Below, one piece after another: positions 1 through 64,000 of a stretch of 64,000 bases of DNA (its first letter is position 1; every line of letters begins with the position of its first letter). Where the stretch lies: NCBI GenBank assembly GCA_043797125.1, contig JAZDPX010000014.1, positions 1,755 through 65,754 of the forward strand, in the 5' to 3' direction. The notes beneath the pieces were generated by a model. The model made no database searches, was not told the origin of the DNA, and was given only the letters and a program-made list of their open reading frames with translations. Origin of the DNA: Candidatus Omnitrophota bacterium (GTDB lineage Bacteria > Omnitrophota > Gorgyraeia > JABMRG01 > JAFGKX01). Both the position numbers and the translations under genes were made by a program.

Positions 1-67
1 TATTGACCCTGATTTTCAAGGAACCATCCAATCTCTTACTATAGACGGCTATTCAGGTGATATAGCC

Positions 68-3000
68 ATGCAAAGAACCCTTACCATAAATGGAAACCTG
101 TCCTTTTTGGGGAATAGCTATATTTCTTTTGATAACCCAGCTCTTGCGCCCAGCAGCCAGGAGCGCTTTAAAATATCATTAAAAGGCGACCTTATTATAG
201 ACAATACCAACGCCTGGGTATATGCTGCTATTAGCCTTTGCTCAAGCCAGGACCAGAACCTTCGTATTCTAAAGGGCACGGTTTATGGTGCAATCACCAT
301 AGATAAGGCCTCAGGAAGGGTCATTTTCGGCGATTTTGACCTTACCAAGCTTCCTTTGTACTTTGTGCCAAACCAGGGCCAGGTGCCTGATTCCCAGGTT
401 AAATTCTATGTCAGTTCAGGCAACCGCTTGATGTATTTTACGCCTACAGGAATATGCTATTTGTTTAGCCAAACAGACCCTGATACAGGAGTAAAGACTT
501 GGGTGCCGGTAAACCTGTCTTTTCTTGATGCCTCTGGAAATGCTGTAATAAGCCCTGAGCTTTTAACAGGCGCGCTGTTTAGCTACTTTTTAGGAAACGA
601 TTTAGCCCAATATCATGCAGGATTGCCCTCCTATTATAAGATTACTTACACCGGGCTTTATCCCGGAATCACGCTTTCTATAAGTTCACAGCAGTCAAAC
701 CTGAAAACAGAATACGTAGTTGCGCCTGGGATAGATTACTGTCAAATTAAACTCAGCTATGAGAATATCACCAGCCTTGAAATAGATAGCGAAGGCAACC
801 TCATAATCCGTACCAGCGTAGCCGAGCTTACGGAATTAAAGCCCTATGTTTATCAGTATATAGATGGAGTAAAAGTTGTAATTGATGCAGAATTTGAAAT
901 TTTATCGGCGAATTCCTATGGCTTTAAGCTCGGCGCTTATAATCAAGATTACGCCCTGGTTATTGACCCTACCCTATGGTTAACCTACTCCACCTATTTG
1001 GGCGGAAGTTCCCAGGATTATGGCCGGGCCATTGCAGTTGATTCTTCGGGTTGCGCCTATGTTACCGGAAGTACGCAGTCAGCAGATTTTCCCACCAGCA
1101 ACGCTTATCAGGGAAGTAGTGGCGGATCTGATGATGCTTTTGTAACCAAGTTTAATTCCGCAGGAAGCGCGTTAGTATACTCCACCTATCTGGGCGGAAG
1201 CGATAATGATGCTGGTTACGGCATTGCAGTTGACTCTTCGGGCTGCGCCTATATTACCGGCAATACAAGCTCCACAGATTTTCCCCTGCAAAACGCTTTT
1301 CAGTCAAGTAAGAGCACTGGTTCAGATGCTTTTGTAACCAAGTTTAATTCAGCGGGAAGCGCGTTAACCTACTCCACCTATCTTGGTGGAACTGGCAGTG
1401 GTGATTATGGCAAGGGAATTGCAGTTGACACATCAAGCTGCGCCTACGTGACAGGATATACAGACTCCACAGATTTTCCCCTGCAAAGCGCTTTTCAAGG
1501 GACCAAGGGCGCAGGTTATGATGTTTTTGTCACTAAGTTTAATGCCGCAGGAAGCGCCTTAACTTACTCCACTTATCTTGGGGGAAATAACAATGATTTT
1601 GGCCGCTCAATTGCAGTTGACTCTTCAGGCTGCGCCTATGTTACCGGTGAGGCCAGGTCAACGGATTTCCCCATGCAAAGCGCTTATCAGGGAACTCATG
1701 GCGGCGGGCTTTGGGATGCTTTTGTAACTAAGTTTAATGCCGCAGGAAGCACATTAGCCTACTCTACCTATCTTGGGGGAAGCGGCGGTGATTATGGCTA
1801 TGGAATTAAAGTTGATTCTTCAGGTTTTGCCTATGTTACCGGCTCTACAATCTCCACAAATTTTCCCACCCAAGACCCGTATCAGGGAGCCAATGCCGGC
1901 AACAGCGATGCTTTTCTCACTAAGTTTAATGCCGCAGGAAGCGCGTTAGTCTACTCCACTTATCTCGGCGGAGCCGTTAATGATTATGGCCGCTCAATCG
2001 CAATTGACCCTTCAGGCTGCGCCTATGTTACTGGCGAGACATCCTCATCCGCAGATTTTCCCACCCAGGATCCATATCAGGGAAGTTATGGCGGCAGCAC
2101 TTGGGATGCTTTTATCACTAAGTTTAACTCTGGCGCGAGCGCGTTAGTCTACTCCACTTATCTGGGCGGAACCGCTGCTGATTATGGCACGGGGATTGCG
2201 GTTGATTCTGCATATATCGCTTATGTGGCTGGTTACACAGCCTCCACGGATTTTCCTACAGAAAGCCCTTATCAGGGAAGTAATGGCGGCAACGGTTATA
2301 ATGATGCTTTTGTGGCCAAGCTTAACTTTGGCATTAGCGTATCCGGCACTGTTTATACCAATGAAGGCAAGACCGCTAATGTGAGTTCAGGCGTGACCAT
2401 AGGCCTTTCAGTGCATGGCCTTACCAAGACCACCAATACTACCGATGCAAATGGCGCATTTACTTTTTATTCCGTGCCTGTTGATGCTGATAACACAATC
2501 ACTCTTTTTGTTGACGATAACGGCTCTTACGAAGCAAACCTGGTCTCCCAGGCCGCAGACGGAACTTCCGCTATAAGCGTGGAGATGTATACCAATAAAA
2601 TTGTCTTAAGGTATGAAAGCGCCGGCCCGATGACCAACACCCTCCTAAATAGAGCAGATAACTCTGGCGATGATGATATACATTATACTTTTTCCGGTTC
2701 CGACATCACCTTTGATACAGGTTATGAAGTTTGGATTGACTCAGGCAAAACTTATACCCCTGGCGCGGCAGTGAGCGTGGATAGCCTAGAAAACAACGGC
2801 ACTTTTAATCCCGAGGCAAACGCGATTACGGTGCGCGGCAGTTGGGATAATGACGGCACCTTTACCTCCTCCGGCACGGTGAGTTTTACCACCGCAAGCA
2901 GCGCTACCATAGACACAGGAGGTGTTGGCGCAAGCTGCGACTTTGAGAACCTTACAGTGGATAAATCAGGCGGAATATTGCAACTCACAGGAAACCATCT

Positions 3001-6000
3001 GGAAGTAGATACAACCCTTACTATTACTGCCGGCACCCTTGACATGAACGGCAAGAATATTACTGAGGCCGATACTATATCTGTTACCGGCACCCTTAAA
3101 CTGCAGGGAAGCGAGACTACTTCAGTTGCTCCTACTAACAATGCCGGCTCAACCATAGAATACTCAGCCACTACAGCAATTAAAGACTGGACTTATAAAT
3201 CCATTAAATTAAACGGCTCTGGCGCAGTGTTTACTTTGCCCGGGGATATTACTGCCAATGAAAACTTTGAAATTACCCTGGGTGAATTCCAGCAGGGCGC
3301 GAATAAGAATTTAACTGTTAAAGGCGACTTTACCATTGCCGCAGCCAATGCCACCTTTACCAAAGGCACCGGCACTTCAAAACTAATCTTAGACGGCTCA
3401 GGCACTACGCCCACCTTTTACGGGCCGACAACACCGCAAAATTTAGGCGTTGTTCAAATTGGCGCTTCTCCTGGGGATGTCTATTTAAACGCTGATTTTA
3501 TGGCAGATTCAATTACCGTGGATGCAGGCGATGTTTTCTATACCATGGGTTATGAAGTAGACGCTGGTTCAGGCGGCATTACCTTGGTTACCGGCGCACC
3601 GGGTGGTGAAATTGATACCACCGATCAAGATGCTGCTGGCTATGAAAAAGACGGCACTATTATTACATGCGCAGGCGCATTTACCATAAATGCCGGAGCT
3701 GTATTTACCAAGTGTTCCACAGCGTCCTACGAAAGCTTAGTTAAGATGGATGGCGGAGGAGCAGCTAATTTTAAATCTTCCAGCCAGGACATTGGTAACT
3801 TTCAAATCTCTACCGCCAATTCCAACATTACGCTGCAGGACGCCTTAAATGCAGATGATATTACAATTGACGGCTCAACCACTCTTACAGCTGGAGCCAA
3901 TGCTGTTAATTGCGCAGGCGATTGGGATAATTCCGGAAGTTTCTCAAGCTCTGCCGCAGTCACATTAGACGGCACAGCTCAATCCATCCTCGGCTCAACT
4001 ACTTTCTATGACTTAACCAAGACCGTTGTTTTAGCAGATACCTTAACCTTTGACAGCGCCGGCGAGCAGATAATTACTCACGATTTAACATTAAACGGAG
4101 CAGATACCGAGCTTCTATCAATAGTAAGTAATAACCCGGGAACAAGAGCAGCTCTTACCCTTCAAGCAGGAGGCACCCAAGACTTACAATACTTAGATGT
4201 CCAGGATTCAGATGCTTCAGCAGGCTTAACCTTAGCAGGCGGAGCTACCTCAACCAACTCCGGCAATAACTTAAACTGGAGCTTTCCTATAGATATAGAC
4301 GGCATTGCCTACGCTGCAGATGAAGCCGCTACTTTAGGCAATGGCATCGATATTATCTTAAGGGCATATGATTTAAGCGGCAACCTGCTTGCCGGCTATC
4401 CTCAAACCGCCACAATAGCCGGCGGATTAGGGGAGTTCAGCTTTAGCGGAGTAACCGTAGTTGCAGGAGGAGCGCTTGTATTTTATATTGATTCTACTGA
4501 TACCGGAGGCAATGCTGGCAATACCTATACCATCACCGATGCTACTGATATCGCTGATATGCAGATATTCTATAGCCACTTAAACGTAAGAGATGATACT
4601 GCCTATGTCACCAAAATACCCGTTACCAACACTATCCTTAATTACTATGACAATGGCAGTGATTCCGCTAATATGATATTTAATGTAAACGCCGGCGCAA
4701 TGACTATGGAAAACATCAGCGAACTTAAAATAGATTCCACCGGCTCTTTTGCTCCAGGGGGCGATGTGACCACAGGAATCACTGTTGCGGATGCCGGCTC
4801 AGATAATCTTGTTTTTAACCTGGACGGCGCCTGGACTGAAAGCGGCGCCAGTGCGGAAACTTTAACCATCAAGAAACATTCTGATTTTAGTGGGTCCTTT
4901 ACTAAGGGAATCGGCACAGTAGTATTTAGTAATGCAACACAAACCATAAACGGCACCCAGGAATTTAATAATGTTACTTTTACTTATAACGGGACAGGCG
5001 CTGCTGCTTATTTTACTATTAATAATACTCTGACCGTCACTGGCACTTTAAAATTTGCCGGAACCTATGGTGTTAGCCTTAGTACAGGAACTATTAATGC
5101 CGAGGGAAATATCGAAATTACCAATACTAGCACCCGGAATCCTGAGGGCACGGCAACCATTAAGATTAACGGCGATGGGAACCAAATTATTACCGGAAGC
5201 CCTGCTGCGGACCAAGGCCAGTTCCCCGGTAAAATGTATATCAGTAAAGACAGCGGAGATTTAACCTTGACTGACGGCACTTTTATTCGTATCGGGAGCG
5301 ATTGGACTTTTGACAAGATGCTTAACGACGGTCAGCTTATCGTTACTGGCTCAACCGTGGTCTTCTATAGTAATCTCACTATTACCGCCACTGTTGCTGG
5401 CGACCATGGCTTAAATAATGTTACTTTTGCTACCAGCACGGGCGCTGATTATTACCAACCGGAAATTGCTGCCGGCACTATTCTTACTGTTGAAGGTAAC
5501 CTTTTCTTTGATGGCCCGCGCCAGGTCAGGCTTAATACCGGCACCATTTGGGTTTATGGGGATGTTACTACTGATATTGCTGATGATGATGGCGGCGGTT
5601 CAGCTCTGATAGTATTTAAGGGCGCAAACCCGCAAAAACTCACCGGCAGCGGTGCGGCCGGGACAGGCAAGTTATGCGATATTGAAATCGCCAAAACCAA
5701 CGGCACTTTTACCTTAGAGAGCATTATCTGCGTAGACGGCCACTGGACTTTTACTTCTATCGGCGCTGGTTCTATTGTTAACACTGACTCTACGGTGATA
5801 TTCTATGGTAACCATAACGTAACTTGTGAAGGCGATATTACCATGGCCTTTAATAATGTGACCGTTGCCGGGAATACCCGCACCTTAACCGGCGATTTAG
5901 ACGTGGACGGTGCTTTAATCATTGACTCCGGCTGTAGCTTAAACAACGCCGGCAACCACGCAATTAATGTCGGCGGCAACTGGGATAATGATAATGGCGG

Positions 6001-9000
6001 AACCTTTACCTCCGGCAATGCCACAGTAACCTTCGATGGCCCAAGCGCGGCAACAATCTATACCGGCGGCGCAGGGGCTAACTTTGACTTTAACAATGTA
6101 ATAATTGACAAGGATGCCGATGGAACAGTAGTGCAAATAAGCGGTAATCTCTGGGAAATAGACGGCACCTTGACCATTACTCAAGGCGTGCTTTATCTGA
6201 ATGGCCAGAGCATTACTAATTCTACCGGCCTTTCCATTGAAGATGCCGGTACCTTAAGGCTTAATGGCAGCGAAAATATTCCTTGGGCTGCCAACGACAT
6301 TAACACCGGTACCTGGGAATATATCGGAGCAGGCGCAGGGCCTTACAACATCAAGGATTTTGGCGCTGATGATTATCATAACTTGACTATCAATGCCACC
6401 AATGACAGCGATATCTTCCAGTTAACAGCTGCCTTAAAGGTCTATGGCGACTTAACCATAGATGGCGGTGAATTAAATGTAACCGATACAGACTACCAGA
6501 TTAACGTAGCCGGCAACTGGGAAAATAACGACACCTTCACCCCTGAAGAAGGAACAGTAATATTAGACGGTTCAGGCCAATCCATACTTGGCTCAACTAC
6601 TTTCTATGATTTAACCAAGACTGTAACAGCAGTAGATACCTTAACCTTTGACAGCGCTGGTGAGCAGATAATCACCCATACCTTAACCTTAACAGGTGAT
6701 GTAGGAGACGGAGACCTCTTATCATTAGTAAGCAGCACACCCGGCACAAGAGCAGCTTTAACATTACAGGCAGGAGGCACTCAAGTTTTATCTTACTTAA
6801 ATGTCCAAGATTCTGATGCTTCAGGCGGCTTAACCTTAGCAGGAGGAGCTACTTCTACTAACTCAGGCAATAACTTAAACTGGAGCTTCCCCATAGATAT
6901 AGACGGCATTGCTTATGAAGCAGATGAAGCTGCTACCTTGGGTAATGGCATAGATATTCTGTTAAGGGCATATGATTTAAGCGGCAACCTTCTTGCCGGC
7001 TATCCTCAAACAGCGACAATAACCGATGGGCTGGGGGGGTTTAGCTTTAACGGCGTAACCGCAGTTGCCGGAGGCGTGCTTGTATTCTACATAGACTCTA
7101 CTGATACCGGAGGCATAGCCGGTAATACCTTTACCATCACTGATGCTACTGATATTATTGATATGGAGGCATTCTACAGACACCTTAATATAAGAGATGA
7201 CACCGCATATGTCACCAAAATACCCGTTACCAATACCATCCTTAATTACTATGACAATGGCAGTGATTCCGCTAATATGATCTTTAATGTAAACGCCGGA
7301 GCAATGACTATGGAAGCAACGACAGAATTAAAAATCGATTCCACCGGTACCTTTGCTCCGGGCGGAGATGTTACTACAGGCACTACAGTTCCCGATGATC
7401 TGATTTTTAACTTAGACGGCACCTGGACTGAAAGCGGCGCAAGCGCGGAAACCTTAACCATTAAAAATGACTGCGACTTTACCGGCGGCACTTTTACCAG
7501 GGGAATCGGCACGGTAAAATTTACCACTTCCGGCACAGACATTACCGGTTCGCAGGAGTTTTATAATCTGTCATTTATTGCCCCTAACGCTGTTTATGCT
7601 ATTGAAGCTCTCACCGAACTGACTGTTCACGGCACTTTAACAATTCAAGCCACACACGCCAGCAACGCGTATATCCTATTAAATGGCGGCACCATCAATG
7701 CTAAAAGAGATATTACTCTTTCGGTAACTACCCCCGGAGCTGCCTCTAATCTTGGCCCATGCACAGCTACTGTTAATATAAATGGCACTGTTGATCAGAC
7801 CATTACCGGAACTTCCGTCGGCGACGATAGCGTTGGAGTCGCTCTTCCTAATGTAAATATCAGTAAGGATCCCGGCAGCACCCTGTTTTTGAAGGACTAT
7901 ATTGCTTTCTGTGCGACTAGCTGGACTTATACTAAAGGCACTATAGATATAGCTACTTATGATTCCACTGTTAGGTTTCATGACGCAGATATGACTATTA
8001 GTGGAAGTCTTATTTTAGACAATGTTTGGTTTTCTGCCCGCAATAGCGATACTTTTGAGATTGTCAACACCCTTACTGTTAATAATCTTACAATCAGCGG
8101 CTTTTCTGGCAGCCCAACCTTAAACACCGGCACCATTAATGTTAAAGGCGATATTGACCTTTCAGGTGGTGGTAGTGGCGGTGGAGGCACTGCTACGATT
8201 AAAATCAATGGCCTGAATATCCAGACTATAACCGGCTCTGGAACTGCAAACTATGGCAAGCTCCCTAATCTTACCATTGAAAAGCTGGATGACACCGGCA
8301 ATTTAGTCCTTTCCAGCATCATCAGTATAGCCGGCAACTGGATTTTTAATACTATAGGCGCAAATGACACGGTGGTGAATACCGGTTCTACTGTGGTTTT
8401 TTATGGCAACAAAAACCTGGATGGCGAAGGCGACATCACTATGGCCTTTAATAATGTTATTTTTGGTGCCTCTGGCGGTGGCACTCGCATCCTTATAGGT
8501 GATTTGGATGTAGACGGAGATCTAACTATCAACGGCAGCAGCATCTTAGATAATAATACTTCCGGCACCTTTGATATCTCCGTAGGCGGGGACTGGAGCA
8601 ATAGCTACAGGTTTATTTCCGGAGCCGGCACCGTAACCTTTGATGGCGGAACTTCCGCTACCCTAAACAGCGGCGGCACTGGCCAATATTTTGACTTCAA
8701 TGATATTATTGTTGCTAAAACCGGCGCTGCGGTGTTGCAGCTTAGTGGCAATACCTTAGAAATTGACGGCACTTTAACCATTAACGATGGAGTGATAGAT
8801 CTAAATGGCCAGACTATCACCAACTCCACCAGCCTTTCCATTGAAGATGCTGGTACTTTAAGACTAATCGGTACTGAAACCATTCCCTGGGCTGCCAACG
8901 ATATTGATACCGGCACATGGGAATATATCGGCGGCGGTTCAACCACTTATACCTTAAAAGACTTTGGAGCTGATGGCGGCAATGATTACTATAACTTAAT

Positions 9001-12000
9001 AATTAACTCTTCTGTTGGCACGGCAGACACTTTCCAAATAGACGGCGTCAAGAATTTAAAAGTGGCTGGCGACTTCTCATTAAATTCAGGAACCTTTAGC
9101 GCTAACGGCCGTAACCAGAACATAGCTGGAGACTTTAGCTTAGCCTTAGGCGCTCTCTACACAAAAGGCGGAACTCTTACCTTTGACGGCGCCACAGCTG
9201 CCAGCTATACAGATTCTACCGTCGGCTTACAGAATGTCGGCGCGGTATCCTTAAATAAGACTGATGCCGGAGATCCTGCTACTAACAATAAATTAACCTT
9301 GCTTAGCAATATGCTCTGCGACAGCTTAACAGTAGACGGCACCGGCGGCTCTGCTGATACTTTAGCTATCGGAGCAAACACCATTACCGCAACCGGAGCT
9401 ACTGATTTAAACGGCACTCTTACCATATCAACCGGCACCTTTAATGCTGACGGCGCGTTTGATGGAACAGGCGGCACAATAACCTTTACCGGCGAAGGCA
9501 ACTTAGTATTATCTTCCACAGTTACTAATGTAGCTTCCAGTCTTACCACTACTATGGGTGAAGTTATCTATGACGGCGCAGCTGCCCAGGATGTAGATAC
9601 GGGTATTACTTATCATGATTTAACCATAGATAATTCCGGCGGATTTATTGCCACCCAGGAAGCAGGAACATTAGATATTAACGGAGACTTCCTAATCAAT
9701 GACTCTAACGCAAAATTTACTGCAGCCAACGCAGGAAACATCGAAGTATACGGAAGTTGGACTAATAACGGCACTTTTACTGCTAATTCCGGCACCGTTA
9801 CTTTGAATGGAACATCGCAAGCCATAAACGGCTCAACCACATTCTATAACTTAACCAAGTCTGTAGCAGCAGCAACTACCCTAACCCTTGATAACACTGC
9901 TACTCAGCTTATTACTCATACTCTCATATTAAACGGAGACGTAGGACAGCTTCTTTCATTAAGAAGTGATTCCACTCCTAATCAATTTAGTATTACCCTG
10001 CAAGCAGGCGGCACGCAGACACTATCTTATCTTGATGTAAAAGATTCCGATGCTTCAGGAGGCTTGACTCTTGCAGCAGGCTCAACCTCTACTAATTCAG
10101 GGAACAACTTAAACTGGAGCTTCCCGATAACCATTACAGGCACTGCTTACCAAGCTAATGGCACAAGCTATCTGGCTAATGGCAAAACCATTGAAATGCG
10201 CGCCTACGACTTAAGTAATAATTTAGTTTCCGGTTATCCTTTAACTGTCGACACTGCAGACGGGTCCGGAGGCTTTACTTTTAGTAACGCTACTGTAGTC
10301 ACCGGCGGAATTTTAGTTTTTCATATTCATGATGAAACTGAAAACGGAAATGTTTATACCATTACCGACGGAAACAGCTTTTCCATGAATCTTCTGCAAA
10401 ATTTCCTGATTATCCGTTCTGATAGCGCCGCAGCCAGCGCGAGCAATTGCATTACCAACGCCAAGTTAGACATATATGATAGAGGCCAGGATACTAACGA
10501 TATGCTATTTACGGTTACTGCCGGAGCCTTGACCATGGATACTTCATCTGTGTTGAGGGTTAGATCCAGCGGCTATTTTACCCCCGGAGGCAATGTTACT
10601 ACCGGCACAACAATTCCTTCTTTGGCATCGGCTGTATACGATCTGGACGGCACCTGGACTGAAACAGCCGGTGACACTTTAACCATACAAAATACCTGTA
10701 CCTTTGACGGCACCTTCACCAAAGCCACCGGCAAGGTAAAATTTAATACCGGCAGCGACACCTCAAGCATAATCGGCGGCACGCAGGATTTTTACGATGT
10801 AGAATTTAATAATCCTACCGGAAGCGAAATTACATTTAGCATTTCAAATACATTAACGGTATACGGGACTCTTACGCAGAGCGGGGCAGGCAACGTAAGG
10901 CTTGTAGGAGGGGCCATAAATGCCAAAGGCGATATTGTTATTGGCAATACTGGCGGGACCGGGGATACCACTGGTTCAACGACAATTAATATTAATGGTA
11001 CAACCGATCAGGAGATCATCAGCACTGTTGGCGTTGGAGAAGGTAAGTTGCCCGCAGTTACTATTAATAAGCCAGGCGACAGCGGTGATTTAACGCTTAC
11101 CGGAATAGTTAACGTTGGCAACAACTTTACCTATACTTCTATGGGTAATGGCCTTTTTGTAACTGATGACAGCACGCTGGCTTTTTGTAATGCTTCTATT
11201 ACTGCTTCCGGAACATTCATCGTGAATAATCTTACTTTTTACAACGGAAGGGCGCCATCTTATACTTTTAACATTGGCACTATTACTGTTAATGGAACAT
11301 TAACTCTCGCAGGCAGCGGCCCGATCGGACTCAATAACGGAACCATTAACGCCAAAGGCAATCTCGCGACAACAAATACAAACACAAACTGCTCCGGCAT
11401 AATGACCATAAATATTAACGGCGATGTCCCGCAGGAATTCAGCGGAAGCGCGACAATGGGCCAGGGCAAGTGGCCGACGATTGTTATAAATAAAACAGAC
11501 ACATTGACGCTTAAGAATATTATTTCGATATATTGGGACTGGACTTATACCGCAGGCACCGTGGACGCCACAACCAACGATTCCACGGTCGCGTTCTATG
11601 AGAGCCATAATTTAGACGGCCAGGGAGCAGGCGGCACCATGGCTTTTGACAATGTTACCATCGCCGGCGGCACCCGTACTTTGACCGGCAATTTAGATGT
11701 TGACGGCAATTTAACAATCAACTCCGGTTGCGCCTTAAGCTCCGGCAATTACGCCATCTCCGTAGGCGGCGACTGGGACAACGACAACGGTGGCACATTT
11801 ACCTCCGGCAATGCCACAGTTACCTTTAACCACGCAAGCGCAGCTACAATTTACACCGGTGGAGTTACAGGTAATTACGACTTCCATCAGAATATAGAAA
11901 TTAACAAGGATGCTTCTACCACAGTAGTGCAATTAAGCGGCAATGGCTTAGACGTAGACGGAACCTTTACCATAACCAAAGGAATCTTTTATCTTAATGG

Positions 12001-15000
12001 CCAGCCTATATCCAGCGGCACTACTCTTAGCGTAACTGACAACGGCACCTTAAGGCTTAACGGTAACGAGGCAATGTCCTGGACCTCTAACAGCACTGCT
12101 ACCGGCACCTGGGAATATGTTGGAGCAGGAGCTGGCCCATATAACATAAAAGACTTTGGAGTTAATGATTATCATAACTTACTTATCAACGCCAGTAATG
12201 GCACCGACGTATTCCAGCTCACAGCAGCTTTAAATGTAGATGGTGACTTAACCATTGATAGCGGTGAATTAAATGTTACTGATACTGATTATCAGATTAA
12301 TGTTGCCGGCAACTGGGAAAACAACGACACCTTTACCGCGGAAGAAGGAGCGGTTGTATTAGACGGCGCAGGCCAATCCATCCTCGGCTCAACCACCTTC
12401 TATGATTTAACCAAGACTGTTACTTCACCTGATATCTTAACCTTCGATAGCACTGGCGAGCAGATAATCACCCACACCTTAACCTTAAATGGAGATACAG
12501 GAGACGGTGACCTGCTCTCAATAGTAAGTGATAACCCCGGCACAAGAGCAGCCCTTACTCTTCAGGCAGGTGGCACACAGAGCTTATCTTACTTAGATGT
12601 TCAGGATTCCGATGCTTCAGCAGGTGAAACCCTAAACGGAGGAGCTACATCTGATAATTCGGGAAACAACTTAAACTGGATTCTTCCTACTGATGTATCC
12701 GGCACAGCCCGCCAGACTGATGAAACAGACCCAATAGCAGGAATAGTTGGCATACTCTTAAAAGTATATGACCCATCCACCGGCTTACAAAGAGGCGGTG
12801 ATTATACTGATGATACTGATAATGATTTAGGCACCTTCACCATGACTAGCGCTTTAATGAAAGATGGGGATATATTAATCATATATATAGACGGCGCCGC
12901 AGAAGACGCCAACACATTCACCATAGCCGATGGTTCTGACATGGCCGGCGTAGACCTTTATGACGACCACTTAGTAATCAGAAATGAAATCGCAGGCAGC
13001 ACCACCCCCATTACCAACACCATTCTTAATTACTGGGACAGCAATGACGACGCTGACATGGTTTTTGCAGTAAATAGCGGCGCTTTAGTTATGTCTACCG
13101 CCAAAGACGCTGAACTCTACATTAACTCCGGCGATTACTTTGCTCCTGGAGGAGATGTTACTACTGCCGACGGAATTCCTTCTGGCCAGCACACCTTAGA
13201 CCTAAACGGTACCTGGACCGAAAGCGGAGCAAGCGCTGAAACCTTAACTATTAAAAACGACTGCGATTTTACCGGCGGCACTTTTACCAGAGGTATTGGG
13301 ACAATAATATTTAGTACCGCTTCGGCTACTTTGGATATTTACGGCGATGATACACAGGATTTTAACAATGTAACATTTTACGGCGGCGCAGCCACTTTTG
13401 CCATAGAAGCTGATACTGTTTTGACAGTTAATGGCACTTTAAAAATTGAAGCCGTTGGAGGCACGGTTTATGTTTATTTACTTACAGGCACCATTAATGC
13501 CAAAGGAGATATTACACTTTTGATCTCTACCGGCTCTACAGACTACCGCACCGTTGAAGGCACGGCTACGATTAATATTAATGGCGCTGGCGACCAGACC
13601 ATCACCGGCCTCTCTTCCAGCGACGGAATTAGTTCTGTCAGCCTTCCCAATGTGAATATCAGTAAAGACACAGGAACTTTATATTTAAAGGATTTTTTCC
13701 GAGTAAGCGGCGATACCTGGACATATACAAAAGGATCTTTAGATGTTACCACATATGATTCCACAGTAGAATTTTTTAGCGGCATGACTATTATAGGCAC
13801 ACATGCTTTGGATAATGTTACCTTTACAGGAAATTCTGTGCCTGATGAAATCGCAGCCGGGACAATATTGACTGTTAATGATGAGCTTACTATCGGCGCC
13901 TTCAACTATGTCTGGATAAATACAGGCACTATTTATGCTAAGGGAAATATTACCCTTAATGGTCTATGTACCAACAACGCTAGCGGCGGTTCAGCTACCA
14001 TTATTATTAATGGCGCAGGCGATCAGTACATAACTGGCACTGATACAGCCGGAACCGGAGGAAGGCTGCCTAATATAGAAATCAGCAAAGATTCCGGAAT
14101 ATTATATTTTGATAATATTATCACTCTTACCAATTATGACGGAAACATAACTTGGACTTATACTAAAGGTACGGTAGATGCTACTACGTATGGCTCAACA
14201 GTGGCATTTTATGATACCACCAACGTGGACGCCGAAGGCATGGCATTTGATAATATTATTATTGGCGGCTACGTAGCTTTAGCCAGCGGTTTAGATGCAG
14301 ACGGCGACTTAACTATAAATTCAGGTAGAACTCTCGACAACTCCGGCAACTACGCCATCTCTGTCGGCGGCGACTGGGATAATGATAATGGCGGGACTTT
14401 TACCTCCGGCAATGCTACCGTAACCTTTGACGGCGCAAGTGCTGCTACCATTTACACCGGCACGACCGGTGCCAATGTAAATGACTTCCAGAATGTAATA
14501 ATTGACAAGGATGCCGATGGCACAGTAGTGCAGCTTTCCGGCAATACCTTTGAAATCGACGGCACCTTAACTATTACTCAAGGCGTACTTTATCTGAATG
14601 GACAGAATATCACCAATTCCACTACGCTCTCTATTGAAAACGCCGGCACCTTAAGATTAATAGGCACTGAATCCGTACCCTGGGCAGCCAATGACTTTGA
14701 CACAGGAACCTGGGAGTTCGTAGGAGCCGGTTCAGGCACCTATGTTATTACCGATTATTATACCCACTACTTTAATTTATTACTTAACTCCGGAGATGGT
14801 ACTGATGAATTCCAGTTAGGCGCAGCTTTAGACGTAGACGGTGATTTAACAATAGAAAGCGGTGAGCTAAATGTAACAGACGCAGATTATCAAATCAACG
14901 TAGCCGGTGACTGGACAAATAACGACACCTTTACCGCAGAAGAAGGAGCTGTAGTATTAGACGGCTTAGGTCAATCAATACTTGGCTCAACTACTTTCTA

Positions 15001-18000
15001 TGATTTAACCAAGACTGTAACAGCAGTAGATACCTTAACCTTTGATAATACCGGCACCCAAATTATTACCCATACTTTAACCTTAACCGGTGATTCAGGC
15101 GACGGAGACCTACTTTCGTTAATAAGTGATTCCAGCCCCAATCAATTCAGCATTACTTTACAGGCAGGAGGCGCTCAAGTCTTATCTTATCTTGATGTTA
15201 AAGATTCCGATGCTTCAGGCGGAGTATGTTTAGCCGCAGGCGCAAACTCAACTAATTCCGGAAACAATTTAAACTGGAGTTTCCCGGTGAATATTACCGG
15301 CACTGCCTATCAAACCAACGAAAGCTCGTTTTTAGCCAATGGTATAGACATTACCTTAATGGCCTATGATGTAAACGGCGTGTTGCTTTCCGGCTATCCG
15401 CAGACTGTGCAAACCGCAGGCGGCCTCGGTGGTTTTACTTTTAGCGGAGTTCCTTTAGCAGTCGGCGGCAGCTATGTGGTTTATATAAACGGCGCAGGAA
15501 CAGGGGAGACTGGAAACACCATCGGTACTACTGACGCCAGCGCTATTAATCTCTCGGTGATGGATGACCATATTATTATTCGCACCGACCACGCAAGCGC
15601 CACTGCTTCAAGCTACGCAGTTACAAACAGTATCCTTTCGCGTTTTGATAATGATGATGACACTGATATGCTTTATACGGTAGCAGCCGGCGATTTAACT
15701 GTAGAAGACGGCGTAGAGCTATACATCAACACCGGCGACTTCTTTACTCCCGCAGGAAATGTTACTACCGGCACCGACCCCACTAACCAGGAATCCTTAG
15801 ACCTAAACGGCACCTGGACTGAAACCGGCACCGAGACCTTAACCATTAACGGCGACTTTGATTCTACGGGAGGAACTTTTACCAGAGCCAGCGGGACGGT
15901 AAAATTTAACAACGTCTCCTGCAGCATTACCGGCTCGCAGGATTTTAATAATGTGGAGTTTTACGCTGATACAAGCTCTAAAACTTTTACCATTTCTGGC
16001 GGAACTATTCTAACGGTTAATGGAACACTTACCCTTAGTGGGGCAACGGGTATTACCTTAAACACCGGAGATATTTACACCAAAGGGAATATTAGTATTA
16101 CTAATAATTCATCTTCAGGTGGCGGTTCAGCTACTATTACTATAAATGGCAGTAGCACTCAAACCATTACTGGCGTTGGTACCACTAATTATCTACCCAA
16201 AGTTACCATTAATAAGTCTGGTAATAGTGGCGATCTTGTTCTTTCTGGCGTAATCAGGGTTGGCAATGATCTTACTTTTACTACTATTGGCAATGGCTTG
16301 TTTACTACTGCTGGCTCTACTGTGTGTTTTTACAGCGGCATTTCTGGAGAAACTTTTGACATTTCCGGTATTTTTACTCTGAATAATGTTTATTTTGGCT
16401 ACACTGTTGATAGTTCAGTTTCTTATGTTATTAATGATACCTTGACTATTGCTGGGACACTATATTTACAAGGAACCCTAAACCTTATCATTAATACTGG
16501 TACCATCAACACCCAAGGTAATATCACTATTAGCAATACCAGTACCACCGGAGGCGGAACAGCCACTATCAACATTAATGGCACCGGCAGCCAAACTTTA
16601 GACGGCCCAGCTACAGCAGGACAGGGGAAGCTTCCCAATGTTACCATTGAAAAAGACTCCGGCACTCTCTACTTAAGAGACATCATCTCCGTCGCCGGCG
16701 ACTGGACTTATACAAAAGGCACAATAGATATCGCTACCTACGACAACACCGTAGCCTTCTACGGCACGCATAACTTAGACGGCCAGGGCACAGTAGATAC
16801 CATGGCCTTTAAGAATGTTACCTTTGCCGGAGTAACTACACTCACCGGTAACTTAGATGTAAATAACGACTTAACCATTGATAGCGGCTGTTCATTAGAT
16901 ACCAGCGCTACGGATTATTCTATCAACGTAGGCGGAGACTGGATAAACAATGCCGGAGCTGTTGGTTTTACTGCCAATGAAAGCTTAGTAACCTTAGACG
17001 GCTTATCCCAAGCCTTCACCGGCTCAACTACCTTCTACGATTTAAGTAAAGTAGTAACAGCAGCTGACACTTTAACCTTTGACAATACTGCTACCCAGCT
17101 TATCACTCATACCTTAACCTTAAAAGGCGAGTCAGGAAAACTGCTTTCCTTAAGAAGCGACTCTAACGGCGTGCAATACACCCTTACCTTACAAGCAGGC
17201 GGCACCCAGGACTTAGCTTACTTAGATGTTAAAGACTCTGATGCTTCAAGTGGGTTAGTATTGGTAGGAGGGGCTACTTCAACTAATTCCGGAAACAATT
17301 TAAACTGGAGCTTCGCTATAACCATAACAGGCACTGCATACCAGACCAATGAAACCTCATTCTTAGCAAATGGCATTAATATCACATTAATGGCTTATGA
17401 CGTAAACGGTAACTTAGTTAGCGGCTATCCGCAGACCGTGCAAACCGCAGGCGGCAGCGGTGGCTTTACTTTTAGCAATATTGCTTTAGTCTCCGGAGGA
17501 AGTTATGTAGTCTATATCAACGACTCCGGAACAGGCGAAACCGGAAACACCGTTGGCACTACTGATGCCAGCGCTATTAATCTCTCGGTGATGGACGATC
17601 ATATTATTATTCGCACCGACCACGCAAGCGCCACTGCCTCAAGTTATGCGGTCAGCAACTCCATTTTAAGCCGCTTTGACAATGATGATGACGCTGATAT
17701 GCTCTACACTGTTGCCGCAGGTGTCCTCACTGTGGAAAACGGCGCTGAACTCTACATCAACACTGGCGACTTCTTTACTCCAGCAGGAAATGTAAATACC
17801 GGCACAGACCCCACAAATCAAGCATCCTTAGACCTCAACGGCACCTGGACTGAAACCGGCACCGAGACCTTAACCATAAACGGAGACTTTGATTCAACTG
17901 GCGGCACCTTCACTCGTGCATCAGGCACAGTAAAATTCAATAACTTCACCGGCAGCATCACTGGCTCGCAGGATTTTAATAATGTGGAGTTTACGGCGAG

Positions 18001-19918
18001 TAGTGCCTTTAAGACCTTTACTATTTCCGCTGGCACCATACTTACCGTCAACGGTACGTTGACCGAAAGTGGGACAGCCGCTATATTTTTAAACACCGGC
18101 GATATCTATGCAAAAGGGAATATTACTGTTACTAATACTACAACCTGGGGTGGTGGGTCAGCCACTATTACTATTAACGGAAGCAGCACCCAAACCATTG
18201 AGTATGTTGCTGGTGCCAATAATAGACTCCCAAAAGTTACCATCAATAAACCGGGTGATAGCGGCGACCTTATTATTTCTGGTGGCATTTCTGTTGCTAA
18301 TGATTTTACTTTTACCACTATCGGCAATGGTTCTTTTACCACTGCTGATTCCAAGGTAAATTTTTATGAAGGCGCTTCCGGAGAAACTTTTGATATATCT
18401 GGTACATTTGGTTTAAATAATGTCCAGTTTGGCGCATGGAGTTATACCCCCACTTTTATTATTAGTGGCACCTTGACGCTTACTGGATATTTATCGATAA
18501 GTACGACTACTGGAATTACCTTTAATGTCAATGATACCATCAATGTCTCTGGTTATTTCGAGTTGGGTGGGACCAAAACAATTACTGTTAATACCGGTAC
18601 CATCAATGCAGGTGGGGCTATTTTTCTTACTAACACTGATACTTCCGGCGGAGGCACTGCTACGGTCAACATTAATGGTGCAGGTAGTCAGACCCTGAGG
18701 GGTTATGGTGTCGCCGGTCAAGGCAGGCTTCCCAATGTTAAGGTAGAAAAAGATGGTGGTACGCTTTACTTAAGAGACACCATCTCCGTTGCCGGCGACT
18801 GGACTTATGTTAAAGGAACAATAGATATCACTACCAATGACTCTACAGTAGTATTTTATGGAACTCACAATTTAGACGGTCAGGGCTCGAGCGCGACTAT
18901 GACTTTTGATAATGTTACCTTTGCCGGCGCAACTACCTTAACCGGAAACTTAAATGTTGGCAGTAACTTCTCAACCAATTCCGGTACACTTGATATAGCA
19001 ACCTACACCGCAACTGTCAGCGGCGCAACCGACTTAAATGATACCTTAACCATTTCTACCGGCACCTTTAACGCAGACGGCGCATTTGACGGAACCGGCG
19101 CCACCATTACCTTTACCGGCGAAGGAAACTTAGTCCTATCTTCAACCGTTACTGCCGTAGCCGCTAATCTTACCAATACCATGGGCGAAGTTATTTATGA
19201 CGCAGCAGCCGATCAAACCATAGACACGGGCATTACTTATCATGATTTGACCATAAACAACTCAGGCATAGCAATAGCTACTCAAGAAGCAGGCACATTA
19301 AACATTGCCGGCAACTGGACTAATAACGGCATCTTCAATGCTAATAATGGCACAGTTGCTTTTACGGATATTTCACAAGCAAGCACAATAGCAGGTAATA
19401 CTACATTCTATAATTTTGTTTGCGAAACAGCGGGAAAGACCCTGACATTTACCGCCGGCACAGAGCAAATTGTTACAAATGACTTAACCATAAAAGGCGC
19501 AATTGGTAACACCGTTACCATAAATGACACAGGCGCAGGCGCAACACCGAAGCTTAGCCTGCAAGCAGGCAAGACCCAGGATATTGAAAACGTAGATGTA
19601 ACCAACAATGACGCTTCAAGCGGACAACAGCTTATCGCGGATGGCGCATCAACCTTAAACGGTATCACCACAAATTGGTTGTTGGCCAGCGGCGTTGTTC
19701 CTCCAGCTACAACAACCACAGTTGACCTAACCAATATTTTAATAATACAGGGCGCCTGCGGCATGTACGGCAATTACTTTATGCTTCAGCCAAAAGCAAA
19801 ACCCACCATATGGGAAATGCGCGTTCAGCGCATGCTGCTTGAAAGATGGTTCTCTTTAGCAGATCTTCAGTATTTAGGCCTTACTATTCATCCTGCCTTT
19901 AAACCGAAGAAGAAATAA
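68..19918 (+). CDS. Giant repetitive surface-type protein, at least 6,616 aa. N-terminal ~300 aa unknown domain, ~9 SBBP-like beta-propeller repeats, Cna-B/CarbopepD_reg-like domain, then 6-7 long beta-helix-like tandem modules. Probably 5'-partial in this window.
   Basis: Single uninterrupted ORF. Frame is also open from nt 2 to 67 (IDPDFQGTIQSLTIDGYSGDIA), resembling internal repeat ends (ALVIDPTL), but AGGTGA lies 8 nt upstream of ATG68, so the start is ambiguous. Repeated YSTYLGGxxxDxGxGIAVDSSGCAYVTG...DAFVTKFN units and recurring STTFYDLTKTV...LQAGGTQxLxYLDVxDSDASxG...SGNNLNWSF submodules; Thr/Gly/Asn/Asp-rich. Confidence 0.85.
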   Translation: MQRTLTINGNLSFLGNSYISFDNPALAPSSQERFKISLKGDLIIDNTNAWVYAAISLCSSQDQNLRILKGTVYGAITIDKASGRVIFGDFDLTKLPLYFVPNQGQVPDSQVKFYVSSGNRLMYFTPTGICYLFSQTDPDTGVKTWVPVNLSFLDASGNAVISPELLTGALFSYFLGNDLAQYHAGLPSYYKITYTGLYPGITLSISSQQSNLKTEYVVAPGIDYCQIKLSYENITSLEIDSEGNLIIRTSVAELTELKPYVYQYIDGVKVVIDAEFEILSANSYGFKLGAYNQDYALVIDPTLWLTYSTYLGGSSQDYGRAIAVDSSGCAYVTGSTQSADFPTSNAYQGSSGGSDDAFVTKFNSAGSALVYSTYLGGSDNDAGYGIAVDSSGCAYITGNTSSTDFPLQNAFQSSKSTGSDAFVTKFNSAGSALTYSTYLGGTGSGDYGKGIAVDTSSCAYVTGYTDSTDFPLQSAFQGTKGAGYDVFVTKFNAAGSALTYSTYLGGNNNDFGRSIAVDSSGCAYVTGEARSTDFPMQSAYQGTHGGGLWDAFVTKFNAAGSTLAYSTYLGGSGGDYGYGIKVDSSGFAYVTGSTISTNFPTQDPYQGANAGNSDAFLTKFNAAGSALVYSTYLGGAVNDYGRSIAIDPSGCAYVTGETSSSADFPTQDPYQGSYGGSTWDAFITKFNSGASALVYSTYLGGTAADYGTGIAVDSAYIAYVAGYTASTDFPTESPYQGSNGGNGYNDAFVAKLNFGISVSGTVYTNEGKTANVSSGVTIGLSVHGLTKTTNTTDANGAFTFYSVPVDADNTITLFVDDNGSYEANLVSQAADGTSAISVEMYTNKIVLRYESAGPMTNTLLNRADNSGDDDIHYTFSGSDITFDTGYEVWIDSGKTYTPGAAVSVDSLENNGTFNPEANAITVRGSWDNDGTFTSSGTVSFTTASSATIDTGGVGASCDFENLTVDKSGGILQLTGNHLEVDTTLTITAGTLDMNGKNITEADTISVTGTLKLQGSETTSVAPTNNAGSTIEYSATTAIKDWTYKSIKLNGSGAVFTLPGDITANENFEITLGEFQQGANKNLTVKGDFTIAAANATFTKGTGTSKLILDGSGTTPTFYGPTTPQNLGVVQIGASPGDVYLNADFMADSITVDAGDVFYTMGYEVDAGSGGITLVTGAPGGEIDTTDQDAAGYEKDGTIITCAGAFTINAGAVFTKCSTASYESLVKMDGGGAANFKSSSQDIGNFQISTANSNITLQDALNADDITIDGSTTLTAGANAVNCAGDWDNSGSFSSSAAVTLDGTAQSILGSTTFYDLTKTVVLADTLTFDSAGEQIITHDLTLNGADTELLSIVSNNPGTRAALTLQAGGTQDLQYLDVQDSDASAGLTLAGGATSTNSGNNLNWSFPIDIDGIAYAADEAATLGNGIDIILRAYDLSGNLLAGYPQTATIAGGLGEFSFSGVTVVAGGALVFYIDSTDTGGNAGNTYTITDATDIADMQIFYSHLNVRDDTAYVTKIPVTNTILNYYDNGSDSANMIFNVNAGAMTMENISELKIDSTGSFAPGGDVTTGITVADAGSDNLVFNLDGAWTESGASAETLTIKKHSDFSGSFTKGIGTVVFSNATQTINGTQEFNNVTFTYNGTGAAAYFTINNTLTVTGTLKFAGTYGVSLSTGTINAEGNIEITNTSTRNPEGTATIKINGDGNQIITGSPAADQGQFPGKMYISKDSGDLTLTDGTFIRIGSDWTFDKMLNDGQLIVTGSTVVFYSNLTITATVAGDHGLNNVTFATSTGADYYQPEIAAGTILTVEGNLFFDGPRQVRLNTGTIWVYGDVTTDIADDDGGGSALIVFKGANPQKLTGSGAAGTGKLCDIEIAKTNGTFTLESIICVDGHWTFTSIGAGSIVNTDSTVIFYGNHNVTCEGDITMAFNNVTVAGNTRTLTGDLDVDGALIIDSGCSLNNAGNHAINVGGNWDNDNGGTFTSGNATVTFDGPSAATIYTGGAGANFDFNNVIIDKDADGTVVQISGNLWEIDGTLTITQGVLYLNGQSITNSTGLSIEDAGTLRLNGSENIPWAANDINTGTWEYIGAGAGPYNIKDFGADDYHNLTINATNDSDIFQLTAALKVYGDLTIDGGELNVTDTDYQINVAGNWENNDTFTPEEGTVILDGSGQSILGSTTFYDLTKTVTAVDTLTFDSAGEQIITHTLTLTGDVGDGDLLSLVSSTPGTRAALTLQAGGTQVLSYLNVQDSDASGGLTLAGGATSTNSGNNLNWSFPIDIDGIAYEADEAATLGNGIDILLRAYDLSGNLLAGYPQTATITDGLGGFSFNGVTAVAGGVLVFYIDSTDTGGIAGNTFTITDATDIIDMEAFYRHLNIRDDTAYVTKIPVTNTILNYYDNGSDSANMIFNVNAGAMTMEATTELKIDSTGTFAPGGDVTTGTTVPDDLIFNLDGTWTESGASAETLTIKNDCDFTGGTFTRGIGTVKFTTSGTDITGSQEFYNLSFIAPNAVYAIEALTELTVHGTLTIQATHASNAYILLNGGTINAKRDITLSVTTPGAASNLGPCTATVNINGTVDQTITGTSVGDDSVGVALPNVNISKDPGSTLFLKDYIAFCATSWTYTKGTIDIATYDSTVRFHDADMTISGSLILDNVWFSARNSDTFEIVNTLTVNNLTISGFSGSPTLNTGTINVKGDIDLSGGGSGGGGTATIKINGLNIQTITGSGTANYGKLPNLTIEKLDDTGNLVLSSIISIAGNWIFNTIGANDTVVNTGSTVVFYGNKNLDGEGDITMAFNNVIFGASGGGTRILIGDLDVDGDLTINGSSILDNNTSGTFDISVGGDWSNSYRFISGAGTVTFDGGTSATLNSGGTGQYFDFNDIIVAKTGAAVLQLSGNTLEIDGTLTINDGVIDLNGQTITNSTSLSIEDAGTLRLIGTETIPWAANDIDTGTWEYIGGGSTTYTLKDFGADGGNDYYNLIINSSVGTADTFQIDGVKNLKVAGDFSLNSGTFSANGRNQNIAGDFSLALGALYTKGGTLTFDGATAASYTDSTVGLQNVGAVSLNKTDAGDPATNNKLTLLSNMLCDSLTVDGTGGSADTLAIGANTITATGATDLNGTLTISTGTFNADGAFDGTGGTITFTGEGNLVLSSTVTNVASSLTTTMGEVIYDGAAAQDVDTGITYHDLTIDNSGGFIATQEAGTLDINGDFLINDSNAKFTAANAGNIEVYGSWTNNGTFTANSGTVTLNGTSQAINGSTTFYNLTKSVAAATTLTLDNTATQLITHTLILNGDVGQLLSLRSDSTPNQFSITLQAGGTQTLSYLDVKDSDASGGLTLAAGSTSTNSGNNLNWSFPITITGTAYQANGTSYLANGKTIEMRAYDLSNNLVSGYPLTVDTADGSGGFTFSNATVVTGGILVFHIHDETENGNVYTITDGNSFSMNLLQNFLIIRSDSAAASASNCITNAKLDIYDRGQDTNDMLFTVTAGALTMDTSSVLRVRSSGYFTPGGNVTTGTTIPSLASAVYDLDGTWTETAGDTLTIQNTCTFDGTFTKATGKVKFNTGSDTSSIIGGTQDFYDVEFNNPTGSEITFSISNTLTVYGTLTQSGAGNVRLVGGAINAKGDIVIGNTGGTGDTTGSTTININGTTDQEIISTVGVGEGKLPAVTINKPGDSGDLTLTGIVNVGNNFTYTSMGNGLFVTDDSTLAFCNASITASGTFIVNNLTFYNGRAPSYTFNIGTITVNGTLTLAGSGPIGLNNGTINAKGNLATTNTNTNCSGIMTININGDVPQEFSGSATMGQGKWPTIVINKTDTLTLKNIISIYWDWTYTAGTVDATTNDSTVAFYESHNLDGQGAGGTMAFDNVTIAGGTRTLTGNLDVDGNLTINSGCALSSGNYAISVGGDWDNDNGGTFTSGNATVTFNHASAATIYTGGVTGNYDFHQNIEINKDASTTVVQLSGNGLDVDGTFTITKGIFYLNGQPISSGTTLSVTDNGTLRLNGNEAMSWTSNSTATGTWEYVGAGAGPYNIKDFGVNDYHNLLINASNGTDVFQLTAALNVDGDLTIDSGELNVTDTDYQINVAGNWENNDTFTAEEGAVVLDGAGQSILGSTTFYDLTKTVTSPDILTFDSTGEQIITHTLTLNGDTGDGDLLSIVSDNPGTRAALTLQAGGTQSLSYLDVQDSDASAGETLNGGATSDNSGNNLNWILPTDVSGTARQTDETDPIAGIVGILLKVYDPSTGLQRGGDYTDDTDNDLGTFTMTSALMKDGDILIIYIDGAAEDANTFTIADGSDMAGVDLYDDHLVIRNEIAGSTTPITNTILNYWDSNDDADMVFAVNSGALVMSTAKDAELYINSGDYFAPGGDVTTADGIPSGQHTLDLNGTWTESGASAETLTIKNDCDFTGGTFTRGIGTIIFSTASATLDIYGDDTQDFNNVTFYGGAATFAIEADTVLTVNGTLKIEAVGGTVYVYLLTGTINAKGDITLLISTGSTDYRTVEGTATININGAGDQTITGLSSSDGISSVSLPNVNISKDTGTLYLKDFFRVSGDTWTYTKGSLDVTTYDSTVEFFSGMTIIGTHALDNVTFTGNSVPDEIAAGTILTVNDELTIGAFNYVWINTGTIYAKGNITLNGLCTNNASGGSATIIINGAGDQYITGTDTAGTGGRLPNIEISKDSGILYFDNIITLTNYDGNITWTYTKGTVDATTYGSTVAFYDTTNVDAEGMAFDNIIIGGYVALASGLDADGDLTINSGRTLDNSGNYAISVGGDWDNDNGGTFTSGNATVTFDGASAATIYTGTTGANVNDFQNVIIDKDADGTVVQLSGNTFEIDGTLTITQGVLYLNGQNITNSTTLSIENAGTLRLIGTESVPWAANDFDTGTWEFVGAGSGTYVITDYYTHYFNLLLNSGDGTDEFQLGAALDVDGDLTIESGELNVTDADYQINVAGDWTNNDTFTAEEGAVVLDGLGQSILGSTTFYDLTKTVTAVDTLTFDNTGTQIITHTLTLTGDSGDGDLLSLISDSSPNQFSITLQAGGAQVLSYLDVKDSDASGGVCLAAGANSTNSGNNLNWSFPVNITGTAYQTNESSFLANGIDITLMAYDVNGVLLSGYPQTVQTAGGLGGFTFSGVPLAVGGSYVVYINGAGTGETGNTIGTTDASAINLSVMDDHIIIRTDHASATASSYAVTNSILSRFDNDDDTDMLYTVAAGDLTVEDGVELYINTGDFFTPAGNVTTGTDPTNQESLDLNGTWTETGTETLTINGDFDSTGGTFTRASGTVKFNNVSCSITGSQDFNNVEFYADTSSKTFTISGGTILTVNGTLTLSGATGITLNTGDIYTKGNISITNNSSSGGGSATITINGSSTQTITGVGTTNYLPKVTINKSGNSGDLVLSGVIRVGNDLTFTTIGNGLFTTAGSTVCFYSGISGETFDISGIFTLNNVYFGYTVDSSVSYVINDTLTIAGTLYLQGTLNLIINTGTINTQGNITISNTSTTGGGTATININGTGSQTLDGPATAGQGKLPNVTIEKDSGTLYLRDIISVAGDWTYTKGTIDIATYDNTVAFYGTHNLDGQGTVDTMAFKNVTFAGVTTLTGNLDVNNDLTIDSGCSLDTSATDYSINVGGDWINNAGAVGFTANESLVTLDGLSQAFTGSTTFYDLSKVVTAADTLTFDNTATQLITHTLTLKGESGKLLSLRSDSNGVQYTLTLQAGGTQDLAYLDVKDSDASSGLVLVGGATSTNSGNNLNWSFAITITGTAYQTNETSFLANGINITLMAYDVNGNLVSGYPQTVQTAGGSGGFTFSNIALVSGGSYVVYINDSGTGETGNTVGTTDASAINLSVMDDHIIIRTDHASATASSYAVSNSILSRFDNDDDADMLYTVAAGVLTVENGAELYINTGDFFTPAGNVNTGTDPTNQASLDLNGTWTETGTETLTINGDFDSTGGTFTRASGTVKFNNFTGSITGSQDFNNVEFTASSAFKTFTISAGTILTVNGTLTESGTAAIFLNTGDIYAKGNITVTNTTTWGGGSATITINGSSTQTIEYVAGANNRLPKVTINKPGDSGDLIISGGISVANDFTFTTIGNGSFTTADSKVNFYEGASGETFDISGTFGLNNVQFGAWSYTPTFIISGTLTLTGYLSISTTTGITFNVNDTINVSGYFELGGTKTITVNTGTINAGGAIFLTNTDTSGGGTATVNINGAGSQTLRGYGVAGQGRLPNVKVEKDGGTLYLRDTISVAGDWTYVKGTIDITTNDSTVVFYGTHNLDGQGSSATMTFDNVTFAGATTLTGNLNVGSNFSTNSGTLDIATYTATVSGATDLNDTLTISTGTFNADGAFDGTGATITFTGEGNLVLSSTVTAVAANLTNTMGEVIYDAAADQTIDTGITYHDLTINNSGIAIATQEAGTLNIAGNWTNNGIFNANNGTVAFTDISQASTIAGNTTFYNFVCETAGKTLTFTAGTEQIVTNDLTIKGAIGNTVTINDTGAGATPKLSLQAGKTQDIENVDVTNNDASSGQQLIADGASTLNGITTNWLLASGVVPPATTTTVDLTNILIIQGACGMYGNYFMLQPKAKPTIWEMRVQRMLLERWFSLADLQYLGLTIHPAFKPKKK
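985..2335 (+). repeat. ~9 tandem SBBP-type (beta-propeller) repeats of ~50 aa within the giant ORF
   Basis: Repeating YSTYLGG(S/T)xxDxGxGIAVDSSGCAYVTGxTxSxDFPxxxAYQGxxGGxxDAFVTKFNxAGSAL. Confidence 0.7.
2750..19700 (+). repeat. 6-7 long (~670-1080 aa) tandem modules within the giant ORF, some pairs ~90-95% identical at nt level
   Basis: GNNLNW motif DNA (AACTTAAACTGG) recurs near 4266, 6868, 10103, 12665, 15262 and 17292, with a degenerate 7th copy near 19400-19690. Near-identical nt stretches, e.g. 6571-6700 vs 14961-15090 and 15545-15660 vs 17565-17680. Confidence 0.75.
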
Positions 19919-19920
19919 GG

Positions 19921-19950
19921 CGGTCGATAGTCGATGGTCTATGGTCGATA
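19921..19950. repeat. Tandem heptanucleotide array (RGTCNAT x4) immediately 3' of the giant ORF stop
   Basis: ggtcgat agtcgat ggtctat ggtcgat. The same array type follows three other stop codons in the window. Confidence 0.7.
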
Positions 19951-20011
19951 TCCAATAAAATATATTGCGGATGGCGTTCGTTTAAGGTAAAATAGCGCAA
20001 GGAAAAAAGAG

Positions 20012-20386
20012 ATGAATCAAAAGATAAAGTATCAACATAAAGAACTTGCTGCCGGCAGATGGGCTAAGCTTTCCCTTTGCGAGCAAATGGCTAATATAGG
20101 AAGCGAAGTCAGCCGCGCCCTCAACTGGCAGAATAAAGGAAACAAGGAACTCTGCCAGAAGGCGGCAGCAAGGTCGCTTGAGCTTCTTGATTTAAGTTTA
20201 GATTCCGCGAAATCCTTCCCAAGGATTAAAGAATTTGCCCGCCTACGAGAGGCAATAGCGGATTATTTTTACGGACAGAACGAATTTTCCTCATCCGAGG
20301 TTCTGTGGCGCAAGTATTTTGACCGCTTTGCCTATTGCCTGCGCAAGTTACATAAACAGGTGCCGTTTACCAAGCCAATCGGCTGA
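20012..20386 (+). CDS. Hypothetical protein (124 aa)
   Basis: ORF with AAGGA-like RBS upstream. No recognisable motifs. Confidence 0.55.
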   Translation: MNQKIKYQHKELAAGRWAKLSLCEQMANIGSEVSRALNWQNKGNKELCQKAAARSLELLDLSLDSAKSFPRIKEFARLREAIADYFYGQNEFSSSEVLWRKYFDRFAYCLRKLHKQVPFTKPIG

Positions 20387-20448
20387 GTGTCCCCAGCCTA
20401 ATCGGCTGAGTGTCCCCATTGCAAATTCAGCATAAGAACAAAAAGTGC

Positions 20449-20477
20449 TTGCATTATTAAACACTTTATATTATAAT
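20449..20477 (+). promoter_or_regulatory. Sigma70-like promoter candidate (TTGCAT - 17 nt - TATAAT) upstream of first kinase-like gene
   Basis: TTGCAT at 20449-20454, 17-nt spacer, TATAAT at 20472-20477, ~35 nt before ATG 20512 in an AT-rich intergenic region. Confidence 0.45.
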
Positions 20478-20511
20478 ATATAAACATTTAAGTTAAATAT
20501 AAGGTAATAAT

Positions 20512-22479
20512 ATGAAGAAAATACTTAACTTAATACTAATAACTGTGTTTTTGCTGCCTCAGCAGGCGCAGCAGGCGCAAGCCTTGCGCCCAATGGCAAC
20601 GCATGCAGAACAAGAACGCGCGGAAATAACCAGAAAAAGCTTGGTGTGTCATGCGCTATTTGATGATATTGCTAACTTATTAGCTTCCGTAGAATATTTC
20701 TATTTGTGTCTTAAAAAGATACCGCAACGCGAACCACATTCTATTCCCGAAGAGGATTTTAACCTTGTTTTCGATAGCGCAAAACGCCTGTCTAATTTTC
20801 TTCATCACGTCAGAAAAACAGGTTCTTTTAGCCATTCTTTAATGGTCGAGGAATTCTCAAAGGCAGCCAATAGCGATGTTTTATCCGCGCTTAAAAGGCT
20901 TGAGGAGGCTTTTGATGAATTCAAGCGTAGTCTAAACGAAAAACATGTTAATGACCGCGACAATAGGCATCTTGATGCGTTGGGAAAGGTATTTTTAAAA
21001 CTAAAGACCACAATCGAGATTATCCAGGCACAGATATTATTTTTAGAGCGCAAAAACACAACAAAGATAGTGCGCCTTTCAGAAGTTTTGGAATATCTTA
21101 AAGCAAGAAGTCAGCTTTTGCCTAAGTCGATCAGTATTTTTAAGCACGTGAACATAAGCCCTGCGCCGGATTTTATACAGGTTAAGATCAATCACATCCT
21201 TTTGCACAGGGCCTTAGGGGAGATTATAAAAAACGCGTATGAAAACAACGAAGGCAAAGAAGATCTCAGTATAGATTTAAGCTGCAGATATTCTGTTGAT
21301 AATAACGTAGAAATAATTATAAAGGACAATGGTAAGGGGTTGCCGCAGCATCTGCAAGACGCCGGGCAGGAGCTCCTGTTTAGTTTAGAAGGCACAACCA
21401 AGAAAGAGAGCGGCGGAGTCGGTATGGCAGAAGCCAAGATTATAATAACAGATGCAGGCGGCACCATACGCGCTGAAAACAGACCGGAAGGCGGCGCGAT
21501 ATTCATAATAAGCCTGCCTATGCACGAGCGAGTAAAAGTTAGCCCTGTCGCCTGGGAAGAAATAGCTGATGACGCGATAACATTTTCTGACGTAAGCCTT
21601 ACCAAAGATTTAGTTATGACGGTTAAAGAAGCGCAATATAACGGCAAAACTTACATGGCTAAATATAACGACCTTTTTGAAAAAGAAAAAACAATCCCCC
21701 AGGCGAACATTCTAGATTATTTAAATAAAACCGGCATGCCTAATATAAGCCTGGCTAAACACTTTATCGAGCATAAGGGCAGAAAAATAATCCTCTTCGA
21801 ACTTCTGCCAAAAGGCAAATCGCTGGAACGATATATGCTGGATAATGAAAAAATTTCTGAACAATGGCTTATTGAAATTATGCTTAAAGCCTCCCGCTTA
21901 GTTAAAATGCTTCATGACAGAGGCATATTTCATTGGGATATTAAGCCAAGGCATATATACATTACAGGTAAAAATGATGTCTGGCTTGTTGATTTTGATT
22001 TGGCGTTTATTACAGACGATGAAATATTAGGCTCAGGCGTAAGCCAATACGGTAGTTTGTTCGCAAAAAGTGAGTTTTTAAATAGAGACCTTCACAAATC
22101 GGGGGTTTTACGCTACAGACCAGCTAAGACCTATGGTTGGGGCATACGGGAGCCTCGTCCGGAACACGGTGAATCTTTCCCGCCTGTTCGTATAGAAATA
22201 TATTCCCTTGCCAAGACGCTGGCTTACGCGTTAATAGGCGAAGATGCTCACAACATAAATCAGTTCAACGCCGAGGTTGCTAAAAAATATAATATTTCCT
22301 CCGGGCTGATAGCGGTTTTGGATAAAGCGCTGTCTGATAAAGAATGTGATTATGACAACGTAGACGATTTCATTCGCGACCTCGAAAATTGCTTTGATGA
22401 TAAATTCTCGCAGCCGATTAAGATAACGCAGGAAAAATTGCGTTTTGAAACCCTCGCCGCCTTCGGCGAATGCGCGTAA
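20512..22479 (+). CDS. Leader-bearing fusion protein: GHKL/HATPase_c-type ATPase domain (no recognisable H-box) plus C-terminal ePK-like kinase domain. Ends with the AFGECA tail.
   Basis: N-terminal MKKILNLILITVFLLPQQAQQAQA signal-like segment then LRPMA. HATPase_c boxes: EIIKNAYEN (N), IKDNGKGLP (G1), GGVGMAEAK (G2), GGAIFIISLP. Kinase motifs: YMAK (beta3 Lys), HWDIKPRH catalytic loop, DFDLAF (DFG-like). Confidence 0.8.
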   Translation: MKKILNLILITVFLLPQQAQQAQALRPMATHAEQERAEITRKSLVCHALFDDIANLLASVEYFYLCLKKIPQREPHSIPEEDFNLVFDSAKRLSNFLHHVRKTGSFSHSLMVEEFSKAANSDVLSALKRLEEAFDEFKRSLNEKHVNDRDNRHLDALGKVFLKLKTTIEIIQAQILFLERKNTTKIVRLSEVLEYLKARSQLLPKSISIFKHVNISPAPDFIQVKINHILLHRALGEIIKNAYENNEGKEDLSIDLSCRYSVDNNVEIIIKDNGKGLPQHLQDAGQELLFSLEGTTKKESGGVGMAEAKIIITDAGGTIRAENRPEGGAIFIISLPMHERVKVSPVAWEEIADDAITFSDVSLTKDLVMTVKEAQYNGKTYMAKYNDLFEKEKTIPQANILDYLNKTGMPNISLAKHFIEHKGRKIILFELLPKGKSLERYMLDNEKISEQWLIEIMLKASRLVKMLHDRGIFHWDIKPRHIYITGKNDVWLVDFDLAFITDDEILGSGVSQYGSLFAKSEFLNRDLHKSGVLRYRPAKTYGWGIREPRPEHGESFPPVRIEIYSLAKTLAYALIGEDAHNINQFNAEVAKKYNISSGLIAVLDKALSDKECDYDNVDDFIRDLENCFDDKFSQPIKITQEKLRFETLAAFGECA

Positions 22480-22481
22480 GC

Positions 22482-22508
22482 GGTCTATGGTCAATAGTCA
22501 ATGGTCTG
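22482..22508. repeat. Tandem heptanucleotide array (RGTCNAT x4) after P1 stop
   Basis: ggtctat ggtcaat agtcaat ggtctg. Confidence 0.65.
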
Positions 22509-22514
22509 TAAAAA

Positions 22515-23297
22515 ATGAAGAAAATAACAGCAATAATAATAGCGATTGCACTAATCTTATCAAGCGCAGAGCTATCTTCTAAGACTTTACACTTTACACT
22601 TAGCACTTTACACTGCTATTCCCTGCGCCCGATGGCGACGAAATATATCAAAATAGGCGAGGGAAGCTGCAGAGTGGTTTATCAGACGGATAGCAAGGTT
22701 ATAAAAATTCTCAAAACCTATAAACAAGTCAGGCGCAGCAAGTTTCTTTTTATGTTGCCAATGAAGTTGTGCATGCTCAAATATACTATGGCAGATTATA
22801 ATAAATATGAGTATAACAGTTATCGGAATATAATTTCCAAAAGCGTGCCTGAACGCTATAGTAACAGTTTTGTAAAAATATACGGAGTTATAAAATCAAA
22901 AAAGGGCAACATCTTGGTTGCAGAGTTAATTAAAGATGCCGACGGGAAAACATCAAAGAGCCTGGCGGAATATGGCCCTGTATATGATGATGAATTTTGG
23001 GAAAGATTAAATAAATTAGAAAAGCTATTTCGTGATGATGGAATTTATTTATTGGGCATTGATGCAGAAAATATTCATGTGAAAAGGCTTAAAAACGGAG
23101 AATTAATACCCGTTTTTGTGGATTATAAGAAATTAGCAAGAAGGTTTTATCCTCGCTGGTTATTCTCCACTAAAGCAAAGCTGGAGCAGAAAACAACAGA
23201 AGGATTTAAGCGGATAAGAGAAGGGTATAATGTTGCTTCAAAAACACAAGGAATGCTTTTAGAAAAAGCCATAACCGCCTTCGCCGAGTGCGCGTAG
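22515..23297 (+). CDS. Leader-bearing small kinase-fold protein (260 aa), paralog of flanking genes. Ends with AFAECA.
   Basis: MKKITAIIIAIALIL signal-like; LSSKTLHFTLSTLHCYSLRPMA leader. Gly-loop IGEGSCRVVYQ, KVIKILK Lys, IDAENIHV and VDYKKL catalytic-like motifs. Conserved C-terminal DNA CCGCCTTCGCCGAGTGCGCGTAG. Confidence 0.75.
   Translation: MKKITAIIIAIALILSSAELSSKTLHFTLSTLHCYSLRPMATKYIKIGEGSCRVVYQTDSKVIKILKTYKQVRRSKFLFMLPMKLCMLKYTMADYNKYEYNSYRNIISKSVPERYSNSFVKIYGVIKSKKGNILVAELIKDADGKTSKSLAEYGPVYDDEFWERLNKLEKLFRDDGIYLLGIDAENIHVKRLKNGELIPVFVDYKKLARRFYPRWLFSTKAKLEQKTTEGFKRIREGYNVASKTQGMLLEKAITAFAECA
22585..22612 (+). repeat. Intragenic tandem heptamer CTTTACA x4 in the 5' coding leader of the second kinase-like gene
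   Basis: ctttaca ctttaca cttagca ctttaca encoding TLHFTLSTLH. The reverse complement (GTGTAAAG)n also occurs intergenically at 35921-35950. Confidence 0.7.
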
Positions 23298-23298
23298 T

Positions 23299-23332
23299 TG
23301 GTCGATGGTCTATGGTCGATAGTCTATAGTTG
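23299..23332. repeat. Tandem heptanucleotide array (RGTCNAT x4-5) after P2 stop
   Basis: ggtcgat ggtctat ggtcgat agtctat agttg. Confidence 0.65.
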
Positions 23333-23342
23333 AAAGAAGAAA

Positions 23343-25736
23343 ATGAAGAAAATAATAGCAATAATAACAGCGATTATATTAGCCTTATCAGCGTCAGGGC
23401 TGTCTTCCGGCACTTTACACTTTGCACTTAACACCCTACACCATTCTTCACTTCGCCCGATGGCTATGCGAGTCGAAGAAACTCCACTTGTAGCTGATCC
23501 GAAATGGGTTAGGGGAATAAGGGAAGTGGATGTAATTGATGCCAGCAAAGATAAGGCAAAGCAAATAAGGTTTTTCGGGGAAAATAAAAGTACATCAGAC
23601 GCGGTAACAACTGTAAAAAAAGCGGAGTATGATGGTAAAATCTATTGGGCAAAGCTTAATAGACATTTTCAACTTGTGGCGATAATTCGCCAAACAAAAA
23701 TTTTTAATTATTTAAGTAAACTCAAACTGCCTGGTATTTATACGCCTGAGCATTTTCTGGAACTAGAAGACGGAATAAAAGTAATGCTTTTTAAGGAGTT
23801 CCCACCAGGCGAAACACTAAATGAAAAAATAGGTAAGCTATCGGAAAGAGAAGCTATTGAAATTGTGCTAAGGGTTGCCTATATTGTTAAATCTCTGCAC
23901 GAAAATGGAATATTCCATTGGGATATAACGCCTTATAATATTTGGATTGCCGATAACGGCGAAATAATACTTTTTGATTTTGACATCGCCTTTGCAGTAA
24001 AAGATGAAATATTAGATGATCCTAACCATGACACAGCAAAAGAAATATATATAGAGCATGGAGTTTACAAGCATGGAAACGCAAACTATATGTCATCTAA
24101 AAGGTATAAATGGCGCACAGATATTCTTGATTTTTTGTTTAAAAACGCAGAAAAAGAAGATTTCCCACCGATACAGGAGGAACTTTATTCGTTAGCTTTT
24201 ACATTGTTTGTTACGATGTTAGGTGGAGACAGCAAAAAAAGCTATGAAGATTTGCCAGAACGTCTTAAGAATTTTTTGGACAAAGCCCAGTCTAATAAGC
24301 AGTGCGATTATGACAACATAGATGATTTTATCCACGACCTTGAAGATTGTCTTCAACCAGAAAAATCCAACCAGCTCATTGAGCAGCGCCCGGATACGCG
24401 TTATACCGATGGTAGAATAAGATACTGGCTTAATGTAAGAGAGCTTGAGAGGGTGTGTAGTAAAATAGCAGGAAGCATTGATTGTTCTGAAATAATCACA
24501 GGTTCAAAAAGCGGAGACCTTAATTTTGATGCAATAATTGTAGGCAGCGCCAGGTATTTTGCAGATGAATGCGGATTTGTGCCGCTCGATTTAATAAATG
24601 ATATAGACATACATTGTTTTGGCAGCAATGAAATAGCAGGGCAATTAAAAGCTGATGCAGAGAAATTCAAAAATAGTTTTTTAAATATGCTTACTGCTCA
24701 ATTATCAAAGCTTAATATTTTTCCTAAAAAGAATAACGACGTCGGGATAGATGGCGTCTTTGGCATATCCGGCAGCCGTACGAAGATGAAAATTCAGATT
24801 TTTCATCCGTTTAAAGGGTCAACGTCGCCATTTGAATTAATAACCAGGGAAAATTTGTATAATGAAAGCGCAATGGATCTAGGTAAATCACCCTACTGCT
24901 TTTATTCGTTTGAGGCTTCTAAAAATTTGGATGCTATAAATATCCGCAATATGCATACCCCGCGTGACTGGCTAAAAAACTATTTTTATTTTGAATACTT
25001 TTACGGCCAAAACAAAGTCAGGTATGGGGAAAACCGCAGCGTATTTTTAAAGGCGAAAACACAAGATTTTTTCCAACTATTAATAAAGATAGCGAACGAT
25101 GATATGCAAGAGCTTATCGATGAATATGACAGATTGGGCTATGACAAAAGGCTCTCCCTAATTCGCTCCAAACTCTCCCAGCCGATTGGGAAGACGCAAG
25201 CTGAAAAGCTCGAGCTTACCGTCTACGGCAAAAAAGTTCAGGTGAACAAGCAAATTTTCGACTCAATCCAGAATGCGGCAGTGGAAGACGCCGCGGCGAT
25301 AGCAAAGCTATCAGAGATATTAGTAAGAATGGGGTATTTAAAACCGAAGTCAAAATTAACAAAATTACACATAGAGCATTATTTAAAATTTCCGGAAACA
25401 GTTATTTTAAAAGTCTATAAGGCCCAAGAACGGGTTTCGGGATACATCTTTGCTATAATGCCCAACGGTAACGAGGCATATATCGAACATTTAGTAGTCG
25501 CTGAACCCAATGAAAATAAGGGGATAGGAACATCTTTGATGGCGAGCGCGCTGACGCAAATAGAAAAACGGAATGTGGCCGAAGTTCAAACATTGGCTCG
25601 CAGCCCGCAAAACAAGGAAATCGTTAAAAAATTCAAATTCGAGCATATAGAAGGCGACAAATATATATTAAAAGCAACGCCTTGCATAAAAAAACCACCC
25701 CAATTGATTTTTACCGCCTTCGACGAATGCGCGTAG
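23343..25736 (+). CDS. Leader-bearing fusion protein (797 aa): N-terminal ePK-like kinase domain, central unknown region, C-terminal GNAT acetyltransferase. Ends with FDECA.
   Basis: MKKIIAIITAIILALSASGLSSGTLHFALNTLHHSSLRPMA leader (first ~130 nt ~80% identical to the previous gene). Kinase motifs: IYWAK, HWDITPYN, DFDIAF. GNAT motifs: HLVVAEPNENKGIGTSLMASAL ... FKFEH. Conserved 3' DNA CCGCCTTCGACGAATGCGCGTAG. Confidence 0.8.
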   Translation: MKKIIAIITAIILALSASGLSSGTLHFALNTLHHSSLRPMAMRVEETPLVADPKWVRGIREVDVIDASKDKAKQIRFFGENKSTSDAVTTVKKAEYDGKIYWAKLNRHFQLVAIIRQTKIFNYLSKLKLPGIYTPEHFLELEDGIKVMLFKEFPPGETLNEKIGKLSEREAIEIVLRVAYIVKSLHENGIFHWDITPYNIWIADNGEIILFDFDIAFAVKDEILDDPNHDTAKEIYIEHGVYKHGNANYMSSKRYKWRTDILDFLFKNAEKEDFPPIQEELYSLAFTLFVTMLGGDSKKSYEDLPERLKNFLDKAQSNKQCDYDNIDDFIHDLEDCLQPEKSNQLIEQRPDTRYTDGRIRYWLNVRELERVCSKIAGSIDCSEIITGSKSGDLNFDAIIVGSARYFADECGFVPLDLINDIDIHCFGSNEIAGQLKADAEKFKNSFLNMLTAQLSKLNIFPKKNNDVGIDGVFGISGSRTKMKIQIFHPFKGSTSPFELITRENLYNESAMDLGKSPYCFYSFEASKNLDAINIRNMHTPRDWLKNYFYFEYFYGQNKVRYGENRSVFLKAKTQDFFQLLIKIANDDMQELIDEYDRLGYDKRLSLIRSKLSQPIGKTQAEKLELTVYGKKVQVNKQIFDSIQNAAVEDAAAIAKLSEILVRMGYLKPKSKLTKLHIEHYLKFPETVILKVYKAQERVSGYIFAIMPNGNEAYIEHLVVAEPNENKGIGTSLMASALTQIEKRNVAEVQTLARSPQNKEIVKKFKFEHIEGDKYILKATPCIKKPPQLIFTAFDECA
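23413..23440 (+). repeat. Intragenic tandem heptamer (CTTTACA-like x4) in the 5' coding leader of the third kinase-like gene
   Basis: ctttaca ctttgca cttaaca ccctaca encoding TLHFALNTLH. Confidence 0.65.
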
Positions 25737-25810
25737 GCGGTAGCGGTGGTGGTGTCAGACACCAGGCAGTAGCAAGCTGTTAGCAGGTGTCTTACACCAT
25801 ATATTAGTAT

Positions 25811-25839
25811 TTGACATATAATAATAAAAAATGTATCAT
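25811..25839 (+). promoter_or_regulatory. Sigma70-like promoter candidate (TTGACA - 17 nt - TATCAT) upstream of the hisG leader
   Basis: TTGACA 25811-25816, 17-nt spacer, TATCAT 25834-25839. Confidence 0.35.
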
Positions 25840-25884
25840 ATGTAACGGTTATTCAAAAGAGATTGCTTCGTCGCTTGAAGAGAG

Positions 25885-26165
25885 CGAAGGCTCCTCGCAA
25901 TGACGTGGGAGAGAGGCTGGAGAAAGCTAGGGCTCCTCGCAATGACGAAGGGGTGGCTATGGTTAAAATAAGGCGAAAATGGAATATAAACCCCAAGACT
26001 CGGGTTAAAGATGCTAAGAAGAAGTATGACAGGAAGAAAACGAAACAGCAATTAAAAAAAGAGATTGCTTCGGCCCTTCCCCTCGCTTCGCTCGGGACTT
26101 TGCGGGCCTCGCAATGACGATGTAGGTTCGCCGTCAGGAGACGGCTCCTACGCAATGACGGAGAC
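25885..26165 (+). repeat. Four direct copies of CTC(C)GCAATGACG in the hisG upstream leader, plus one copy of the CCCTCGCTTCGCTCGGGAC intergenic repeat (~26080-26098)
   Basis: gctcctcgcaatgacg at ~25889 and ~25932, gcctcgcaatgacg ~26106, gctcctacgcaatgacg ~26145. The CCCTCGCTT(T)CGCTCGGGAC motif is also found at ~29510 and ~55150. Confidence 0.6.
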
Positions 26166-26172
26166 AAAAAAA

Positions 26173-27057
26173 ATGCAAAAAAACATACTCAAGATAGGCC
26201 TGCCGAAGGGCAGCTTGCAGGAAGCGACATTTAAGATACTTCAGAAGGCCGGGTTTAAGATTAGTTTAAGCAGCGAAAGGTCGTATTTTCCGTCAATAGA
26301 CGATCCCGAACTTGACGCGGTGCTTTTGCGCGCGCAGGAGATGTCGCGGTACGTTGAAGACGGCGCGCTGGATTGCGGCATTACGGGTAATGACTGGATA
26401 CAGGAGAATTCATCCGATGTAATAAAAGCGGCAGACCTTGTTTACGCTAAACACAGTTTGCGCCCTGTCAGGTGGGTAATCGCGGTGCCTGAAGCCTCGG
26501 GTATAAAAACTATCAAGGCCTTAAACGGCAAGCGAATAGCAACAGAGCTTGTTAATGTAACTAAAAAATTCTTGGCCAAAAACAAGGTAAAGGCGGAAGT
26601 GGAATTCAGCTGGGGAGCTACAGAGGTAAAGGTGGCGGCCGGCTTAGTCGACGCCATTGTAGAGCTTACAGAAACAGGCTCAAGCCTTAAGGCAAACAGG
26701 CTTCGCATTGTCGATACAGTATGCACTTCCACAACGCAGCTTATAGCGAATAAAAAGGCCTGGCAGGATAAATTTAAATGCGCTAAAATCGAGGCTCTGG
26801 CAATGCTTCTTAAGGGCGCTATAACCGCTGAAGAAAAAGTCGGGCTTAAGATGAATGTAAGCGAAAAAGATTTAAATAAGGTGCTTGCGCTTTTGCCTGC
26901 GATGAAACGGCCCACCGTTTCTACGTTAGCGACAAAAGGCTGGCTTGATGTAGACACGATAATTTCCGAGGAGGAAGTTAAAAGGCTTATACCGCAGCTT
27001 AAAAAGGCAGGCGCGCAGGGGATAATTGAGTACCCATTGAGTAAGGTGATATATTGA
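26173..27057 (+). CDS. hisG: ATP phosphoribosyltransferase, long form
   Basis: [17 protein letters not shown]... is a typical HisG N-terminus, with GGAG 9 nt upstream of ATG 26173. The longer ORF from 26065 is an unlikely N-terminal extension. ~294 aa fits long-form HisG. Confidence 0.85.
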
Positions 27058-27180
27058 GAATTCAAAATTCAAAATGTAAAATTAAAAATTACAATTCAAA
27101 ATTTAAAAACCGCCAGTTTTTGAATTTTTAATTGAAATTTTACATTTTTAATTTTTAATTTTGAATTAAAACGAGTGGTT
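27058..27180. terminator. Long AT-rich imperfect palindrome between hisG and the downstream small-protein gene; possible bidirectional terminator or regulatory hairpin
   Basis: aattcaaaatttaaaaac-CGCCA-gtttttgaatttttaatt core, with extended AT-rich arms (aattcaaaattcaaaatgtaaaatt ... aattttacatttttaatttttaattttgaatt). Confidence 0.4.
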
Positions 27181-27198
27181 TAAGGAGGGGCGACAACC

Positions 27199-27294
27199 AT
27201 GCCGTGCGGAAGAAAAAGAAAACGGGCCAAGATGGCCAAGCATAAAAGAAAAAAAAGACTCCGAAGAGACAGACACAAGAAGAAAAACAGATAA
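27199..27294 (+). CDS. Unannotated 31-aa highly basic peptide (MPCGRKRKRAKMAKHKRKKRLRRDRHKKKNR), resembling the small ribosomal protein bS22 family
   Basis: Strong RBS AAGGAGGGG 8 nt upstream of ATG 27199, stop TAA 27292-27294. Lys/Arg-rich pattern (KRKRxKMAKHKRKKRLRR) is like actinobacterial/bacteroidetes bS22 as recalled. Missed by the >=60 aa ORF track. Confidence 0.5.
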   Translation: MPCGRKRKRAKMAKHKRKKRLRRDRHKKKNR

Positions 27295-27297
27295 TTA

Positions 27298-28671
27298 ATG
27301 CTGAAAAGTTTCCAAAATAAGGCAAAGGTTATTTTTGTCTTTGTGGTAGTTTTTTTTGCCTATAGCCGTGCCTTTTGCGCTCAAGAAGTGGACCAGACGC
27401 CAACTTTTTTAGAGACGATAAAGCGCGCATTCGGTATCGGCCATATAGTAGAATATTACGAGCAGAAAAAAATACTGTCAAAAGAGAGCTCTTCCTATGC
27501 CCACTATATAATGGGCATAGTATATGCCAATCAGAACCAGCTGGAAGAGGCAAAGCAAGAGCTTTTACAGGCTAAAGAATTAGCCCCCAGGGAAACAGAC
27601 ATATATCTTAAACTGGCTGCCGTATGCATACGGCAGGACCAGACTGACGAGGCAATAGGGTATATTGATGAAATAAAAAAAATAGACCCAAGCGATATAA
27701 GGGCCGCTTTTTTGCAGGGCCTGCTTTATATATCTAAAAAAGACTGGACAAAGGCGACGGATGAATACGAGAAAATCGTTAAGACGTATCCGCATAATAT
27801 AGCCGCCCTTTCGTCTTTGGCCGATATTTACATAATCGGCGATAAACTCGAAGAGGCAATCAGCGTATACGAAAAATTAATTGAAGAAAAACCCGAAGTG
27901 CCCCAGCTTTATTTTAACCTGGGCATAATTTATATAAAATTAGGAAAGCTTGATAAGGCCATAGAAGTATTTAAGCAGGCAACAAAGGCGGATACATCCT
28001 ATACAGACGCTTATATATTTTCCTCAGGGCTTTTGATTGAGGCAGGCAAGGCCAGCGAGGCAATAGCTTTTATTAACGAAGGCATTGATGCAAACCCTGA
28101 AGATACGCGCCTTTTGTTTTTTCTGGGAAGCTGCCTTTATGAAACGAAAGATTATTCAGAGGCGCTAAAGCCTTATAACAAAATATTGAAACTGCAGCCT
28201 GATAACGCGGATGCGTATTTTTATTTAGGCGTTATTTACGACAAGGCCAAAGACAGGCCCGCTGTTAAGGAAAACATGCGCAAGGTAATTGAGCTTGAGC
28301 CTGATAATGACGCGGCATTGAATTATTTAGGCTATACGTACGCGGAAGACTCTGAAAACTTAGACCAGGCAATAAAACTTATAAAAAAGGCCCTTAAGAT
28401 ATCGCCTAATAACGGGGCTTATATTGACAGCTTGGGCTGGGCGTATTATAAAAAGGGCCAGAAGGAAAAGGCCGTTAGTCTCCTTGAAAAAGCAGCCGGC
28501 ATTTACGGCGATGACCCTGTAATATACGACCATTTAGGTGACGCCTATTACAGCCTGGATAAAACAAGCGAAGCAAATGAAGCGTGGGAAAGATCATTAA
28601 AGATAGACCCGCAACAACAGAGCGTAAAGGAAAAAATTTCACAACATAAGACTAAAAAGGAAAAACAATGA
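27298..28671 (+). CDS. Secreted TPR-repeat protein
   Basis: N-terminal hydrophobic signal (VIFVFVVVFFAYSRAFCAQE) and multiple 34-aa TPR-like repeats (AxxYLKLA, AYFYLGVIY, ALNYLGYTY). Confidence 0.8.
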   Translation: MLKSFQNKAKVIFVFVVVFFAYSRAFCAQEVDQTPTFLETIKRAFGIGHIVEYYEQKKILSKESSSYAHYIMGIVYANQNQLEEAKQELLQAKELAPRETDIYLKLAAVCIRQDQTDEAIGYIDEIKKIDPSDIRAAFLQGLLYISKKDWTKATDEYEKIVKTYPHNIAALSSLADIYIIGDKLEEAISVYEKLIEEKPEVPQLYFNLGIIYIKLGKLDKAIEVFKQATKADTSYTDAYIFSSGLLIEAGKASEAIAFINEGIDANPEDTRLLFFLGSCLYETKDYSEALKPYNKILKLQPDNADAYFYLGVIYDKAKDRPAVKENMRKVIELEPDNDAALNYLGYTYAEDSENLDQAIKLIKKALKISPNNGAYIDSLGWAYYKKGQKEKAVSLLEKAAGIYGDDPVIYDHLGDAYYSLDKTSEANEAWERSLKIDPQQQSVKEKISQHKTKKEKQ

Positions 28672-29495
28672 CAACGCAGGATAAGGCAAAGATTGATGAT
28701 CTTAAAAAGACAGCGAAACAAATCAGGATAGATATTTTAAAGATGCTTACGCAGGCAGGCAGCGGGCACACGGGTGGCTCGCTTTCATGCGTGGAAATAA
28801 TTTTAAGTTTGTACGCGTGCGTGCTGCGGCATGACCCGAAAAACCCGAAATGGAATGACAGGGACAGATTCGTCCTTTCAAAAGGCCATGGCTGTCCCAC
28901 GCTTTACGCTGTGCTTGCGCATTTCGGATATTTTCCTAAACAGGAGCTTGCAACTTTAAGAAAATGCGGCTCATGCCTGCAGGGGCATCCGCAATACGGG
29001 CTTCCCGGGCTGGAGGCCTCGACAGGATCTTTGGGCATGGGTTTATCCATTGCAAACGGCATGGCCCTGGCAGCAAGGCTGGATAATAAAAAAGAAGTAA
29101 GGATATATTGTTTAATGGGCGACGGAGAAACAAACGAAGGCCAGGTCTGGGAAGCGGCAATGACAGCCTCTCATTATAAGCTGGACAACCTGTGCGCGAT
29201 AATAGATTTTAATAAGCTGCAGATAGACGGGTTTTTGCGCGACGTTGTAAATATCGAACCGATAAAAGAAAAATGGTGCGCTTTTGGCTGGGATGTCCTT
29301 GAAATAGACGGGCACAATATCGGTCAGTTGTTAGATGCATACGATAAAGCCAAAACCATAAAACAAAAACCCTGCATTATATTGGCGCATACAATAAAAG
29401 GCAAAGGAGTTTCATTTATAGAAAACAGAGCAGAATGGCACGGCATAGCGCCGAAGCCGGAACAATTGGAAAGAGCATTGAAAGAGCTACAATAG
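28668..29495 (+). CDS. Transketolase, N-terminal (TPP-binding) subunit
   Basis: GSGHTGGSLSCVEIILSLY, KGHGCPTLYAVLA and CLMGDGETNEGQVWEA motifs; 275 aa; start overlaps the upstream stop (ATGA). Confidence 0.85.
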   Translation: MTTQDKAKIDDLKKTAKQIRIDILKMLTQAGSGHTGGSLSCVEIILSLYACVLRHDPKNPKWNDRDRFVLSKGHGCPTLYAVLAHFGYFPKQELATLRKCGSCLQGHPQYGLPGLEASTGSLGMGLSIANGMALAARLDNKKEVRIYCLMGDGETNEGQVWEAAMTASHYKLDNLCAIIDFNKLQIDGFLRDVVNIEPIKEKWCAFGWDVLEIDGHNIGQLLDAYDKAKTIKQKPCIILAHTIKGKGVSFIENRAEWHGIAPKPEQLERALKELQ

Positions 29496-29622
29496 TTGAA
29501 GATCCCTCGGCCTTCCCTCGCTTTCGCTCGGGACATGTCGGCCTCGGGATTAAATTCGGACATATAACTTAGCTTCACTTCTCGTTCGCTAAGTTATGTC
29601 CTCATTTAAGGAGATAATGTAT

Positions 29623-31242
29623 ATGTTAATACACAGGAAGATAAAATTGTTTTTCATGGAACACTGGGTAAAAATCTTGGTGATTTTCGCGACGATTTTT
29701 CTTATCGCGGCGGCAATTTATGGTTTAAGCACGCTGGAATCATTTTACAGGCAAATGACCCTTGCTACCTTGCCGCTTCAGTTTCTTATGGTGGCAATTA
29801 ACGCTCTTATATTTGTCTATATGTATATGACGGTATTCAGGGGCGGTTTCGCGAAAATGGACAAAAAGGCCATAAAAGGGGAAAAGGTGCAGGTCCGTTT
29901 CTCCGATGTAGTAGGAATAGATGAGGCTAAAAAAGAGGCGTGGGAAGTTGTTGAATTAATAAAGGACAGAAAGCGCCTGCAGCAGATAGGGGGAAAGGTA
30001 ATAAGGGGTATTATGATGATGGGGCCTCCGGGCTGCGGCAAGACCTATCTTGCAAAGGCAATAGCGACGGAATCCGGCATTCCTTTTATATCCATGTCAG
30101 CCAGCGAATTCACGGAGATTTTTGTAGGCGTCGGCGCAAGCAGGGTGAGAAAACTTTTTAAGCAGGCAAGGCGTCTGGCGGAGGCGCATGGCGGCTGCAT
30201 AATTTTTATTGACGAGCTTGACGCGATAGGAAGGCAGCGTTCTTTCAGTTATCTGGGCGGAGGAATGGAAACAAATACCACGCAGAACCAGCTGCTTGTC
30301 GAGATGGACGGGTTAAAGGAAAAGGACCAGAATGTTATTGTAATAGGGGCGAGCAACGCGCAGGAAGAAGTGTTTGACCCTGCACTGCTGCGCCCGGGGA
30401 GGTTTGACAGAAAGGTTTATATAGACAAACCTAATGTCGAAGGCAGGCAAAAGCTGTTTGAATATTATCTTAGCAAGGTGAAATATGACAAGGCCCTTGA
30501 TATAGGCAGGCTTTCCAGAAAGTCGGTGCACAAGTCTCCCGCCGATATTATGAATATTGTAAAGGAGTCGGCGCTGATAGCCACGCGCAATAAAAGAGAT
30601 GAGGTGACGCAGAAAGATTTGAGCGAAGCCATTGAAAGAATAGACTTAGGCATAAAGCACGACAGGAGAATGACTCCCCGCGAAAGAGAAATGACAGCTT
30701 TTCACGAATCGGGCCATTTGGTGATGCTTTATCTTATTCACCCGACGGATGATGTATTTAAGGCTTCAATAGTGTCGCGCGGGTCTGCCTTAGGAGTGGT
30801 GCATCATCAGCCAAGAGAAGAGCTTTATACGCACAGCAAGGAAAAACTTCTTGCGGATATAAAGGTATCCTTAAGCGGTTTTATAGCAGAGAAGATAAAA
30901 TTTAAGACAACCTCAAGCGGAGTGGCCTCGGATTTTCAAAATGCCATGAGGCTGGCGCATTTAATGGTATGGAAGCTCGGCATGGGTACATCCGGGCTCG
31001 TGGGAGACTATACGGCGCTTCCCGAGACAAATGTTTCGGAGGATGTTAAAAAGAAATTAAACGACGAGACCCAGGCGATTTTGCAAACATGCTGCAAGGA
31101 TGTAGAGGATGTGCTTAAAAAGGAATGGAATATTGTCGAGAGGTTTACAAAGGAGCTTTTAGAAAAAAAAGAACTGGAATACGACGAAATAGAAGCGATA
31201 TTTAAGGAATACAACAAGAAAAGCATGAAGGATGAAATATAA
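29623..31242 (+). CDS. FtsH-family AAA+ zinc metalloprotease paralog with two closely spaced TM helices (no large periplasmic domain)
   Basis: Walker A GPPGCGKT, Walker B IIFIDELDA, SRH; HESGH zinc motif. In-frame alternative starts at 29596 and 29617. AAGGAG 9 nt upstream of 29623. Confidence 0.8.
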   Translation: MLIHRKIKLFFMEHWVKILVIFATIFLIAAAIYGLSTLESFYRQMTLATLPLQFLMVAINALIFVYMYMTVFRGGFAKMDKKAIKGEKVQVRFSDVVGIDEAKKEAWEVVELIKDRKRLQQIGGKVIRGIMMMGPPGCGKTYLAKAIATESGIPFISMSASEFTEIFVGVGASRVRKLFKQARRLAEAHGGCIIFIDELDAIGRQRSFSYLGGGMETNTTQNQLLVEMDGLKEKDQNVIVIGASNAQEEVFDPALLRPGRFDRKVYIDKPNVEGRQKLFEYYLSKVKYDKALDIGRLSRKSVHKSPADIMNIVKESALIATRNKRDEVTQKDLSEAIERIDLGIKHDRRMTPREREMTAFHESGHLVMLYLIHPTDDVFKASIVSRGSALGVVHHQPREELYTHSKEKLLADIKVSLSGFIAEKIKFKTTSSGVASDFQNAMRLAHLMVWKLGMGTSGLVGDYTALPETNVSEDVKKKLNDETQAILQTCCKDVEDVLKKEWNIVERFTKELLEKKELEYDEIEAIFKEYNKKSMKDEI

Positions 31243-32098
31243 TAAATTTCCCTCCTACATCGCGCTTTGTGTTTTTATTTCGCTCTCTTTGCAGGGATGC
31301 GCTCCGACATATCCAAACGAAGCAGATATGATAAAAGGCGTAAAGCGCCTTTGCAAGGAAGAATATGGCGTTGATGTAACGGCAAATGTTTCAGGCGCGA
31401 CCTTGGGCGTGCACATGCCTATTAAAGGGCTTTTTAATTTGGAGACCATGCAGCTTTCCAAGCAAGCGCTTGATAAAGTAGACGGGGTAATGCTTAGCGT
31501 TTCAAGGGTGGCGTTGAGCGGAAGCGAAAAAATAGATTTTTATACGGTTGTGACAGCGGACGAGGATGTCACAGGCGCGGAAGTTATTTTGACCAGGTAT
31601 GTAAAGGATTTGCGCAGGTATATGTTTCATGATATATCTAGGGGCGAGTTTGCAAAGCGCATGATAATTGATGTGAGGTTTAACCCGCAGGCAATACTTG
31701 ACAAGTGGTCCGGCCAATTTACGGTTGAAGAGGTAACATTAGACGGTTTTATATGCCAGCAGGCATCCCGCAGGATAACAGAGGAATTCCAGACAAATAA
31801 GGATTTAGCCGGAAAGTTTAAAGTCGCGGAATGCGCGGGCGCGCTTAAAAATAGAGTCTTTGTTTTTAACGTGGATATAGCAAGAGAAGGCCTGCCCATG
31901 AGCGAAATGATTCACGGGAAGGCCTGGCACACAGGCGTGTTATTATTCTGCGCAAAAACCATAACACATGTTTTATGGGCATATTCTTTCAAGGATTTTG
32001 ACAAAATCGTAATAGCGAATAAATTTGACAGTAAAACCCTGGAAATAGATAAAAAAGACGCAAACCATTGCAGGAAGGGGAAAGTTAAAATTGAATAA
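31232..32098 (+). CDS. Lipoprotein of unknown function
   Basis: Lipobox LSLQGC after a hydrophobic signal; 288 aa; start overlaps the ftsH-like stop. Confidence 0.65.
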   Translation: MKYNKFPSYIALCVFISLSLQGCAPTYPNEADMIKGVKRLCKEEYGVDVTANVSGATLGVHMPIKGLFNLETMQLSKQALDKVDGVMLSVSRVALSGSEKIDFYTVVTADEDVTGAEVILTRYVKDLRRYMFHDISRGEFAKRMIIDVRFNPQAILDKWSGQFTVEEVTLDGFICQQASRRITEEFQTNKDLAGKFKVAECAGALKNRVFVFNVDIAREGLPMSEMIHGKAWHTGVLLFCAKTITHVLWAYSFKDFDKIVIANKFDSKTLEIDKKDANHCRKGKVKIE

Positions 32099-33047
32099 AC
32101 AGGACAAGAGCACCTGGAAGGGCACCAGAGACGGTTATGGCAAAGGGTTGCTTGAGCTGGGTGAGAAAAATAAGAATGTTGTGGTATTAAGCGCGGACCT
32201 TACTGAATCGACGCGCGCAAACTGGTTTAAGGAAAAATTTCCTGAAAGGTTTTTTAGTTTCGGAGTTGCGGAGCAGAATATGATTTCAACCGCGGCAGGA
32301 TTCGCGCTTTCAGGCAAAATTCCTTTCTGCTGCAGCTTTGGAGTATTTGCTTCAGGAAGGGCGTGGGAGCAGGTGCGCACATCCGTTGCTTATATGAACC
32401 TGAACATAAACATAGGCGGCACTCACGGCGGTATTTCTGTCGGGCCTGACGGCGCTACGCACCAGGCGTTAGAAGAAATAACCCTCATGAGAGTGCTGCC
32501 GTATATGAGCGTTGTCGTGCCATGCGACGCCACAGAAGCCAGAAAAGCAACAGTTGCCTCAGCAGCAATTGACGGGCCTGTTTACCTCAGGCTTAGTAGG
32601 GAGCAATTGCCTGTTATTACGAAAGAAGATGATCCTTTTGAAATAGGTAAGGCAAATATATTGAAAAACGGAACTGATGTAACCATAATAGCCTGCGGCA
32701 TTATGGTGTATCAAGCGCTGCTTGCAGACGAAATCCTGCAAAAAGACGGGATAAATGCCGCTATTATAAATTTACATACAATAAAGCCTTTGGATAGGAA
32801 AACTATCATAAGCTCTGTATCAAAAACAAGAGCGGTAGTTACTTGCGAGGAGCATTTAATTGCCGGTGGCATGGGTTCCGCAGTTTCCGAATTACTTGCG
32901 CAGGAATTGCCTTTGCCAGTTGAAATGATAGCTGTAAGAGACAGGTTTGGTGAGTCCGGCGACCCGTGGAAACTTATGGAAAAATTCAATCTTACGCCGG
33001 AGGATATTGTCGCTGCCTGCAAGAGAGCTATTAAGCGAAGGCAATGA
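32091..33047 (+). CDS. Transketolase, C-terminal (pyrimidine-binding/TKC) subunit
   Basis: FGVAEQNMISTAAGFALSGKIPF and GGTHGGISVGPDGATHQ motifs; 318 aa. Confidence 0.85.
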   Translation: MNKQDKSTWKGTRDGYGKGLLELGEKNKNVVVLSADLTESTRANWFKEKFPERFFSFGVAEQNMISTAAGFALSGKIPFCCSFGVFASGRAWEQVRTSVAYMNLNINIGGTHGGISVGPDGATHQALEEITLMRVLPYMSVVVPCDATEARKATVASAAIDGPVYLRLSREQLPVITKEDDPFEIGKANILKNGTDVTIIACGIMVYQALLADEILQKDGINAAIINLHTIKPLDRKTIISSVSKTRAVVTCEEHLIAGGMGSAVSELLAQELPLPVEMIAVRDRFGESGDPWKLMEKFNLTPEDIVAACKRAIKRRQ

Positions 33048-33925
33048 AATCCACTATAATCAAGGCTCCTGCCAAAGTTAACCTATACCTTGACGTAATC
33101 AACAAACGCCCAGATGGCTACCACAACATAGAAACAATATTCGAGCGAATAGACCTATGCGACTGGATAAAGATAGCTGTTATTCCAAAAGATATTAAGG
33201 TTGAATGCGCCCCATGTTTTTGCAAAAACTTGGCTGATAATACCGCATTTAAGGCTGCCAAAGTTTTACTCGAAAGACATAACATAAGATGCGGCTTTAG
33301 GATACAGATAGATAAACGCATACCTATAGCAGCTGGGCTTGGCGGCGGAAGCTCCAATGCTGCCAGCGTGCTTTTAGGAATCAATAATCTGCTTAATTTG
33401 GGTTTAAACAGAGACAATTTAATAAAACTAGCTGCAGCAATAGGCGCTGATGTGCCGTTTTTTGTTTCCCAATACAGCCGCGCCTTTGCAGCAGGCATAG
33501 GGGATGAACTTTCTCTCTTAAAACAAGGGCAAAAAACGCATTTTTTACTGGTAAAACCAGCTATTAAAATACTTACTTATAGTGTATATAATAAATTAGA
33601 CCTTATATATGCTAAAAAACCTAAAATATCCTTGACAAAGCTTGGGGGCAATGCTAATATATTCTCCCATTATTTGCGTGGACTGACAGCCAGTGAGATG
33701 CAAAATGCTTTATATAATAAACTGGAAGAGGTTGTTTTGCCTTCATACCCTGTATTACGCGGCATAAAGAAGGCACTCAAGACCGCAGGGGCTGAAGGCA
33801 TTCTTGTCTCTGGCAGCGGTTCAACCGTTTTCGGAACATTTACCAGCAGAAAGGAGGCTGCAAGGGCAGAGGGAATATTACGTAAAAAGGGCAATTGGGA
33901 ACTTTTTTTAGCCACAAGCTACTAA
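33044..33925 (+). CDS. ispE: 4-diphosphocytidyl-2-C-methyl-D-erythritol kinase
   Basis: APAKVNLYLDV...PDGYH and GHMP motif PIAAGLGGGSSNAA. Confidence 0.85.
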   Translation: MKSTIIKAPAKVNLYLDVINKRPDGYHNIETIFERIDLCDWIKIAVIPKDIKVECAPCFCKNLADNTAFKAAKVLLERHNIRCGFRIQIDKRIPIAAGLGGGSSNAASVLLGINNLLNLGLNRDNLIKLAAAIGADVPFFVSQYSRAFAAGIGDELSLLKQGQKTHFLLVKPAIKILTYSVYNKLDLIYAKKPKISLTKLGGNANIFSHYLRGLTASEMQNALYNKLEEVVLPSYPVLRGIKKALKTAGAEGILVSGSGSTVFGTFTSRKEAARAEGILRKKGNWELFLATSY

Positions 33926-33969
33926 ATAACAGGAAGTGCAGCTAAAAGAAAAAAGGAGTATATTTTGCT

Positions 33970-34422
33970 ATGGAGATTACAGAGGTAAAAATTTTCTTAA
34001 AGGATTCCGTGGATAAAAAGCTTAAAGGCTTTGCGACAATAACCTTTGATAACGCGTTTGTTGTGAGAAATGTGAAGCTTATCGAAGGCAGCAAAGGGCT
34101 TTTTGTCGCCATGCCTTCGCGCAAAATGAGACAGTCCTGCCCTAAATGCGGATTTAAAAATGCCATAAGGAGCAGATTCTGCAATCAGTGCGGAGCAGCA
34201 ATAGACGCACCGCCGCCGCAGGAAAGGATAGATCCTGCCGATAAATCAGCCCGTCAATCAGAGCACAGGGACATAGCGCATCCTATAACCTCGGAATTCA
34301 GAGAGTACATCCAGAAAAAGGTTATAGAGGCATATGATAAAGAAAAGACAATGCCGCCGGTCTCAAGAACCGCGCCTCGTTCGCAAGATGTGCATCATGA
34401 TTTGGAAGACGATATAGATTAG
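33970..34422 (+). CDS. spoVG: SpoVG-family protein carrying an inserted C4 zinc-ribbon and an acidic C-terminal tail
   Basis: MEITEVKIFLKD...ATITFDNAFVVRNVKLIEGSKGLFVAMPSRK then CPKCG...CNQCG insertion, then SpoVG core HRDIAHPITSEFREYIQKKV. Confidence 0.75.
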   Translation: MEITEVKIFLKDSVDKKLKGFATITFDNAFVVRNVKLIEGSKGLFVAMPSRKMRQSCPKCGFKNAIRSRFCNQCGAAIDAPPPQERIDPADKSARQSEHRDIAHPITSEFREYIQKKVIEAYDKEKTMPPVSRTAPRSQDVHHDLEDDID

Positions 34423-34430
34423 AATTTTTT

Positions 34431-34521
34431 TGGCGGATTGTGTAACGGTAGCACAACGGCCTTTGGAGCCGTTTGCGGTGGTTCGAATCCCTGCCTGCCG
34501 GCAGGCAGGCACCTCCGCCAG
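34431..34521 (+). tRNA. tRNA-Gln(UUG)-like gene interrupted by a perfect 20-nt palindrome in the T-arm (no encoded CCA); possible pseudogene or unusual tRNA
   Basis: Sequence collinear with the downstream tRNA-Gln except the insertion CCTGCCTGCCGGCAGGCAGG (about 34490-34510) between GGTTCGAATC and CACCTCCGCCAG. Anticodon loop CTTTGGA gives UUG. Confidence 0.6.
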
Positions 34522-34588
34522 TTGTGCATCAAACTATTTTGAAATTTTTAGAAGAAAACCGCGCTAATAAATAAAATATTTTGTTTAT

Positions 34589-34662
34589 TGGCGGATGGTG
34601 TAACGGTAGCACAACGGCCTTTGGAGTCGTTTGCGGTGGTTCGAATCCACCTCCGCCAGCCA
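34589..34662 (+). tRNA. tRNA-Gln (anticodon UUG), CCA encoded
   Basis: TGGCGGA acceptor, anticodon stem ACGGC/GTCGT, loop CTTTGGA, T-arm GGTGGTTCGAATCCACC, 3' CCA. Confidence 0.85.
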
Positions 34663-34677
34663 ATATTAGGAAAAATA

Positions 34678-35919
34678 ATGCAGAAGTGTTCGTTTTGTTC
34701 AAGAGATAAGACAAAGGTCAACAAGCTTTTTAGCGGCCCCGGAGCATATATTTGCGATCATTGCGTAAAACTTTGCACCCAGATTTTAGCAAAAGAGCAG
34801 CGCGACACAAAAGCGCCTGAACCATTTTTACTGAAAGAGACGCCAAAGCCGACCGCCATTAAAAAGAAATTAGACGAGTATGTTATCGGCCAGGAACGCG
34901 CAAAAAGGCAGCTTTCCGTAGCCGTTTATAACCACTATAAAAGGATTACATCCAAAGAATCAACGCCTGATTTAGACGATGTAGAGCTGGAAAAGTCAAA
35001 CGTCCTTCTGATAGGCCCAACAGGAAGCGGGAAAACTCTGCTTGCCAGGACCCTTGCGCGTATCCTTGAAGTGCCGTTTGCGATATGCGATGCTACGCCT
35101 CTTACCGAAGCAGGTTATGTCGGAGAGGATGTGGAAAATGTGCTTTTGAGGCTTTTACAGAGCTGTGATTACGATACGAATAAAGCGCGTTACGGTATAG
35201 TTTATATTGATGAAATAGATAAAATCGGAAAGACCCATGACAACGTTTCTATTACAAGAGATGTTTCCGGAGAAGGAGTGCAGCAGGCGCTCTTAAAGAT
35301 ATTGGAAGGCACCGTTGCCAATGTGCCGCCTAAAGGCGGCAGGAAACACCCGCATGAAGAATATATAAAAGTAGACACAACAGATATATTATTTATATGC
35401 GGCGGGTCTTTTAACGGCTTGGATAGAATCATAAAGAAAAGGCTTGGTAAACAGTCAATAGGTTTTCATGCCGGCTTAAGCCAGTACAAGGAAAAGGCTC
35501 TCGGAGAAATCTTAAGCCACGTTGAGCCGGAGGACCTGCTTAAATTCGGGATGATACCGGAATTTATCGGCCGGTTTTCCACCATATCGACCCTTTATCC
35601 TTTAGACAAAGATGATTTAATCAGGATCTTAGTCGAACCAAAAAATTGCCTTACAAAACAGTACAAGAAATTTTTCGCAATGGACGGCGTAAAGCTGCAA
35701 TTTGAAGAAGCGGCATTGAAAGAAATAGCGGAAATGGCCCATAAAAAACAGACAGGCGCAAGGGCCCTTCGCTCGATTTTAGAAGAGATAATGCTTGAGA
35801 CGATGTATGAGATGCCTTCGCACGAAGATGTTGCTGCGTGTGTCGTTGATAAAGACAGCGTTATTAGTAAAAGCAGGCCGAAACTTGTGCTTAAGAAAGG
35901 CGTAAAGAAAGTGGCTTAA
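34678..35919 (+). CDS. clpX: ATP-dependent Clp protease ATP-binding subunit ClpX
   Basis: N-terminal zinc-binding CSFCSRD...CDHC, Walker A GPTGSGKT. True start is MQKCSFC at 34678, after the tRNA; the track ORF from 34588 overlaps the tRNA. Confidence 0.9.
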
Positions 35920-35920
35920 C

Positions 35921-35950
35921 AGTGTTAAGTGTTAAGTGTAAAGTGTAAAG
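35921..35950. repeat. Tandem heptamer array (GTGTTAA/GTGTAAA x4) between clpX and glmU
   Basis: gtgttaa gtgttaa gtgtaaa gtgtaaa g. Reverse complement of the CTTTACA heptamers inside the kinase-like gene leaders. A related AATGTAA x3 array is at ~41155-41180 upstream of dnaB. Confidence 0.65.
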
Positions 35951-35970
35951 TTTTAAGCGTAAGGTTTAAA

Positions 35971-37236
35971 ATGAAGAATTTAAAATGCATCATATTGGCG
36001 GCAGGAGCGGGCAAAAGGATGAAGACCCGGATGCCAAAGCCGCTGCATAAAATTGCCGGCATAACAATGCTGGAGCGCCTGCTGAATACCGTATTGTCGC
36101 TGGGTATTAAGAATATCGTTGTGGTCGTAGGATATGCTTCAAAGCGGGTTGAAGATGTATTGAAAAAATATAACGTAAACATGGTTAAGCAGGACAAACT
36201 ATTGGGTTCTGCGGATGCAGTAAAAAGGGCAAGAAGATATTTTGCGGGATTTATTGGCAGCGTTTTGGTAATGTATACGGATACGCCTCTTTTAAGGAAA
36301 CAGACAATAAGGGGTCTTATTAATAAGCACCTAAACTCCCAGGCAACATGCACGTTACTTACGGCAGATGTTAAAAACAGGACAGGTTATGGCAGGATTG
36401 TGCGCAATATCAACGGCAACATAACCAAAATTATAGAGGAAAACACCGCGACATTGCAGCAGAAGAACATAAGCGAAATTAATGTAGGCGCATATTGTTT
36501 TGACAGTAAACAGTTGTTTAATGCGCTCAAGCGCGTAAAAAAGAATCCTAAAAAGGGAGAATTTTACCTCACAGACGTTGTGAAGATTTTTAGCGACCAT
36601 GGCCTGGAAGTAAAATCATATGACAGGTGCGCGGAAGACGAAGCAATGGGTATAAATTCAAGAAAGGATTTAGCAGCCGCTGAAAACACCTTGAGAAAAC
36701 GAAAGATAAAACAACTGATGCAGGAAGGGGTGACGTTTATAGACCCCGATACCGCATACATAGATGAAAACGTAAACATAAAACAGGACACGATTATTTA
36801 TCCTTCCGTGGTTATAGAAGGCAATGTCACAATAGGCAGTTTCTGTAAGATAGGGCCTTTTGCCAGGATAAGGGGCAAGGCCAGCATAGGAGACAATTCT
36901 ACTGTTGGTAATTTTGTTGAAGTCGTGCGTTCCAGGATAGGCTCTAATACAAGAGTGAAGCATCACAGCTATATCGGCGACGCCTATGTCGGCAATAATG
37001 TAAATGTCGGGGCAGGTGTTATTACGGCGAATTACGACGGAAAGAAAAAACATAAGACGACAATAAAGGACAACGCATTTATCGGCGTGGGTTCTGTCCT
37101 GATTGCCCCGGTTAGAATAGGAAAGGCAGCGCTGGTTGGGGCCGGAAGCGTAGTTACTAAAAATAAAAACGTTCCGGAGAAAGCGGTTGTAGTCGGTGTG
37201 CCGGCAAGAATACTAAAGAGAGGGCTTAAAATATGA
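35971..37236 (+). CDS. glmU: Bifunctional GlcNAc-1-phosphate uridyltransferase / glucosamine-1-phosphate acetyltransferase
   Basis: N-terminal nucleotidyltransferase ILAAGAGKRMKTRMPKPLH and C-terminal left-handed beta-helix hexapeptide repeats. Start at MKNLKCIIL (35971). Confidence 0.8.
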   Translation: MKNLKCIILAAGAGKRMKTRMPKPLHKIAGITMLERLLNTVLSLGIKNIVVVVGYASKRVEDVLKKYNVNMVKQDKLLGSADAVKRARRYFAGFIGSVLVMYTDTPLLRKQTIRGLINKHLNSQATCTLLTADVKNRTGYGRIVRNINGNITKIIEENTATLQQKNISEINVGAYCFDSKQLFNALKRVKKNPKKGEFYLTDVVKIFSDHGLEVKSYDRCAEDEAMGINSRKDLAAAENTLRKRKIKQLMQEGVTFIDPDTAYIDENVNIKQDTIIYPSVVIEGNVTIGSFCKIGPFARIRGKASIGDNSTVGNFVEVVRSRIGSNTRVKHHSYIGDAYVGNNVNVGAGVITANYDGKKKHKTTIKDNAFIGVGSVLIAPVRIGKAALVGAGSVVTKNKNVPEKAVVVGVPARILKRGLKI

Positions 37237-38177
37237 AAACACAAGATAAGCTTAAAATATTTTCAGGCAACACCAATATTAAGCTGGCAAAAGACATATG
37301 CAGCTATCTTGATTTGAATTTAAGCAAGGCGCTGGTTTCGGCATTTGGCGACGGAGAAATTAAAGTTAAGATAGAGGAAAATGTGCGCGGCGAAGACGCG
37401 TATGTTGTTCAGCCTACCTGCGAGCCTGTTAACAACAGCCTCATGGAGCTGCTTATCATGATAGACGCCTTAAGAAGGGCCTCTGCCAGAAGAATTACGG
37501 CAATTATCCCGTATTACGGATATGCCAGGCAGGATAGAAAAGACCAGCCGCGCGTGCCTGTCACAGCTAAATTAGTAGCCAATCTTATAACAAATGCCGG
37601 GGCCGACAGGGTAATTACCGTGGATCTGCACGCGGGCCAGATACAGGGTTTTTTTGATATACCGCTGGATAATTTATACGCAGTAAAAACATTTGTGGAT
37701 TATTTTAATAAAAAGAAACTTAAAGACATAGTTGTTGTTTCGCCGGATGTCGGCGGGATAAAAATGGCAAGGGCATATTCTAAAAAAATGGGTGCTGACT
37801 TAGCAATTGTCGATAAAAGAAGAAAGAGCGATTCAGAGGCCGAGGTCATGAACATACTCGGCGATGTCAAGGGCAAAAACGTGGTTATCGTAGACGACAT
37901 GGTGGCAACGGCAGGTTCTTTAGTAGAGGCGGCAGCGGCAGTTAAAAAGGCCGGGGCTAAGCATATAATGGCCGCGATAACGCACCCTGTGTTATGCGGC
38001 CCAGCGATAGAGAGATTAAAGAAATCGTACATAGAGGAATTGGTTGTAACCGATACCATACCCCTATCAAAGGAAAAAAGGATCAGCAGGATAAAGGTGC
38101 TTTCCATAAGCGCGCTTTTGGGAGAGGCCATACGCAGGATACATAACGGTGAGTCAATAAGCGCATTATTCGAGTAA
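37233..38177 (+). CDS. prs: Ribose-phosphate pyrophosphokinase
   Basis: MKTQDKLKIFSGNTN..., DLHAGQIQGFF and VVSPDVGG motifs; 314 aa. Confidence 0.9.
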   Translation: MKTQDKLKIFSGNTNIKLAKDICSYLDLNLSKALVSAFGDGEIKVKIEENVRGEDAYVVQPTCEPVNNSLMELLIMIDALRRASARRITAIIPYYGYARQDRKDQPRVPVTAKLVANLITNAGADRVITVDLHAGQIQGFFDIPLDNLYAVKTFVDYFNKKKLKDIVVVSPDVGGIKMARAYSKKMGADLAIVDKRRKSDSEAEVMNILGDVKGKNVVIVDDMVATAGSLVEAAAAVKKAGAKHIMAAITHPVLCGPAIERLKKSYIEELVVTDTIPLSKEKRISRIKVLSISALLGEAIRRIHNGESISALFE

Positions 38178-38278
38178 AGCTCGAGAAGCGTTATGCGTAT
38201 TGAGTTGTGTGTATTGAGCATAGAACCGCACGACACAAAACACACGACGCAAAACTAATCAACAGTTAGGAGATGACA

Positions 38279-39034
38279 ATGGAACAGATTATACTTAATG
38301 CATTGATAAGAGAAAAGACAGGTAAAAGCGCAAACAAAAAATTGCGCCACAAGGATGTAATACCGGCAGTTGTTTACAAACGCGGCAAAAAGGCTATTTC
38401 CATGAGCGTTGATGAATCAGGCCTTCTTCATGCTTTGCATACATCGGCGGGAGAAAACGCCATTATAACATTAATGATTTCTTCTTCATCTGATAAAAAA
38501 GCCAAGTCCGCAAAAGAAAATGACACAAAAACGGTTATTATAAAGGAAATACAATATCACCCTGTCCATGAAAACATATTGCATATTGATTTTCAGGAGA
38601 TATCTTTAACAGAACGCATAAAGGTGAATGTCCCCATAGTGTTAAAAGGCGAGTCAGCGGGCGTGAAGATAGAAGGCGGCATTCTTGACCAGGTGACAAA
38701 AGAGCTTGTGATAGAATGTCTTCCTGCCCAGATACCGAGTAAAATAGACTTTAATATAGAGGCTCTGAAAATAGGCGATATAGTTCATGTGAAAGAGCTT
38801 GTGATTCCCGACGGGATTAAAGTGCTCACCGACCCCGAGCAGGCTGTTGTGTCTGTTTCTCCGCCGAAGGCGGAAGAGGCACCTGCCGCAGCTGAAGGGT
38901 TGGAGGCAGGAGCGCAAGAGCCCGAAGTATTAACAGAGAGAAAACCGGCTGAAGAAGAAGAAAAAGAAGAAGGCCAGCCGGAAGATAAGGGCAAAGGCAA
39001 AGACAAGGACAAGGATAAAGATAAACCCCATTAG
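38279..39034 (+). CDS. rplY: Ribosomal protein L25 (Ctc-type, extended acidic/Lys-rich C-terminus)
   Basis: MEQIILNALIREKTGKSANKKLR... . AGGAG 6 nt upstream of ATG 38279; the track ORF starts 6 nt earlier. Confidence 0.8.
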   Translation: MEQIILNALIREKTGKSANKKLRHKDVIPAVVYKRGKKAISMSVDESGLLHALHTSAGENAIITLMISSSSDKKAKSAKENDTKTVIIKEIQYHPVHENILHIDFQEISLTERIKVNVPIVLKGESAGVKIEGGILDQVTKELVIECLPAQIPSKIDFNIEALKIGDIVHVKELVIPDGIKVLTDPEQAVVSVSPPKAEEAPAAAEGLEAGAQEPEVLTERKPAEEEEKEEGQPEDKGKGKDKDKDKDKPH

Positions 39035-39071
39035 AAATTAAAATAAATTTCTAACGGGGCATGGACAAGAA

Positions 39072-39632
39072 ATGAAGCTTTTAGCTGGATTGGGCAACCC
39101 CGGGGAAAGCTACACGCGCACAAGACACAATATAGGTTTTCGCATAGCCGATAGTTTGGCTGCCAAGTATAACGCGAAGTTAAAAAAGAAATTCCTTACA
39201 AATGCACAGCAGGCCAGCGCCTCGGTTTTGGGCGAACGCATAATAGTGCTTAAACCGCTATCCTTTATGAATCGTTCCGGGCCTTGTGTTTTGCATTTTT
39301 ATAAAAAATTAAATTTGAAATTAGAAGATATTTTGATAATCTGCGATGATATAAGTTTGCCTATCGGCAAAATGAGGTTAAGGCCGGGCGGACAGGCAGG
39401 CGGGCATAACGGCCTTGAGTCTATTATAGATTCTTTAGGCGATCAAGGCTTCCCGAGATTAAGAATCGGAATAGACAACAATAAAACAATCTCTGACTTA
39501 TCCGAGTATGTGCTTTCTGAATTTACGCCCGACGAAGAAAGAGCAATGCGGCATATTGTTGATAATGCGGTCAATGCCTGCGAGTGCTGGATAACAGACG
39601 GCATAGAAGCGGCTATGAATAAATATAACTAA
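39072..39632 (+). CDS. pth: Peptidyl-tRNA hydrolase
   Basis: MKLLAGLGNPGESYTRTRHNIGF and GGHNGLESI motifs. Confidence 0.9.
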   Translation: MKLLAGLGNPGESYTRTRHNIGFRIADSLAAKYNAKLKKKFLTNAQQASASVLGERIIVLKPLSFMNRSGPCVLHFYKKLNLKLEDILIICDDISLPIGKMRLRPGGQAGGHNGLESIIDSLGDQGFPRLRIGIDNNKTISDLSEYVLSEFTPDEERAMRHIVDNAVNACECWITDGIEAAMNKYN

Positions 39633-39649
39633 GACAAGGAGAAGCGATT

Positions 39650-39949
39650 ATGAGAGCGTATGAAGCAGTTATAATATATAAACCAGAGCTAGACGGCGAA
39701 GCGCTGCAGGCTTCCTTTAAAGGTGCTGTTGATATTATCAAAAAATATCAGGGCGAGGTTGAGGATGTTGCCGAGTGGGGCAGGAAGGCGCTTGCATACA
39801 CAATAGCCAAGAAAAAGGAAGGCACATTTTATCTGGTTAAATTCAAATCATCGCCTGAAAATGTCGGAAAAATAGAAAGAGAGTTTGTCTTAAACGAAGA
39901 CATTCTAAGGTCTATGATAAGCGCGCGCAAAGTAGCGAAGGAGGCTTAA
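39650..39949 (+). CDS. rpsF: Ribosomal protein S6
   Basis: MRAYEAVIIYKPELD...; 99 aa in the conserved rpsF-ssb-rpsR-rplI order. Confidence 0.9.
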   Translation: MRAYEAVIIYKPELDGEALQASFKGAVDIIKKYQGEVEDVAEWGRKALAYTIAKKKEGTFYLVKFKSSPENVGKIEREFVLNEDILRSMISARKVAKEA

Positions 39950-39951
39950 AA

Positions 39952-40422
39952 ATGGCAAGCCTGAATAAAGTATTTTTAATAGGCAATCTTACGCGCGACC
40001 CGGAATTAAGATATACGCCCAGCGGCCTGGCTGTAACTACTTTTACTATTGCGGCAAACAGAAGCTACACGACAAAGACCGGAGAGAAAAAGGAAGACGT
40101 CACGTTTATGCGCGTAGTTACCTGGGGTAAACGCGCTGAGATTTGCGCAGAGTACTTAAACAAGGGTTCTTTGGTTTTTGCGGAAGGCCGCCTTCAGAAC
40201 AGGCAATGGCAGGCTCAGGACGGCACCCAGCGAAATACCGTTGAAGTTGTGGCCAACAATATTCAATTCCTCGGCACCCCCAAAGGCTCCAGGGTAGCAG
40301 CCGCTGGTAAAAGCGCGCCGCAAAATTCGCAGCAGGCGCCGGATATGGAGCCGCCCGTAGACCTACCGCATGAAAAAGGAAAAGTTGATGAGGATGTTTT
40401 TGAGGACGAAGTCCCATTTTAG
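39952..40422 (+). CDS. ssb: Single-stranded DNA-binding protein
   Basis: NKVFLIGNLTRDPELRYTPSG OB-fold start; acidic C-terminal tail DEDVFEDEVPF. Confidence 0.9.
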   Translation: MASLNKVFLIGNLTRDPELRYTPSGLAVTTFTIAANRSYTTKTGEKKEDVTFMRVVTWGKRAEICAEYLNKGSLVFAEGRLQNRQWQAQDGTQRNTVEVVANNIQFLGTPKGSRVAAAGKSAPQNSQQAPDMEPPVDLPHEKGKVDEDVFEDEVPF

Positions 40423-40441
40423 AAAGAGAGGATACTGACAA

Positions 40442-40708
40442 ATGTTTCAGAAGAGAGACCCGAGAAAAAAAAGAAGATTCACAGGAGACAGAAATCTTTT
40501 AATGAGAAAGAAGGCATGCAGGTTTTGCAAGGAGAAGGTCAGGGAGATAGACTACAAAGACGTTGCTGTTTTATCTAAATATACAACAGAACAGGGAAAG
40601 GTTATGCCGTCGCGCATAACCGGTAACTGCGCATATCATCAAAGACAAACAACCAAGGCTGTAAAGCGCTCAAGGGCGATTTCTTTACTCGCTTATTCGA
40701 GGGAATAA
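40442..40708 (+). CDS. rpsR: Ribosomal protein S18
   Basis: [15 protein letters not shown] ... [26 protein letters not shown]. Confidence 0.9.
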
Positions 40709-40711
40709 AAC

Positions 40712-41155
40712 ATGAAACTCATATTACTTGAAAATGTTGATAACCTGGGCAAGATGGGCGATGCCATTGAAGCAAAAGACGGTTATGCCAGGAATTGCCT
40801 CCTTCCTAAGGGCTTAGCGCTTGAGGCCACCGCCTCGAACCTGAAAATAGTGGAAAAGAAAAAACAAAAGCAGCAGCAAAAACTTGACAGAATTAAACAA
40901 GAAGCCCGGGAGGCAGCTAAAAAGCTTACCCTAGTATCATGCACTATTACAATGCCGGCAGGGGAAGACGACAAGCTTCACGGTTCTGTGACCGCGCAAG
41001 ATATAGCAGATGCCCTTGAGCAAGAGGGTATTAAGATTGATAAAAAGAACATTGTGATAAATCAGCCCATAAATAAATTAGGCATATATAGCTGCGAAGT
41101 GAAACTGCACCCTGAGGTGACTCAGGAATTGAAGGTGTGGGTCATAAAGAAATGA
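40712..41155 (+). CDS. rplI: Ribosomal protein L9
   Basis: MKLILLENVDNLGKMGDAIEAKDGYARNCLLPKGLA. Confidence 0.9.
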   Translation: MKLILLENVDNLGKMGDAIEAKDGYARNCLLPKGLALEATASNLKIVEKKKQKQQQKLDRIKQEAREAAKKLTLVSCTITMPAGEDDKLHGSVTAQDIADALEQEGIKIDKKNIVINQPINKLGIYSCEVKLHPEVTQELKVWVIKK

Positions 41156-41192
41156 AAAATGTAAAATGTAAAATGCAAAAAGGAAAAATATA

Positions 41193-42563
41193 ATGGCGAA
41201 AGAACAAAAAGAGTCGATAGAAAAGATACCTCCGCAAAGCAATGAAGCTGAAATAGCAGTGCTTGGTTCGATGCTGCTTGAGGAGAACGCCATTTCTGAA
41301 GCAATAGAATTGCTGCAGGAGCAATATTTTTATAACGATAGCCACAGGCTTATCTTTAACGTCATAATATCCATCTATAATAGCAACAAACCGGTTGACC
41401 TTGTAACTGTCGTGGAAGAACTTAAAAAAAGAAACGCCCTGGAACGTTCGGGTTCAGCCTCGTATATAGCCAGTCTTACCCAGGCAGTGCCTACCGCCGC
41501 TAATGTAAAACACTATGCTAATATCGTAAGGGAGAAATATGTAATAAGGAGCCTTATAACCGCCGGCACGCAAATAGTCGCGGAGTCTTTCCAACCGGAA
41601 TCAGGCGCAGACGAACTTTTAGACAGGGCAGAGAAAAGAATATTTGACATAATGGCGGAAAAGACAGACGTGTCTTCAACGCACGTATCTGACATAGTAA
41701 AAGACAGCATCGAGTTGATTGACAACCTCTACCAGAGGAAAGAAAGCATAACAGGGATCCCCACAGGATTTCATGAGTTTGATATAATGACAGCAGGCCT
41801 TCAGCCGTCAGATTTAATAATAGTCGCGGGCAGGCCATCGATGGGAAAAAGCGCGCTTGCGGCCTGCATTGCAGAGCATGCCGGGATTATCGAGGGGTTG
41901 CCTGTTGTATTGTTCAGCCTGGAGATGGCAAAAGGCCAGCTTGTTCAAAGAATGCTTTGTTCGCATGCAAAAGTCGAATTTCATAAAGTAAGAACAGGTT
42001 TTCTATCACAGAGCGACTGGCCAAAGCTGACAAACGCAGCCAGCAAATTATCAGAGGCCCCGATATATATAGACGATACGCCGGCTATCTCTGTTTTGGA
42101 GTTAAGGGCCAAGGCAAGAAGGCTTAAAAGCCAGCATGATATAAAACTTATAATCGTGGACTACCTGCAGCTTATGCGCGGCCCTGCCGGAGTAGAAAAC
42201 AGGCAGCAGGAAATTTCGGAGATATCACGTTCTTTAAAAGCGCTGGCAAGGGAATTAAGCGTTCCTGTTATCGGAGTAAGCCAGCTTTCCCGCGCGGTAG
42301 AATCAAGGTCTGACAGAAGGCCGCAGCTTTCGGATTTGCGGGAATCCGGGGCAATAGAACAGGATGCAGACGTTGTCCTGCTTTTGCTGAGAGAGGAATA
42401 TTACAATCCTACTCCTGAAAACAGGGGCCTGGCGGAAATTATAGTGGCAAAACAAAGGAACGGGCCGGTCGGCTCCATAAACCTGGCGTTCATAAAAGAG
42501 TACACGCGCTTCGAAAACATCTCCAAACGGCAAGAAGCTCCTGAAGAGGAAATAGAAGTTTAA
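41193..42563 (+). CDS. dnaB: Replicative DNA helicase DnaB
   Basis: IPPQSNEAEIAVLGSMLL N-terminus; RecA-like core GRPSMGKSA with Walker B IIVDYLQLM; 456 aa (no intein). Confidence 0.9.
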   Translation: MAKEQKESIEKIPPQSNEAEIAVLGSMLLEENAISEAIELLQEQYFYNDSHRLIFNVIISIYNSNKPVDLVTVVEELKKRNALERSGSASYIASLTQAVPTAANVKHYANIVREKYVIRSLITAGTQIVAESFQPESGADELLDRAEKRIFDIMAEKTDVSSTHVSDIVKDSIELIDNLYQRKESITGIPTGFHEFDIMTAGLQPSDLIIVAGRPSMGKSALAACIAEHAGIIEGLPVVLFSLEMAKGQLVQRMLCSHAKVEFHKVRTGFLSQSDWPKLTNAASKLSEAPIYIDDTPAISVLELRAKARRLKSQHDIKLIIVDYLQLMRGPAGVENRQQEISEISRSLKALARELSVPVIGVSQLSRAVESRSDRRPQLSDLRESGAIEQDADVVLLLLREEYYNPTPENRGLAEIIVAKQRNGPVGSINLAFIKEYTRFENISKRQEAPEEEIEV

Positions 42564-42642
42564 CGCTTTACTTTTTGCCATCTTTATGCTACATTAACAA
42601 AAAGAGGGCGATAGTAATAGTTCAGCTCTGGGAAGTTCTCCC

Positions 42643-42674
42643 GACGTAGCGCAGGCTTAAGCCTGCGCTACGTC
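42643..42674. repeat. Perfect 14-bp GC-rich palindrome with TTAA loop downstream of dnaB; member of a small palindromic element family with the element at 50951-50988
   Basis: gacgtagcgcaggc-TTAA-gcctgcgctacgtc, no trailing T-tract. Shares CGTAGCG..CTTAAG..CGCTACG with the glnA/lpxB hairpin. Confidence 0.6.
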
Positions 42675-42773
42675 CGAGTCGAGATACTTACAAAAGTTTA
42701 ACTGTTACGAATGGTATGATTACACAGGCATTAAACTCTGTGTAATTAATATAATAAATACAGGAGCGTTTAT

Positions 42774-45086
42774 ATGTATAAAAGGCATATAGCATATATT
42801 TTTATAATAATTATATTAATAGTTTCCTTTTTTGCCGCAGGTTACAGCCTTGCCCAAGAAGACGAAGGAACAGATCTGGTGACCGACATAAAGGTTAAAG
42901 GCAATACCACTGTCAGCGTCGACACAATACTCCTGAAGATAAAAACAGGCGTGGGCAGGAAATTTGTGCAGAAGCAGCTCAACGAAGACATAAAAAGATT
43001 ATACGCTACGGGGTTTTTTACGGATGTAAGCGTTGATTTGGAAGACTACGATGGCGGAGTCAGGGTTATCTTCACGGTTGTTGAAAAGGCGGTTATAGAA
43101 AAAATAATTTTTGAAGGCAATAACTCTATCAGGGAAGTGCACCTTTTAAAGGAAATGGAGACAAAGGTAGACGATGTCTTTAGCAAAAGGGTTATAAGCG
43201 CGGATTTAAAGAAACTAAAGGCGTATTATCACAAAAAGGGTTTTCCTCTCGCCGAACTCGATTACAAGCTGGAGACCAGCGATAATAACAAGGCCACCGT
43301 GCATATAATAGTGGACGAGAAGATAGAATATAGGATAAAGAAAATAGAATTTAAGGGCAACTCCTCTTTTAAAGAAGGAGAGCTCTCCAAGGGCATGACA
43401 ACAAAGACGTCAGGCTGGTTTAGGTCAGGCATACTTGATGAAAGCACTTTGGACCAGGACCTTGAAAATATTAAGGAGTTTTATCGGGGCAAGGGTTTCA
43501 TAGACGCAGAGCTAACCAAAGAAATAGAATATAACAAAGAGGCAAAGGCGGTGTTCATCGCCATAAACGTAAACGAAGGCGCAAAATATACCGTAGGGCA
43601 GATCTCGCTTAAGGGAAATAGAATTTTTAACAACGAGCAAATTATTAAGGAGACGGGCATGTTGAAGGGCGCGCCCTATAACCCGCAGCAGCTAAGGACG
43701 GATGTAATAAAAATTCAAACTTTATATTATGACAAAGGGTATATGAATTGCAAGGTTACGCCGGATACGCTGTTTGACAAAAACACTCAATCCATTGATA
43801 TAGCCTACGATATAGCGGAAGGCGAAATCGTATACGTAGATAAAGTCAGGATAAGCGGCAACACCAAGACAAAAGATAAAGTCATAAGAAGAGAACTGCG
43901 GCTTTACCCCGGAGACAAATACGAGGGCAAGAAGCTGCAACGCTCTAAAGAGAGGCTTTATAATTTGGGATTTTTCGAAGAAGTGTTTTTTGATACCGAG
44001 CCTACAGCCATTGCCGATAAAAAAGATTTATCAGTTACCGTAAAAGAGGCAAAGACAGGGGAATTTAGTTTTGGCGGCGGATATAGCTCAATAGACAGGG
44101 CCATTGGTTTTGTGCAGATTACGCAAAAGAATTTTGACATTACGAATTTCAAGACCTTTACCGGCGCAGGGCAGGATCTGGTTTTAACAGGCACGTTCGG
44201 CTCTATCAGGAGAAATTATGAATTAAGTTTTACCGAGCCTTGGATATTTGACTACCCGCTTTCTTTCGGCTTCGACCTTTTTAACCGGGAAACGGACAGG
44301 AAGTCTTCTCTTGGCTACGGATATGACGAACAGCATCTTGGCGGGGCCTTGAGGCTTGGTAAAGAGTTTACAGATTACGACAGGGCGGATCTTAAATATA
44401 CGTTGGAAAAAGTAGAAATATCGGATATCCCGACAAACGCGTCAAGCGCGCTTAAGGATGAAGAAGGGGAAAACACGATAAGCAGTTTAGGGCTTACACT
44501 GACCAGGGACACAAGAGATAATAAGTTTAATCCCGCAAGCGGGTACTTGGTTACATCAACATTTACCGATGGCGGCGGTTTTTTAGGAGGGGACAAAGAT
44601 TTCTATAAGGCAACCCCGCTGGTTAGCGCCTATTTTAATTTTTTAGAGAAAAAACTGGTGCTTGAACTAATGGGGCGCCTTGGATGGGCTGATGAATATG
44701 ATGATACTGTTACAGTGCCTATATATGAGCGCTTTTTTGCCGGCGGCGCAAATACAGTAAGGGGGTATAAGGAAAGATCCATAGGCCCCAGGGACGTTAA
44801 TACAAACGATCCTATAGGCGGAGAGTCTATGCTTGTAGGAAATGCGGAACTTACTTACACCCTGTTTAAAAATTTTAAGGTAGCGACATTTTATGACGTG
44901 GGTAATGTATGGCCGGAGAGCGATGATATTGGAACAGGGGATTTTAAATCCGGAGTTGGTGTAGGCATTAGGGTGAATACGCCGATAGGCCCGGTGAAGG
45001 TTGATTATGGCTATCCGCTAAATAAAGCGCATCCCGACGACAAGAAAACCGGAAGGTTCCACTTTAGCATGACCAGAGGGTTCTAG
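42774..45086 (+). CDS. bamA: Outer membrane protein assembly factor BamA (Omp85)
   Basis: Signal peptide, POTRA-like repeats, C-terminal beta-barrel ending ...GRFHFSMTRGF. Confidence 0.85.
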   Translation: MYKRHIAYIFIIIILIVSFFAAGYSLAQEDEGTDLVTDIKVKGNTTVSVDTILLKIKTGVGRKFVQKQLNEDIKRLYATGFFTDVSVDLEDYDGGVRVIFTVVEKAVIEKIIFEGNNSIREVHLLKEMETKVDDVFSKRVISADLKKLKAYYHKKGFPLAELDYKLETSDNNKATVHIIVDEKIEYRIKKIEFKGNSSFKEGELSKGMTTKTSGWFRSGILDESTLDQDLENIKEFYRGKGFIDAELTKEIEYNKEAKAVFIAINVNEGAKYTVGQISLKGNRIFNNEQIIKETGMLKGAPYNPQQLRTDVIKIQTLYYDKGYMNCKVTPDTLFDKNTQSIDIAYDIAEGEIVYVDKVRISGNTKTKDKVIRRELRLYPGDKYEGKKLQRSKERLYNLGFFEEVFFDTEPTAIADKKDLSVTVKEAKTGEFSFGGGYSSIDRAIGFVQITQKNFDITNFKTFTGAGQDLVLTGTFGSIRRNYELSFTEPWIFDYPLSFGFDLFNRETDRKSSLGYGYDEQHLGGALRLGKEFTDYDRADLKYTLEKVEISDIPTNASSALKDEEGENTISSLGLTLTRDTRDNKFNPASGYLVTSTFTDGGGFLGGDKDFYKATPLVSAYFNFLEKKLVLELMGRLGWADEYDDTVTVPIYERFFAGGANTVRGYKERSIGPRDVNTNDPIGGESMLVGNAELTYTLFKNFKVATFYDVGNVWPESDDIGTGDFKSGVGVGIRVNTPIGPVKVDYGYPLNKAHPDDKKTGRFHFSMTRGF

Positions 45087-45127
45087 AAACAAAAAGGTTA
45101 AAGGATAAAGTGAAAAATGGAGAAAAG

Positions 45128-45631
45128 ATGAAGATAAAGATTTTATTACTGATAACTGTTGTCGTAGCGCTTATTATGCCGAATATTGCCTTAGCAGAGA
45201 TTAAGATAGGATATGTGGATACAATAGCTGTATTTGATGAGTATAATAAGACCAAAGATCAGGATAAGGTCCTTAAGACCGAAACCGATAAAAGAAAAGA
45301 CAAGAGAGAAACAATAGTCAAGGATATAAGAAACATAAAGGACGAGCTTGATATATCAAGCGACGATGCTAAGGAAAAGAAGCAACTGGAGATAGACAAA
45401 AAACTAAGAGAACTTCAGGAATATGATAACGAGACTAAACTTGATTTAGGCCAAAAAAGAGACGATATGATGCGAGATATCCTAAAAGAGATAAGCGCCG
45501 TGGTTGAAGAATATGCCAAGAAAAACAGCTATACAATGGTGCTTAACAGCAGGGTCCTTATCTACAGCGACGAAAAAGACGACCTGACCCAGGCTATATT
45601 AGACGCGCTAAATGCAAAGTATAAAAAATAA
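45128..45631 (+). CDS. skp: Periplasmic chaperone Skp/OmpH
   Basis: [31 protein letters not shown] signal then OmpH N-terminus; charged coiled-coil body. GGAG 5 nt upstream of ATG 45128. Confidence 0.8.
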
Positions 45632-45645
45632 CACACACTCAACAT

Positions 45646-46695
45646 ATGAAGAAAACGCTAAGGGAAATTGCCTCGGCTGTAAATGCGAAGATTATCGGCA
45701 AAGAAGATATTGTTATTACAGGGATATCTGACATAAAAGAAGCGCAAGAAGGCGACATTACCTTCTTGGCCCACCCAAAATATAAACCCTTTGCGGAAAA
45801 GACAAAGGCTTCGGCAATTATAGCGTCAAAGGATGCAAGGTTTCCTTCCAAGACAGTACTGCAGACAGAAAATCCATCTTTGGCATTTACCAAGGTAATT
45901 TCGATGTTTAGGCCCAGCCAGCCGCGCCACCCAAAAGGGATAGACGTAAAAGCTGCGATAAATAAAAATGCCAGAGTTTCCGGAAACGCTTCAGTCGGGG
46001 CTTATTCTGTTGTTGAAGACGCCGCGGAAATAGCCGACGGGGTAATTATATATTCAAATTGCTATATAGGCGCAGGCGTAAAAATAGATAAAGACACGAT
46101 TATTTATCCCAACGTTACGATAATGGAAGGCACAAAGATAGGCAGCAATGTTGTAATACACGCAGGCAGCGTAATAGGCTGCGATGGTTTCGGGTATATT
46201 GAAGTTGACGGTACGCACCACAAAATTCCGCAGGTCGGTATTGTGGTTATTGAAGACGATGTTGAAATAGGCGCAAATACAACAATAGATAGGGCAAGAT
46301 TCGGCCAGACAGTTATCGGCAAGGGGACAAAGATAGACAACCTTGTGCAAATTGCTCATAATGTGAAAATAGGGTCCAACTCCATTATAATCGCGCAGGC
46401 AGGCATATCGGGCAGCAGCAGCGTGGGTAAAAATACTATATTAGCAGGCCAGGCAGGTTTAGTCGGGCATATAGAATTGGGCGATAATGTAATTGTCGGG
46501 GCGCAGTGCGGAGTGACCAAGTCTTTTGGGTCAAATACTATTCTCTTGGGTTCTCCGGCCAACCCTATAGCCGAACAGAAAAAGATTTTTGCATGCATAA
46601 ATAAACTGCCCGAACTTTTTGCCACAATAAGAAAGATAAAGAAAAAGCTTTTCCCCGAAGATGCAGAAACAGAAGACCTTAAAGAAGGAAGTTAG
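45646..46695 (+). CDS. lpxD: UDP-3-O-acylglucosamine N-acyltransferase
   Basis: Hexapeptide-repeat left-handed beta-helix, with LpxD N-terminal domain ([10 protein letters not shown]...). Confidence 0.85.
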
Positions 46696-47971
46696 TTTAA
46701 AGGGTACAGGAATACATACAGGCGAGCAGGTTAATATTACCTTTAAACCAGCCCTGCCAAACAGCAGTATAAATTTCCTAAGAACTGATTTGCCCGACAG
46801 CCCCCTTATGCCTGCGACCCTGGCGCACCTTTTGGACGCGCAATTGAGGGTACGCAGAACGTCTATTGGCAAAGATAAAGCGCAGGCGCACACCATAGAA
46901 CACCTTATGGCTGTTTTTTGCGGGCTTGGGATAGATAACATACTCGTGGAAATGGATGGTCCGGAGGCCCCAGGTTTAGACGGCAGCGCGGCAAAAATCG
47001 TGGAGGTTATTAAAACAGCAGGCCTCATGGAACAGGATGCGCCCCGAAAAGAACTTCTGATAAAAGACCCGCTATGGGTTGATGAAAAAGACAGTTGCGT
47101 AGTAGTTCTACCCAGCGACCATTTCAGCGTATCATATATTTTAGATTACAGCCATGCCGGCATAGAACCTCAATATAATCATTTTAGAATAATTCCGGAA
47201 ATTTTTGAAAAAGAGATTGCTCCGAGCAGGACATTCTGTTTAAAGGAAGAGATAGACTCGCTCACCCGACTTGGGTTAGGCAAAGGCGCTTCGCCTAAAA
47301 ACACGATAATAATTGATAGCGACGGCAGGACTACGGCTGATTTGAGGTTTAAAGATGAATTTTTACGCCACAAGGTCATGGATTTGATAGGGGACCTGTT
47401 TCTTACAGGTTATTTTCTAAAGGCGCATATAATAGCGATAAAAAGCGGCCATTCGCTTAATTTGAAAATTGCGCAGGCTGTAAAATCAAGATATATCGAT
47501 AATGGAAATACTAAAACTAACCGCACTGCGGCCTCCGGAGAAAAGCCGCTAATGGACAAAGAGGCTATAAAGGGAGTTCTTCCTCATCGCGAGCCGTTTC
47601 TTTTAATAGATGAAATAATAGAACTCGGTGAACTGACAGCGGTCGGGGTAAAGCATGTTGATGATTCGGAGTATTACTTTCGCGGGCATTTTCCGGGCAG
47701 GCCTGTAATGCCGGGAGTTTTGATAGTGGAAGCGTTAGCGCAAGTCGGCGGGGCGCTTATGTTGAGCAAACCAGAGAATAAAGGCAAGCTTGCTTATTTT
47801 ATGTCTATTAACAGCGCTAAATTCCGAAGAGTGGTTAAGCCAGGCGATAAACTACGGCTTGAAATAGAGGTTACGAGGTTTAGGACGAAGGTGGGGCAGG
47901 TGCACGGGAAGGCTTTTGTCGACGGGCAATTGGTATGCGAGGCGGATTTAATGTTTTCGTTGGTAGATTAG
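46661..47971 (+). CDS. lpxC: Bifunctional UDP-3-O-acyl-GlcNAc deacetylase (LpxC) / 3-hydroxyacyl-ACP dehydratase (FabZ) fusion
   Basis: N-terminal [24 protein letters not shown] and HTIEHLMA LpxC motifs; C-terminal hotdog with [13 protein letters not shown]...[17 protein letters not shown] FabZ motifs; overlaps lpxD end by 35 nt. Confidence 0.85.
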
Positions 47972-47973
47972 CC

Positions 47974-48786
47974 ATGAATAAGGATATTAATAAAATAGGA
48001 CTGGTGGCAGGAGCAGGAAAATTCCCGATTCTTTTGTGCCAGGGCGCAAGAGAACATAACGTATCGGTTGTGGTTATCAGTATTAACGGAGAAGCGGACA
48101 CAGATTTTTCTAAATATACAGATAAGGTGTATTCTGTCGAACTAGGGCAAGGCAAGAAGCTTATTGAAATACTGAAAAATGAAGGCGTAAAATATGCTAT
48201 TATGGCAGGCAAGATTAATAAATTTTCTATTTTTAAACAAGGATTTAGAATGGATGAGGTAGCCAGGGAAGTTTTGGCAAGGGTAATAGACAAAAGAGAC
48301 AACAGCATATTGCGGGTCATAGCAGACAGGCTGAAAAAAGACGGTATACAGCTTTTAGATTCAACAGAATTTTTAAAAGGCATACTTGCGGAAAAAGGCA
48401 TTTATACTGCAAGAAAACCGACAAAAGAGGAAAAAAGCGATATCGATTTCGGATTTAAAATAGCAAAGGCCGCATCCGGTTTGGACATAGGCCAGACAGT
48501 CATTATAAAAGATAAGGCGGTAGTAGCGGTTGAGGCAATAGAAGGCACTGACCAGGCAATAATCAGATCAAAACAGCTAAGCAATAATTTTGTTGTAGTG
48601 AAGGTCGCAAGGGATAACCACGATAATAGATTTGATGTCCCAACCGTCGGGCTTACAACGATAAAATCCATGAAAGCCTCAGGCGCAGCTGTCCTGGCAA
48701 TAGAGGCGCAGAAGACCCTGGTTATTGATAAGGATAAAATGATAAAAGAAGCCGACGCGGCAGGGATTTGCGTGATAGCGGTGTAA
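47974..48786 (+). CDS. lpxI: UDP-2,3-diacylglucosamine hydrolase, LpxI (DUF1009) family
   Basis: IGLVAGAGKFPILL N-terminus and IEGTDQAI / DVPTVGLTT motifs typical of LpxI as recalled. Confidence 0.65.
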   Translation: MNKDINKIGLVAGAGKFPILLCQGAREHNVSVVVISINGEADTDFSKYTDKVYSVELGQGKKLIEILKNEGVKYAIMAGKINKFSIFKQGFRMDEVAREVLARVIDKRDNSILRVIADRLKKDGIQLLDSTEFLKGILAEKGIYTARKPTKEEKSDIDFGFKIAKAASGLDIGQTVIIKDKAVVAVEAIEGTDQAIIRSKQLSNNFVVVKVARDNHDNRFDVPTVGLTTIKSMKASGAAVLAIEAQKTLVIDKDKMIKEADAAGICVIAV

Positions 48787-48814
48787 GGTAGTCAATGGTC
48801 GATGGTCTATGGTA
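48787..48814. repeat. Tandem heptanucleotide array (RGTCNAT x3-4) after the lpxI stop
   Basis: agtcaat ggtcgat ggtctat ggtaaag. Confidence 0.6.
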
Positions 48815-48824
48815 AAGAAATAAG

Positions 48825-49595
48825 ATGAAAGAACTAGAGATAGACGCAAAGAAGATAACAGAAAAGCTTACGGACTTCATAAAGGAAGAAGTGCGCAAGA
48901 AGGGCTTTAAGAGGGTTGTCTTAGGCTTGTCGGGGGGATTAGATTCATCATGCGTTGCGTATTTGACAGAAAAGGCGTTAGGCCCGAAAAATGTTTTAGG
49001 CGTAATAATGCCTTACAAGACAAGCCCAGAGGCCGATATCGCTGATGCGAAGTGTATGTGTAAAAAATTAGGCATAAAATCAAAATACATTGAAATAACA
49101 GATATGGTCGAGGCGTACTTCAAAAAGATAGGCTCCAATGACAGAATGAGGCGTGGCAACAAAATGGCCAGGGAGAGGATGTCCATTCTCTATGATCAAT
49201 CAAGCGAATTCAATGCCCTGGTAGTCGGCACCAGCAACAAAAGCGAAATTTTGCTCGGATACGGGACAATACATGGTGACACAGCGTGCGCTATAAACCC
49301 TATTGGCTGTCTTTATAAAACTCAAGTTCGGCAATTATCCACGTATTTAGGGATGCCGTCTTCTATAATAGAAAAAACTCCGAGCGCTGGTTTGTGGCAA
49401 GGCCAGAGCGATGAAGAGGAGCTGGGATTTACTTATAAGGAAGTTGATAAACTCCTTTTTTATATGATTGATAAAAAATATTCGAGGAAACGATTATCAG
49501 GCGCCGGGTTTGACGAGGATTTTATTTGTAAGGTAGAGAACAGAATAGAGGCAAACAGATTTAAAAGATGTCTGCCTGTCACAGCTAAAATATAG
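48825..49595 (+). CDS. nadE: NH3-dependent NAD+ synthetase
   Basis: PP-loop LGLSGGLDSS; 256 aa. Confidence 0.85.
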   Translation: MKELEIDAKKITEKLTDFIKEEVRKKGFKRVVLGLSGGLDSSCVAYLTEKALGPKNVLGVIMPYKTSPEADIADAKCMCKKLGIKSKYIEITDMVEAYFKKIGSNDRMRRGNKMARERMSILYDQSSEFNALVVGTSNKSEILLGYGTIHGDTACAINPIGCLYKTQVRQLSTYLGMPSSIIEKTPSAGLWQGQSDEEELGFTYKEVDKLLFYMIDKKYSRKRLSGAGFDEDFICKVENRIEANRFKRCLPVTAKI

Positions 49596-49604
49596 GGGTT
49601 AATT

Positions 49605-50936
49605 ATGAAAAAAAAATTGACGAAAAAAGATGTTGCGAGAATCGTTAAGGATAAAAAAATCAAGAACATACACCTTTGGTTTACGGATATTTTGGGCAAT
49701 CTTAAATGCTGCACCATAACAAACGATGAATTAGCCGATGTGCTGGATCATAATAAGGGTTTTGACGGCTCTTCGGTTGCCGGATTCGCGGAGGCTGAAG
49801 AAAGCGACATACTGGCAAAACCTGATCCTTCAACATTTCAGATACTGCCGTGGGAGGGTGAGGACGGCGCTGTAGGCAGAATGTTTTGCGATATATTAAA
49901 CCCTGACGGCAGCCCCTATACAGGCGACCCTCGCTACGCGTTGAAAAGAAATATTGAGCGGGCCAGGAAAATGGGATTCACCTTTTATATCGGAGCCGAA
50001 GTCGAGTATTTTTATTTTAAAAGGCATACCAGCCCGGAATTATTAGACGAAGGCCACTATTTTGATGTTATACCCAACGACCTTGCTAATAAGCTCAGGA
50101 AAAAGACCATAGATGTGTTAAAACAGGTCGGGATTCAGATTGAGACAGCGCATCATGAAGTGGCACCGAGCCAGCACGAGATAGACCCAAGGTATTGCGA
50201 GGCCCTTGAAATGGCGGATAAGATAATGACCTTTAAGCTTGTTATAAAAGAAGTGGCGCAGCAGCACGGGGTTTACGCGAGTTTCATGCCCAAGCCTATT
50301 TTCGGAGAAAACGGCTCCGGCATGCACACGCACCAGTCCTTGTTTAGAGGAAAAAGCAACGCCTTTTTCTCAAAAAGCGATAAATATTATCTGTCTACAG
50401 TTGCAAAACAATTTATAGCCGGGCAGTTAAAACACGCGCGTGAAATATGCGCGATAACAGCCCAATGGGTAAACTCGTATAAGAGGCTTGTGCCCGGTTA
50501 CGAGGCGCCTGTTTACATATCATGGGCGCAAAAAAACAGGACTACGCTTATCAGGATTCCGGTATATAGGCCCGGCAACCGCCAGGCCATGCGCGCGGAA
50601 TTGCGCTGCCCTGACCCCGCGTGTAATCCTTATCTGGCATTTGCCGTTATGCTGGCAGCCGGATTAGAGGGCATCGAGAAAAAATATAAGTTGCCCGATC
50701 CTATCGAGCCCAACATATACAAAATGGAAATGCCTGAAAGAGAAGCAAGGGGCCTTAAATCTTTGCCGGTTAATTTATTTGAGGCAATTAAAGAAACTGA
50801 GAGAAGCAAGCTGGTGAAGGATGCCCTTGGAGAACATATACACTCAAGGTTTTTATATAACAAGATTAAAGAGTGGGAAGAGGATAGGATACAGGTTACT
50901 TCTCACGAGATAAAAAAGTATTTACCTGTTTTGTAG
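49605..50936 (+). CDS. glnA: Glutamine synthetase (type I-like, 443 aa)
   Basis: HLWFTDILG, GSSVAGF, FGENGSGMHTHQS and NPYLAFAVMLAAGL motifs. Confidence 0.85.
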   Translation: MKKKLTKKDVARIVKDKKIKNIHLWFTDILGNLKCCTITNDELADVLDHNKGFDGSSVAGFAEAEESDILAKPDPSTFQILPWEGEDGAVGRMFCDILNPDGSPYTGDPRYALKRNIERARKMGFTFYIGAEVEYFYFKRHTSPELLDEGHYFDVIPNDLANKLRKKTIDVLKQVGIQIETAHHEVAPSQHEIDPRYCEALEMADKIMTFKLVIKEVAQQHGVYASFMPKPIFGENGSGMHTHQSLFRGKSNAFFSKSDKYYLSTVAKQFIAGQLKHAREICAITAQWVNSYKRLVPGYEAPVYISWAQKNRTTLIRIPVYRPGNRQAMRAELRCPDPACNPYLAFAVMLAAGLEGIEKKYKLPDPIEPNIYKMEMPEREARGLKSLPVNLFEAIKETERSKLVKDALGEHIHSRFLYNKIKEWEEDRIQVTSHEIKKYLPVL

Positions 50937-50950
50937 ACGAGTATTTATCC

Positions 50951-50992
50951 ACAACCGTAGCGGAGCCTTAAGGCTCCGCTACGGTTGTTTTT
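50951..50992 (+). terminator. Rho-independent terminator after glnA (perfect 17-bp stem, TTAA loop, T5 tract); overlaps the 3' end of convergent lpxB
   Basis: acaaccgtagcggagcc-TTAA-ggctccgctacggttgt-TTTT. Confidence 0.7.
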
Positions 50993-52125
50993 AGGAAAGC
51001 AACAACTTCCTTTGCGGCCCTGGCAGAGGCCCCGGGCGAACCTAATCTATTTTTCAATTCAAGAAGTTCTCTTTTTTGCTCTTGCCATAAACTTTCATCC
51101 TGAACCAATTTTACTATGCGATCTGCTATTGCCCCCGGCGTTGCTTTATATTGAAGGAATTCGGGAACAATCATTTTATTAGCCACAACATTTACCAGGC
51201 CTATATACGGAATTTTTATTATAGACCTTGTAATGCAATATGTCAGTAACCCTACTTTATACACAATTGCCATGGGCACGCCCAAAAGAGCTGTTTCTAG
51301 GGTTGCGGTTCCGGAAGCCACCATAGCGGCTTTGCACATACTTATAACATTGTAAGTATCCCCGCGTATAATGTGAGCTTTAAAGTTTAAATTTTTTAAT
51401 ATATCATCGATAAGGTTGGGCTTGAGGGTTTTTGCGAGAGGAAGCAGAAACTGCACATTATTGTCCCCTAATTTTTTTTGTATTAGCTTAGCGGATTTAA
51501 CCATAATAGGAAGGATCCTTACCGCCTCGTAGTTTCTTGAGCCGGGCAGAATTCCTATTGTTATTTTTTCGGGGGAAAGCCCGTATTTGACGAAAAGGCT
51601 GTATTTTTCCTGGGTGGGTTTTGCATCATCAAGCAGGGGATGGCCGACAAAACTTACATCCACACCTTCCTTCCTGTATAGAGATTCCTCAAAGTCAAAA
51701 AAGACAACCATCTTATTTATTAGGCGCCTTATCTTTTTTATACGCCCTGGCCCCCATGCCCATATTTGAGGGCTTATGTAATATATTATTGGTATTGAAA
51801 GCGATTTTAGGACTTTTGCGATTTTCAGGTTAAAGCCGGGGCAGTCTATGAGTATGGCGTAATCGGGCTTGTGCTGTTTTATATAATTGCATAAGCCATA
51901 ATACATGGCCCTTATCTTTTTATAATGCCTTATGACATCTACCGGGCCTATTACAGCCAAGCCCGACATGTTATAGATTATGTTGATGCCGGCATTTTGC
52001 ATGTCCACGCCGCCGATGCCAAAAAATGTTATATCTTTATCGATTTTTTTTATTGATTCTACCAACGAGGCGGCATGATGGTCGCCGGATGCCTCACCCG
52101 CTATTAGTAGAATTTTTTTAGGCAT
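50968..52125 (-). CDS. lpxB: Lipid-A-disaccharide synthase
   Basis: MPKKILLIAGEASGDHHAASLV N-terminus (GT19 family), 385 aa. Confidence 0.85.
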   Translation of the reverse strand: MPKKILLIAGEASGDHHAASLVESIKKIDKDITFFGIGGVDMQNAGINIIYNMSGLAVIGPVDVIRHYKKIRAMYYGLCNYIKQHKPDYAILIDCPGFNLKIAKVLKSLSIPIIYYISPQIWAWGPGRIKKIRRLINKMVVFFDFEESLYRKEGVDVSFVGHPLLDDAKPTQEKYSLFVKYGLSPEKITIGILPGSRNYEAVRILPIMVKSAKLIQKKLGDNNVQFLLPLAKTLKPNLIDDILKNLNFKAHIIRGDTYNVISMCKAAMVASGTATLETALLGVPMAIVYKVGLLTYCITRSIIKIPYIGLVNVVANKMIVPEFLQYKATPGAIADRIVKLVQDESLWQEQKRELLELKNRLGSPGASARAAKEVVAFLKTTVAEP

Positions 52126-53044
52126 GAGGTTGGGAGTGGATTTTATCGATTATTTCCAGGGCGATCTTTAATGCATCCCGGCCCTCTTCTCCGGAAACAA
52201 GAGGCTTTTTGCCTAACCTGATGCACTCGATAAAAGAACTAAGCTCTTTGTTTAGCGGCTGTTGTTTTTTGATGTTTATTTTACGCGGGATGATCAACTT
52301 GCCGAATTTTCTATATAGAACAGCTTCCTGTTTTATATAATTTATTGAAATGTACGCTCCGGGCTGGAAGATTCTTATTTTTCTAAGAGGGTTCGTGCTT
52401 ACGCGGCTTGCAGTGATGTTGCATGTTGCGCCGTTTGCAAACTTAATCCTGGCGTTTGCTATGTCTTCGTGTTTTGTTAAAATGCTTACGCCGACCGCAT
52501 CAATGCTGACAACCTTTTCTTTTATCAGACCTAATATAATGTCAATGTCGTGAATCATCAAGTCCAGGACTACGCCGACATCAGCTACCCTCGGGGTGAA
52601 AGGCCCGAGCCTGTCGCATTCTATAAATTTTATATCGCCTTTTAACTTTTGGAAGGCCTCTATCGCGGAATTAAATCTTTCAATATGCCCGACAGAGAGG
52701 ACCAGGTTGTTTTTGGCCGCCACCGATAGAAGAGAATCCGCTTCTTCTACGGATGTGGTGATAGGTTTTTCTATAAGAAGGTGTGTGTTTGCGTTAAGAA
52801 AATCTTTCGATATTTTATAATGCAAAGAGGTGGGCGTAGCGATGCTGGCAGCATCAACAGCCCCCAGCAGGTCTTTATAATCAGTATAGTAAGCGGTGTT
52901 ATATTCAGCAGCTACCTGCATGGCAGTTTTTTTGTTAATATCGCATACCCCTGCCAAATGGACATCTTTAAGCTGCGAATAGATTTTCGCATGCAAAGAG
53001 CCCAACTTGCCGGCGCCTATAACCGCTACTTTTAGCTTATTCAT
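52118..53044 (-). CDS. Gfo/Idh/MocA-family NAD(P)-dependent oxidoreductase, cotranscribed with lpxB (possibly a sugar-nucleotide dehydrogenase)
   Basis: Rossmann N-terminus MNKLKVAVIGAGKLG...; EKP motif; translationally coupled to lpxB (8-nt overlap). Confidence 0.75.
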   Translation of the reverse strand: MNKLKVAVIGAGKLGSLHAKIYSQLKDVHLAGVCDINKKTAMQVAAEYNTAYYTDYKDLLGAVDAASIATPTSLHYKISKDFLNANTHLLIEKPITTSVEEADSLLSVAAKNNLVLSVGHIERFNSAIEAFQKLKGDIKFIECDRLGPFTPRVADVGVVLDLMIHDIDIILGLIKEKVVSIDAVGVSILTKHEDIANARIKFANGATCNITASRVSTNPLRKIRIFQPGAYISINYIKQEAVLYRKFGKLIIPRKINIKKQQPLNKELSSFIECIRLGKKPLVSGEEGRDALKIALEIIDKIHSQPHA

Positions 53045-53236
53045 CTTTAATCCTTAAAAAACGTATTATAGCATTTTAGCGGTATCGGGTCAAGGTATTC
53101 TGGTGTGGAGTTACCCCTCGCTCTTAGCGCCAGGCTTTTTACTCGACAATGAAGGGCATACATGATAAAATAACTGCCTTGAAAACATAGGGGACGGTTC
53201 TCACCCAAGCGTGAGAAATGTCCCCATAAACCCCGA

Positions 53237-55048
53237 ATGAAAGACTATATCAGGCTCATAAAATACACGAGGCCGCACACGTTGGTGCTTTTGTCGGCTT
53301 TTGTGTTCAGCATCCTGGCCCAGGTATTCCAGCCCATATCAATAGTCGCGCTTATACCATTATTAGGCAAAGTCCTGATAGGCGAGAATATCGTATTGGC
53401 CAATACCAGCATGCCGCCTTTTTTTTACACGTTATTGGAAAAAATAAATACCATGCCCAGGATAACGCTGCTTAATAATTTTATGATTTTTTATTTCATA
53501 ATATTTATTTTAAAATTAATATTCACGTATTTCCAGCAATATCTTATGAGGGAAACCTCCCAGCGCATTGTAAAAGATATAAGAGACCACATATACGAGA
53601 AGCTATTAAGCCTGTCCATGCAATTTTACAGTTCTTCTAAAACAGGCACCCTTGTCTCGCGTATAACATATGACAGCACCGTCGTGCAGGACGCTGTTTC
53701 AGAGGGGCTTACTGATCTTATATCGCATGGCGCGCTCCTTGTGTTTTCTGTGATAACATTGATAGTCACCGCCAGGGCTTTTAACATACCCTTAGGCTGG
53801 GTTTCTATGTCGCTTTTATTGCCCCCATTAATTATCGGGCCTGTTATAAGAATAGGGAAACGCCTTAAGCAGATTAGCAAGCTCGCCCAGGAGGCGATGG
53901 CTGAAATAAACAATTCATTATACGAGACAATATCCGGCATTAGGATAGTCAAGGCTTTTTCAATGGAGCCATACGAACATGGCAGGTTTAAAAACAAAAG
54001 CTTTGCGTTTAAGAAGGCTACGATGAAATCCAACAAGAGGATTCTGGCAATAAGCCCCATTTCAGAGCTTGCTCTTACAGCGTGCGGATTGGTTATTATT
54101 TGGTTTGGCGGCAAGGAAATAATTGCCAACACGATGAGGGTCGAGGTTTTGATTGCTTTTGTTTTATTGCTTGCGTCATTGGCCAAGCCTTTAAACAGGT
54201 TAAGCAGGGTTCATAGCGTAAATCAGAATGCCCTTGCTGCCGCAGCCAGGATTTTTGAATTGTTGGACACAAAGCAGGATATAGCAGAAACAGAGAACGC
54301 CCAAGAGCTGCCAAAGGCATGGGAAAGAATAGAATTTAAGGACGTCAACTTCTCATACGAGGAAAAACCAACATTAAAGGATATAAACCTTGAAGTTAAA
54401 TCCGGGCAGATAGTTGCCTTGGTGGGCCCGAGCGGCTCGGGCAAGACCACGCTCGTTAACCTGATACCGCGTTTTTATGACCCGCAAAAAGGCTCTATCC
54501 TGATAGGCGGGTCAAACCTTAAAAGCGTTACCCTGAAATCGTTAAGAGACCAAATAGGCTTAGTTACCCAAGATACAATATTGTTTAACGATACCGTCTA
54601 CAGCAACATAGCCTACGGCAACAAAACAATAGATCAAGATAAGGTAGTTGCTGCCGCCAAAACCGCCAATGCGCATGATTTTATTATGAAGATGCCCCAG
54701 GAATACGATACTATGATAGGTGAGCGCGGTTTTAAGATTTCAGGCGGAGAAAAGCAAAGGTTGGCAATTGCAAGGGCAGTGCTTAAGAATCCTCCTATCC
54801 TTATCTTCGACGAAGCCACGTCCCAGCTTGATACGCAGTCCGAGATTTTAGTCCAGGACGCCATCGATAAATTAATGAGCGGAAGGACCGTGTTTGTCGT
54901 GGCCCACAGGCTTTCAACCATAAAACACGCGGCCAAAATCATGGTTCTGGATAAAGGCATGATTGTTGACAGCGGCACGCACGAAGAGCTTATAGGGCAT
55001 AAGGGGCTGTATAAGCTGCTTTACGACATGCAATTCAAAAATATGTGA
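53237..55048 (+). CDS. msbA: Lipid A/lipid ABC exporter MsbA-type (TMD-NBD half transporter)
   Basis: Six-TM N-terminal domain; Walker A GPSGSGKTT, ABC signature LSGGEKQRLAIARA, Walker B ILIFDEATS. Confidence 0.85.
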   Translation: MKDYIRLIKYTRPHTLVLLSAFVFSILAQVFQPISIVALIPLLGKVLIGENIVLANTSMPPFFYTLLEKINTMPRITLLNNFMIFYFIIFILKLIFTYFQQYLMRETSQRIVKDIRDHIYEKLLSLSMQFYSSSKTGTLVSRITYDSTVVQDAVSEGLTDLISHGALLVFSVITLIVTARAFNIPLGWVSMSLLLPPLIIGPVIRIGKRLKQISKLAQEAMAEINNSLYETISGIRIVKAFSMEPYEHGRFKNKSFAFKKATMKSNKRILAISPISELALTACGLVIIWFGGKEIIANTMRVEVLIAFVLLLASLAKPLNRLSRVHSVNQNALAAAARIFELLDTKQDIAETENAQELPKAWERIEFKDVNFSYEEKPTLKDINLEVKSGQIVALVGPSGSGKTTLVNLIPRFYDPQKGSILIGGSNLKSVTLKSLRDQIGLVTQDTILFNDTVYSNIAYGNKTIDQDKVVAAAKTANAHDFIMKMPQEYDTMIGERGFKISGGEKQRLAIARAVLKNPPILIFDEATSQLDTQSEILVQDAIDKLMSGRTVFVVAHRLSTIKHAAKIMVLDKGMIVDSGTHEELIGHKGLYKLLYDMQFKNM

Positions 55049-55147
55049 TTTTATGGTTTTTCCCCTTGCAAATACTGACTTTTATGGTATAATTTCTCGT
55101 TAAATATAGCTGTATCAACAATAATACATAGTGTAATATCACACGAA

Positions 55148-55226
55148 AGTCCCTCGCTTCGCTCGGGACAATCCGCATGAATTTTGATAACGGAACCGAG
55201 CAAAGCGCGAGGACGGATTGGAGGAA
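55148..55226 (+). promoter_or_regulatory. Structured rpsB 5' leader containing the CCCTCGCTTCGCTCGGGAC repeat and an imperfect inverted repeat
   Basis: CCTCGCTTCGCTCGG ... CCGAGCAAAGCGCGAGG imperfect inverted repeat ending just before the GGAGG RBS of rpsB. Confidence 0.4.
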
Positions 55227-55231
55227 CACAT

Positions 55232-55987
55232 TTGACTACAACGCTTATTAAACAGTTACTTGAGGCAGGAGTCCATTTCGGCCATCAGGCGAAGAGGTGG
55301 AATCCAAAAATGGCCCCGTTTATTTTCGGCCATAGAAACAAGATTTACATAATAGACCTTGAAAAGACAGCTCAGAGCCTGCAAAAGGCATGCAAATTCG
55401 TAACAGAGCTTGTCGCTAAGGGAGGGTGCGTACTTTTTGTAGGCACAAAAAGGCAGGCCAAAGATATAATAATAGAAGAGGCCAAGCGCTGCGAAATGTT
55501 TTATGTAAGCGAGAGATGGCTGGGAGGCGCGCTAACTAATTTTTCAACAATAGCAAAAAGAATCGCGAGGATGAAAAAACTTAGGCAGCAGAAACAAGAC
55601 GGTTCTTTTGAAGCTATCACCAAAAAAGAGGCCATGATGCTTAGCAAGGAATTGCAGAAGCTTGAGAAAAATTTAGGCGGCATAGCTGATATGGACAAGC
55701 TTCCCGGAGCGGTTTTTGTTATAGACCCAAAGAGAGAAACCACTGCGGTAAGGGAAGCTGACAAGCTGGGCATTCCTATAATCGCCCTTATTGATACGGA
55801 TTGCGATCCTGATATGATAGATTACCCCATACCGGGCAACGACGATGCGATAAGGTCAATAAAACTTGTAACCACGCTTATTGCTGACAGCGCCCAGGAA
55901 GGCAAAAAGAAATTTGTTGAGGGAGAAAAACTAAAAAAATTAGAAAAGGCAGAAAGAGAAGATGAAACTGCGGGTAAATCAAAATAG
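55232..55987 (+). CDS. rpsB: Ribosomal protein S2
   Basis: (L/M)[29 protein letters not shown] start 6 nt after GGAGG; the track ORF extends upstream into the leader. Confidence 0.85.
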
Positions 55988-55997
55988 CGGAGTATAC

Positions 55998-56591
55998 ATG
56001 GCAAGCGATTTAGATAAAATCAAGGACTTAAGAGAAAAGACATCGGCAGGTATGATGGATTGTAAAATAGCGCTGGCTGAAGCTGGCGGCGATGAAGTTA
56101 AGGCTGTTGAAATCCTTCGTAAAAAGGGCGTAGCATTAGCGGCTAAAAAGGCATCGCGCACGGCAAAAGAGGGAGTAATTGCCTCTTATATACATACAAA
56201 TAACAAAATTGGGGTTTTGGTGGAGGTCAATTGCGAGACAGATTTTGTCGCCAGAAACGATGTATTTAAAAATTTTGTCAAAGACCTGACAATGCAGGTT
56301 GCCGCATCTTACCCCGTATATATAAGCAGAGAAGAAGTGCCTGCCGATGTTTTGGAAAAAGAAAAAGAAATAATCAAAGAGCAGCATAAAAACAAGCCTC
56401 AAAAAGCAATGGACAAGATTATAGAAGGCGGCATTGAAAAGTTTTACTCTCAGGCCTGCCTGCTGGAGCAGCCGTTTATTAAAGACCCTTCTAAAAATAT
56501 TAAGGCCCTGCTTACCGAAGTAATAGCCAAGACAGGCGAGAATATAATAGTGCGCAGATTTACCAGGTATCAGGCAGGAGAACAGATTTGA
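55998..56591 (+). CDS. tsf: Elongation factor Ts (short form)
   Basis: [26 protein letters not shown] (UBA-like N-terminus). Confidence 0.85.
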
Positions 56592-57310
56592 ACAAACCCG
56601 CCTATAAACGCGTAGTCCTTAAACTTAGCGGCGAAGCGCTTCAAGGTAAAAAAGGGTATGGCATTGATACCGATGTAACAAATGCCATCGCCCAGCAAAT
56701 AAAAGAGGTCCACAGCTTAAAAGTCCAGATAGCCGTAGTAATCGGCGGCGGCAATATTTTTAGAGGCGAGAAAGCATCCATAGGAGGAATGGACCGCTCG
56801 ACCGCAGATTACATGGGGATGCTCGCGACCGTAATAAACGGAATGGCTTTGCAGGATTCATTAGAAAAAGCAGGGGTATTTACCAGGATACAGACTGCCA
56901 TAGACATGAGGCAGTTGGCAGAGCCTTATATAAGGCGCAGGGCCATAAGGCACTTAGAAAAAAACAGGGTGGTCATCTTTGTGTGCGGCACTGGAAATCC
57001 TTATTTTACCACAGATACAACTGCCGCGCTAAGAGGCGCTGAAATAGGCGCTGATGTAATATTAAAAGCAACCAAGGTCGACGGAGTTTATTCGAAAGAC
57101 CCGATGAAGGACAAAGGCGCAAAGAGATTTAAACAGCTCACTTATATCGACGCGCTTAAAAAAAGGCTTAAGGTCATGGATTCCACAGCCATAAGCCTGT
57201 GCATGGAAAATAATTTACCTGTTATTGTATTTAATCTATTTCAAAAAGGAAACATAAAAAAAGTAATACTGGGCCATAACATAGGCACTACTATAAGAGG
57301 GAGGCAATAA
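56588..57310 (+). CDS. pyrH: UMP kinase
   Basis: [13 protein letters not shown] and [11 protein letters not shown] motifs; TTG start overlapping the tsf stop. Confidence 0.85.
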
Positions 57311-57311
57311 C

Positions 57312-57875
57312 ATGACTCCTGTGCAAGAGGTTATTAAAGACGCGAGAGAAAAAATGGAAAAGGCGCTTTTTGCAGCAAAGCGCGAATTTGGTACTATAAG
57401 GACAGGCAGGGCATCTTCAACCCTGGTAGAGGGTATACACGTTGATTATTACGGGGTAGCTACGCCTCTTAAGCAACTGGCCACGATTTCTGTTCCTGAC
57501 GTGAAACTCATAATTATACACCCATGGGACCAATCATGCATCAAAGCTGTTGAAAAGGCCATTTCCGAAAGCCCGCTGGGTATTATGCCGTCAAACGACG
57601 GAAAAGTTATCCGCATCAGCATACCCGCCCTTTCAGAAGAAAGAAGGCAGGAGTTTATTAAAGTTACCAAGAAAATGGCGGAAGACGGCAGGGTTTCGAT
57701 AAGGACCGTAAGAAGAGACGCTATTAATCACGTAAGGCAGCTTGAAAAAGACGCAAAGGCAACTGAGGATGATAGGTTTAATACAGAGAAAGAACTGCAA
57801 GAATTGACTGATAAATATATCAAGCAGGTAGATGAAATTCTTAAGCACAAAGAACAAGAATTGCTAGAAGTATAA
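57312..57875 (+). CDS. frr: Ribosome recycling factor
   Basis: Length 187 aa; DYYGVATPLKQLATISVPD and RRDAINH motifs. Confidence 0.9.
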   Translation: MTPVQEVIKDAREKMEKALFAAKREFGTIRTGRASSTLVEGIHVDYYGVATPLKQLATISVPDVKLIIIHPWDQSCIKAVEKAISESPLGIMPSNDGKVIRISIPALSEERRQEFIKVTKKMAEDGRVSIRTVRRDAINHVRQLEKDAKATEDDRFNTEKELQELTDKYIKQVDEILKHKEQELLEV

Positions 57876-57883
57876 AAATATGT

Positions 57884-57959
57884 GCCCCGCTAACTCATCT
57901 GGTAGAGTAACGCCCTTTTAAGGCGTGAGTGGCAGGTTCGAGTCCTGCGCGGGGTACCA
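57884..57959 (+). tRNA. tRNA-Lys (anticodon UUU), CCA encoded
   Basis: GCCCCGC acceptor, anticodon stem ACGCC/GGCGT with loop CTTTTAA, T-arm GGCAGGTTCGAGTCCTGC, ACCA end. Followed by a perfect palindrome caaagtttgc-aaa-gcaaactttg (57958-57982). Confidence 0.8.
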
Positions 57960-58050
57960 AAGTTTGCAAAGCAAACTTTGTCCCGAACAATGCGACGAAT
58001 AGAAGCATTGGAGGGGCATGAACTCATATTTTATAAACACAGGAGGTAAA

Positions 58051-58248
58051 ATGGAAGAAAAGCTGAGCAAATGCCCTTTATGCGGCGAAACTTTAGAATT
58101 AGATGAAGATTTGGAAGTCGGTGACACGCTATATTGCACAGGCTGCGATGAAGAATTAAAGATAGTCTCGCTTAGCCCTGTTCAACTGGAAGAAGCTACA
58201 GAGCCTTTAGAAGATTATGGCGACGATATTAATTATGACGAGCAATAA
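58051..58248 (+). CDS. LysW/ArgW-like amino-group carrier protein (zinc ribbon plus acidic C-terminal tail)
   Basis: MEEKLSKCPLCGETLELDEDLEVGDTLYCTGCDEELKIVSLSPVQLEE...EDYGDD closely matches the LysW pattern CPxCGxxLxL...CxxCGxELEVV..P..LE...EDWGE as recalled. GGAGG 6 nt upstream of ATG 58051. Confidence 0.55.
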   Translation: MEEKLSKCPLCGETLELDEDLEVGDTLYCTGCDEELKIVSLSPVQLEEATEPLEDYGDDINYDEQ

Positions 58249-58328
58249 CTAAAAGTCCGCCTGCGGGCGAGACAGGTCCGCCTTGCGGCGAGAGACAGGC
58301 TTGCCTACCGGCAGGCAGGGAGGAAAAC

Positions 58329-58739
58329 ATGTTAAGGAATTTTTTAGTTGTTTTATTAATTTGCGTTTCTAGCCTTATTTTGGCAGGCGCAAGCATGGCG
58401 CAGGATGAGGAAGTCGCTGCACAGGAAGCTGTTACACAGGAAGCTGCGGCGCAGGAAGTAGTGAAAGGAACGATCGGCGAAATTGCCGCAGACTCAAGCT
58501 ATATAATGGTTGACGCAACAAAGATATTAACCACGCCGGAATTTTTGGAAGATTCTTATTTGGAAGTCGGGGATAAGGTCGAAGTTATTGTTACAAAAAC
58601 AGAGCAGGGATTAAGCGCAGTCGATTATGATTACATATATGACGACGAAGAAACTGAAGAAGACATGGGCGCTATGGAAGACATGACGGAAGATGCCCAA
58701 GAAGGCACAATAGAAAAAACAGAGGATGATTTAGAATAG
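58329..58739 (+). CDS. Secreted acidic protein of unknown function
   Basis: Signal peptide MLRNFLVVLLICVSSLILAGASMA; Glu/Asp-rich C-terminal region. Confidence 0.6.
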   Translation: MLRNFLVVLLICVSSLILAGASMAQDEEVAAQEAVTQEAAAQEVVKGTIGEIAADSSYIMVDATKILTTPEFLEDSYLEVGDKVEVIVTKTEQGLSAVDYDYIYDDEETEEDMGAMEDMTEDAQEGTIEKTEDDLE

Positions 58740-58756
58740 GGTTATTTTATAACAAA

Positions 58757-58802
58757 ACAGCACCCCCGGTTTGTAAAAATACAAATTCGAGGGTGCTTTC
58801 TT
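58757..58802 (+). terminator. Candidate intrinsic terminator (compound hairpin followed by a T-rich tract)
   Basis: cagcaccc-ccgg-tttgta-aaaa-tacaaa-ttcga-gggtgct then ttcttttttat. Confidence 0.4.
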
Positions 58803-58880
58803 TTTTATATTAATCTTGCTCAAAGAGCGGCCTTGTTGTATTATAATATTGTATGTAAGTATTAAAAGGAGGGCGCTGCC

Positions 58881-59234
58881 ATGAGCAGAAAAAGGATTCT
58901 TGTAGTTGATGACGAAAAGGCCTGTTGTGAACTCCTAAAGGACTATTTTGTAAAACAAAACTTTATTGTAGATGTAGTTTCCGACGGAAAAGAGGCGCAA
59001 AGCCTCCTCCAAAACAACAAATACGAATATATAATCTTTGATTACAGCATGCCGTGCTTTTCCGGAGCTGATTTGGCAGAGGTAATAGCGGAGAAAAACC
59101 CGCAAGCTAAAAAAATCCTTATATCCGGCTATGACCTTGCCAACGATGAGGTTGCGCAGGATATAGGCGCGGACGTATTCCTTCGCAAGCCATTTGTCAT
59201 GGAAGACCTCGGCGCGATAGTAAAAGATGAATAA
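58881..59234 (+). CDS. Stand-alone response-regulator receiver domain protein
   Basis: KRILVVDDE ... DVVSDGKEA ... IIFDYSMP ... KILISGY ... DVFLRKPF (CheY-like). Confidence 0.8.
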   Translation: MSRKRILVVDDEKACCELLKDYFVKQNFIVDVVSDGKEAQSLLQNNKYEYIIFDYSMPCFSGADLAEVIAEKNPQAKKILISGYDLANDEVAQDIGADVFLRKPFVMEDLGAIVKDE

Positions 59235-59931
59235 TTATACACTTTTAAGTGTTTTAATCCCAACGTATAATGAAGAAGAAATGATCGCAAAGGCCATAAA
59301 AAGAACCCTTGATGCGGTTCCCGGAGCCGAAATAGTAGTGGTCGATGATGGAAGTACGGATCAAACTATTTCTGTAGTTGAAGGCCTAAACCTGCCTGCC
59401 GTAAAAATAATAAAGACATCTGAAAATAAAGGCAAAGGCGCTGCTGTGAAAGAAGGCGTTAAATATATATCGAGGCCCATAACAGTTCAGATAGACGCTG
59501 ACCTGCAGTTTCTTCCTGAGGAGATACCTGACTTGATCGAGCCCATATCAAAAGGCAGCTCAGATATTGTTTTTGGCTCAAGATATCTAAATCCTAAGAC
59601 AATAGAAAGAGATTCTGTTTCGCCGATTAAGAGAATGGCGAGTTTGGTCACTTCTGTTTTGATTTCATGTTTATGTTTTAAACGCTATACTGATGTTTTT
59701 GCGGGCATGAAAGCGTGGAAATCACAGGTGATGCGCGATATTGATTTAAAAATTGATAATTTTGGTTATGAAGCCGAAATAGCCATAATGGCTAAAAAGA
59801 AAAGATATAGAATAATAGAGCTTCCGATTAGCTATAAGAAGAGAGCGTTGGGAGAGTCAAAAATAAGAATCGCAAGAGATACTTTTAAAGTTCTAAAAGC
59901 TATTTTTAGAACGGTTGTTTTCAGGGCTTAG
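59227..59931 (+). CDS. Family 2 glycosyltransferase (dolichol-phosphate-mannose synthase-like)
   Basis: LSVLIPTYNEEEMI, VVDDGSTDQT and QIDADLQ (DxD) motifs. Confidence 0.8.
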   Translation: MNNYTLLSVLIPTYNEEEMIAKAIKRTLDAVPGAEIVVVDDGSTDQTISVVEGLNLPAVKIIKTSENKGKGAAVKEGVKYISRPITVQIDADLQFLPEEIPDLIEPISKGSSDIVFGSRYLNPKTIERDSVSPIKRMASLVTSVLISCLCFKRYTDVFAGMKAWKSQVMRDIDLKIDNFGYEAEIAIMAKKKRYRIIELPISYKKRALGESKIRIARDTFKVLKAIFRTVVFRA

Positions 59932-59946
59932 GTATTGATTTTAAAT

Positions 59947-60846
59947 ATGGCACAAAGAGAACTGGAAGATATAAGCTGCAATTTTTGCAATTCCAAAAAC
60001 AATAAGACGATATACAAAGGCAGGTTTAATAAGCCATATTGCGAAGAAATGTTTTATCCTACCTCGGCAAGCTTTAAAACGGAAAATATAGTAAAATGTA
60101 AAAATTGTAGTCTAATTTTTACCAATCCCCGGCTTAAATCTGACCTATTGCTTAAATTTTATTCTGAGGGTCGGGATATTGATTATATTAAGCAGCAACA
60201 AGAGAGAACTCAAGTCTTCCGTAACGTAATAAAATATATTGAGAGTTTTTGTCCGGGCGGCAGAATGCTAGATATTGGTTGCGGAGCAGGTTTTTTGCTT
60301 TCCGCTGCCGCGGCAAAAGGCTGGGATGCGAAAGGAATAGAATTAAACAAATTTTTTGCAGATTTTGCAAGGGAAAGGTTAAAAATTAATGTAATAGGCG
60401 AAACAGCAGAAAAGGTAGATTTAGAACCTGATTATTTTGACGTTATTACAATGTGGGATTCATTAGAACACCTATTAGATCCCTATCTAGTGCTTTCAAA
60501 GGCCCATAGATGGCTTAAAAAAGGCGGTTACATATTTATTAATACGCCAGATATCAACTCTATTTTAGCCAAAATTTTCAAAAGCAAATGGTGGTTCATA
60601 GAGTCAATGCATTTGTACTACTTTAACCCTCAAATGATAAATATGTATTTTAAAAAAATTGGCTTTGAGTATTTGCAGAAAAAATCTCATATCCAAACTC
60701 TAAAACTATGTTATTTAGCTTCTAAGATAAAGCCATATTCAAAGCCTGCTTATAAAACAATAAATGCTGTTATAAGATTTATGAGGCTAGCAGATCTTAA
60801 TATTTCGTATTACGCAGGTCAGATTATTGTTATAGGACGGAAATAG
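59947..60846 (+). CDS. Class I SAM-dependent methyltransferase with N-terminal Cys4 zinc-ribbon
   Basis: CNFCNS...CKNCS ribbon; MLDIGCGAGFLL SAM-binding motif. Start taken at ATG 59947 (the track ORF starts at a TTG 12 nt upstream). Confidence 0.75.
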   Translation: MAQRELEDISCNFCNSKNNKTIYKGRFNKPYCEEMFYPTSASFKTENIVKCKNCSLIFTNPRLKSDLLLKFYSEGRDIDYIKQQQERTQVFRNVIKYIESFCPGGRMLDIGCGAGFLLSAAAAKGWDAKGIELNKFFADFARERLKINVIGETAEKVDLEPDYFDVITMWDSLEHLLDPYLVLSKAHRWLKKGGYIFINTPDINSILAKIFKSKWWFIESMHLYYFNPQMINMYFKKIGFEYLQKKSHIQTLKLCYLASKIKPYSKPAYKTINAVIRFMRLADLNISYYAGQIIVIGRK

Positions 60847-61949
60847 TGCTGTATCGTTCTAAAAATATAAACATATTATTTGAAGTCTTTTTTCTGGCAG
60901 TATTGCCACGGCTGCTTCTTATTGTCGTAAGCCTTTATGTATTTAAAATATCTTTTTTGCAATATACCATTGCAAGAGACGGCTCAGGCTATATAGCTCT
61001 TTCAAACGCCTTTTCCAGATTTGATATTTTGGATGTGAAAAAATTTGATACCAGACTTTTTCCTGGCTACCCGTTTCTAATGAGTATTTCGGGAAAATTC
61101 ATCGACTTTGGCGTAAGCGGGGTTATAATTAGTATAATATGCGCCTTTTTAGCGTGCTATCTCTACTTTTTGATTTTTAAGGACAAAACAACAACGAGGT
61201 TTTTTTGCTTGCTGCCCCCGGCATGGCTTATGAACACAACGTTAGTAATGACTGAGGGTTTGTCGATGGCTCTTATTTTGGGGTCATTGTATTTATTTTT
61301 TAGAAATAAACACATAAGCGCCTTATTGATTGCAGCCTTTGGAATAATAGTTAAGCCCGTTATTGTTTTTTTGTTTGCAATATACCTTCTGTTCTTGGCA
61401 AAAGATAAATCGTATAAAAAGCTTATTTTCGGCATTTGTTTATGCCTGCTTTTACTCTATTCTTATATGGTTTTTTGCAAGTACACATTCGGTGATATGC
61501 TCATAAATTACAATATATACAGGCACGCTTGGAGTTATGGCAGCTCAAAAATTTTTGTGCTGCCATATGCAGACATAATTAAAAACATTTTTGTCGCCGG
61601 CAGCTCTTTTTACAAAATTGAATTATGGAAAAAAACGTACATAATTTTTAATATATTATTTTTCATTACAGGCCTCTTTTTCCTCATAAGGATGTTTAAG
61701 GAGAGACGCGATAGGCTGTCATTTTTTTCGCTTTTATGGTGCATTGTTATTTTTATATTTGCCGGCTCGCTAGGAGGATGGAGCGGTTTTCATTGCTATG
61801 ATAGATATATATTACCCGCAATGCCGTTTTTATTCTACAGCATGAAGGACTTGTTCCCCAAAGGAAACATTACCCTATTTATAGCATTTATTATAAGCAT
61901 AGCTTGTTCATTAGCAGGAAATATGCACAGCTTTGCAATTTTTCGTTAA
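60846..61949 (+). CDS. Polytopic membrane protein, probably a GT-C-type glycosyl/mannosyltransferase
   Basis: ~11 predicted hydrophobic helices; GTG start overlapping the upstream stop; sits in a glycosylation-type gene cluster. Confidence 0.55.
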   Translation: MLYRSKNINILFEVFFLAVLPRLLLIVVSLYVFKISFLQYTIARDGSGYIALSNAFSRFDILDVKKFDTRLFPGYPFLMSISGKFIDFGVSGVIISIICAFLACYLYFLIFKDKTTTRFFCLLPPAWLMNTTLVMTEGLSMALILGSLYLFFRNKHISALLIAAFGIIVKPVIVFLFAIYLLFLAKDKSYKKLIFGICLCLLLLYSYMVFCKYTFGDMLINYNIYRHAWSYGSSKIFVLPYADIIKNIFVAGSSFYKIELWKKTYIIFNILFFITGLFFLIRMFKERRDRLSFFSLLWCIVIFIFAGSLGGWSGFHCYDRYILPAMPFLFYSMKDLFPKGNITLFIAFIISIACSLAGNMHSFAIFR

Positions 61950-61969
61950 TCTCTTTTCGCTTGATAGCA

Positions 61970-62386
61970 ATGAAAAACTATGAATTTTTAGAACATACTG
62001 CCGATTTTGGTATTAGAGTCTGGGGCAAAACACAAACAGAACTTTTCACTAATGCAGCAACTGGTATGTTCGAATACATTACAGATATATCCAAAGTTAA
62101 GCCAACCAAGACCATTGCCATGGAATTAGAATCAGATGACAGAAATGGGCTTCTGAAGGACTGGCTTTCTGAATTGCTTTATTACTGTAATGTTAAAAAC
62201 ATGCTTTTTTGCGAGTTTAAAATAGATGCAATAGACGATAAACGTATAGAATGCGAGCTTAAAGGCGAGCGAATAGATAAAAGCACATACAAATTGAATC
62301 ATGAAGTAAAGGCAGTGACCTTTCATAATTTGAATATAGAAGAAAAAGAAGGGCTATTGACGACCGAGATAATATTTGATGTATAG
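61970..62386 (+). CDS. Archease (RtcB activator)
   Basis: MKNYEFLEHTADFGIRVWGKTQTELF is the canonical archease N-terminus. Start set at 61970 (the track ORF has a 22-aa upstream extension). Confidence 0.8.
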   Translation: MKNYEFLEHTADFGIRVWGKTQTELFTNAATGMFEYITDISKVKPTKTIAMELESDDRNGLLKDWLSELLYYCNVKNMLFCEFKIDAIDDKRIECELKGERIDKSTYKLNHEVKAVTFHNLNIEEKEGLLTTEIIFDV

Positions 62387-63830
62387 CGGGCCATTAGAAA
62401 AAATAGACGATTACCGATGGCGGATACCCAAAAATAGCCAGGTTGGTATGCGCGTTGACGGTGTAATATACGCAAGCGATAAACTAATCCAGCAGATAAA
62501 GTCAGATAACGCGCTCCAGCAAGTTGCCAATGTAGCGACTTTGCCCGGAATTGTAAAATATTCCCTTGCCATGCCTGATATTCATTGGGGTTATGGCATG
62601 GCAATTGGTGGTGTTGCAGCAACTGATATTGAAAGAGATGGAGTAATTGCGCCTGGCGGAATTGGTTTTGACATAAATTGCGGCCTGCGTTTAGTTAAAA
62701 CAAATTTATTTGAAAAAGACATCGAAAAAAAGAAAAAAGATATAACATATGCGTTATATAATAATATTCCCGCAGGTGTGGGTTCGGAAGGAAAGATAAA
62801 AGTATCTGATAAGGAGCAAAGGCAGATTTTGCTAAAAGGCGCAAAATGGGCGCTATCCAAAGGATACGCAACGCAAAGCGATATTGAACATACAGAAGAA
62901 CAAGGCGCCATGGAAGGCGCTGATCCCGACGCTGTATCAGATAGGGCATACGAGCGAGGCAGGGCGCAATCAGGAACGCTTGGTTCAGGCAATCATTTTG
63001 TAGAAGTGCAGGCAGTAACTGATATTTACGATAAAGAGGCGGCAAATATTTTTGGTCTTGAGAAAAGCCAGATAACAATTATGATACATTCAGGCTCGCG
63101 AGGTTTTGGTTATCAGATATGTGATGAGTATTCCAGGAGCATGGTAAAGACGCTTTCAAAATACGGCATAAGCGTTCCTGATAGACAATTAGCTTGCGCG
63201 CCTGTAACTTCAGAAGACGGACAGAGGTATTTAGGCGCTATGAAATGTGCTGCTAATTATGCGTGGAATAACCGTCAGTGCCTTATGTATTTAGTAAGGC
63301 TCACATTTGAGAAGCTATTTAGCCAGAGCTGGCAGAATCTCGGAATGAGTTTAATATATGATGTTGCGCATAACATAGCCAAGATAGAAAAGCATAATGT
63401 GGATGGAAAAGAAATAACTGTTTGTGTGCATAGAAAAGGCGCTACAAGGGCATTTGGGCCAGGCAGCAGAGACATCCCTGATGTCTACAAAAAAATGGGC
63501 CAGCCTATAATTATCCCCGGGGATATGGGCAGAAGTTCATATCTGCTTGTTGGTACGCAAAAGGCAATGGATGAAACATTTGGCTCAACCTGCCATGGGG
63601 CAGGCCGTTGTTTATCCAGGACTGCGGCAATAGCAAAGTGCAACGTAAACCAGCTAAAGAAAGAATTAGAAGAAAAGGGCATCGTAGTAATGGCAGCCGG
63701 CAAAGGTACTATCGCGGAAGAGGCACCAATGGCTTACAAGGATGTGGACAAAGTCGTGGATGTGGTGCACAATGCAGGTATATCCAAGCGAGTATGCAGG
63801 ATGAAGCCGCTGTGTGTATTAAAAGGATAA
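62376..63830 (+). CDS. rtcB: RNA-splicing/repair ligase RtcB
   Basis: DIHWGYGMAIGGV, GIGFDINCG, SGNHFVE and HNHAG motifs; 484 aa. Confidence 0.9.
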   Translation: MMYSGPLEKIDDYRWRIPKNSQVGMRVDGVIYASDKLIQQIKSDNALQQVANVATLPGIVKYSLAMPDIHWGYGMAIGGVAATDIERDGVIAPGGIGFDINCGLRLVKTNLFEKDIEKKKKDITYALYNNIPAGVGSEGKIKVSDKEQRQILLKGAKWALSKGYATQSDIEHTEEQGAMEGADPDAVSDRAYERGRAQSGTLGSGNHFVEVQAVTDIYDKEAANIFGLEKSQITIMIHSGSRGFGYQICDEYSRSMVKTLSKYGISVPDRQLACAPVTSEDGQRYLGAMKCAANYAWNNRQCLMYLVRLTFEKLFSQSWQNLGMSLIYDVAHNIAKIEKHNVDGKEITVCVHRKGATRAFGPGSRDIPDVYKKMGQPIIIPGDMGRSSYLLVGTQKAMDETFGSTCHGAGRCLSRTAAIAKCNVNQLKKELEEKGIVVMAAGKGTIAEEAPMAYKDVDKVVDVVHNAGISKRVCRMKPLCVLKG

Positions 63831-63939
63831 CCCGCCTTCGTGTGGGTTGTAGTTCAGAATAGATAGCCTTCGGCGGGTTATCCGCCGTACGTTATCTACG
63901 CCGAAGTTCAAAAGCAAGGAAGGCGGATAAGGAGAGGTC

Positions 63940-64000
63940 ATGTTAGATATTAAGTTTATCAGAGAAAATACGGAAGCAGTTAAGAAAGGCCTGAAAGACA
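63940..64000 (+). CDS. serS: Seryl-tRNA synthetase, N-terminal fragment (truncated by window end)
   Basis: MLDIKFIRENTEAVKKGLKD matches the SerS N-terminus; GGAGAGG RBS upstream. Confidence 0.6.
   Translation, partial: MLDIKFIRENTEAVKKGLKD

Follow-up and report, generated by a model that had tools for sequence, protein, structure and literature searches.

A giant modular protein with seven predicted beta-helix rods, probably an extracellular fibre, in an Omnitrophota bacterium

INTRODUCTION

Omnitrophota are tiny, mostly uncultured bacteria for which a life attached to other cells is assumed; among the factors that might mediate this contact, their giant proteins are the leading candidates. 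Proteins of up to 85,804 amino acids (aa) (West-Roberts et al. 2023, 10.1101/2023.11.21.568195) and of up to 147,155 aa (Nielsen & Lui 2026, 10.64898/2026.06.07.730766) have been described from this phylum. In the catalogue of Nielsen & Lui (2026), 94% of the proteins have a transmembrane (TM) helix or a signal peptide, with about one helix per several hundred residues, the SP-only and "globular" classes make up 9% and 6%, respectively, and the repeats are diverged at the nucleotide level in the bulk of the entries. The same work cites giant parallel beta-helix proteins, of 36,806 aa, from the epibiont Chlorobium chlorochromatii CaD3.

Here, we describe a giant gene at the edge of a 64,000-nucleotide stretch of Omnitrophota DNA (the window). 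Like the giants already known from the same phylum, its product is several thousand residues long, contains diverged internal repeats and has a predicted extracellular attachment role, and like 80% of the clusters of Nielsen & Lui (2026), it is unique in sequence, and no orthologue was found. In contrast to the 94% with a TM helix or signal peptide, it shows no TM helix in 6,638 aa, and would therefore fall into the minority SP-only or "globular" classes. The visible 6.6 kaa lie below the 10-kaa threshold of that study, although the full length may be greater. Its helix is predicted to be parallel and right-handed, whereas an antiparallel beta-helix tubule has been described for published Omnitrophota giants, and it lacks their SecA-DEAD, C39, glycosyltransferase, dockerin and TSP3 domains. 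Neither the Archaeovorin type (no many-TM architecture and no SecA-DEAD, glycosyltransferase, methyltransferase, NUDIX or peptidase domain in the visible 6,638 aa) nor the Dockerin type (no match to dockerin, PF00404, or TSP3, PF18884) fitted. In its diverged nucleotide repeats, the protein may be likened to the "tandem-repeat scaffold" class among the long proteins of Omnitrophota; for a class defined by at least 10 kaa and one dominant Pfam family, 6.6 kaa are visible here, the module has no Pfam family, and the seven SBBP repeats make up a single propeller. Giant proteins are already known in Omnitrophota, and this gene adds a new member to a known kind; the most useful finding beside it is a widespread, uncurated domain of ~155 aa.

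RESULTS

The giant open reading frame (ORF) is open to the edge of the window (Table 1), and stop codons occur within the first 45 nt of both other forward frames. Translation from the ATG at position 68 (ATG68; ORF 68..19918, + strand) yields a product of 6,616 aa. The initial annotation, a reading of the same DNA made without database searches, had proposed a single giant modular protein rich in T, G, N and D. Both points were confirmed: the frame is open from nucleotide 2, T and G account for 14.6% and 12.6% of the residues, and N and D are also abundant. The protein is strongly acidic (677 D+E versus 218 K+R). No TM-like segment was detected in its 6,638 aa (maximum KD19, 1.55), and no signal peptide, anchor or sorting signal was visible over the same length. 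Scans of the whole protein against Pfam and NCBIfam revealed no enzyme domains, the lyase, GH28, pectate-lyase and PbH1 families included. They also returned no T9SS, PEP-CTERM or LPXTG domain, in agreement with the earlier statement that a recognisable C-terminal sorting signal is missing.

Table 1. Features of the giant gene, with nucleotide positions in the window
Feature	Position	Strand	Description
Giant ORF	2..19918	+	Frame open to window edge; 6,638 codons plus stop
N-terminal stretch	2..361	+	Weak likeness to beta-helix rungs (E 0.003-0.02 vs internal rungs)
Candidate ribosome-binding site AGGTGA and candidate start ATG	55..70	+	AGGTGA 55-60, 7-nt spacer, ATG 68-70
DUF7948 domain, aa 121-324	362..973	+	PF25778, E 1.7e-52, 179 bits vs cut-off 27
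Seven-blade SBBP beta-propeller	974..2326	+	PF06739, E 2.5e-62, 7 stretches
Module M0, 654 aa	2327..4288	+	Predicted beta-sandwich, linker, beta-helix; terminal submodule 3839-4288
Module M1, 868 aa	4289..6892	+	Submodule 6428-6892
Conversion-like tract	4607..4741	+	Paired with 7211-7345
Conversion-like tract	6575..6688	+	Paired with 14969-15082; holds the 68-nt exact repeat
Module M2, 1,078 aa	6893..10126	+	Longest, extra rungs; submodule 9665-10126
Module M3, 854 aa	10127..12688	+	Submodule 12224-12688
Module M4, 866 aa	12689..15286	+	Submodule 14822-15286; junction modelled
Module M5, 677 aa	15287..17317	+	Modelled (aa 5096-5772); submodule 16850-17317
Conversion-like tract	15509..15619	+	Paired with 17540-17650; patch quoted in the initial annotation
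Module M6, 790 aa	17318..19687	+	Seventh, most diverged submodule 19226-19687
C-terminal tail, 76 aa plus stop	19688..19918	+	Net basic, no TM segment, no homologue

Two Pfam families near the N terminus, DUF7948 and SBBP, both scored above their gathering thresholds. The SBBP region reached 207 bits against a cut-off of 20.5 and has a period of 192 nt (6.3 copies), with YSTYLGG blade motifs at aa 329, 393, 457, 522, 587, 651 and 717. Of the about 300 aa that had initially been left without assignment, only ~115 aa remain so, since the rest is DUF7948; the SBBP identity of the following repeats was borne out, while their number was revised from about nine to seven blades. The propeller is likely to act as a ligand-binding head. 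A Leptospira LipL53-type SBBP lipoprotein (NCBIfam NF047494) was considered and rejected, as the match of 92.3 bits fell below the equivalog cut-off of 400. Relatives that combine DUF7948 with SBBP are secreted proteins of 850-1,200 aa bearing a signal peptide. In the giant protein, DUF7948 is not found right behind an N-terminal signal peptide, which may reflect a truncated view of the gene.

Behind the propeller, a conserved submodule (TTFYDLTK...NNLNWSF) recurs. Using a profile built from its copies, exactly seven full copies were found in the window (194-252 bits each), with TTFY[DN] anchors at aa 1333, 2199, 3279, 4131, 4997, 5676 and 6467. The seventh is the most diverged, with 36% identity to the reference copy, as the initial annotation had indicated. 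These copies bound seven modules of 654, 868, 1,078, 854, 866, 677 and 790 aa, which settles the earlier count of six to seven at the higher number and shifts the size range from ~670-1080 to 654-1,078 aa. Each helix comprises two sub-repeats of ~145 aa (FNNVTF ... LPNVxIxK ... DWTYTKGT) to which extra rungs are added in varying number, and the submodule is the conserved ~155-aa stretch of the final rungs. M1 also gave a weak Pfam G8 match at about aa 1826-1876. No homologue of the C-terminal tail was present in any fetched protein or locus; one protein (P0359) that seemed to match end to end proved to do so only up to the end of the submodule, and the tail was rejected as a conserved sorting element.

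Module M5 was modelled with AlphaFold2 from an alignment of its six paralogues and 36 homologues. It folded confidently (mean pLDDT 86.9, pTM 0.82), as a beta-sandwich (residues 1-92), a low-confidence segment (98-134) and a beta-helix (~135-677) that is all-beta with pLDDT mostly above 90. The low-confidence segment is read as a putative flexible linker of ~35 aa. Longer strands were predicted at residues 451-519. The predicted structure superposed on solved right-handed parallel beta-helix proteins of the pectin-lyase-like fold, and the best structural matches of the helix were bacterial adhesins and passenger domains, which are non-enzymatic. Foldseek returned no significant match for the beta-helix; its best hit (E 0.014) was to the sandwich alone, and all of its weak matches (E 0.014 or worse) were to CnaB pilin domains and transthyretin and concerned the sandwich. 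At the fold level, the model thus supports the assignment of the modules as right-handed parallel beta-helices. It is in line with the adhesin-type helix suggested in the initial annotation, and its CnaB/transthyretin-like sandwich with the Cna-B/CarbopepD_reg-like domain suggested there.

The modules had also been described as nearly identical to each other, with pairs at 90-95% nucleotide identity. The best pairs in a self-BLASTN search, however, reached 79.6% over 1.0 kb and 75.6% over 1.5 kb, the others 66-78%, and whole modules aligned with 36-69% aa and 48-70% nucleotide identity. The example given for near-identity (15545-15660 vs 17565-17680) is a real patch of ~90% over ~100 nt, but the quoted coordinates are off by 11 nt and the module pair is 75% identical overall. 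Identity between modules at fourfold-degenerate sites was 0.30-0.52, compared to 0.336 expected by chance (same-residue codons, gene's own usage). Since synonymous sites are near saturation, the duplications are old and not recent, as had been assumed: the modules are ancient internal duplicates that selection acting on the protein has kept alike. Gene conversion at the scale of whole modules is rejected on the same statistics. What stands of the conversion claim are three tracts of 110-135 nt (Table 1) with at least 13/15 synonymous sites identical; by chance, about four windows of this kind would be expected. No exact internal repeat is longer than 68 nt (6584-6651 = 14978-15045), and this one is unlikely to have arisen without a small conversion event.

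With a longest exact repeat of only 68 nt, short-read assembly is not threatened and the risk of assembly collapse is low. From the old, diverged modules it follows that the array is stable and its assembly trustworthy; the collapse, expansion and copy-number variation that had been feared are not indicated. The gene is real and its assembly correct.

The AGGTGA motif that had been noticed ahead of ATG68 is present at a 7-nt distance (Table 1). A Shine-Dalgarno (SD) match of this quality precedes 2/381 ATGs in the gene and 0/52 in-frame ATGs, while a match of at least 6 nt is seen at 4/30 real starts of the window. The 22 open codons upstream of ATG68 are in themselves not significant. Neither a hydrophobic segment nor a signal peptide follows ATG68, and DUF7948 is preceded by ~115 aa of weakly rung-like sequence without a signal peptide. 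In nearly all of 24 relatives, DUF7948 comes directly after a signal peptide, and no relative matched residues below 101 in a search of GTDB genomes with the N-terminal 330 aa. Moreover, the products starting at nucleotide 2 and at ATG68 were both absent from a collection of 15 billion proteins in which two neighbours from the same contig, DnaB and the downstream kinase, were present at 100% identity, and the submodule profile search of representatives gave no self-like match. Because the ATG68 product lacks a signal peptide, because DUF7948 directly follows one in nearly all relatives, and because both candidate products are missing from the collection while two neighbours are there, we consider it quite probable that the gene is 5'-truncated by the window edge. 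The good SD match at ATG68 speaks against it and leaves the initial proposal of a 5'-partial gene unproven. As the contig exceeds the window by 33.7 kb, of which up to about 33 kb could lie upstream, much more of the giant gene could exist.

The initial annotation had suggested looking for the submodule in other genomes. Among 1.84 billion representatives, the profile of the seven copies matched 7,779 clusters at E <=1e-3 and 655 at E <=1e-30; many of the matches were multi-copy proteins of 3,000-7,732 aa, with a whole-module similarity of 30-35%. The submodule belongs to no Pfam or NCBIfam family and has no sequence relative in the PDB. The few named proteins carrying it were from Patescibacteria, Peregrinibacteria and Wallbacteria, and further labels among the relatives were Omnitrophota, PVC group, Parcubacteria, Gracilibacteria, Chloroflexota and several proteobacterial ones. 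Their ends vary and include signal peptides, SLH domains, T9SS tails and C-terminal TM anchors; this marks the submodule as a building block of surface proteins that is combined with many anchoring systems. One of these proteins (P0303) carries DUF7948-SBBP and submodules along with a signal peptide. Proteins of ~1,340 aa with the T9SS sorting domain PF18962, most of them from Bacteroidota, share 35-47% identity with the helix core. Searches with the protein ends (N-terminal 330 aa in GTDB genomes, C-terminal 259 aa in JGI metagenomes) yielded no orthologue of the giant gene and returned distant DUF7948 or submodule relatives alone.

The remainder of the window carries housekeeping genes: HisG, a split transketolase, an FtsH-like protein, ClpX, a GlmU-like protein, Prs, L25, Pth, SSB, DnaB, S2, EF-Ts, a PyrH-like kinase, RRF and RtcB. 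DnaB (41193-42563) is 82-86% identical to that of other Omnitrophota. Envelope functions are represented by BamA (607 bits vs a cut-off of 297), Skp, LpxD, an LpxC-FabZ fusion, LpxI, LpxB and an MsbA-like exporter. Given BamA and the lipid-A genes, the host is a diderm with lipid A. A cognate secretion system, for which the initial annotation had advised looking, was not found in the 44 kb downstream of the giant gene: the sole Omp85 protein in this region is BamA, there is no TpsB, and no ABC exporter occurs in the window apart from the MsbA-like one within the lipid-A cluster. Directly downstream of the giant gene lies an ORF of 124 aa (20012-20386) without a family match. A kinase encoded just downstream had no homologue at E <=1e-20 except itself; a defence-system reading of the downstream kinases was dropped, as they gave generic kinase-domain matches alone. 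With neither an orthologue of the giant gene nor a close relative of the kinase, the locus looks lineage-specific, although it is flanked by conserved housekeeping genes. A submodule-bearing protein of another Omnitrophota genome (P0100, locus L059) is encoded beside a ShlB/TpsB-type gene, and secretin and T2SS-E genes lie close by. This adjacency was seen at L059 only and at none of the other 22 submodule-bearing loci fetched (L037-L058).

DISCUSSION

We propose, with a probability of roughly 60%, that the product of this Omnitrophota ORF is a giant extracellular fibre, in full or for the most part, and most probably an adhesin of a very small cell. A secreted surface role is suggested because the relatives of the submodule and of DUF7948/SBBP are secreted or surface proteins and because the protein has no TM segment and no enzyme domain; judging from the types of its domains, it would be located outside the cell. 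DUF7948 and the seven-blade propeller would form a head, followed by seven rod modules, each predicted to consist of a transthyretin/CnaB-like beta-sandwich, a flexible linker of ~35 aa and a right-handed parallel beta-helix. Flexible joints could link the rods into a filament of the order of 100 nm, an estimate that assumes ~4,800 helix residues, ~20-25 residues per rung and the standard rise of 4.8 Å per rung. By analogy with beta-helix adhesins, binding may occur via the propeller head and the helix surfaces, and the target could be a host cell, a prey cell or a surface. An adhesin fibre is also in keeping with the episymbiotic or predatory lifestyle proposed for Omnitrophota.

How such a fibre would leave the cell depends on its start. 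An upstream extension of the gene may contain a signal peptide, a TPS domain or a membrane anchor. Should translation really begin at ATG68, export would have to be Sec-independent, e.g., type-I-like through the orphan C-terminal tail. Several known routes were considered and rejected. A type V autotransporter (Va) is contradicted by the lack of an autotransporter or PATR match and of a C-terminal beta-barrel, the C terminus being the 76-aa orphan tail. T9SS cargo would carry PF18962 or TIGR04183, which are absent, although the Bacteroidota homologues of the helix core have PF18962. An RTX-type giant adhesin of a T1SS found no RTX match in Pfam, and the ABC exporter of the window is MsbA-like; LPXTG or PEP-CTERM anchoring found neither a motif nor a hydrophobic segment in the tail.

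A bolder reading is that the ORF is the 3' part of a larger gene for a TM-free fibre, that its module family is a common "attachment toolkit" of episymbionts, and that export follows an unrecognised route; this combination we regard as speculative and on the whole doubtful. If true, the module family would be common to ultra-small, host-attached Omnitrophota and Patescibacteria/CPR, spanning ~7,800 clusters, and export might proceed via a TpsB-type partner as at L059 or via a signal in the tail.

Alternatively, the protein might be a multi-catalytic polysaccharide-degrading protein in which each helix module acts as a lyase, hydrolase or depolymerase on cell-wall polymers of a host or prey. 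Carbohydrate degradation has been proposed for giant proteins (West-Roberts et al. 2023), and this explanation deserves mention, but we consider it unlikely. Neither Pfam nor NCBIfam detected a lyase, GH28, pectate-lyase or PbH1 family anywhere in the protein, the top structural matches were non-enzymatic adhesins, and identity to enzymes was 6-11%. In addition, it is the terminal rungs, rather than a groove-like catalytic stretch, that are most conserved between modules.

The rod-and-joint architecture, in which no binding or catalytic domain other than the propeller is recognisable, would also suit a passive structural component of the surface, such as a spacer, a sheath or an S-layer-like fibre, with no specific ligand; some relatives do carry SLH cell-wall-anchoring domains. 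The giant protein itself, however, has no SLH or similar anchoring domain, and a propeller head together with seven diverged modules retained over a long time fits binding better, which makes a purely passive role quite improbable in our view.

The predicted fold resembles that of the TpsA proteins EtpA, HxuA, HMW1 and FHA, and the submodule-bearing protein next to a ShlB/TpsB-type transporter in another Omnitrophota genome points in the same direction. A TpsA/CdiA-like exoprotein of two-partner secretion could then have the tail, an orphan like polymorphic toxin tips, as its effector, and the small ORF without family immediately downstream (124 aa) as the immunity protein. Yet the tail has just 76 aa and matches no toxin family, no TPS domain was seen in the visible part (the true N terminus may be missing), the 44 kb downstream contain no TpsB but only BamA as Omp85 protein, and TpsB adjacency is missing from the other 22 submodule-bearing loci. 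We thus consider this explanation very unlikely.

An assembly artefact, in which mis-assembled repeats of a metagenome bin produced the repeat number or the open frame, might be suspected of a repetitive gene on a MAG contig whose product is not found in protein collections, but it is extremely improbable given modules of 48-70% nucleotide identity that each differ in length and sequence, a longest exact repeat shorter than an ordinary read, a frame unbroken for 19.9 kb and a model that folds with high confidence.

For the proposed adhesin fibre, the locus provides a clean and confidently foldable anatomy of propeller head, seven rods and flexible joints. Its ~155-aa terminal-rung unit is widespread in metagenomes and merits a new domain model, with which thousands of large surface proteins now labelled "hypothetical", CPR ones among them, would be better annotated. 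As the repeats are old and diverged, instability of their copy number should not be assumed.

Right-handed parallel beta-helices form the surface rods of VacA p55, the tapirins, L. reuteri SRRP, the TpsA proteins EtpA, HMW1 and FHA, and the autotransporters Hap and Ag43. Like these adhesins and passenger domains, the giant protein is acidic and rich in T, G, N and D, at a sequence identity of 10-16%. It differs from them in that neither a C-terminal beta-barrel nor a TPS domain, an LPXTG motif or a serine-rich region was found in the visible part, and in its predicted organisation as seven separate rods with joints of beta-sandwich and linker, whereas the adhesins have one continuous helix. 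With the Bacteroidota T9SS cargo proteins of ~1,340 aa (P0012 and P0021, "T9SS type A sorting domain-containing protein"), it shares the ~145-aa sub-repeats at 35-47% identity. Those proteins have one unit plus PF18962 and mostly no terminal submodule, in contrast to the seven units with terminal submodules, and no PF18962, found here.

The submodule is common to the giant protein and to multi-copy proteins of Patescibacteria/CPR and other candidate phyla (e.g., P0349, Patescibacteria; P0253, Wallbacteria), among them a Peregrinibacteria cluster of 6.9-7.8 kaa (P0240). These proteins contain up to 30 matched stretches each, and with whole-module similarities of 30-35% over 1,000-1,570 aa, they are relatives and not orthologues. 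Their ends differ from those of the giant protein, whose tail is unique, while P0303 repeats its combination of DUF7948-SBBP and submodules. C. chlorochromatii CaD3 belongs to a different phylum and its protein is far larger, but by description the two are alike in that a giant parallel beta-helix protein is encoded by a bacterium attached to another cell. The giant proteins of CaD3 are candidate symbiosis proteins.

Gene content and base composition of the region downstream of the giant gene

The first ORF downstream of the giant repeat-protein gene encodes 124 aa. Searches of Pfam, NCBIfam, PADLOC, and PDB with this ORF returned nothing beyond weak matches to designed proteins, all of them helical repeat proteins. 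Its possible role as an immunity-like partner of the orphan tail, the 76-aa C-terminal end of the giant protein, was weighed and found to be unsupported.

Immediately downstream of the giant gene, a run of three atypical kinase-like genes was observed at positions 20512 to 25736. For the 655-aa fusion of HATPase_c and Ser/Thr kinase domains, the protein itself was the sole homologue at an E value of 1e-20 or better, in contrast to the flanking housekeeping genes, which had relatives at 82 to 86%. PADLOC assigned nothing to the three genes beyond generic kinase-domain matches.

In the giant gene (positions 1 to 20000), GC skew took negative values between -0.01 and -0.09; it was positive, ranging from +0.1 to +0.2 over nearly all other plus-strand genes (positions 20001 to 64000); AT skew was likewise lower in the giant gene than in the remaining window. 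This shift is probably due to the T/G/N/D-rich codon content of the giant gene. The lowest GC content of the window (0.342) was found at positions 60001 to 62000, in a stretch harboring a 367-aa ORF to which neither Pfam nor NCBIfam assigned a family.

Transketolase is encoded by two genes (positions 28668 to 33047), which are separated by two other genes. Further downstream, two tRNA-Gln(ttg) genes are arranged in tandem, 87 nt apart (positions 34431 to 34662). Since the second of these overlaps the start of the longest ClpX ORF (position 34588), the true ClpX start must be located further downstream. A lipid-A cluster occupies positions 45646 to 55048; here, LpxB and a GFO/IDH/MocA oxidoreductase are encoded on the opposite strand and are followed by an MsbA-like exporter.

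Features of the window and of locus L058, a contig of another Omnitrophota genome
Feature	Position	Length (aa)	Remark
ORF	20012-20386	124	starts 94 nt past giant-gene stop
HATPase_c + Ser/Thr-kinase fusion		655	kinase-like gene 1
YrbL-like kinase		260	kinase-like gene 2
Ser/Thr kinase + GNAT acetyltransferase fusion		797	kinase-like gene 3
Transketolase, N-terminal part	28668-29495
FtsH-like AAA+/M41 protease	29596-31242		between transketolase halves
ORF without family	31232-32098	288	between transketolase halves
Transketolase, C-terminal part	32091-33047
LpxC-FabZ fusion	46661-47971		lipid-A cluster
LpxI	47935-48786		lipid-A cluster; in place of LpxH
ORF	60846-61949	367	between methyltransferase gene and archease-RtcB pair
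L058 large genes	3293-13350	1,115 and 3,986 or more	minus strand

Submodule matches in other Omnitrophota genomes

L058 (GCA_042576765.1) is a 15.3-kb contig consisting almost entirely of two large, convergent, contig-truncated genes, which gave only weak, partial matches to the profile built from the conserved submodule of the giant protein. A second locus, L059 (GCA_016201795.1, contig JACQCF010000001.1, positions 1 to 12053), carries P0100, a submodule- and PATR-bearing protein present as a fragment cut at the contig edge. P0100 is adjoined in convergent orientation by a gene for a ShlB/TpsB-type transporter; beyond it lie a TraC-like ATPase gene and the genes for a secretin and a T2SS-E ATPase. 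This neighborhood represents a candidate export context for the submodule protein family in Omnitrophota.

Follow-up and report, generated by a model that had tools for sequence, protein, structure and literature searches.

It is puzzling that Omnitrophota, with their reduced genomes, should code for huge proteins that bear signal peptides and are packed with 'cytoplasmic' enzymes. The long proteins of this phylum are rich in HATPase_c, GNAT, and methyltransferase domains, 94% of them carry a signal peptide or a TM segment, and many enzyme domains of the giants have been placed outside the membrane by topology prediction (10.64898/2026.06.07.730766), while a predatory or episymbiotic lifestyle has been proposed for Omnitrophota (PMC10066038; 10.1101/2023.11.21.568195). 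The locus analyzed here, part of a 64-kb stretch of Omnitrophota DNA (hereafter, the window), holds the same enzyme modules as the giants in small separate genes, and exposes two short position-specific tags common to small and giant family members. Our reading, to which we give an even chance, is that the array consists of small, split, Sec-exported, two-end-tagged relatives of the Omnitrophota multi-enzyme giants, which probably act inside or at the surface of a partner or prey cell.

The array comprised three plus-strand open reading frames, P1 (20512..22479), P2 (22515..23297), and P3 (23343..25736), separated by gaps of 35 and 45 nt that lacked small ORFs. The original prediction had placed three consecutive genes at exactly these coordinates and on this strand, in full agreement with both the ORF list of the window and the NCBI PGAP gene models (MFH0731729-31; 655, 260, and 797 aa). 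Specifically, P1 encodes a leader, DHp-like helices without an H-box, a HATPase_c domain, a kinase domain, and a tail; P2 a leader (residues 1-41), a YrbL-type minimal kinase body (46-238), and a tail (239-260); and P3 a leader, a kinase domain, a middle domain, a tail remnant, a GNAT domain, and a tail. The three genes are probably co-transcribed. The promoter candidate that had been put forward, TTGCAT-17-TATAAT (20449..20477, + strand), was read from the sequence and is present, but it is weak, with a -35 element matching at only three of six positions, and was missed by a consensus scan.

The gene upstream of the array encodes a repetitive surface-type giant protein of at least 6616 aa, which ends in ...KPKKK and lacks the tail. 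The array had been described as directly downstream of this gene; it is indeed near, but a 124-aa ORF (20012..20386, + strand; NCBI hypothetical protein V2A72_02250) intervenes, which had no match in Pfam, NCBIfam, PADLOC, or PDB and probably lies outside the P1-P3 family. Nor is the link to the giant gene kept in the family, since relatives stand alone amid housekeeping genes. The genes around the array were likewise housekeeping genes, and the window encodes BamA and LpxB/C/D/I, showing that the source bacterium has a diderm envelope. No secretion, protease, or sortase-like genes were found near the array and, as the relatives are also solitary, we identified no partner machinery.

The N-termini of P1-P3 all consist of MKK and 12 apolar residues, followed by LRPMA. 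In the P1 leader (20512..20598, + strand), MKK is followed by the apolar run ILNLILITVFLL, PQQAQQAQA, and LRPMA at residues 25-29; the P2 and P3 leaders shared 67% identity over 43 aa. By hydropathy, this apolar stretch of 12 residues, at the very start of each protein, was the sole hydrophobic segment in all three, in line with the prediction of a Sec-type leader rather than an internal TM anchor. Small residues of candidate c-regions were assigned by eye and hydropathy (AQA in P1, SSA in P2, SAS/ASG in P3), and by these n-, h-, and c-region features the leaders resemble signal peptides of the Sec type more than the membrane anchors of sensor kinases. In P2 and P3, LRPMA was about 20 residues past the likely signal-peptidase site. 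The motif occurred three times in the six-frame translation of the window, only in P1-P3 and at equivalent relative positions. Its codons vary at third, synonymous positions, so that the motif looks protein-selected. The Met encoded by the 'conserved internal ATG' within it is not conserved across the family, where T, A, L, I, or K occur as well, and no Shine-Dalgarno sequence is found upstream, leaving internal initiation at most as a local option. Literature searches with the motif strings gave nothing relevant.

At the other end, P1-P3 all terminate in AFxECA-stop, and ECA-stop again occurred three times in the six-frame translation of the window, exclusively in P1-P3 and at the same relative positions, so that the two shared protein ends originally noted are real. 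Conservation of the 3' module at the nucleotide level was also borne out: 20-22 of the final 24 nt were identical, and the use of the same codon in all three genes at A, F, C, and A has a chance of about 1e-3 under the codon usage of the window. The tail is probably helical and about 20 residues long, ending in phi-x-E-C-A-COOH; examples are those of P1 (22402..22476, + strand; KFSQPIKITQEKLRFETLAAFGECA) and P3 (25689..25733, + strand; KKPPQLIFTAFDECA). An internal tail remnant in P3, KLSQPIGKTQ (25170..25198, + strand), had 79% nucleotide identity to the P1 tail segment at 22402-22430. A tmRNA, for comparison of its tag with the tail, was absent from the window and from the relatives' loci.

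The heptad that follows the tail had been counted as part of the 3' module. However, (GGTCNAT)n was also located 3' of the giant gene and of a gene whose end is at 48786, and many of the window's stop codons, as well as those of related contigs, were followed by heptamer arrays of other kinds, making it a general intergenic trait of the lineage instead. A scan of 596 Gb of genomes plus JGI metagenomes with the exact 3' module, CCGCCTTCGNCGARTGCGCGTAR, returned one match per collection, which we attribute to chance because both were antisense in a FAD-binding dehydrogenase gene of high-GC organisms. We rejected the idea that the 5' and 3' modules are mutual inverted repeats, as it rested on a 7-mer with a mismatch plus the palindrome GCGC and the repeat search was negative.

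All domain calls originally made for P1-P3 were upheld by HMM scores above cut-off, with P2 being a YrbL-type kinase. The P1 HATPase_c (GHKL ATP-binding) domain (21196..21525, + strand; residues 229-338) matched PF02518 at 6e-15 (56 bits against a gathering cut-off of 26.4) and the KdpD CA domain at 1e-9. An alignment of P1 and eight histidine kinases showed invariant N, G1, F, and G2 boxes and placed the phospho-His position in a 4-residue gap; together with the lack of a HisKA HMM match, this agrees with the earlier statement that P1 has no H-box. P1 thus does not qualify as a two-component sensor, as it lacks the H-box, paired TM topology, and a neighboring receiver gene, none having been found near it. 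The P1 Hanks-type kinase domain (21583..22431, + strand; residues 358-640; YMAK, HWDIKPRH, DFDLAF) matched Pkinase (PF00069) at 2e-12 (47.5 bits, cut-off 31.7), and the P3 kinase domain (23490..24377, + strand; residues about 50-345; YWAK, HWDITPYN, DFDIAF) matched at 2e-9 (37.8 bits, same cut-off), the two being 39% identical over 292 aa (E 2e-51). Both retain the beta3 Lys (of YMAK and YWAK, respectively), the HWD Asp, and the DFD Asp, and both lack GxGxxG; in the catalytic loop, His replaces Asn in P1 and Thr replaces Lys in P3. Given these catalytic-loop changes, the missing H-box of P1, and the missing Gly-rich loop of both, the activity of P1 and P3 is not assured.

The P3 middle domain (24378..25262, + strand) was homologous to the C-terminal domain of the relatives P0022 and P0034, in which a ...EQAA tail comes after it. 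Four homologous segments shared an invariant GS...DxD, a possible counterpart of the G[SG]...[DE]x[DE] of polymerase-beta-type nucleotidyltransferases; there was no Pfam match, the best hit of a profile search against PDB had an E of 0.08, and the AF2 model, built from four sequences, had a pLDDT of 33. The GNAT acetyltransferase domain of P3 (25383..25616, + strand; residues 681-758) matched Acetyltransf_1 (PF00583) at 1.8e-6 (28.6 bits, cut-off 20.7) and Acetyltransf_10 at 27.3 bits (cut-off 23.6). The body of P2 came from a different family, matching YrbL-PhoP_reg (PF10707) at 6e-12 (46 bits, cut-off 31.5); over residues 46-238, P2 was 40% identical to P0167 and 35% identical to P0168. These homologs (217-219 aa) have neither leader nor tail, which identifies the tags of P2 as add-ons. 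The AF2 model of P2 was of low confidence (pLDDT 47.8, pTM 0.42), and its fold matches were all kinases, the best being NleH2, NleH1, and OspG (E 5e-3, TM 0.27-0.40), none with E<=1e-3.

The junctions between the genes bear on the origin of the array. Junction J1 (22457..22636, + strand) runs from the end of the P1 tail through the stop codon and a (GGTCNAT)4 spacer to LRPMA of the P2 leader, and J2 (23275..23464, + strand) likewise from the end of the P2 tail through a (GGTCNAT)5 spacer to LRPMA of P3. The two were about 78% identical over about 180 nt of tail, spacer, and leader, with sharp edges, and were the only full copies. In the leader, pS was 0.33 and pN 0.21 (pN/pS about 0.64), while the bodies were saturated or unrelated, which indicates that the junction was copied, or homogenized by gene conversion, in recent times. 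The proposed exchange of modules therefore stands in part: the junction is far younger than the bodies, fitting gene conversion or duplication, but no dedicated cassette machinery was found in the window. That the termini are portable and sit on unrelated bodies was supported by the untagged homologs of P2 and by relatives that pair them with other enzymes. Read-through from P2 into P3, which share a frame, was ruled out by a second in-frame TGA in the spacer.

We then placed the array among its relatives. An exhaustive phmmer search with the P1/P3 kinase domain gave 59 matches at E<=1e-10; a word-index homolog search with P1 and P3 had returned only the query itself and generic kinases or histidine kinases. 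The approximately 45 relatives included small proteins as well as giants of 2.5-7 kaa, in which many of the matches lay. Of 44 relatives, 32 had an N-terminal hydrophobic leader and 25 carried L-[R/A/S]-[P/V]-x-x behind it; Ala was the last residue in 19 of the 44, compared with 6 of 88 control kinases (Fisher p = 1.4e-6); a subgroup of the LRVPV type ended in L or I, not Ala. Exact ALRPMA was found in two other genomes (L005 and L008), and tandem leader/tail genes were also present in L008 and L009. In every relatives' locus examined, both tags together were confined to family members, and relatives join the same leader and tail to other enzymes. By sequence comparison, then, the termini are a family trait that is not unique to the window, a bracket of the same kind being shown on roughly every second kinase relative from other genomes. 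We propose to delimit a doubly tagged family by a leader with L-[RAS]-[PV]-x-x and a C-terminus of phi-x-x-[small]-A, features that P1, P2, and P3 all have. LRPxA had only three matches in 70,492 aa of giant relatives, two of them at positions 27 and 47, and was thus an N-terminal motif that is not recurrent inside the giants, leading us to reject the idea that LRPxA and ...AA are half-sites of internal cleavage at polyprotein junctions. In PADLOC, only generic Ser/Thr-kinase models (PD-T4-6, mad6, MkoA) matched, at the kinase core, and with NCBIfam MAD6 at 49 bits against a cut-off of 460, P1-P3 do not belong to the known anti-phage defense systems covered there.

Taken as a whole, P1-P3 may be viewed as small members of a lineage-specific, modular, doubly tagged enzyme family, which would also be the source of the kinase modules in the phylum's multi-enzyme giants. 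Each of the three has four parts: a Sec-type leader (MKK, 12-residue apolar core, small-residue c-region); a junction motif, (A/S)-L-R-P-M-A; an interchangeable body (histidine-kinase-like ATPase plus kinase, YrbL kinase, or kinase plus middle domain plus GNAT); and a tail of about 20 residues ending in phi-x-E-C-A-COOH. The leader would take the proteins through Sec, LRPMA could serve, where leader and body meet, as another site of recognition or processing, and the C-terminal pentapeptide could be a tag recognized in sorting, processing, or quality control. Outside the cytoplasm, ATP and acetyl-CoA are normally lacking. We infer that the bodies act where both cofactors are present, the most plausible place being a partner or prey cell or its surface, giving P1-P3 a putative effector function. 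The array would have grown by junction duplication or gene conversion, by capture of foreign bodies at the start codon, and by fusion, of which the internal tail remnant of P3 and its middle domain, C-terminal in P0022 and P0034, may be traces.

Other explanations account for parts of these data. The enzymes could instead be envelope residents, exported by Sec but retained by the producing cell in its periplasm or at its surface, for instance as accessory enzymes of a coat of giant protein, with the tail docking to that coat or to the envelope. We consider this unlikely, since the cofactors would normally be lacking there, the proximity to the giant gene is not conserved in relatives, and the neighboring giant ends in ...KPKKK without the tail, even though the signal-like leaders without additional TM segments, the nearby surface-type giant, and the predicted location of many giant-protein enzyme domains outside the membrane (10.64898/2026.06.07.730766) would all suit it. 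That P1-P3 are ordinary diverged paralogs, whose ends are a signal peptide and what is left of a recent tandem duplication or gene conversion, with no sorting role for LRPMA or AFxECA, seems improbable to us. The presence of only two full junction copies, the absence of the exact DNA module from public contigs, the modest constraint on the leader (pN/pS about 0.64), and the generic heptads are what such paralogs would leave, but the motifs are position-specific, distant relatives in other genomes, otherwise diverged in sequence, have the same kind of leader motif and a tail ending in Ala, and the body of P2 is from a different family whose members have neither end.

Translation might also, or mainly, start at the LRPMA ATG, yielding cytoplasmic enzymes and a minor exported or tethered leader form. 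The Met is present in P1, P2, and P3, the junction repeat stops exactly at ...CGCCCG-ATG-GC, P2 read from this Met (MATKYIKIGEG) resembles the true N-termini of its homologs (MAKEQFLGLPKIGEG), and the enzymes require cytoplasmic cofactors. Nevertheless, we hold this to be a decidedly weak contender, as the family has T, A, L, I, or K at this position as often as M, no Shine-Dalgarno-like sequence precedes the ATG although the genome uses such sites, and the leader ORFs are open and signal-like in P1-P3 and at least 25 relatives. An integron- or shufflon-type system, in which a site-specific recombinase swaps bodies between conserved 5' and 3' sites, is close to refuted. The conserved, GC-rich DNA at either end of the genes, together with bodies from different families, had made it conceivable, but the 64-kb window contained no integrase, invertase, or transposase, the junctions had no attC-like inverted repeats (the inverted-repeat list held only chance-level pairs), the 5' motif varies at synonymous sites, and public data held no further copies; we accordingly discarded an integron-like cassette array.

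Beyond the exported-effector reading, a broader conjecture, to which we assign a low probability, is that the leader motif (a signal peptide followed by A-L-R-P-x-A or a variant) and phi-x-x-[S/E/Q]-[A/C]-A-COOH form an undescribed two-ended Omnitrophota sorting or processing signal, routing ATP- and acetyl-CoA-dependent enzymes, giants included, out of the cell and into or onto a host or prey, with tandem leader-body-tail cassettes being the units from which giants are built by junction deletion, or their breakdown products. If the tags are such signals, one could list which enzymes these uncultured episymbionts or predators export, the cognate machinery would be searchable by phylogenetic profiling, and the formation of giants by fusion of tagged cassettes would become testable. 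Unlike the giants, P1-P3 are small enough for expression and assay.

Several known systems resemble the array in part. P1 and P3 are similar to PknB/Stk1/StkP in that they exceed the Pkinase cut-off and their catalytic loop and DFG-equivalent align with those of Stk1 and PknB, but they have HWD rather than HRD, DFD rather than DFG, and no Gly-rich loop, and a signal peptide precedes the kinase, whereas the PknB type has a cytoplasmic kinase, a TM segment, and PASTA domains. In the YrbL family (PF10707), to which the body of P2 belongs by score, the 41-aa leader and 22-aa tail of P2 are extra. The minimal effector kinases NleH and OspG, as the best fold matches of a low-confidence model, are a weak lead only. 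LPXTG/sortase, PEP-CTERM/exosortase, and T9SS CTD systems likewise combine an N-terminal export signal and a C-terminal tag on unrelated bodies; in contrast, the array tail lacks a TM helix, a basic cluster, or a folded 70-100-aa domain, its tag being a pentapeptide that forms the extreme end of the protein, and P1-P3 matched none of the sorting-domain models of NCBIfam. Kinase, GNAT, and possibly nucleotidyltransferase activities are typical toxin and effector chemistries, and polymorphic toxins (Rhs, CDI, MAF) share with the array tandem genes, conserved trafficking parts, and swapped enzymatic modules. The array, however, conserves both ends rather than the N-terminal part alone and has a Sec-type leader, and neither immunity genes nor T5, T6, or T7 secretion genes were located near it. 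The C-terminus is akin to ssrA-like degrons (...LAA-COOH) and to substrates of tail-specific proteases in having an apolar residue at -5, small residues, and a terminal Ala (relatives end in ...SAA, ...QAA, or ...AAA), but that of the array, E-C-A, is acidic at -3.

The Omnitrophota giants ('Archaeovorins'; West-Roberts et al. 2023, 10.1101/2023.11.21.568195; 10.64898/2026.06.07.730766) share with the array their phylum, a HATPase_c/GNAT/kinase repertoire, and an N-terminal signal peptide. Additionally, the P1/P3 kinase subfamily was embedded in proteins of 2.5-7 kaa, a methyltransferase was present in relatives, and several giant relatives shared the leader-motif type and the Ala-ending C-terminus. 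Unlike the giants, the array divides its modules among three small genes, whose products of 260-797 aa have no internal TM helices; every gene has its own leader and tail, and a recently copied junction lies between them. The original view that this is not a described system thus requires division: the kinase module and domain repertoire are those of described Omnitrophota long proteins, while the leader/tail bracket is mentioned in neither of the two preprints.

The pair of terminal tags carried by P1, P2, and P3, the three consecutive array genes, was shown by sequence comparisons to be family-wide and position-specific. Within the window, six-frame translation of the whole stretch returned three occurrences each of LRPMA, the motif that follows the leader, and of ECA-stop, the end of the C-terminal tail, all in P1-P3, bearing out the shared ends of the original prediction. 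LRPMA occupied residues 25-29 of P1 and residues 37-41 of both P2 and P3, while ECA was at the extreme C-terminus of all three. The DNA-level conservation claimed for the 3′ end also held, with 20-22 of 24 nt identical across the genes and a chance of ~1e-3 of the same codon being used at four positions of the module. The leaders comprised MKK, a 12-residue apolar run, and a c-region of small residues, and no further hydrophobic segments were found in P1-P3 outside them; this shape looks like that of a cleavable Sec signal peptide rather than a sensor-kinase anchor. BamA and the Lpx pathway are encoded in the window, and the cell is therefore diderm.

The genes are on the forward strand (P1, 20512-22479, 655 aa; P2, 22515-23297, 260 aa; P3, 23343-25736, 797 aa), and their products were exact matches to NCBI proteins MFH0731729-31 from a 97.7-kb contig of a 'Candidatus Omnitrophota bacterium' MAG, each alone in its cluster in a set of 15 billion proteins. 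Upstream are a giant ORF (68-19918 in the ORF listing) and a 124-aa ORF (20012-20386), and hisG is downstream of P3. A single P1-P3 transcript is likely, given the short gaps (35 nt for P1-P2, 45 nt for P2-P3), the lack of terminator-like hairpins between the genes, and a strong promoter-like site after P3 (TTGACA-17-TATCAT, 25811-25839). The promoter TTGCAT-17-TATAAT proposed for the array was present at 20449-20477, but its -35 element is weak and it was not among the consensus-scan sites. A 22-nt AT-rich tandem repeat (20458-20501) overlaps this candidate, and two directly repeated copies of a 22-23-nt sequence, AGCCAATCGGCTGAGTGTCCCC, run across the stop of the 124-aa ORF (20373-20418).

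Several features of the surrounding DNA were also noted. As the giant ORF extends uninterrupted to base 1 of the window (1-19918), its protein must exceed 6616 aa; blocks such as ...NSGNNLNWSFP... recur in this highly repetitive protein, which ends in ...KPKKK, without the family tail. Between P3 and hisG, REP-like repeats containing CTCCTCGCAATGACG (25876-26165; at least four copies, with partial inverted partners) give spurious ORFs on both strands. Two tRNA-Gln(TTG) genes (34431-34502 and 34589-34662) lie 87 nt apart, the second overlapping the 5′ end of a 443-aa ORF as listed (34588-35919), the true start of which is probably further downstream.

The domains between the tags are in themselves ordinary. 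Pfam matches above curated cut-offs upheld the predicted kinase, GHKL, and GNAT folds: HATPase_c (6e-15) and Pkinase (2e-12) in P1, YrbL-PhoP_reg (6e-12) in P2, and Pkinase (2e-9) and GNAT (2e-6) in P3. In PDB sequence searches the P1 and P3 kinases aligned with Stk1, PknB, and StkP, in which HRDIKPQN and DFG stand where P1 and P3 have HWDI(K/T)P.. and DFD. At 39% identity (E 2e-51), the two kinase domains are paralogous by sequence. The ATP-binding domain of P1 retained the N, G1, F, and G2 boxes and, when aligned against eight histidine kinases, had a gap at the phospho-His position, making it histidine kinase-like without an H-box, as had been suspected. P3 residues 345-640 had no match in Pfam or PDB and were homologous to a domain present twice in the relative P0022 and once at the end of another, P0034, with GS...DxD invariant throughout; for this region a putative nucleotidyltransferase fold is only a lead. 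Searches of P1-P3 with PADLOC and NCBIfam gave nothing beyond generic kinase similarity.

While word-index searches with P1 and P3 gave nothing past generic kinases, an exhaustive search with P3 recovered 59 proteins at E<=1e-10. These relatives belong to the P1/P3 kinase subfamily (~40% identity; consensus YHWDIKPxNIW...FDFDLAF), one being annotated as Omnitrophota, and include many giants (3668, 4434, 5785, 6273, 6685, and 7094 aa among them) and many proteins of 350-830 aa. Termini were read in 44 relatives, the control being 88 generic kinases recovered by the same search. An N-terminal hydrophobic segment was present in 32 of the 44, and in 25 it was followed within ~45 residues by L-[R/A/S]-[P/V]-x-x, in forms including LRPTA, LRPLA, LRPIA, LRPMA, FRPAA, LRVPV, and LAPPS. 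C-terminal Ala occurred in 19/44 relatives versus 6/88 generic kinases (p = 1.4e-6), usually as phi-x-x-[S/Q/A/E]-[A/S/C]-A (...IDSAA, ...IRSAA, ...IEAAA, ...IRCAA, ...LEQAA). The ends are thus not unique to the window, since the leader motif and Ala-ending tail recur in relatives from other genomes, and exact ALRPMA was found in two (contig L005, ORF 2580-3551; protein P0056 on contig L008).

In every relative locus fetched, the tags were confined to family genes. On L008, a gene 25 nt upstream of P0056 ends in ...AAIACAA and is preceded by another leader-bearing ORF, and a further contig, L009, has two leader-bearing genes side by side; the relatives are otherwise solitary and surrounded by housekeeping genes. 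LRPxA matched three times in 70,492 aa of giant relatives, twice at residues 27 and 47, and by this distribution is an N-terminal feature; a polyprotein junction, which would recur internally, was ruled out. In L005 (2580-3551, 3562-5982) and L008 (6243-6767, 6883-9975), a leader-bearing ORF is followed at ~10-115 nt by a leaderless, tail-carrying ORF, and these pairs are either genuinely split genes or assembly frameshift errors. Additionally, a Ser-rich K-[ST]-[SA]-S-[AST]-G motif occurs both a few residues N-terminal of the kinase domain and 15-25 residues ahead of the C-terminal ...SAA in P0024, P0026, P0029, P0043, P0054, P0056, and P0057; it is not obvious in P1-P3 and may be a linker, cleavage site, or phosphorylation site.

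The similarity between the P1|P2 and P2|P3 boundaries was that of a single ~180-nt junction repeat with sharp edges, spanning the tail end, stop, spacer, and leader as far as ...CGCCCGATGGC. The copies were ~78% identical and the P2 and P3 leaders had pS 0.33 and pN 0.21, whereas the bodies are unrelated or 39% identical in protein, which indicates recent copying or homogenisation of the junction, long after the bodies had diverged. Moreover, the tags are portable among unrelated bodies. The nearest P2 homologues, P0167 (219 aa) and P0168 (217 aa), aligned with P2 residues 46-238 and had neither leader nor tail, and P2 read from the LRPMA Met (MATKYIKIGEG) begins much as P0168 does at its true N-terminus; the leader was apparently attached to the P2 body at its original start codon. 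The P0167 contig (L007) looks archaeal, as it also has a histone-fold gene, TrmB, and a pyruvoyl-dependent arginine decarboxylase; an archaeal source for the P2 body would be consistent with this, although its identity to P0167 is only 40%. Fusion was evidenced in P3, which looks like a leader-kinase-middle domain-tail protein joined to a GNAT-tail protein, because the first half of the tail recurs internally as KLSQPIGKTQAEKLE, which shares 79% nt identity with the P1 tail and is located just ahead of the GNAT domain, and because in P0022 and P0034 the homologue of the middle domain directly precedes an ...EQAA end.

The heptad assigned to the 3′ module in the original prediction belongs outside it, since (GGTCNAT)n also occurs 3′ of the giant gene's stop and after a gene that ends at 48786, and other heptamer arrays follow stop codons at 27059, 35921, 41150, and 45093, as well as in L005 and L008, often as inverted pairs. 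The pattern GTCNATRGTCNAT occurred 12 times versus 1.1 expected. Arrays were at 19922-19950, 22483-22510, 23299-23330, 27059-27167, 35921-35970, 41150-41189, 45093-45139, and 48791-48812 in the window, and at 10728-13500 in L005 and 938-956, 14436-14549, and 16135-16191 in L008. The units (GGTCNAT, AGTGTWA, AAATGTA, AATTCAA, and others) lie in short spacers directly 3′ of stops, some inverted pairs being predicted to form long hairpins (27059-27167). The heptamers have the look of an intergenic element shared across the lineage, with a possible terminator-like or regulatory role, and we know of no description of such a post-stop element. In the P2 and P3 leaders, the stretch that links the apolar core to LRPMA (TLHFTLSTLH...) is also a heptamer array, (ACTTTAC)n (22584-22614, 23411-23434); its unit is that of the intergenic array at 35921-35970 in reverse complement, and the stretch may thus derive from an intergenic repeat.

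The observation behind the original prediction is confirmed and its interpretation partly supported. We propose that P1-P3 would be exported by Sec, that LRPMA at the leader-body boundary would have a processing or recognition role, and that the C-terminal pentapeptide would be recognised for sorting, C-terminal processing, or quality control. The enzymes would then work at a site that supplies ATP and acetyl-CoA, for which the interior or surface of a partner cell is the most plausible candidate. That they are instead accessory enzymes resident in the envelope is unlikely, and that they are ordinary paralogs with no particular role for their ends is somewhat more doubtful. Internal initiation at the LRPMA Met, yielding cytoplasmic isoforms, is judged improbable and at best local to this array, as this Met is not conserved across the family and no SD sequence was found at it. 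The suggested recombinase-driven cassette system is scarcely credible, given that the window has neither a recombinase nor an attC-like site and that public data contain no further copy.

Activity inside or at the surface of a partner is in keeping with proposals that Omnitrophota live as predators or episymbionts (PMC10066038; 10.1101/2023.11.21.568195) and with their giant multi-enzyme proteins, which bear signal peptides (10.64898/2026.06.07.730766). The leader and tail motifs are unmentioned in 10.64898/2026.06.07.730766 and 10.1101/2023.11.21.568195, and searching the literature for these strings gave nothing relevant. What is new relative to these accounts is a two-ended tag common to small and giant Omnitrophota enzymes, together with a recently homogenised junction linking three differently built genes.

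Follow-up and report, generated by a model that had tools for sequence, protein, structure and literature searches.

Two copies of tRNA-Gln(UUG) lie 67 nt apart between spoVG and clpX in the 64-kb stretch of Candidatus Omnitrophota DNA analyzed here (hereafter, the window), and one of them is interrupted by a perfect 20-bp palindrome. The locus raises the question of which copy is the working gene, and of where the duplication and the palindrome came from. Based on sequence comparisons, we consider it probable that the tandem derives from a selfish, tRNA-targeting cassette that has lost its ORF, with copy 1 as a pseudogene and copy 2 as the working gene. Duplication and palindrome alike seem to belong to a single architecture that recurs around a small GIY-YIG nuclease gene.

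The tandem tRNA-Gln locus

The upstream neighbor, spoVG (33970-34422, forward strand), has a C-terminal zinc-ribbon-like extension, and its translation is a 100% match to the NCBI entry "septation protein SpoVG family, Candidatus Omnitrophota" (Pfam PF04026). Its stop codon lies 8 nt 5' of copy 1 (34431-34521, forward strand), which comprises segment A (34431-34489; nt 1-61 of the displaced copy), which retains both the ancestral position and the ancestral bases (T9 and C39), then the palindrome, PAL (CCTGCCTGCCGGCAGGCAGG, 34490-34509), and segment B' (CACCTCCGCCAG, 34510-34521; nt 62-73), the last base of which is the discriminator. An AT-rich spacer of 67 nt (34522-34588, forward strand), located where complete cassettes have a GIY-YIG ORF, separates copy 1 from copy 2 (34589-34662, forward strand), an intact tRNA-Gln(UUG) with the derived bases G9 and T39, presumed from ARAGORN, Rfam, and relatives to be the working gene. 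Downstream lies clpX (34678-35919, forward strand), identified from its translation, and relatives keep the same gene order.

The coordinates, neighbors, and differences between copies given for this locus in an initial annotation of this DNA were confirmed. Across tRNA nt 1-73, the copies are identical except for T9 versus G9, C39 versus T39, and the 20-nt insert, with the C39/T39 difference giving copy 1 the better anticodon stem previously described for it (GCCGT versus GTCGT in copy 2). PAL is, as reported, perfectly self-complementary and inserted in the 3' strand of the T-stem, 1-2 nt from the T-loop, although a second C directly after it leaves the insertion point ambiguous (nt 61/62 or 62/63). 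Directly 3' of copy 1 stands TTG, not CCA, whereas CCA is encoded by copy 2, tRNA-Lys, and all orthologues, which agrees with the earlier description of copy 2 as canonical. The sequences 5' of the two copies are unrelated apart from T-richness.

A functional tRNA was defined by a full cloverleaf fit above the gathering score together with an encoded CCA. Copy 2 scored 63.3 bits against the Rfam tRNA family (RF00005) over the full model, with CCA present, and satisfies this definition. Copy 1 falls short of it, reaching 33.1 bits only by fitting 34431-34501, where PAL bases replace the T-stem and the 3' strand of the acceptor, leaving the true 3' strand outside the match; ARAGORN likewise called 34431-34502, again mistaking one half of PAL for the 3' end. 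In the predicted fold of copy 1, PAL forms an extra closed hairpin and the T-arm is broken, while the acceptor, D, and anticodon arms are intact. No promoter or terminator consensus was found around either tRNA, and no Rfam family besides tRNA was found in the window.

Ancestral state of the two copies

In each of four related Omnitrophota loci, the interval between spoVG and clpX contains a single tRNA-Gln(UUG), which is uninterrupted, encodes CCA, and begins 1-16 nt after spoVG; the orthologous clpX genes (L001-L007) encode the Pfam domains zf-C4_ClpX/AAA_2. The PAL insert is not conserved in these relatives. All four agree with copy 1 at each of the two differing positions, having T9 and C39. 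The comparison shows copy 1, not copy 2, to retain the ancestral bases, copy 2 being derived, as judged from two bases only and from relatives whose SpoVG proteins are just 69-80% identical. Copy 1 is most likely the dead, displaced original tRNA copy, and a decaying pseudogene, one of the alternatives originally offered, is its best reading. For annotation purposes, copy 1 should be labeled a pseudogene, and PAL-bearing tRNA fragments like it can be recognized as giving rise to spurious or unusual tRNA calls in MAGs.

A recurring cassette around a small GIY-YIG gene

The same layout recurs elsewhere, and we defined a class of PAL-marked GIY-YIG tRNA cassettes from loci L163-L242 together with L036, L066, L109, and L159. 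In a sample for which the search started only from the small GIY-YIG nuclease ORF (80 metagenome loci; hereafter, ORF-first), a tRNA gene abuts the ORF in 72 loci: in 59, a tRNA on the same strand begins between -10 and +150 nt from the end of the ORF stop codon, and in 13 one lies just upstream. These counts are of non-independent events, as many cassettes are related by descent. A displaced 5' tRNA fragment with inserts was found in 52 of the 59, the insert being PAL-like in 48 and the exact 20-mer in 19. The recurring order is a displaced, PAL-bearing tRNA fragment, then the GIY-YIG ORF, then an intact tRNA; mirror-image cassettes have PAL in a displaced 3' fragment. Among ORF-first cassettes, PAL is always in the displaced copy and never in the intact one.

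Displaced 5' copies start at or within a few nucleotides of tRNA nt 1 and have 6-29 nt of tRNA sequence after PAL. Some are truncated fragments of 20-45 nt interrupted by the same 20-mer, and others are near-complete, with T-arm inserts at nt 49 (L195), nt 54 (L228), nt 55 (L207), or nt 39 (L181). Inserts stand exactly at a tRNA helix end in 37 of 74 cases, against 12.4 expected. The cassette ORF encodes a GIY-YIG protein of ~80 aa with a conserved REKYLKSGxG motif, belonging to the UPF0213/SLX1-like branch; of the proteins with solved structures, those nearest to it are UPF0213 members and the structure-specific nuclease SLX1. Cassette ORFs have a median identity of 55% (range 38-100%), while PAL is usually identical, which implies constraint on, or regeneration of, PAL. 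Hosts include Patescibacteria, Bacteroidota, Omnitrophota, Planctomycetota, and Proteobacteria, as well as viral contigs. Among loci retrieved starting from PAL (PAL-first), the same layout was found at other tRNA genes with the ORF (L066, L109, L036, and L159), without it (L056, L013, and L010), and with a truncated ORF (L068). No description of the cassette or the 20-mer was found in the open-access literature searched, and while such absence is not proof, the cassette is apparently so far undescribed. The window locus has led to a compact selfish cassette whose cis-element is more conserved than its protein.

Measured against this class, the window has tRNA nt 1-61, PAL, nt 62-73, the 67-nt spacer, and an intact tRNA, with no ORF. 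Its palindrome is the exact 20-mer of the 19 ORF-first cassettes, the displaced copy is accompanied on the same strand by an intact, PAL-free copy 67 nt downstream, and the fragment starts at tRNA nt 1 and has a tail of 12 nt after PAL, within the 6-29 nt of the class. Inserted after nt 61 or 62, PAL lies 1-2 nt into the T-stem, not exactly at a helix end. Where the class has an ORF of ~80 aa between the copies, the window has only 67 nt. An HMM built from about 80 cassette ORFs and run with filters off found no GIY-YIG remnant in the spacer, and no GIY-YIG gene was found anywhere in the window. Because relatives with no ORF or a truncated one exist, the window is filed as a decayed derivative rather than a complete member of the class, and because GIY-YIG sequence is not detectable in either spacer or window, it is the architecture alone that argues for a cassette origin.

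As a side observation, the last 15 nt of the spacer (AAATATTTTGTTTAT) and the usual start of the ORF (ATGTATTTTGTTTAT) are identical at 13 of 15 positions, a resemblance too weak to count.

PAL beyond the window

The initial annotation suggested a small mobile palindromic element and named a genome-wide search for the 20-mer as a check. A search covering 596 Gb found PAL or a close match in many phyla, in a total of at least 120 genome stretches, with the exact 20-mer in at least 75 of these, against ~0.5 exact copies expected by chance. A further 35 stretches are from viral contigs, one contig having up to six copies. The 20-mer belongs to a dispersed palindromic family, spread across phyla and viral contigs, in keeping with that suggestion. 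PAL also occurs at non-tRNA sites and inside ORFs, it is nested within another PAL at L030, L037, L043, L075, and L081, and the exact sequence is found mid-contig in cultured isolates too (Winogradskyella, Olivibacter, Flagellimonas, and Terrimonas). Sequences flanking PAL are unrelated between genome loci.

A duplicated empty site was found near 19 of 164 PAL-first sites, mostly tRNA cases and nested PALs. PAL may also spread alone, since ~145 of the 164 copies have no duplicated empty site nearby. Flanking direct repeats of 5-10 bp, as expected for target-site duplication, were not above nearby controls at 120 sites, and a small excess of 7-bp direct repeats around PAL reflects local tandem repeats. 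The only bias in the flanks is against T at -1 and against A at +1, and the palindrome does not extend into them (complementarity at -1/+1 = 0.29). PAL sites have no significant overall preference for hairpin loops (Mann-Whitney p = 0.33); stems of ≥7 bp surround PAL at 8.3% of sites versus 1.1% of controls, and only ~10% of sites are in loops of stems of ≥6 bp, some of these being PAL nested within PAL. Variants of PAL have seven G-T (G-U as RNA) versus six A-C mismatches on the sense strand, a balance between strands, and there is therefore no sign of RNA-strand selection on the hairpin. Apart from GIY-YIG, all-vs-all clustering of 1702 ORFs from 120 loci revealed no recurrent neighbor gene. 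PAL was also considered as a MITE, a candidate that was rejected as there is no fixed-length target-site duplication and there are no terminal inverted repeats apart from the palindrome itself.

Alternative explanations

The wide dispersal of PAL leaves room for a different history, in which it is an autonomous miniature palindromic repeat, spreading in the manner of REPs or MITEs, that inserted by chance into an unrelated, pre-existing tRNA-Gln tandem and was tolerated because a second copy existed. Most PAL copies are indeed solo, with unrelated flanks and no nearby duplication, some are nested in one another, a subset of sites is enriched for hairpin-loop contexts (the stems of ≥7 bp), and the spacer has no ORF remnant. 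Against this stand the near-universal pairing of PAL with a displaced tRNA in the ORF-first sample (48 of 59), never in the intact copy, and the lack of target-site duplications or separate terminal inverted repeats. Details of the window point the same way: copy 1 ends at nt 73 with neither CCA nor shared flanks, as a cassette fragment and not a plain tandem duplication would, and the ancestral bases are in the pseudogene, with the derived ones in the working copy. We regard chance insertion of an autonomous repeat as unlikely, if still worth considering.

A further possibility is that copy 1 is functional, the hairpin being either a non-canonical intron, with exons rejoined by RtcB and archease, or a tolerated extra arm. 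Archaeal bulge-helix-bulge tRNA introns, some at non-canonical positions, are ligated by RtcB, and copy 1 resembles them in having a short insert outside the anticodon loop in a genome encoding both RtcB and archease. The archease (61904-62386) and RtcB (62376-63830) genes were correctly placed by the initial annotation 27 kb downstream; a link to copy 1 is not supported, as at that distance there is no linkage and the presence of the pair is not diagnostic. The three intact arms and better-paired anticodon stem of copy 1 would suit a functional tRNA, as would a viral tRNA-Met (L152) with PAL in its variable loop and no second copy in view, which ARAGORN still calls as a tRNA and because of which a PAL-bearing tRNA is not necessarily dead. 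Yet the 20-mer also splits nonfunctional tRNA fragments of 20-45 nt and, unlike archaeal introns, is found at non-tRNA sites and inside ORFs. Both MFE and centroid folds of copy 1 place the 20 nt in a closed hairpin (8-bp stem, 4-nt loop) whose base is free of bulges, as opposed to the two 3-nt bulges and 4-bp helix of bulge-helix-bulge geometry. Moreover, the insert disrupts the conserved T-stem beside the G53-C61 pair, is not conserved in relatives, and, in contrast to archaeal introns, is in a bacterial host with an intact gene alongside, and copy 1 has no CCA, unlike copy 2, tRNA-Lys, and all orthologues. A functional copy 1 is accordingly very improbable. Even less credence is due to an assembly or library artefact absent from the DNA of the organism. 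Chimeric reads can yield perfect palindromes and the source is a MAG; nonetheless, hundreds of assemblies that differ in laboratory, assembler, and platform, cultured isolates included, have exactly this 20-mer mid-contig, with natural-looking point variants, nested copies, and consistent positions relative to tRNA fragments and a specific gene. The 20-mer is not known to match any sequencing adaptor.

Proposed mechanism

With the recurring architecture, the position and sequence conservation of PAL, and the ancestral bases of copy 1 shown above, the remnant-cassette reading can be spelled out as follows. A cassette would place a putative nuclease gene inside a tRNA locus, with a displaced, PAL-interrupted tRNA copy on one side and, on the other, an intact copy that would keep the host supplied with tRNA. 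The 5' part of copy 2 probably came with the cassette, and the nuclease ORF would later have been lost from the window locus, leaving the 67-nt spacer. Cassettes may spread in the fashion of homing elements, with tRNA homology guiding break-and-repair or recombination, and the boundary of the duplication, at tRNA nt 1, fits such homology-guided transfer. PAL would be a DNA-level cis-element of the cassette, possibly the binding or cleavage site of the nuclease, or a device that breaks homology between the copies. Solo PALs elsewhere may have been left by cassettes now lost, or may be copies dispersed in trans; with empty-site copies near only 19 of 164 sites, a footprint origin is something we infer rather than observe. 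Simple sequence-specific homing does not explain how the intact copy of the donor escapes cleavage.

More tentatively, and with less than even confidence, we suggest that PAL and the ~80-aa UPF0213/SLX1-like GIY-YIG protein may form a two-part mobile system crossing phyla. The candidate nuclease would recognize PAL, or extruded DNA hairpins of tRNA genes or PAL, and cut at helix ends; repair would install the cassette and duplicate its target, with hundreds of solo PALs seeded or left behind. The UPF0213 GIY-YIG family, structures of which have been solved without a known role, thus gains a candidate function that is open to testing. If true, a biological role could be assigned to a large protein family of unknown function, and a homing-like element could be harmless without an intron or intein, essential genes being invaded harmlessly by rebuilding the target. 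Such a system might also account for GC-rich palindromes dispersed in AT-rich genomes, and the pairing of a 20-bp site with an 80-aa nuclease would be interesting as a minimal unit of DNA recognition.

Comparison with known systems

In fungal mitochondria, the ORFs of homing endonuclease genes invade essential genes and bring a replacement for the segment they displace, so that a partial pseudogene copy ends up next to the functional gene. By analogy, the cassette would likewise duplicate a displaced gene end; the fungal cases concern organellar protein-coding genes and LAGLIDADG or long GIY-YIG enzymes, with no conserved palindrome known.

Phage T4 SegB is encoded by a free-standing GIY-YIG homing endonuclease gene in a tRNA gene cluster; it cleaves the tRNA-gene DNA of a related phage, and segB spreads through break repair (PMC2330249). 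The cassette is similar to this system in being a selfish GIY-YIG nuclease gene among tRNA genes that leaves the host tRNA supply unharmed (PMC2330249). Unlike SegB, the cassette protein is of ~80 aa, consisting of a UPF0213/SLX1-like catalytic domain with no appended DNA-binding domain, and its cleavage activity is only predicted. Further differences from SegB are that the target tRNA of the cassette is partly duplicated, that its displaced copy contains an invariant 20-bp palindrome, and that the cassette is chromosomal and found across phyla.

REPs are species-specific, imperfect palindromes with a 5' GTAG that depend on an HUH/Y1 enzyme. PAL is like the repeats of REP/REPIN-RAYT systems in being a short, GC-rich, mainly intergenic palindrome, with numerous solo copies for each coding gene and suspected reliance on a single nuclease acting in trans (PMC8049555). 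It is unlike REPs in that the same perfectly palindromic 20-mer occurs across phyla and is tied to a GIY-YIG gene and tRNA fragments. PAL was rejected as a REP/REPIN-RAYT element, having no GTAG, a perfect palindrome, and no recurrent RAYT-like neighbor at 120 loci. An analogy can also be drawn with the mobile GC-rich palindromes of fungal and algal mitochondria, which are similarly small and spread in AT-rich DNA, often beside tRNA genes and sometimes nested (PMC7218506, PMC4524435). Unlike PAL, these palindromes are organellar and lineage-specific, and are not known to have a defined partner gene.

A second PAL-family site in the window

The window contains a second PAL-family copy (CTTGCCTACCGGCAGGCAGG, two mismatches), which is intergenic and ends 9 nt 5' of an ATG at 58329. 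The initial annotation was right about the existence of a related imperfect palindrome, and its position of ~58295-58314 is corrected here to 58300-58319. None of 100 shuffles had any PAL match at ≤3 mismatches, so neither PAL site in the window is expected by chance. In tandem with the second copy are two GC-rich, degenerate hairpin units (GTCCGCCTGCGGGCGAGACAG and GTCCGCCTTGCGGCGAGAGACAG, 58250-58299), tentatively assigned, which resemble decayed PAL variants of cassettes, such as GCCCGCCTGCCGGCGAGGCAG in L167.

An interrupted tRNA-Gln gene ahead of an intact copy

Between spoVG and clpX, two tRNA-Gln(UUG) genes lie in tandem, copy 1 at 34431-34521 and copy 2 at 34589-34662, separated by a 67-nt spacer. 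Over tRNA nt 1-73 they differ by T versus G at nt 9, C versus T at nt 39, and 20 nt present only in copy 1. This insert, CCTGCCTGCCGGCAGGCAGG (34490-34509; hereafter PAL), is a perfect palindrome in the 3' strand of the T-stem, placed after nt 61 or nt 62 because the following base is also C. CCA is encoded in copy 2 and in the window's tRNA-Lys, and copy 1 ends without it, with TTG next. At nt 39, the anticodon stem has a G-C pair in copy 1 where copy 2 has G-U. The initial annotation had described the tandem pair with its two substitutions and one insertion, the self-complementary T-stem insert, the differing CCA ends, and the better anticodon stem of copy 1, all of which agree with the sequence. 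ARAGORN gave a call for copy 1 only by fitting 34431-34502, and both ARAGORN and Rfam accept this copy solely when the 5' half of PAL stands in for the true 3' end (Rfam score of 33.1 bits for copy 1 versus 63.3 bits for copy 2). The predicted RNA fold of copy 1 retains the acceptor and anticodon arms but no proper T-arm, and closes PAL into an 8-bp hairpin.

The SpoVG of the window is 100% identical to that of an NCBI Candidatus Omnitrophota MAG, and the locus was compared with those of four relatives (SpoVG identity 69-80%). Three of the four (L001/L003, L004, and L006) share the order spoVG, tRNA-Gln, clpX, with a single uninterrupted, CCA-encoding tRNA-Gln(UUG) that starts 1-16 nt past spoVG, and all four carry the base of copy 1 at both positions that differ between the copies. 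Since the relatives share its bases and position, the interrupted copy 1 is ancestral in place and sequence and the intact copy 2 is derived, the opposite of what plain duplication with decay of the spare copy predicts. In relative L007 (SpoVG 80% identical), a 240-aa ORF (717-1439) lies between spoVG and tRNA-Gln, stopping 7 nt before the tRNA; its weak match to LAGLIDADG_3 (E = 1.5e-4) would make it another type of nuclease-like gene at a comparable site. In this Omnitrophota clade (window 33970-34422; relatives P0002-P0120), SpoVG is extended at its C terminus by a segment bearing a zinc-ribbon signature, CxxC...CxxC, and Pfam zinc-ribbon models match many of the homologues.

PAL is a dispersed element

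A scan of 185,579 species-representative genomes (596 Gb), using a pattern that permits the observed transitions, detected PAL in at least 120 genome stretches, the exact 20-mer making up 75 of the 127 sites read among the matches listed. Chance would give ~0.5 exact copies in 596 Gb, and ~10-20 for the degenerate pattern. Hosts comprise Patescibacteria, Bacteroidota (including cultured isolates), Omnitrophota, Planctomycetota, Nitrospirota, Chloroflexota, Bdellovibrionota, and Gammaproteobacteria, and PAL also occurs in 35 viral-contig stretches, with a maximum of six copies on one 29.5-kb contig. This spread across phyla and viral contigs supports the earlier suggestion that the palindrome may be a small mobile element. 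Its loci have sharp 20-nt boundaries and flanks that are unrelated from locus to locus, with T avoided at -1, A avoided at +1, and no further conservation; no target-site duplication was found at PAL sites. PAL is nested within PAL after position 9 or 11 at five loci (L030, L037, L043, L075, and L081), and lies in frame within hsdS (L105) and parB (L085).

Many solo PALs sit inside short tandem repeats with 7-8 nt units (for example L117, L049, L126, L106, L096, L087, L128, and L151), such as ttcagcg/ttaagcg/ttccgcg or ctaacct x3, which resemble cyanobacterial heptamer repeats; seven-base flanking repeats are ~5x commoner near PAL than at a distance in the same loci. A full-length viral tRNA-Met(CAT) (L152, 2239-2330) has PAL in its variable loop and is still called by ARAGORN (92 nt), suggesting that PAL may be tolerated there as a long variable arm. 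No second tRNA-Met copy was seen on this 4.3-kb contig, and in a related contig (L129, 8520-8760), this insert is accompanied by a T-arm deletion.

PAL recurs in a tRNA-associated nuclease cassette

Several of the loci found via PAL interrupt tRNA sequence, each in a partial copy directly upstream of the intact same tRNA, including fragments of tRNA-Val (nt 1-45; L056) and tRNA-Leu (L010, and nt 1-20 in Omnitrophota genome L013, 8 nt ahead of the intact gene). A 77-84 aa ORF separates fragment from intact tRNA at L066, L109, L036, and L159; at L068, it has shrunk to about its last 35 codons. The ORF encodes a GIY-YIG catalytic domain (PF01541). Among solved structures, it is nearest to the UPF0213 proteins 1ywl and 1zg2 and then to SLX1, a structure-specific nuclease; this is the only protein family that recurs next to PAL. 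Both PAL (~3861, read as PACRQAG) and a GIY-YIG domain interrupt the HsdS-like gene of L105 (type I restriction specificity; ORF 2790-4895) without breaking its frame; tRNA genes are therefore not the only place where the cassette is found. On viral contig L159 (~835-1000), the tRNA copy downstream of the ORF is interrupted in the anticodon loop by GTGCCGAGGGCAAAGCCCGAGG..., which could be a group I intron; ARAGORN calls no tRNA at this copy.

The same architecture was recovered when metagenome contigs were searched with an alignment of four cassette ORFs (A2), using no PAL or tRNA information. Of at least 492 relatives, 80 loci were kept: in 59, a tRNA on the same strand begins -10 to +150 nt from the ORF stop (mostly 0-25 nt), in 13, a tRNA lies just upstream of the ORF, and the other eight are mostly cut contigs. 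Among the 59, a copy of the same tRNA's 5' part, with one or more inserts, precedes the ORF in 52, and the insert is PAL-like in 48 and the exact 20-mer in 19. The displaced fragment starts at tRNA nt 1, similarity reaching no more than 7 nt further upstream in 44 of 48 loci; PAL follows nt 9, 14/15, 20-23 (mode 22), 31/32, 39, 49, or 54/55, and is succeeded by 6-29 nt of tRNA sequence, a 0-20 nt spacer, ATG, the ORF, and the intact tRNA. The loci with the tRNA upstream, 13 in number, are mirror images: intact tRNA first, the ORF next, and last a displaced 3' fragment whose T-loop holds PAL. In none of these loci does the intact copy contain PAL. Targets are mainly tRNA-Leu and tRNA-Arg, and also Lys, Gly, Phe, Asn, Met, Ser, and Gln(CUG). 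On ARAGORN structures, 37 of 74 inserts coincide exactly with a helix end, where 12.4 would be expected, and 12 lie inside a stem, where 35.7 would be, a preference to be read as a trend and not a probability, as the events are not independent.

Some displaced fragments carry other GC-rich hairpins at PAL's tRNA positions (L068 ~880-915; L228; L164). For example, a D-loop holds CCCGCCCGTACCGAACGGGTACGTTCGGGCGGG, a tRNA-Gln(CUG) fragment holds CGCGCCAGAGGCGCA and CTCGCCTCCGGCGAG, and TCCGCCTTCGGCGGA takes the place of an anticodon arm. TCCGCCAGCTGGCGGA is also a recurrent neighbour of PAL (L023 and L033). The tRNA-fragment niche may be occupied by several palindrome families.

Across 17 exact-20-mer cassettes with different tRNA targets, median ORF identity is 55% (range 38-100%), so PAL is better conserved than the protein. 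PAL variants resemble decay products or have paired changes, with sense-strand G-T and A-C mismatches equally common (7 versus 6). From these sequence patterns, we infer that constraint or regeneration maintains PAL as a DNA-level element of the cassette, rather than a passenger or mainly an RNA hairpin.

The window locus as a probable decayed cassette

The window locus reads as A (tRNA nt 1-61), PAL, B' (nt 62-73), spacer, and intact tRNA. It matches the cassettes in five respects: PAL is exact, it is confined to the upstream copy, that copy begins at nt 1, 12 nt of tRNA follow PAL, and a same-strand intact copy lies downstream. Full cassettes with near-complete displaced copies and T-arm or anticodon-arm inserts are also found (L195, L228, L207, and L181). 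It departs from them in lacking the ORF, the spacer giving no match to an HMM of cassette ORFs. ORF-less and truncated forms elsewhere make ORF loss a reasonable step, and such a loss probably occurred here. We therefore read the feature as one decayed member of a homing-cassette variant that appears not to have been described before. No description of the 20-mer or the architecture was found in the open-access literature. The closest known systems are free-standing GIY-YIG homing genes (for example T4 segB), fungal mitochondrial invasions by homing genes that duplicate their target, and REP/RAYT repeats, and every one of them departs from this architecture in a defining respect.

PAL might instead have inserted independently into an unrelated tRNA-Gln duplication, as most PAL copies are solo, with no duplicated empty site nearby; we consider this less likely than the decayed-cassette reading, though worth retaining. 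The initial annotation had also raised a non-canonical intron or tolerated extra arm, which is unlikely, given the lack of bulge-helix-bulge geometry and the recurrence of PAL across phyla, in ORFs, and in partial displaced tRNA copies beside intact ones. An assembly artefact is very unlikely, as isolates and numerous independent assemblies contain the same element together with natural variants of it.

The duplication boundary at tRNA nt 1 is also where sequence conserved among unrelated hosts begins. The cassette probably moves between genomes by recombination or break repair, with tRNA sequence as homology: incoming DNA carrying A-PAL-B'-ORF that recombined within A of a host tRNA would be expected to give the observed layout, and would explain the foreign look of copy 2's 5' part. 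The ORF may be transcribed off the tRNA promoter and freed by RNase P cutting at the intact tRNA. A problem for simple sequence-specific homing is that the donor's own intact tRNA would also be a target. As the nuclease is SLX1-like and without a DNA-binding domain, it might act on structured DNA (tRNA arms and PAL as hairpins or cruciforms) or bind PAL as a dimer. PAL could serve as nuclease site, autoregulatory site, or a spacer splitting the direct repeat, the last of which would protect the cassette from loss by recombination.

Other palindromes and features of the window

The related imperfect palindrome reported earlier is present, with two mismatches to PAL, but lies at 58300-58319, five bases from the place first given, beside two degenerate hairpins. 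Window shuffles gave zero matches to PAL, and this second site shows that the genome was visited more than once. It is the last of three tandem GC-rich hairpin units (58250-58328) between a LysW-like zinc-ribbon ORF and an ORF at 58329; its 3' end continues into GGAGG, 9 nt ahead of ATG, and may supply that ORF's ribosome-binding site.

Another perfect 20-nt palindrome, CTGCCGTATGCATACGGCAG (27617-27636), of a kind expected by chance ~0.06 times per window, lies within ORF 27298-28671 in frame ...LAAVCIRQ.... Two longer ones, GACGTAGCGCAGGCTTAAGCCTGCGCTACGTC (42643-42674; 32 nt) and ACAACCGTAGCGGAGCCTTAAGGCTCCGCTACGGTTGT (50951-50988; 38 nt), have a common CGTAGCG...CTTAAG...CGCTACG frame with paired differences, one lying between same-strand and the other between convergent genes, and may act as terminators in both directions or form a second palindrome family. 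A single 6616-aa ORF (68-19918, + strand) occupies the first 20 kb; where it ends, at ~20 kb, GC skew turns from negative to positive and AT skew also rises, which could be a composition effect of the giant ORF or a replication landmark.
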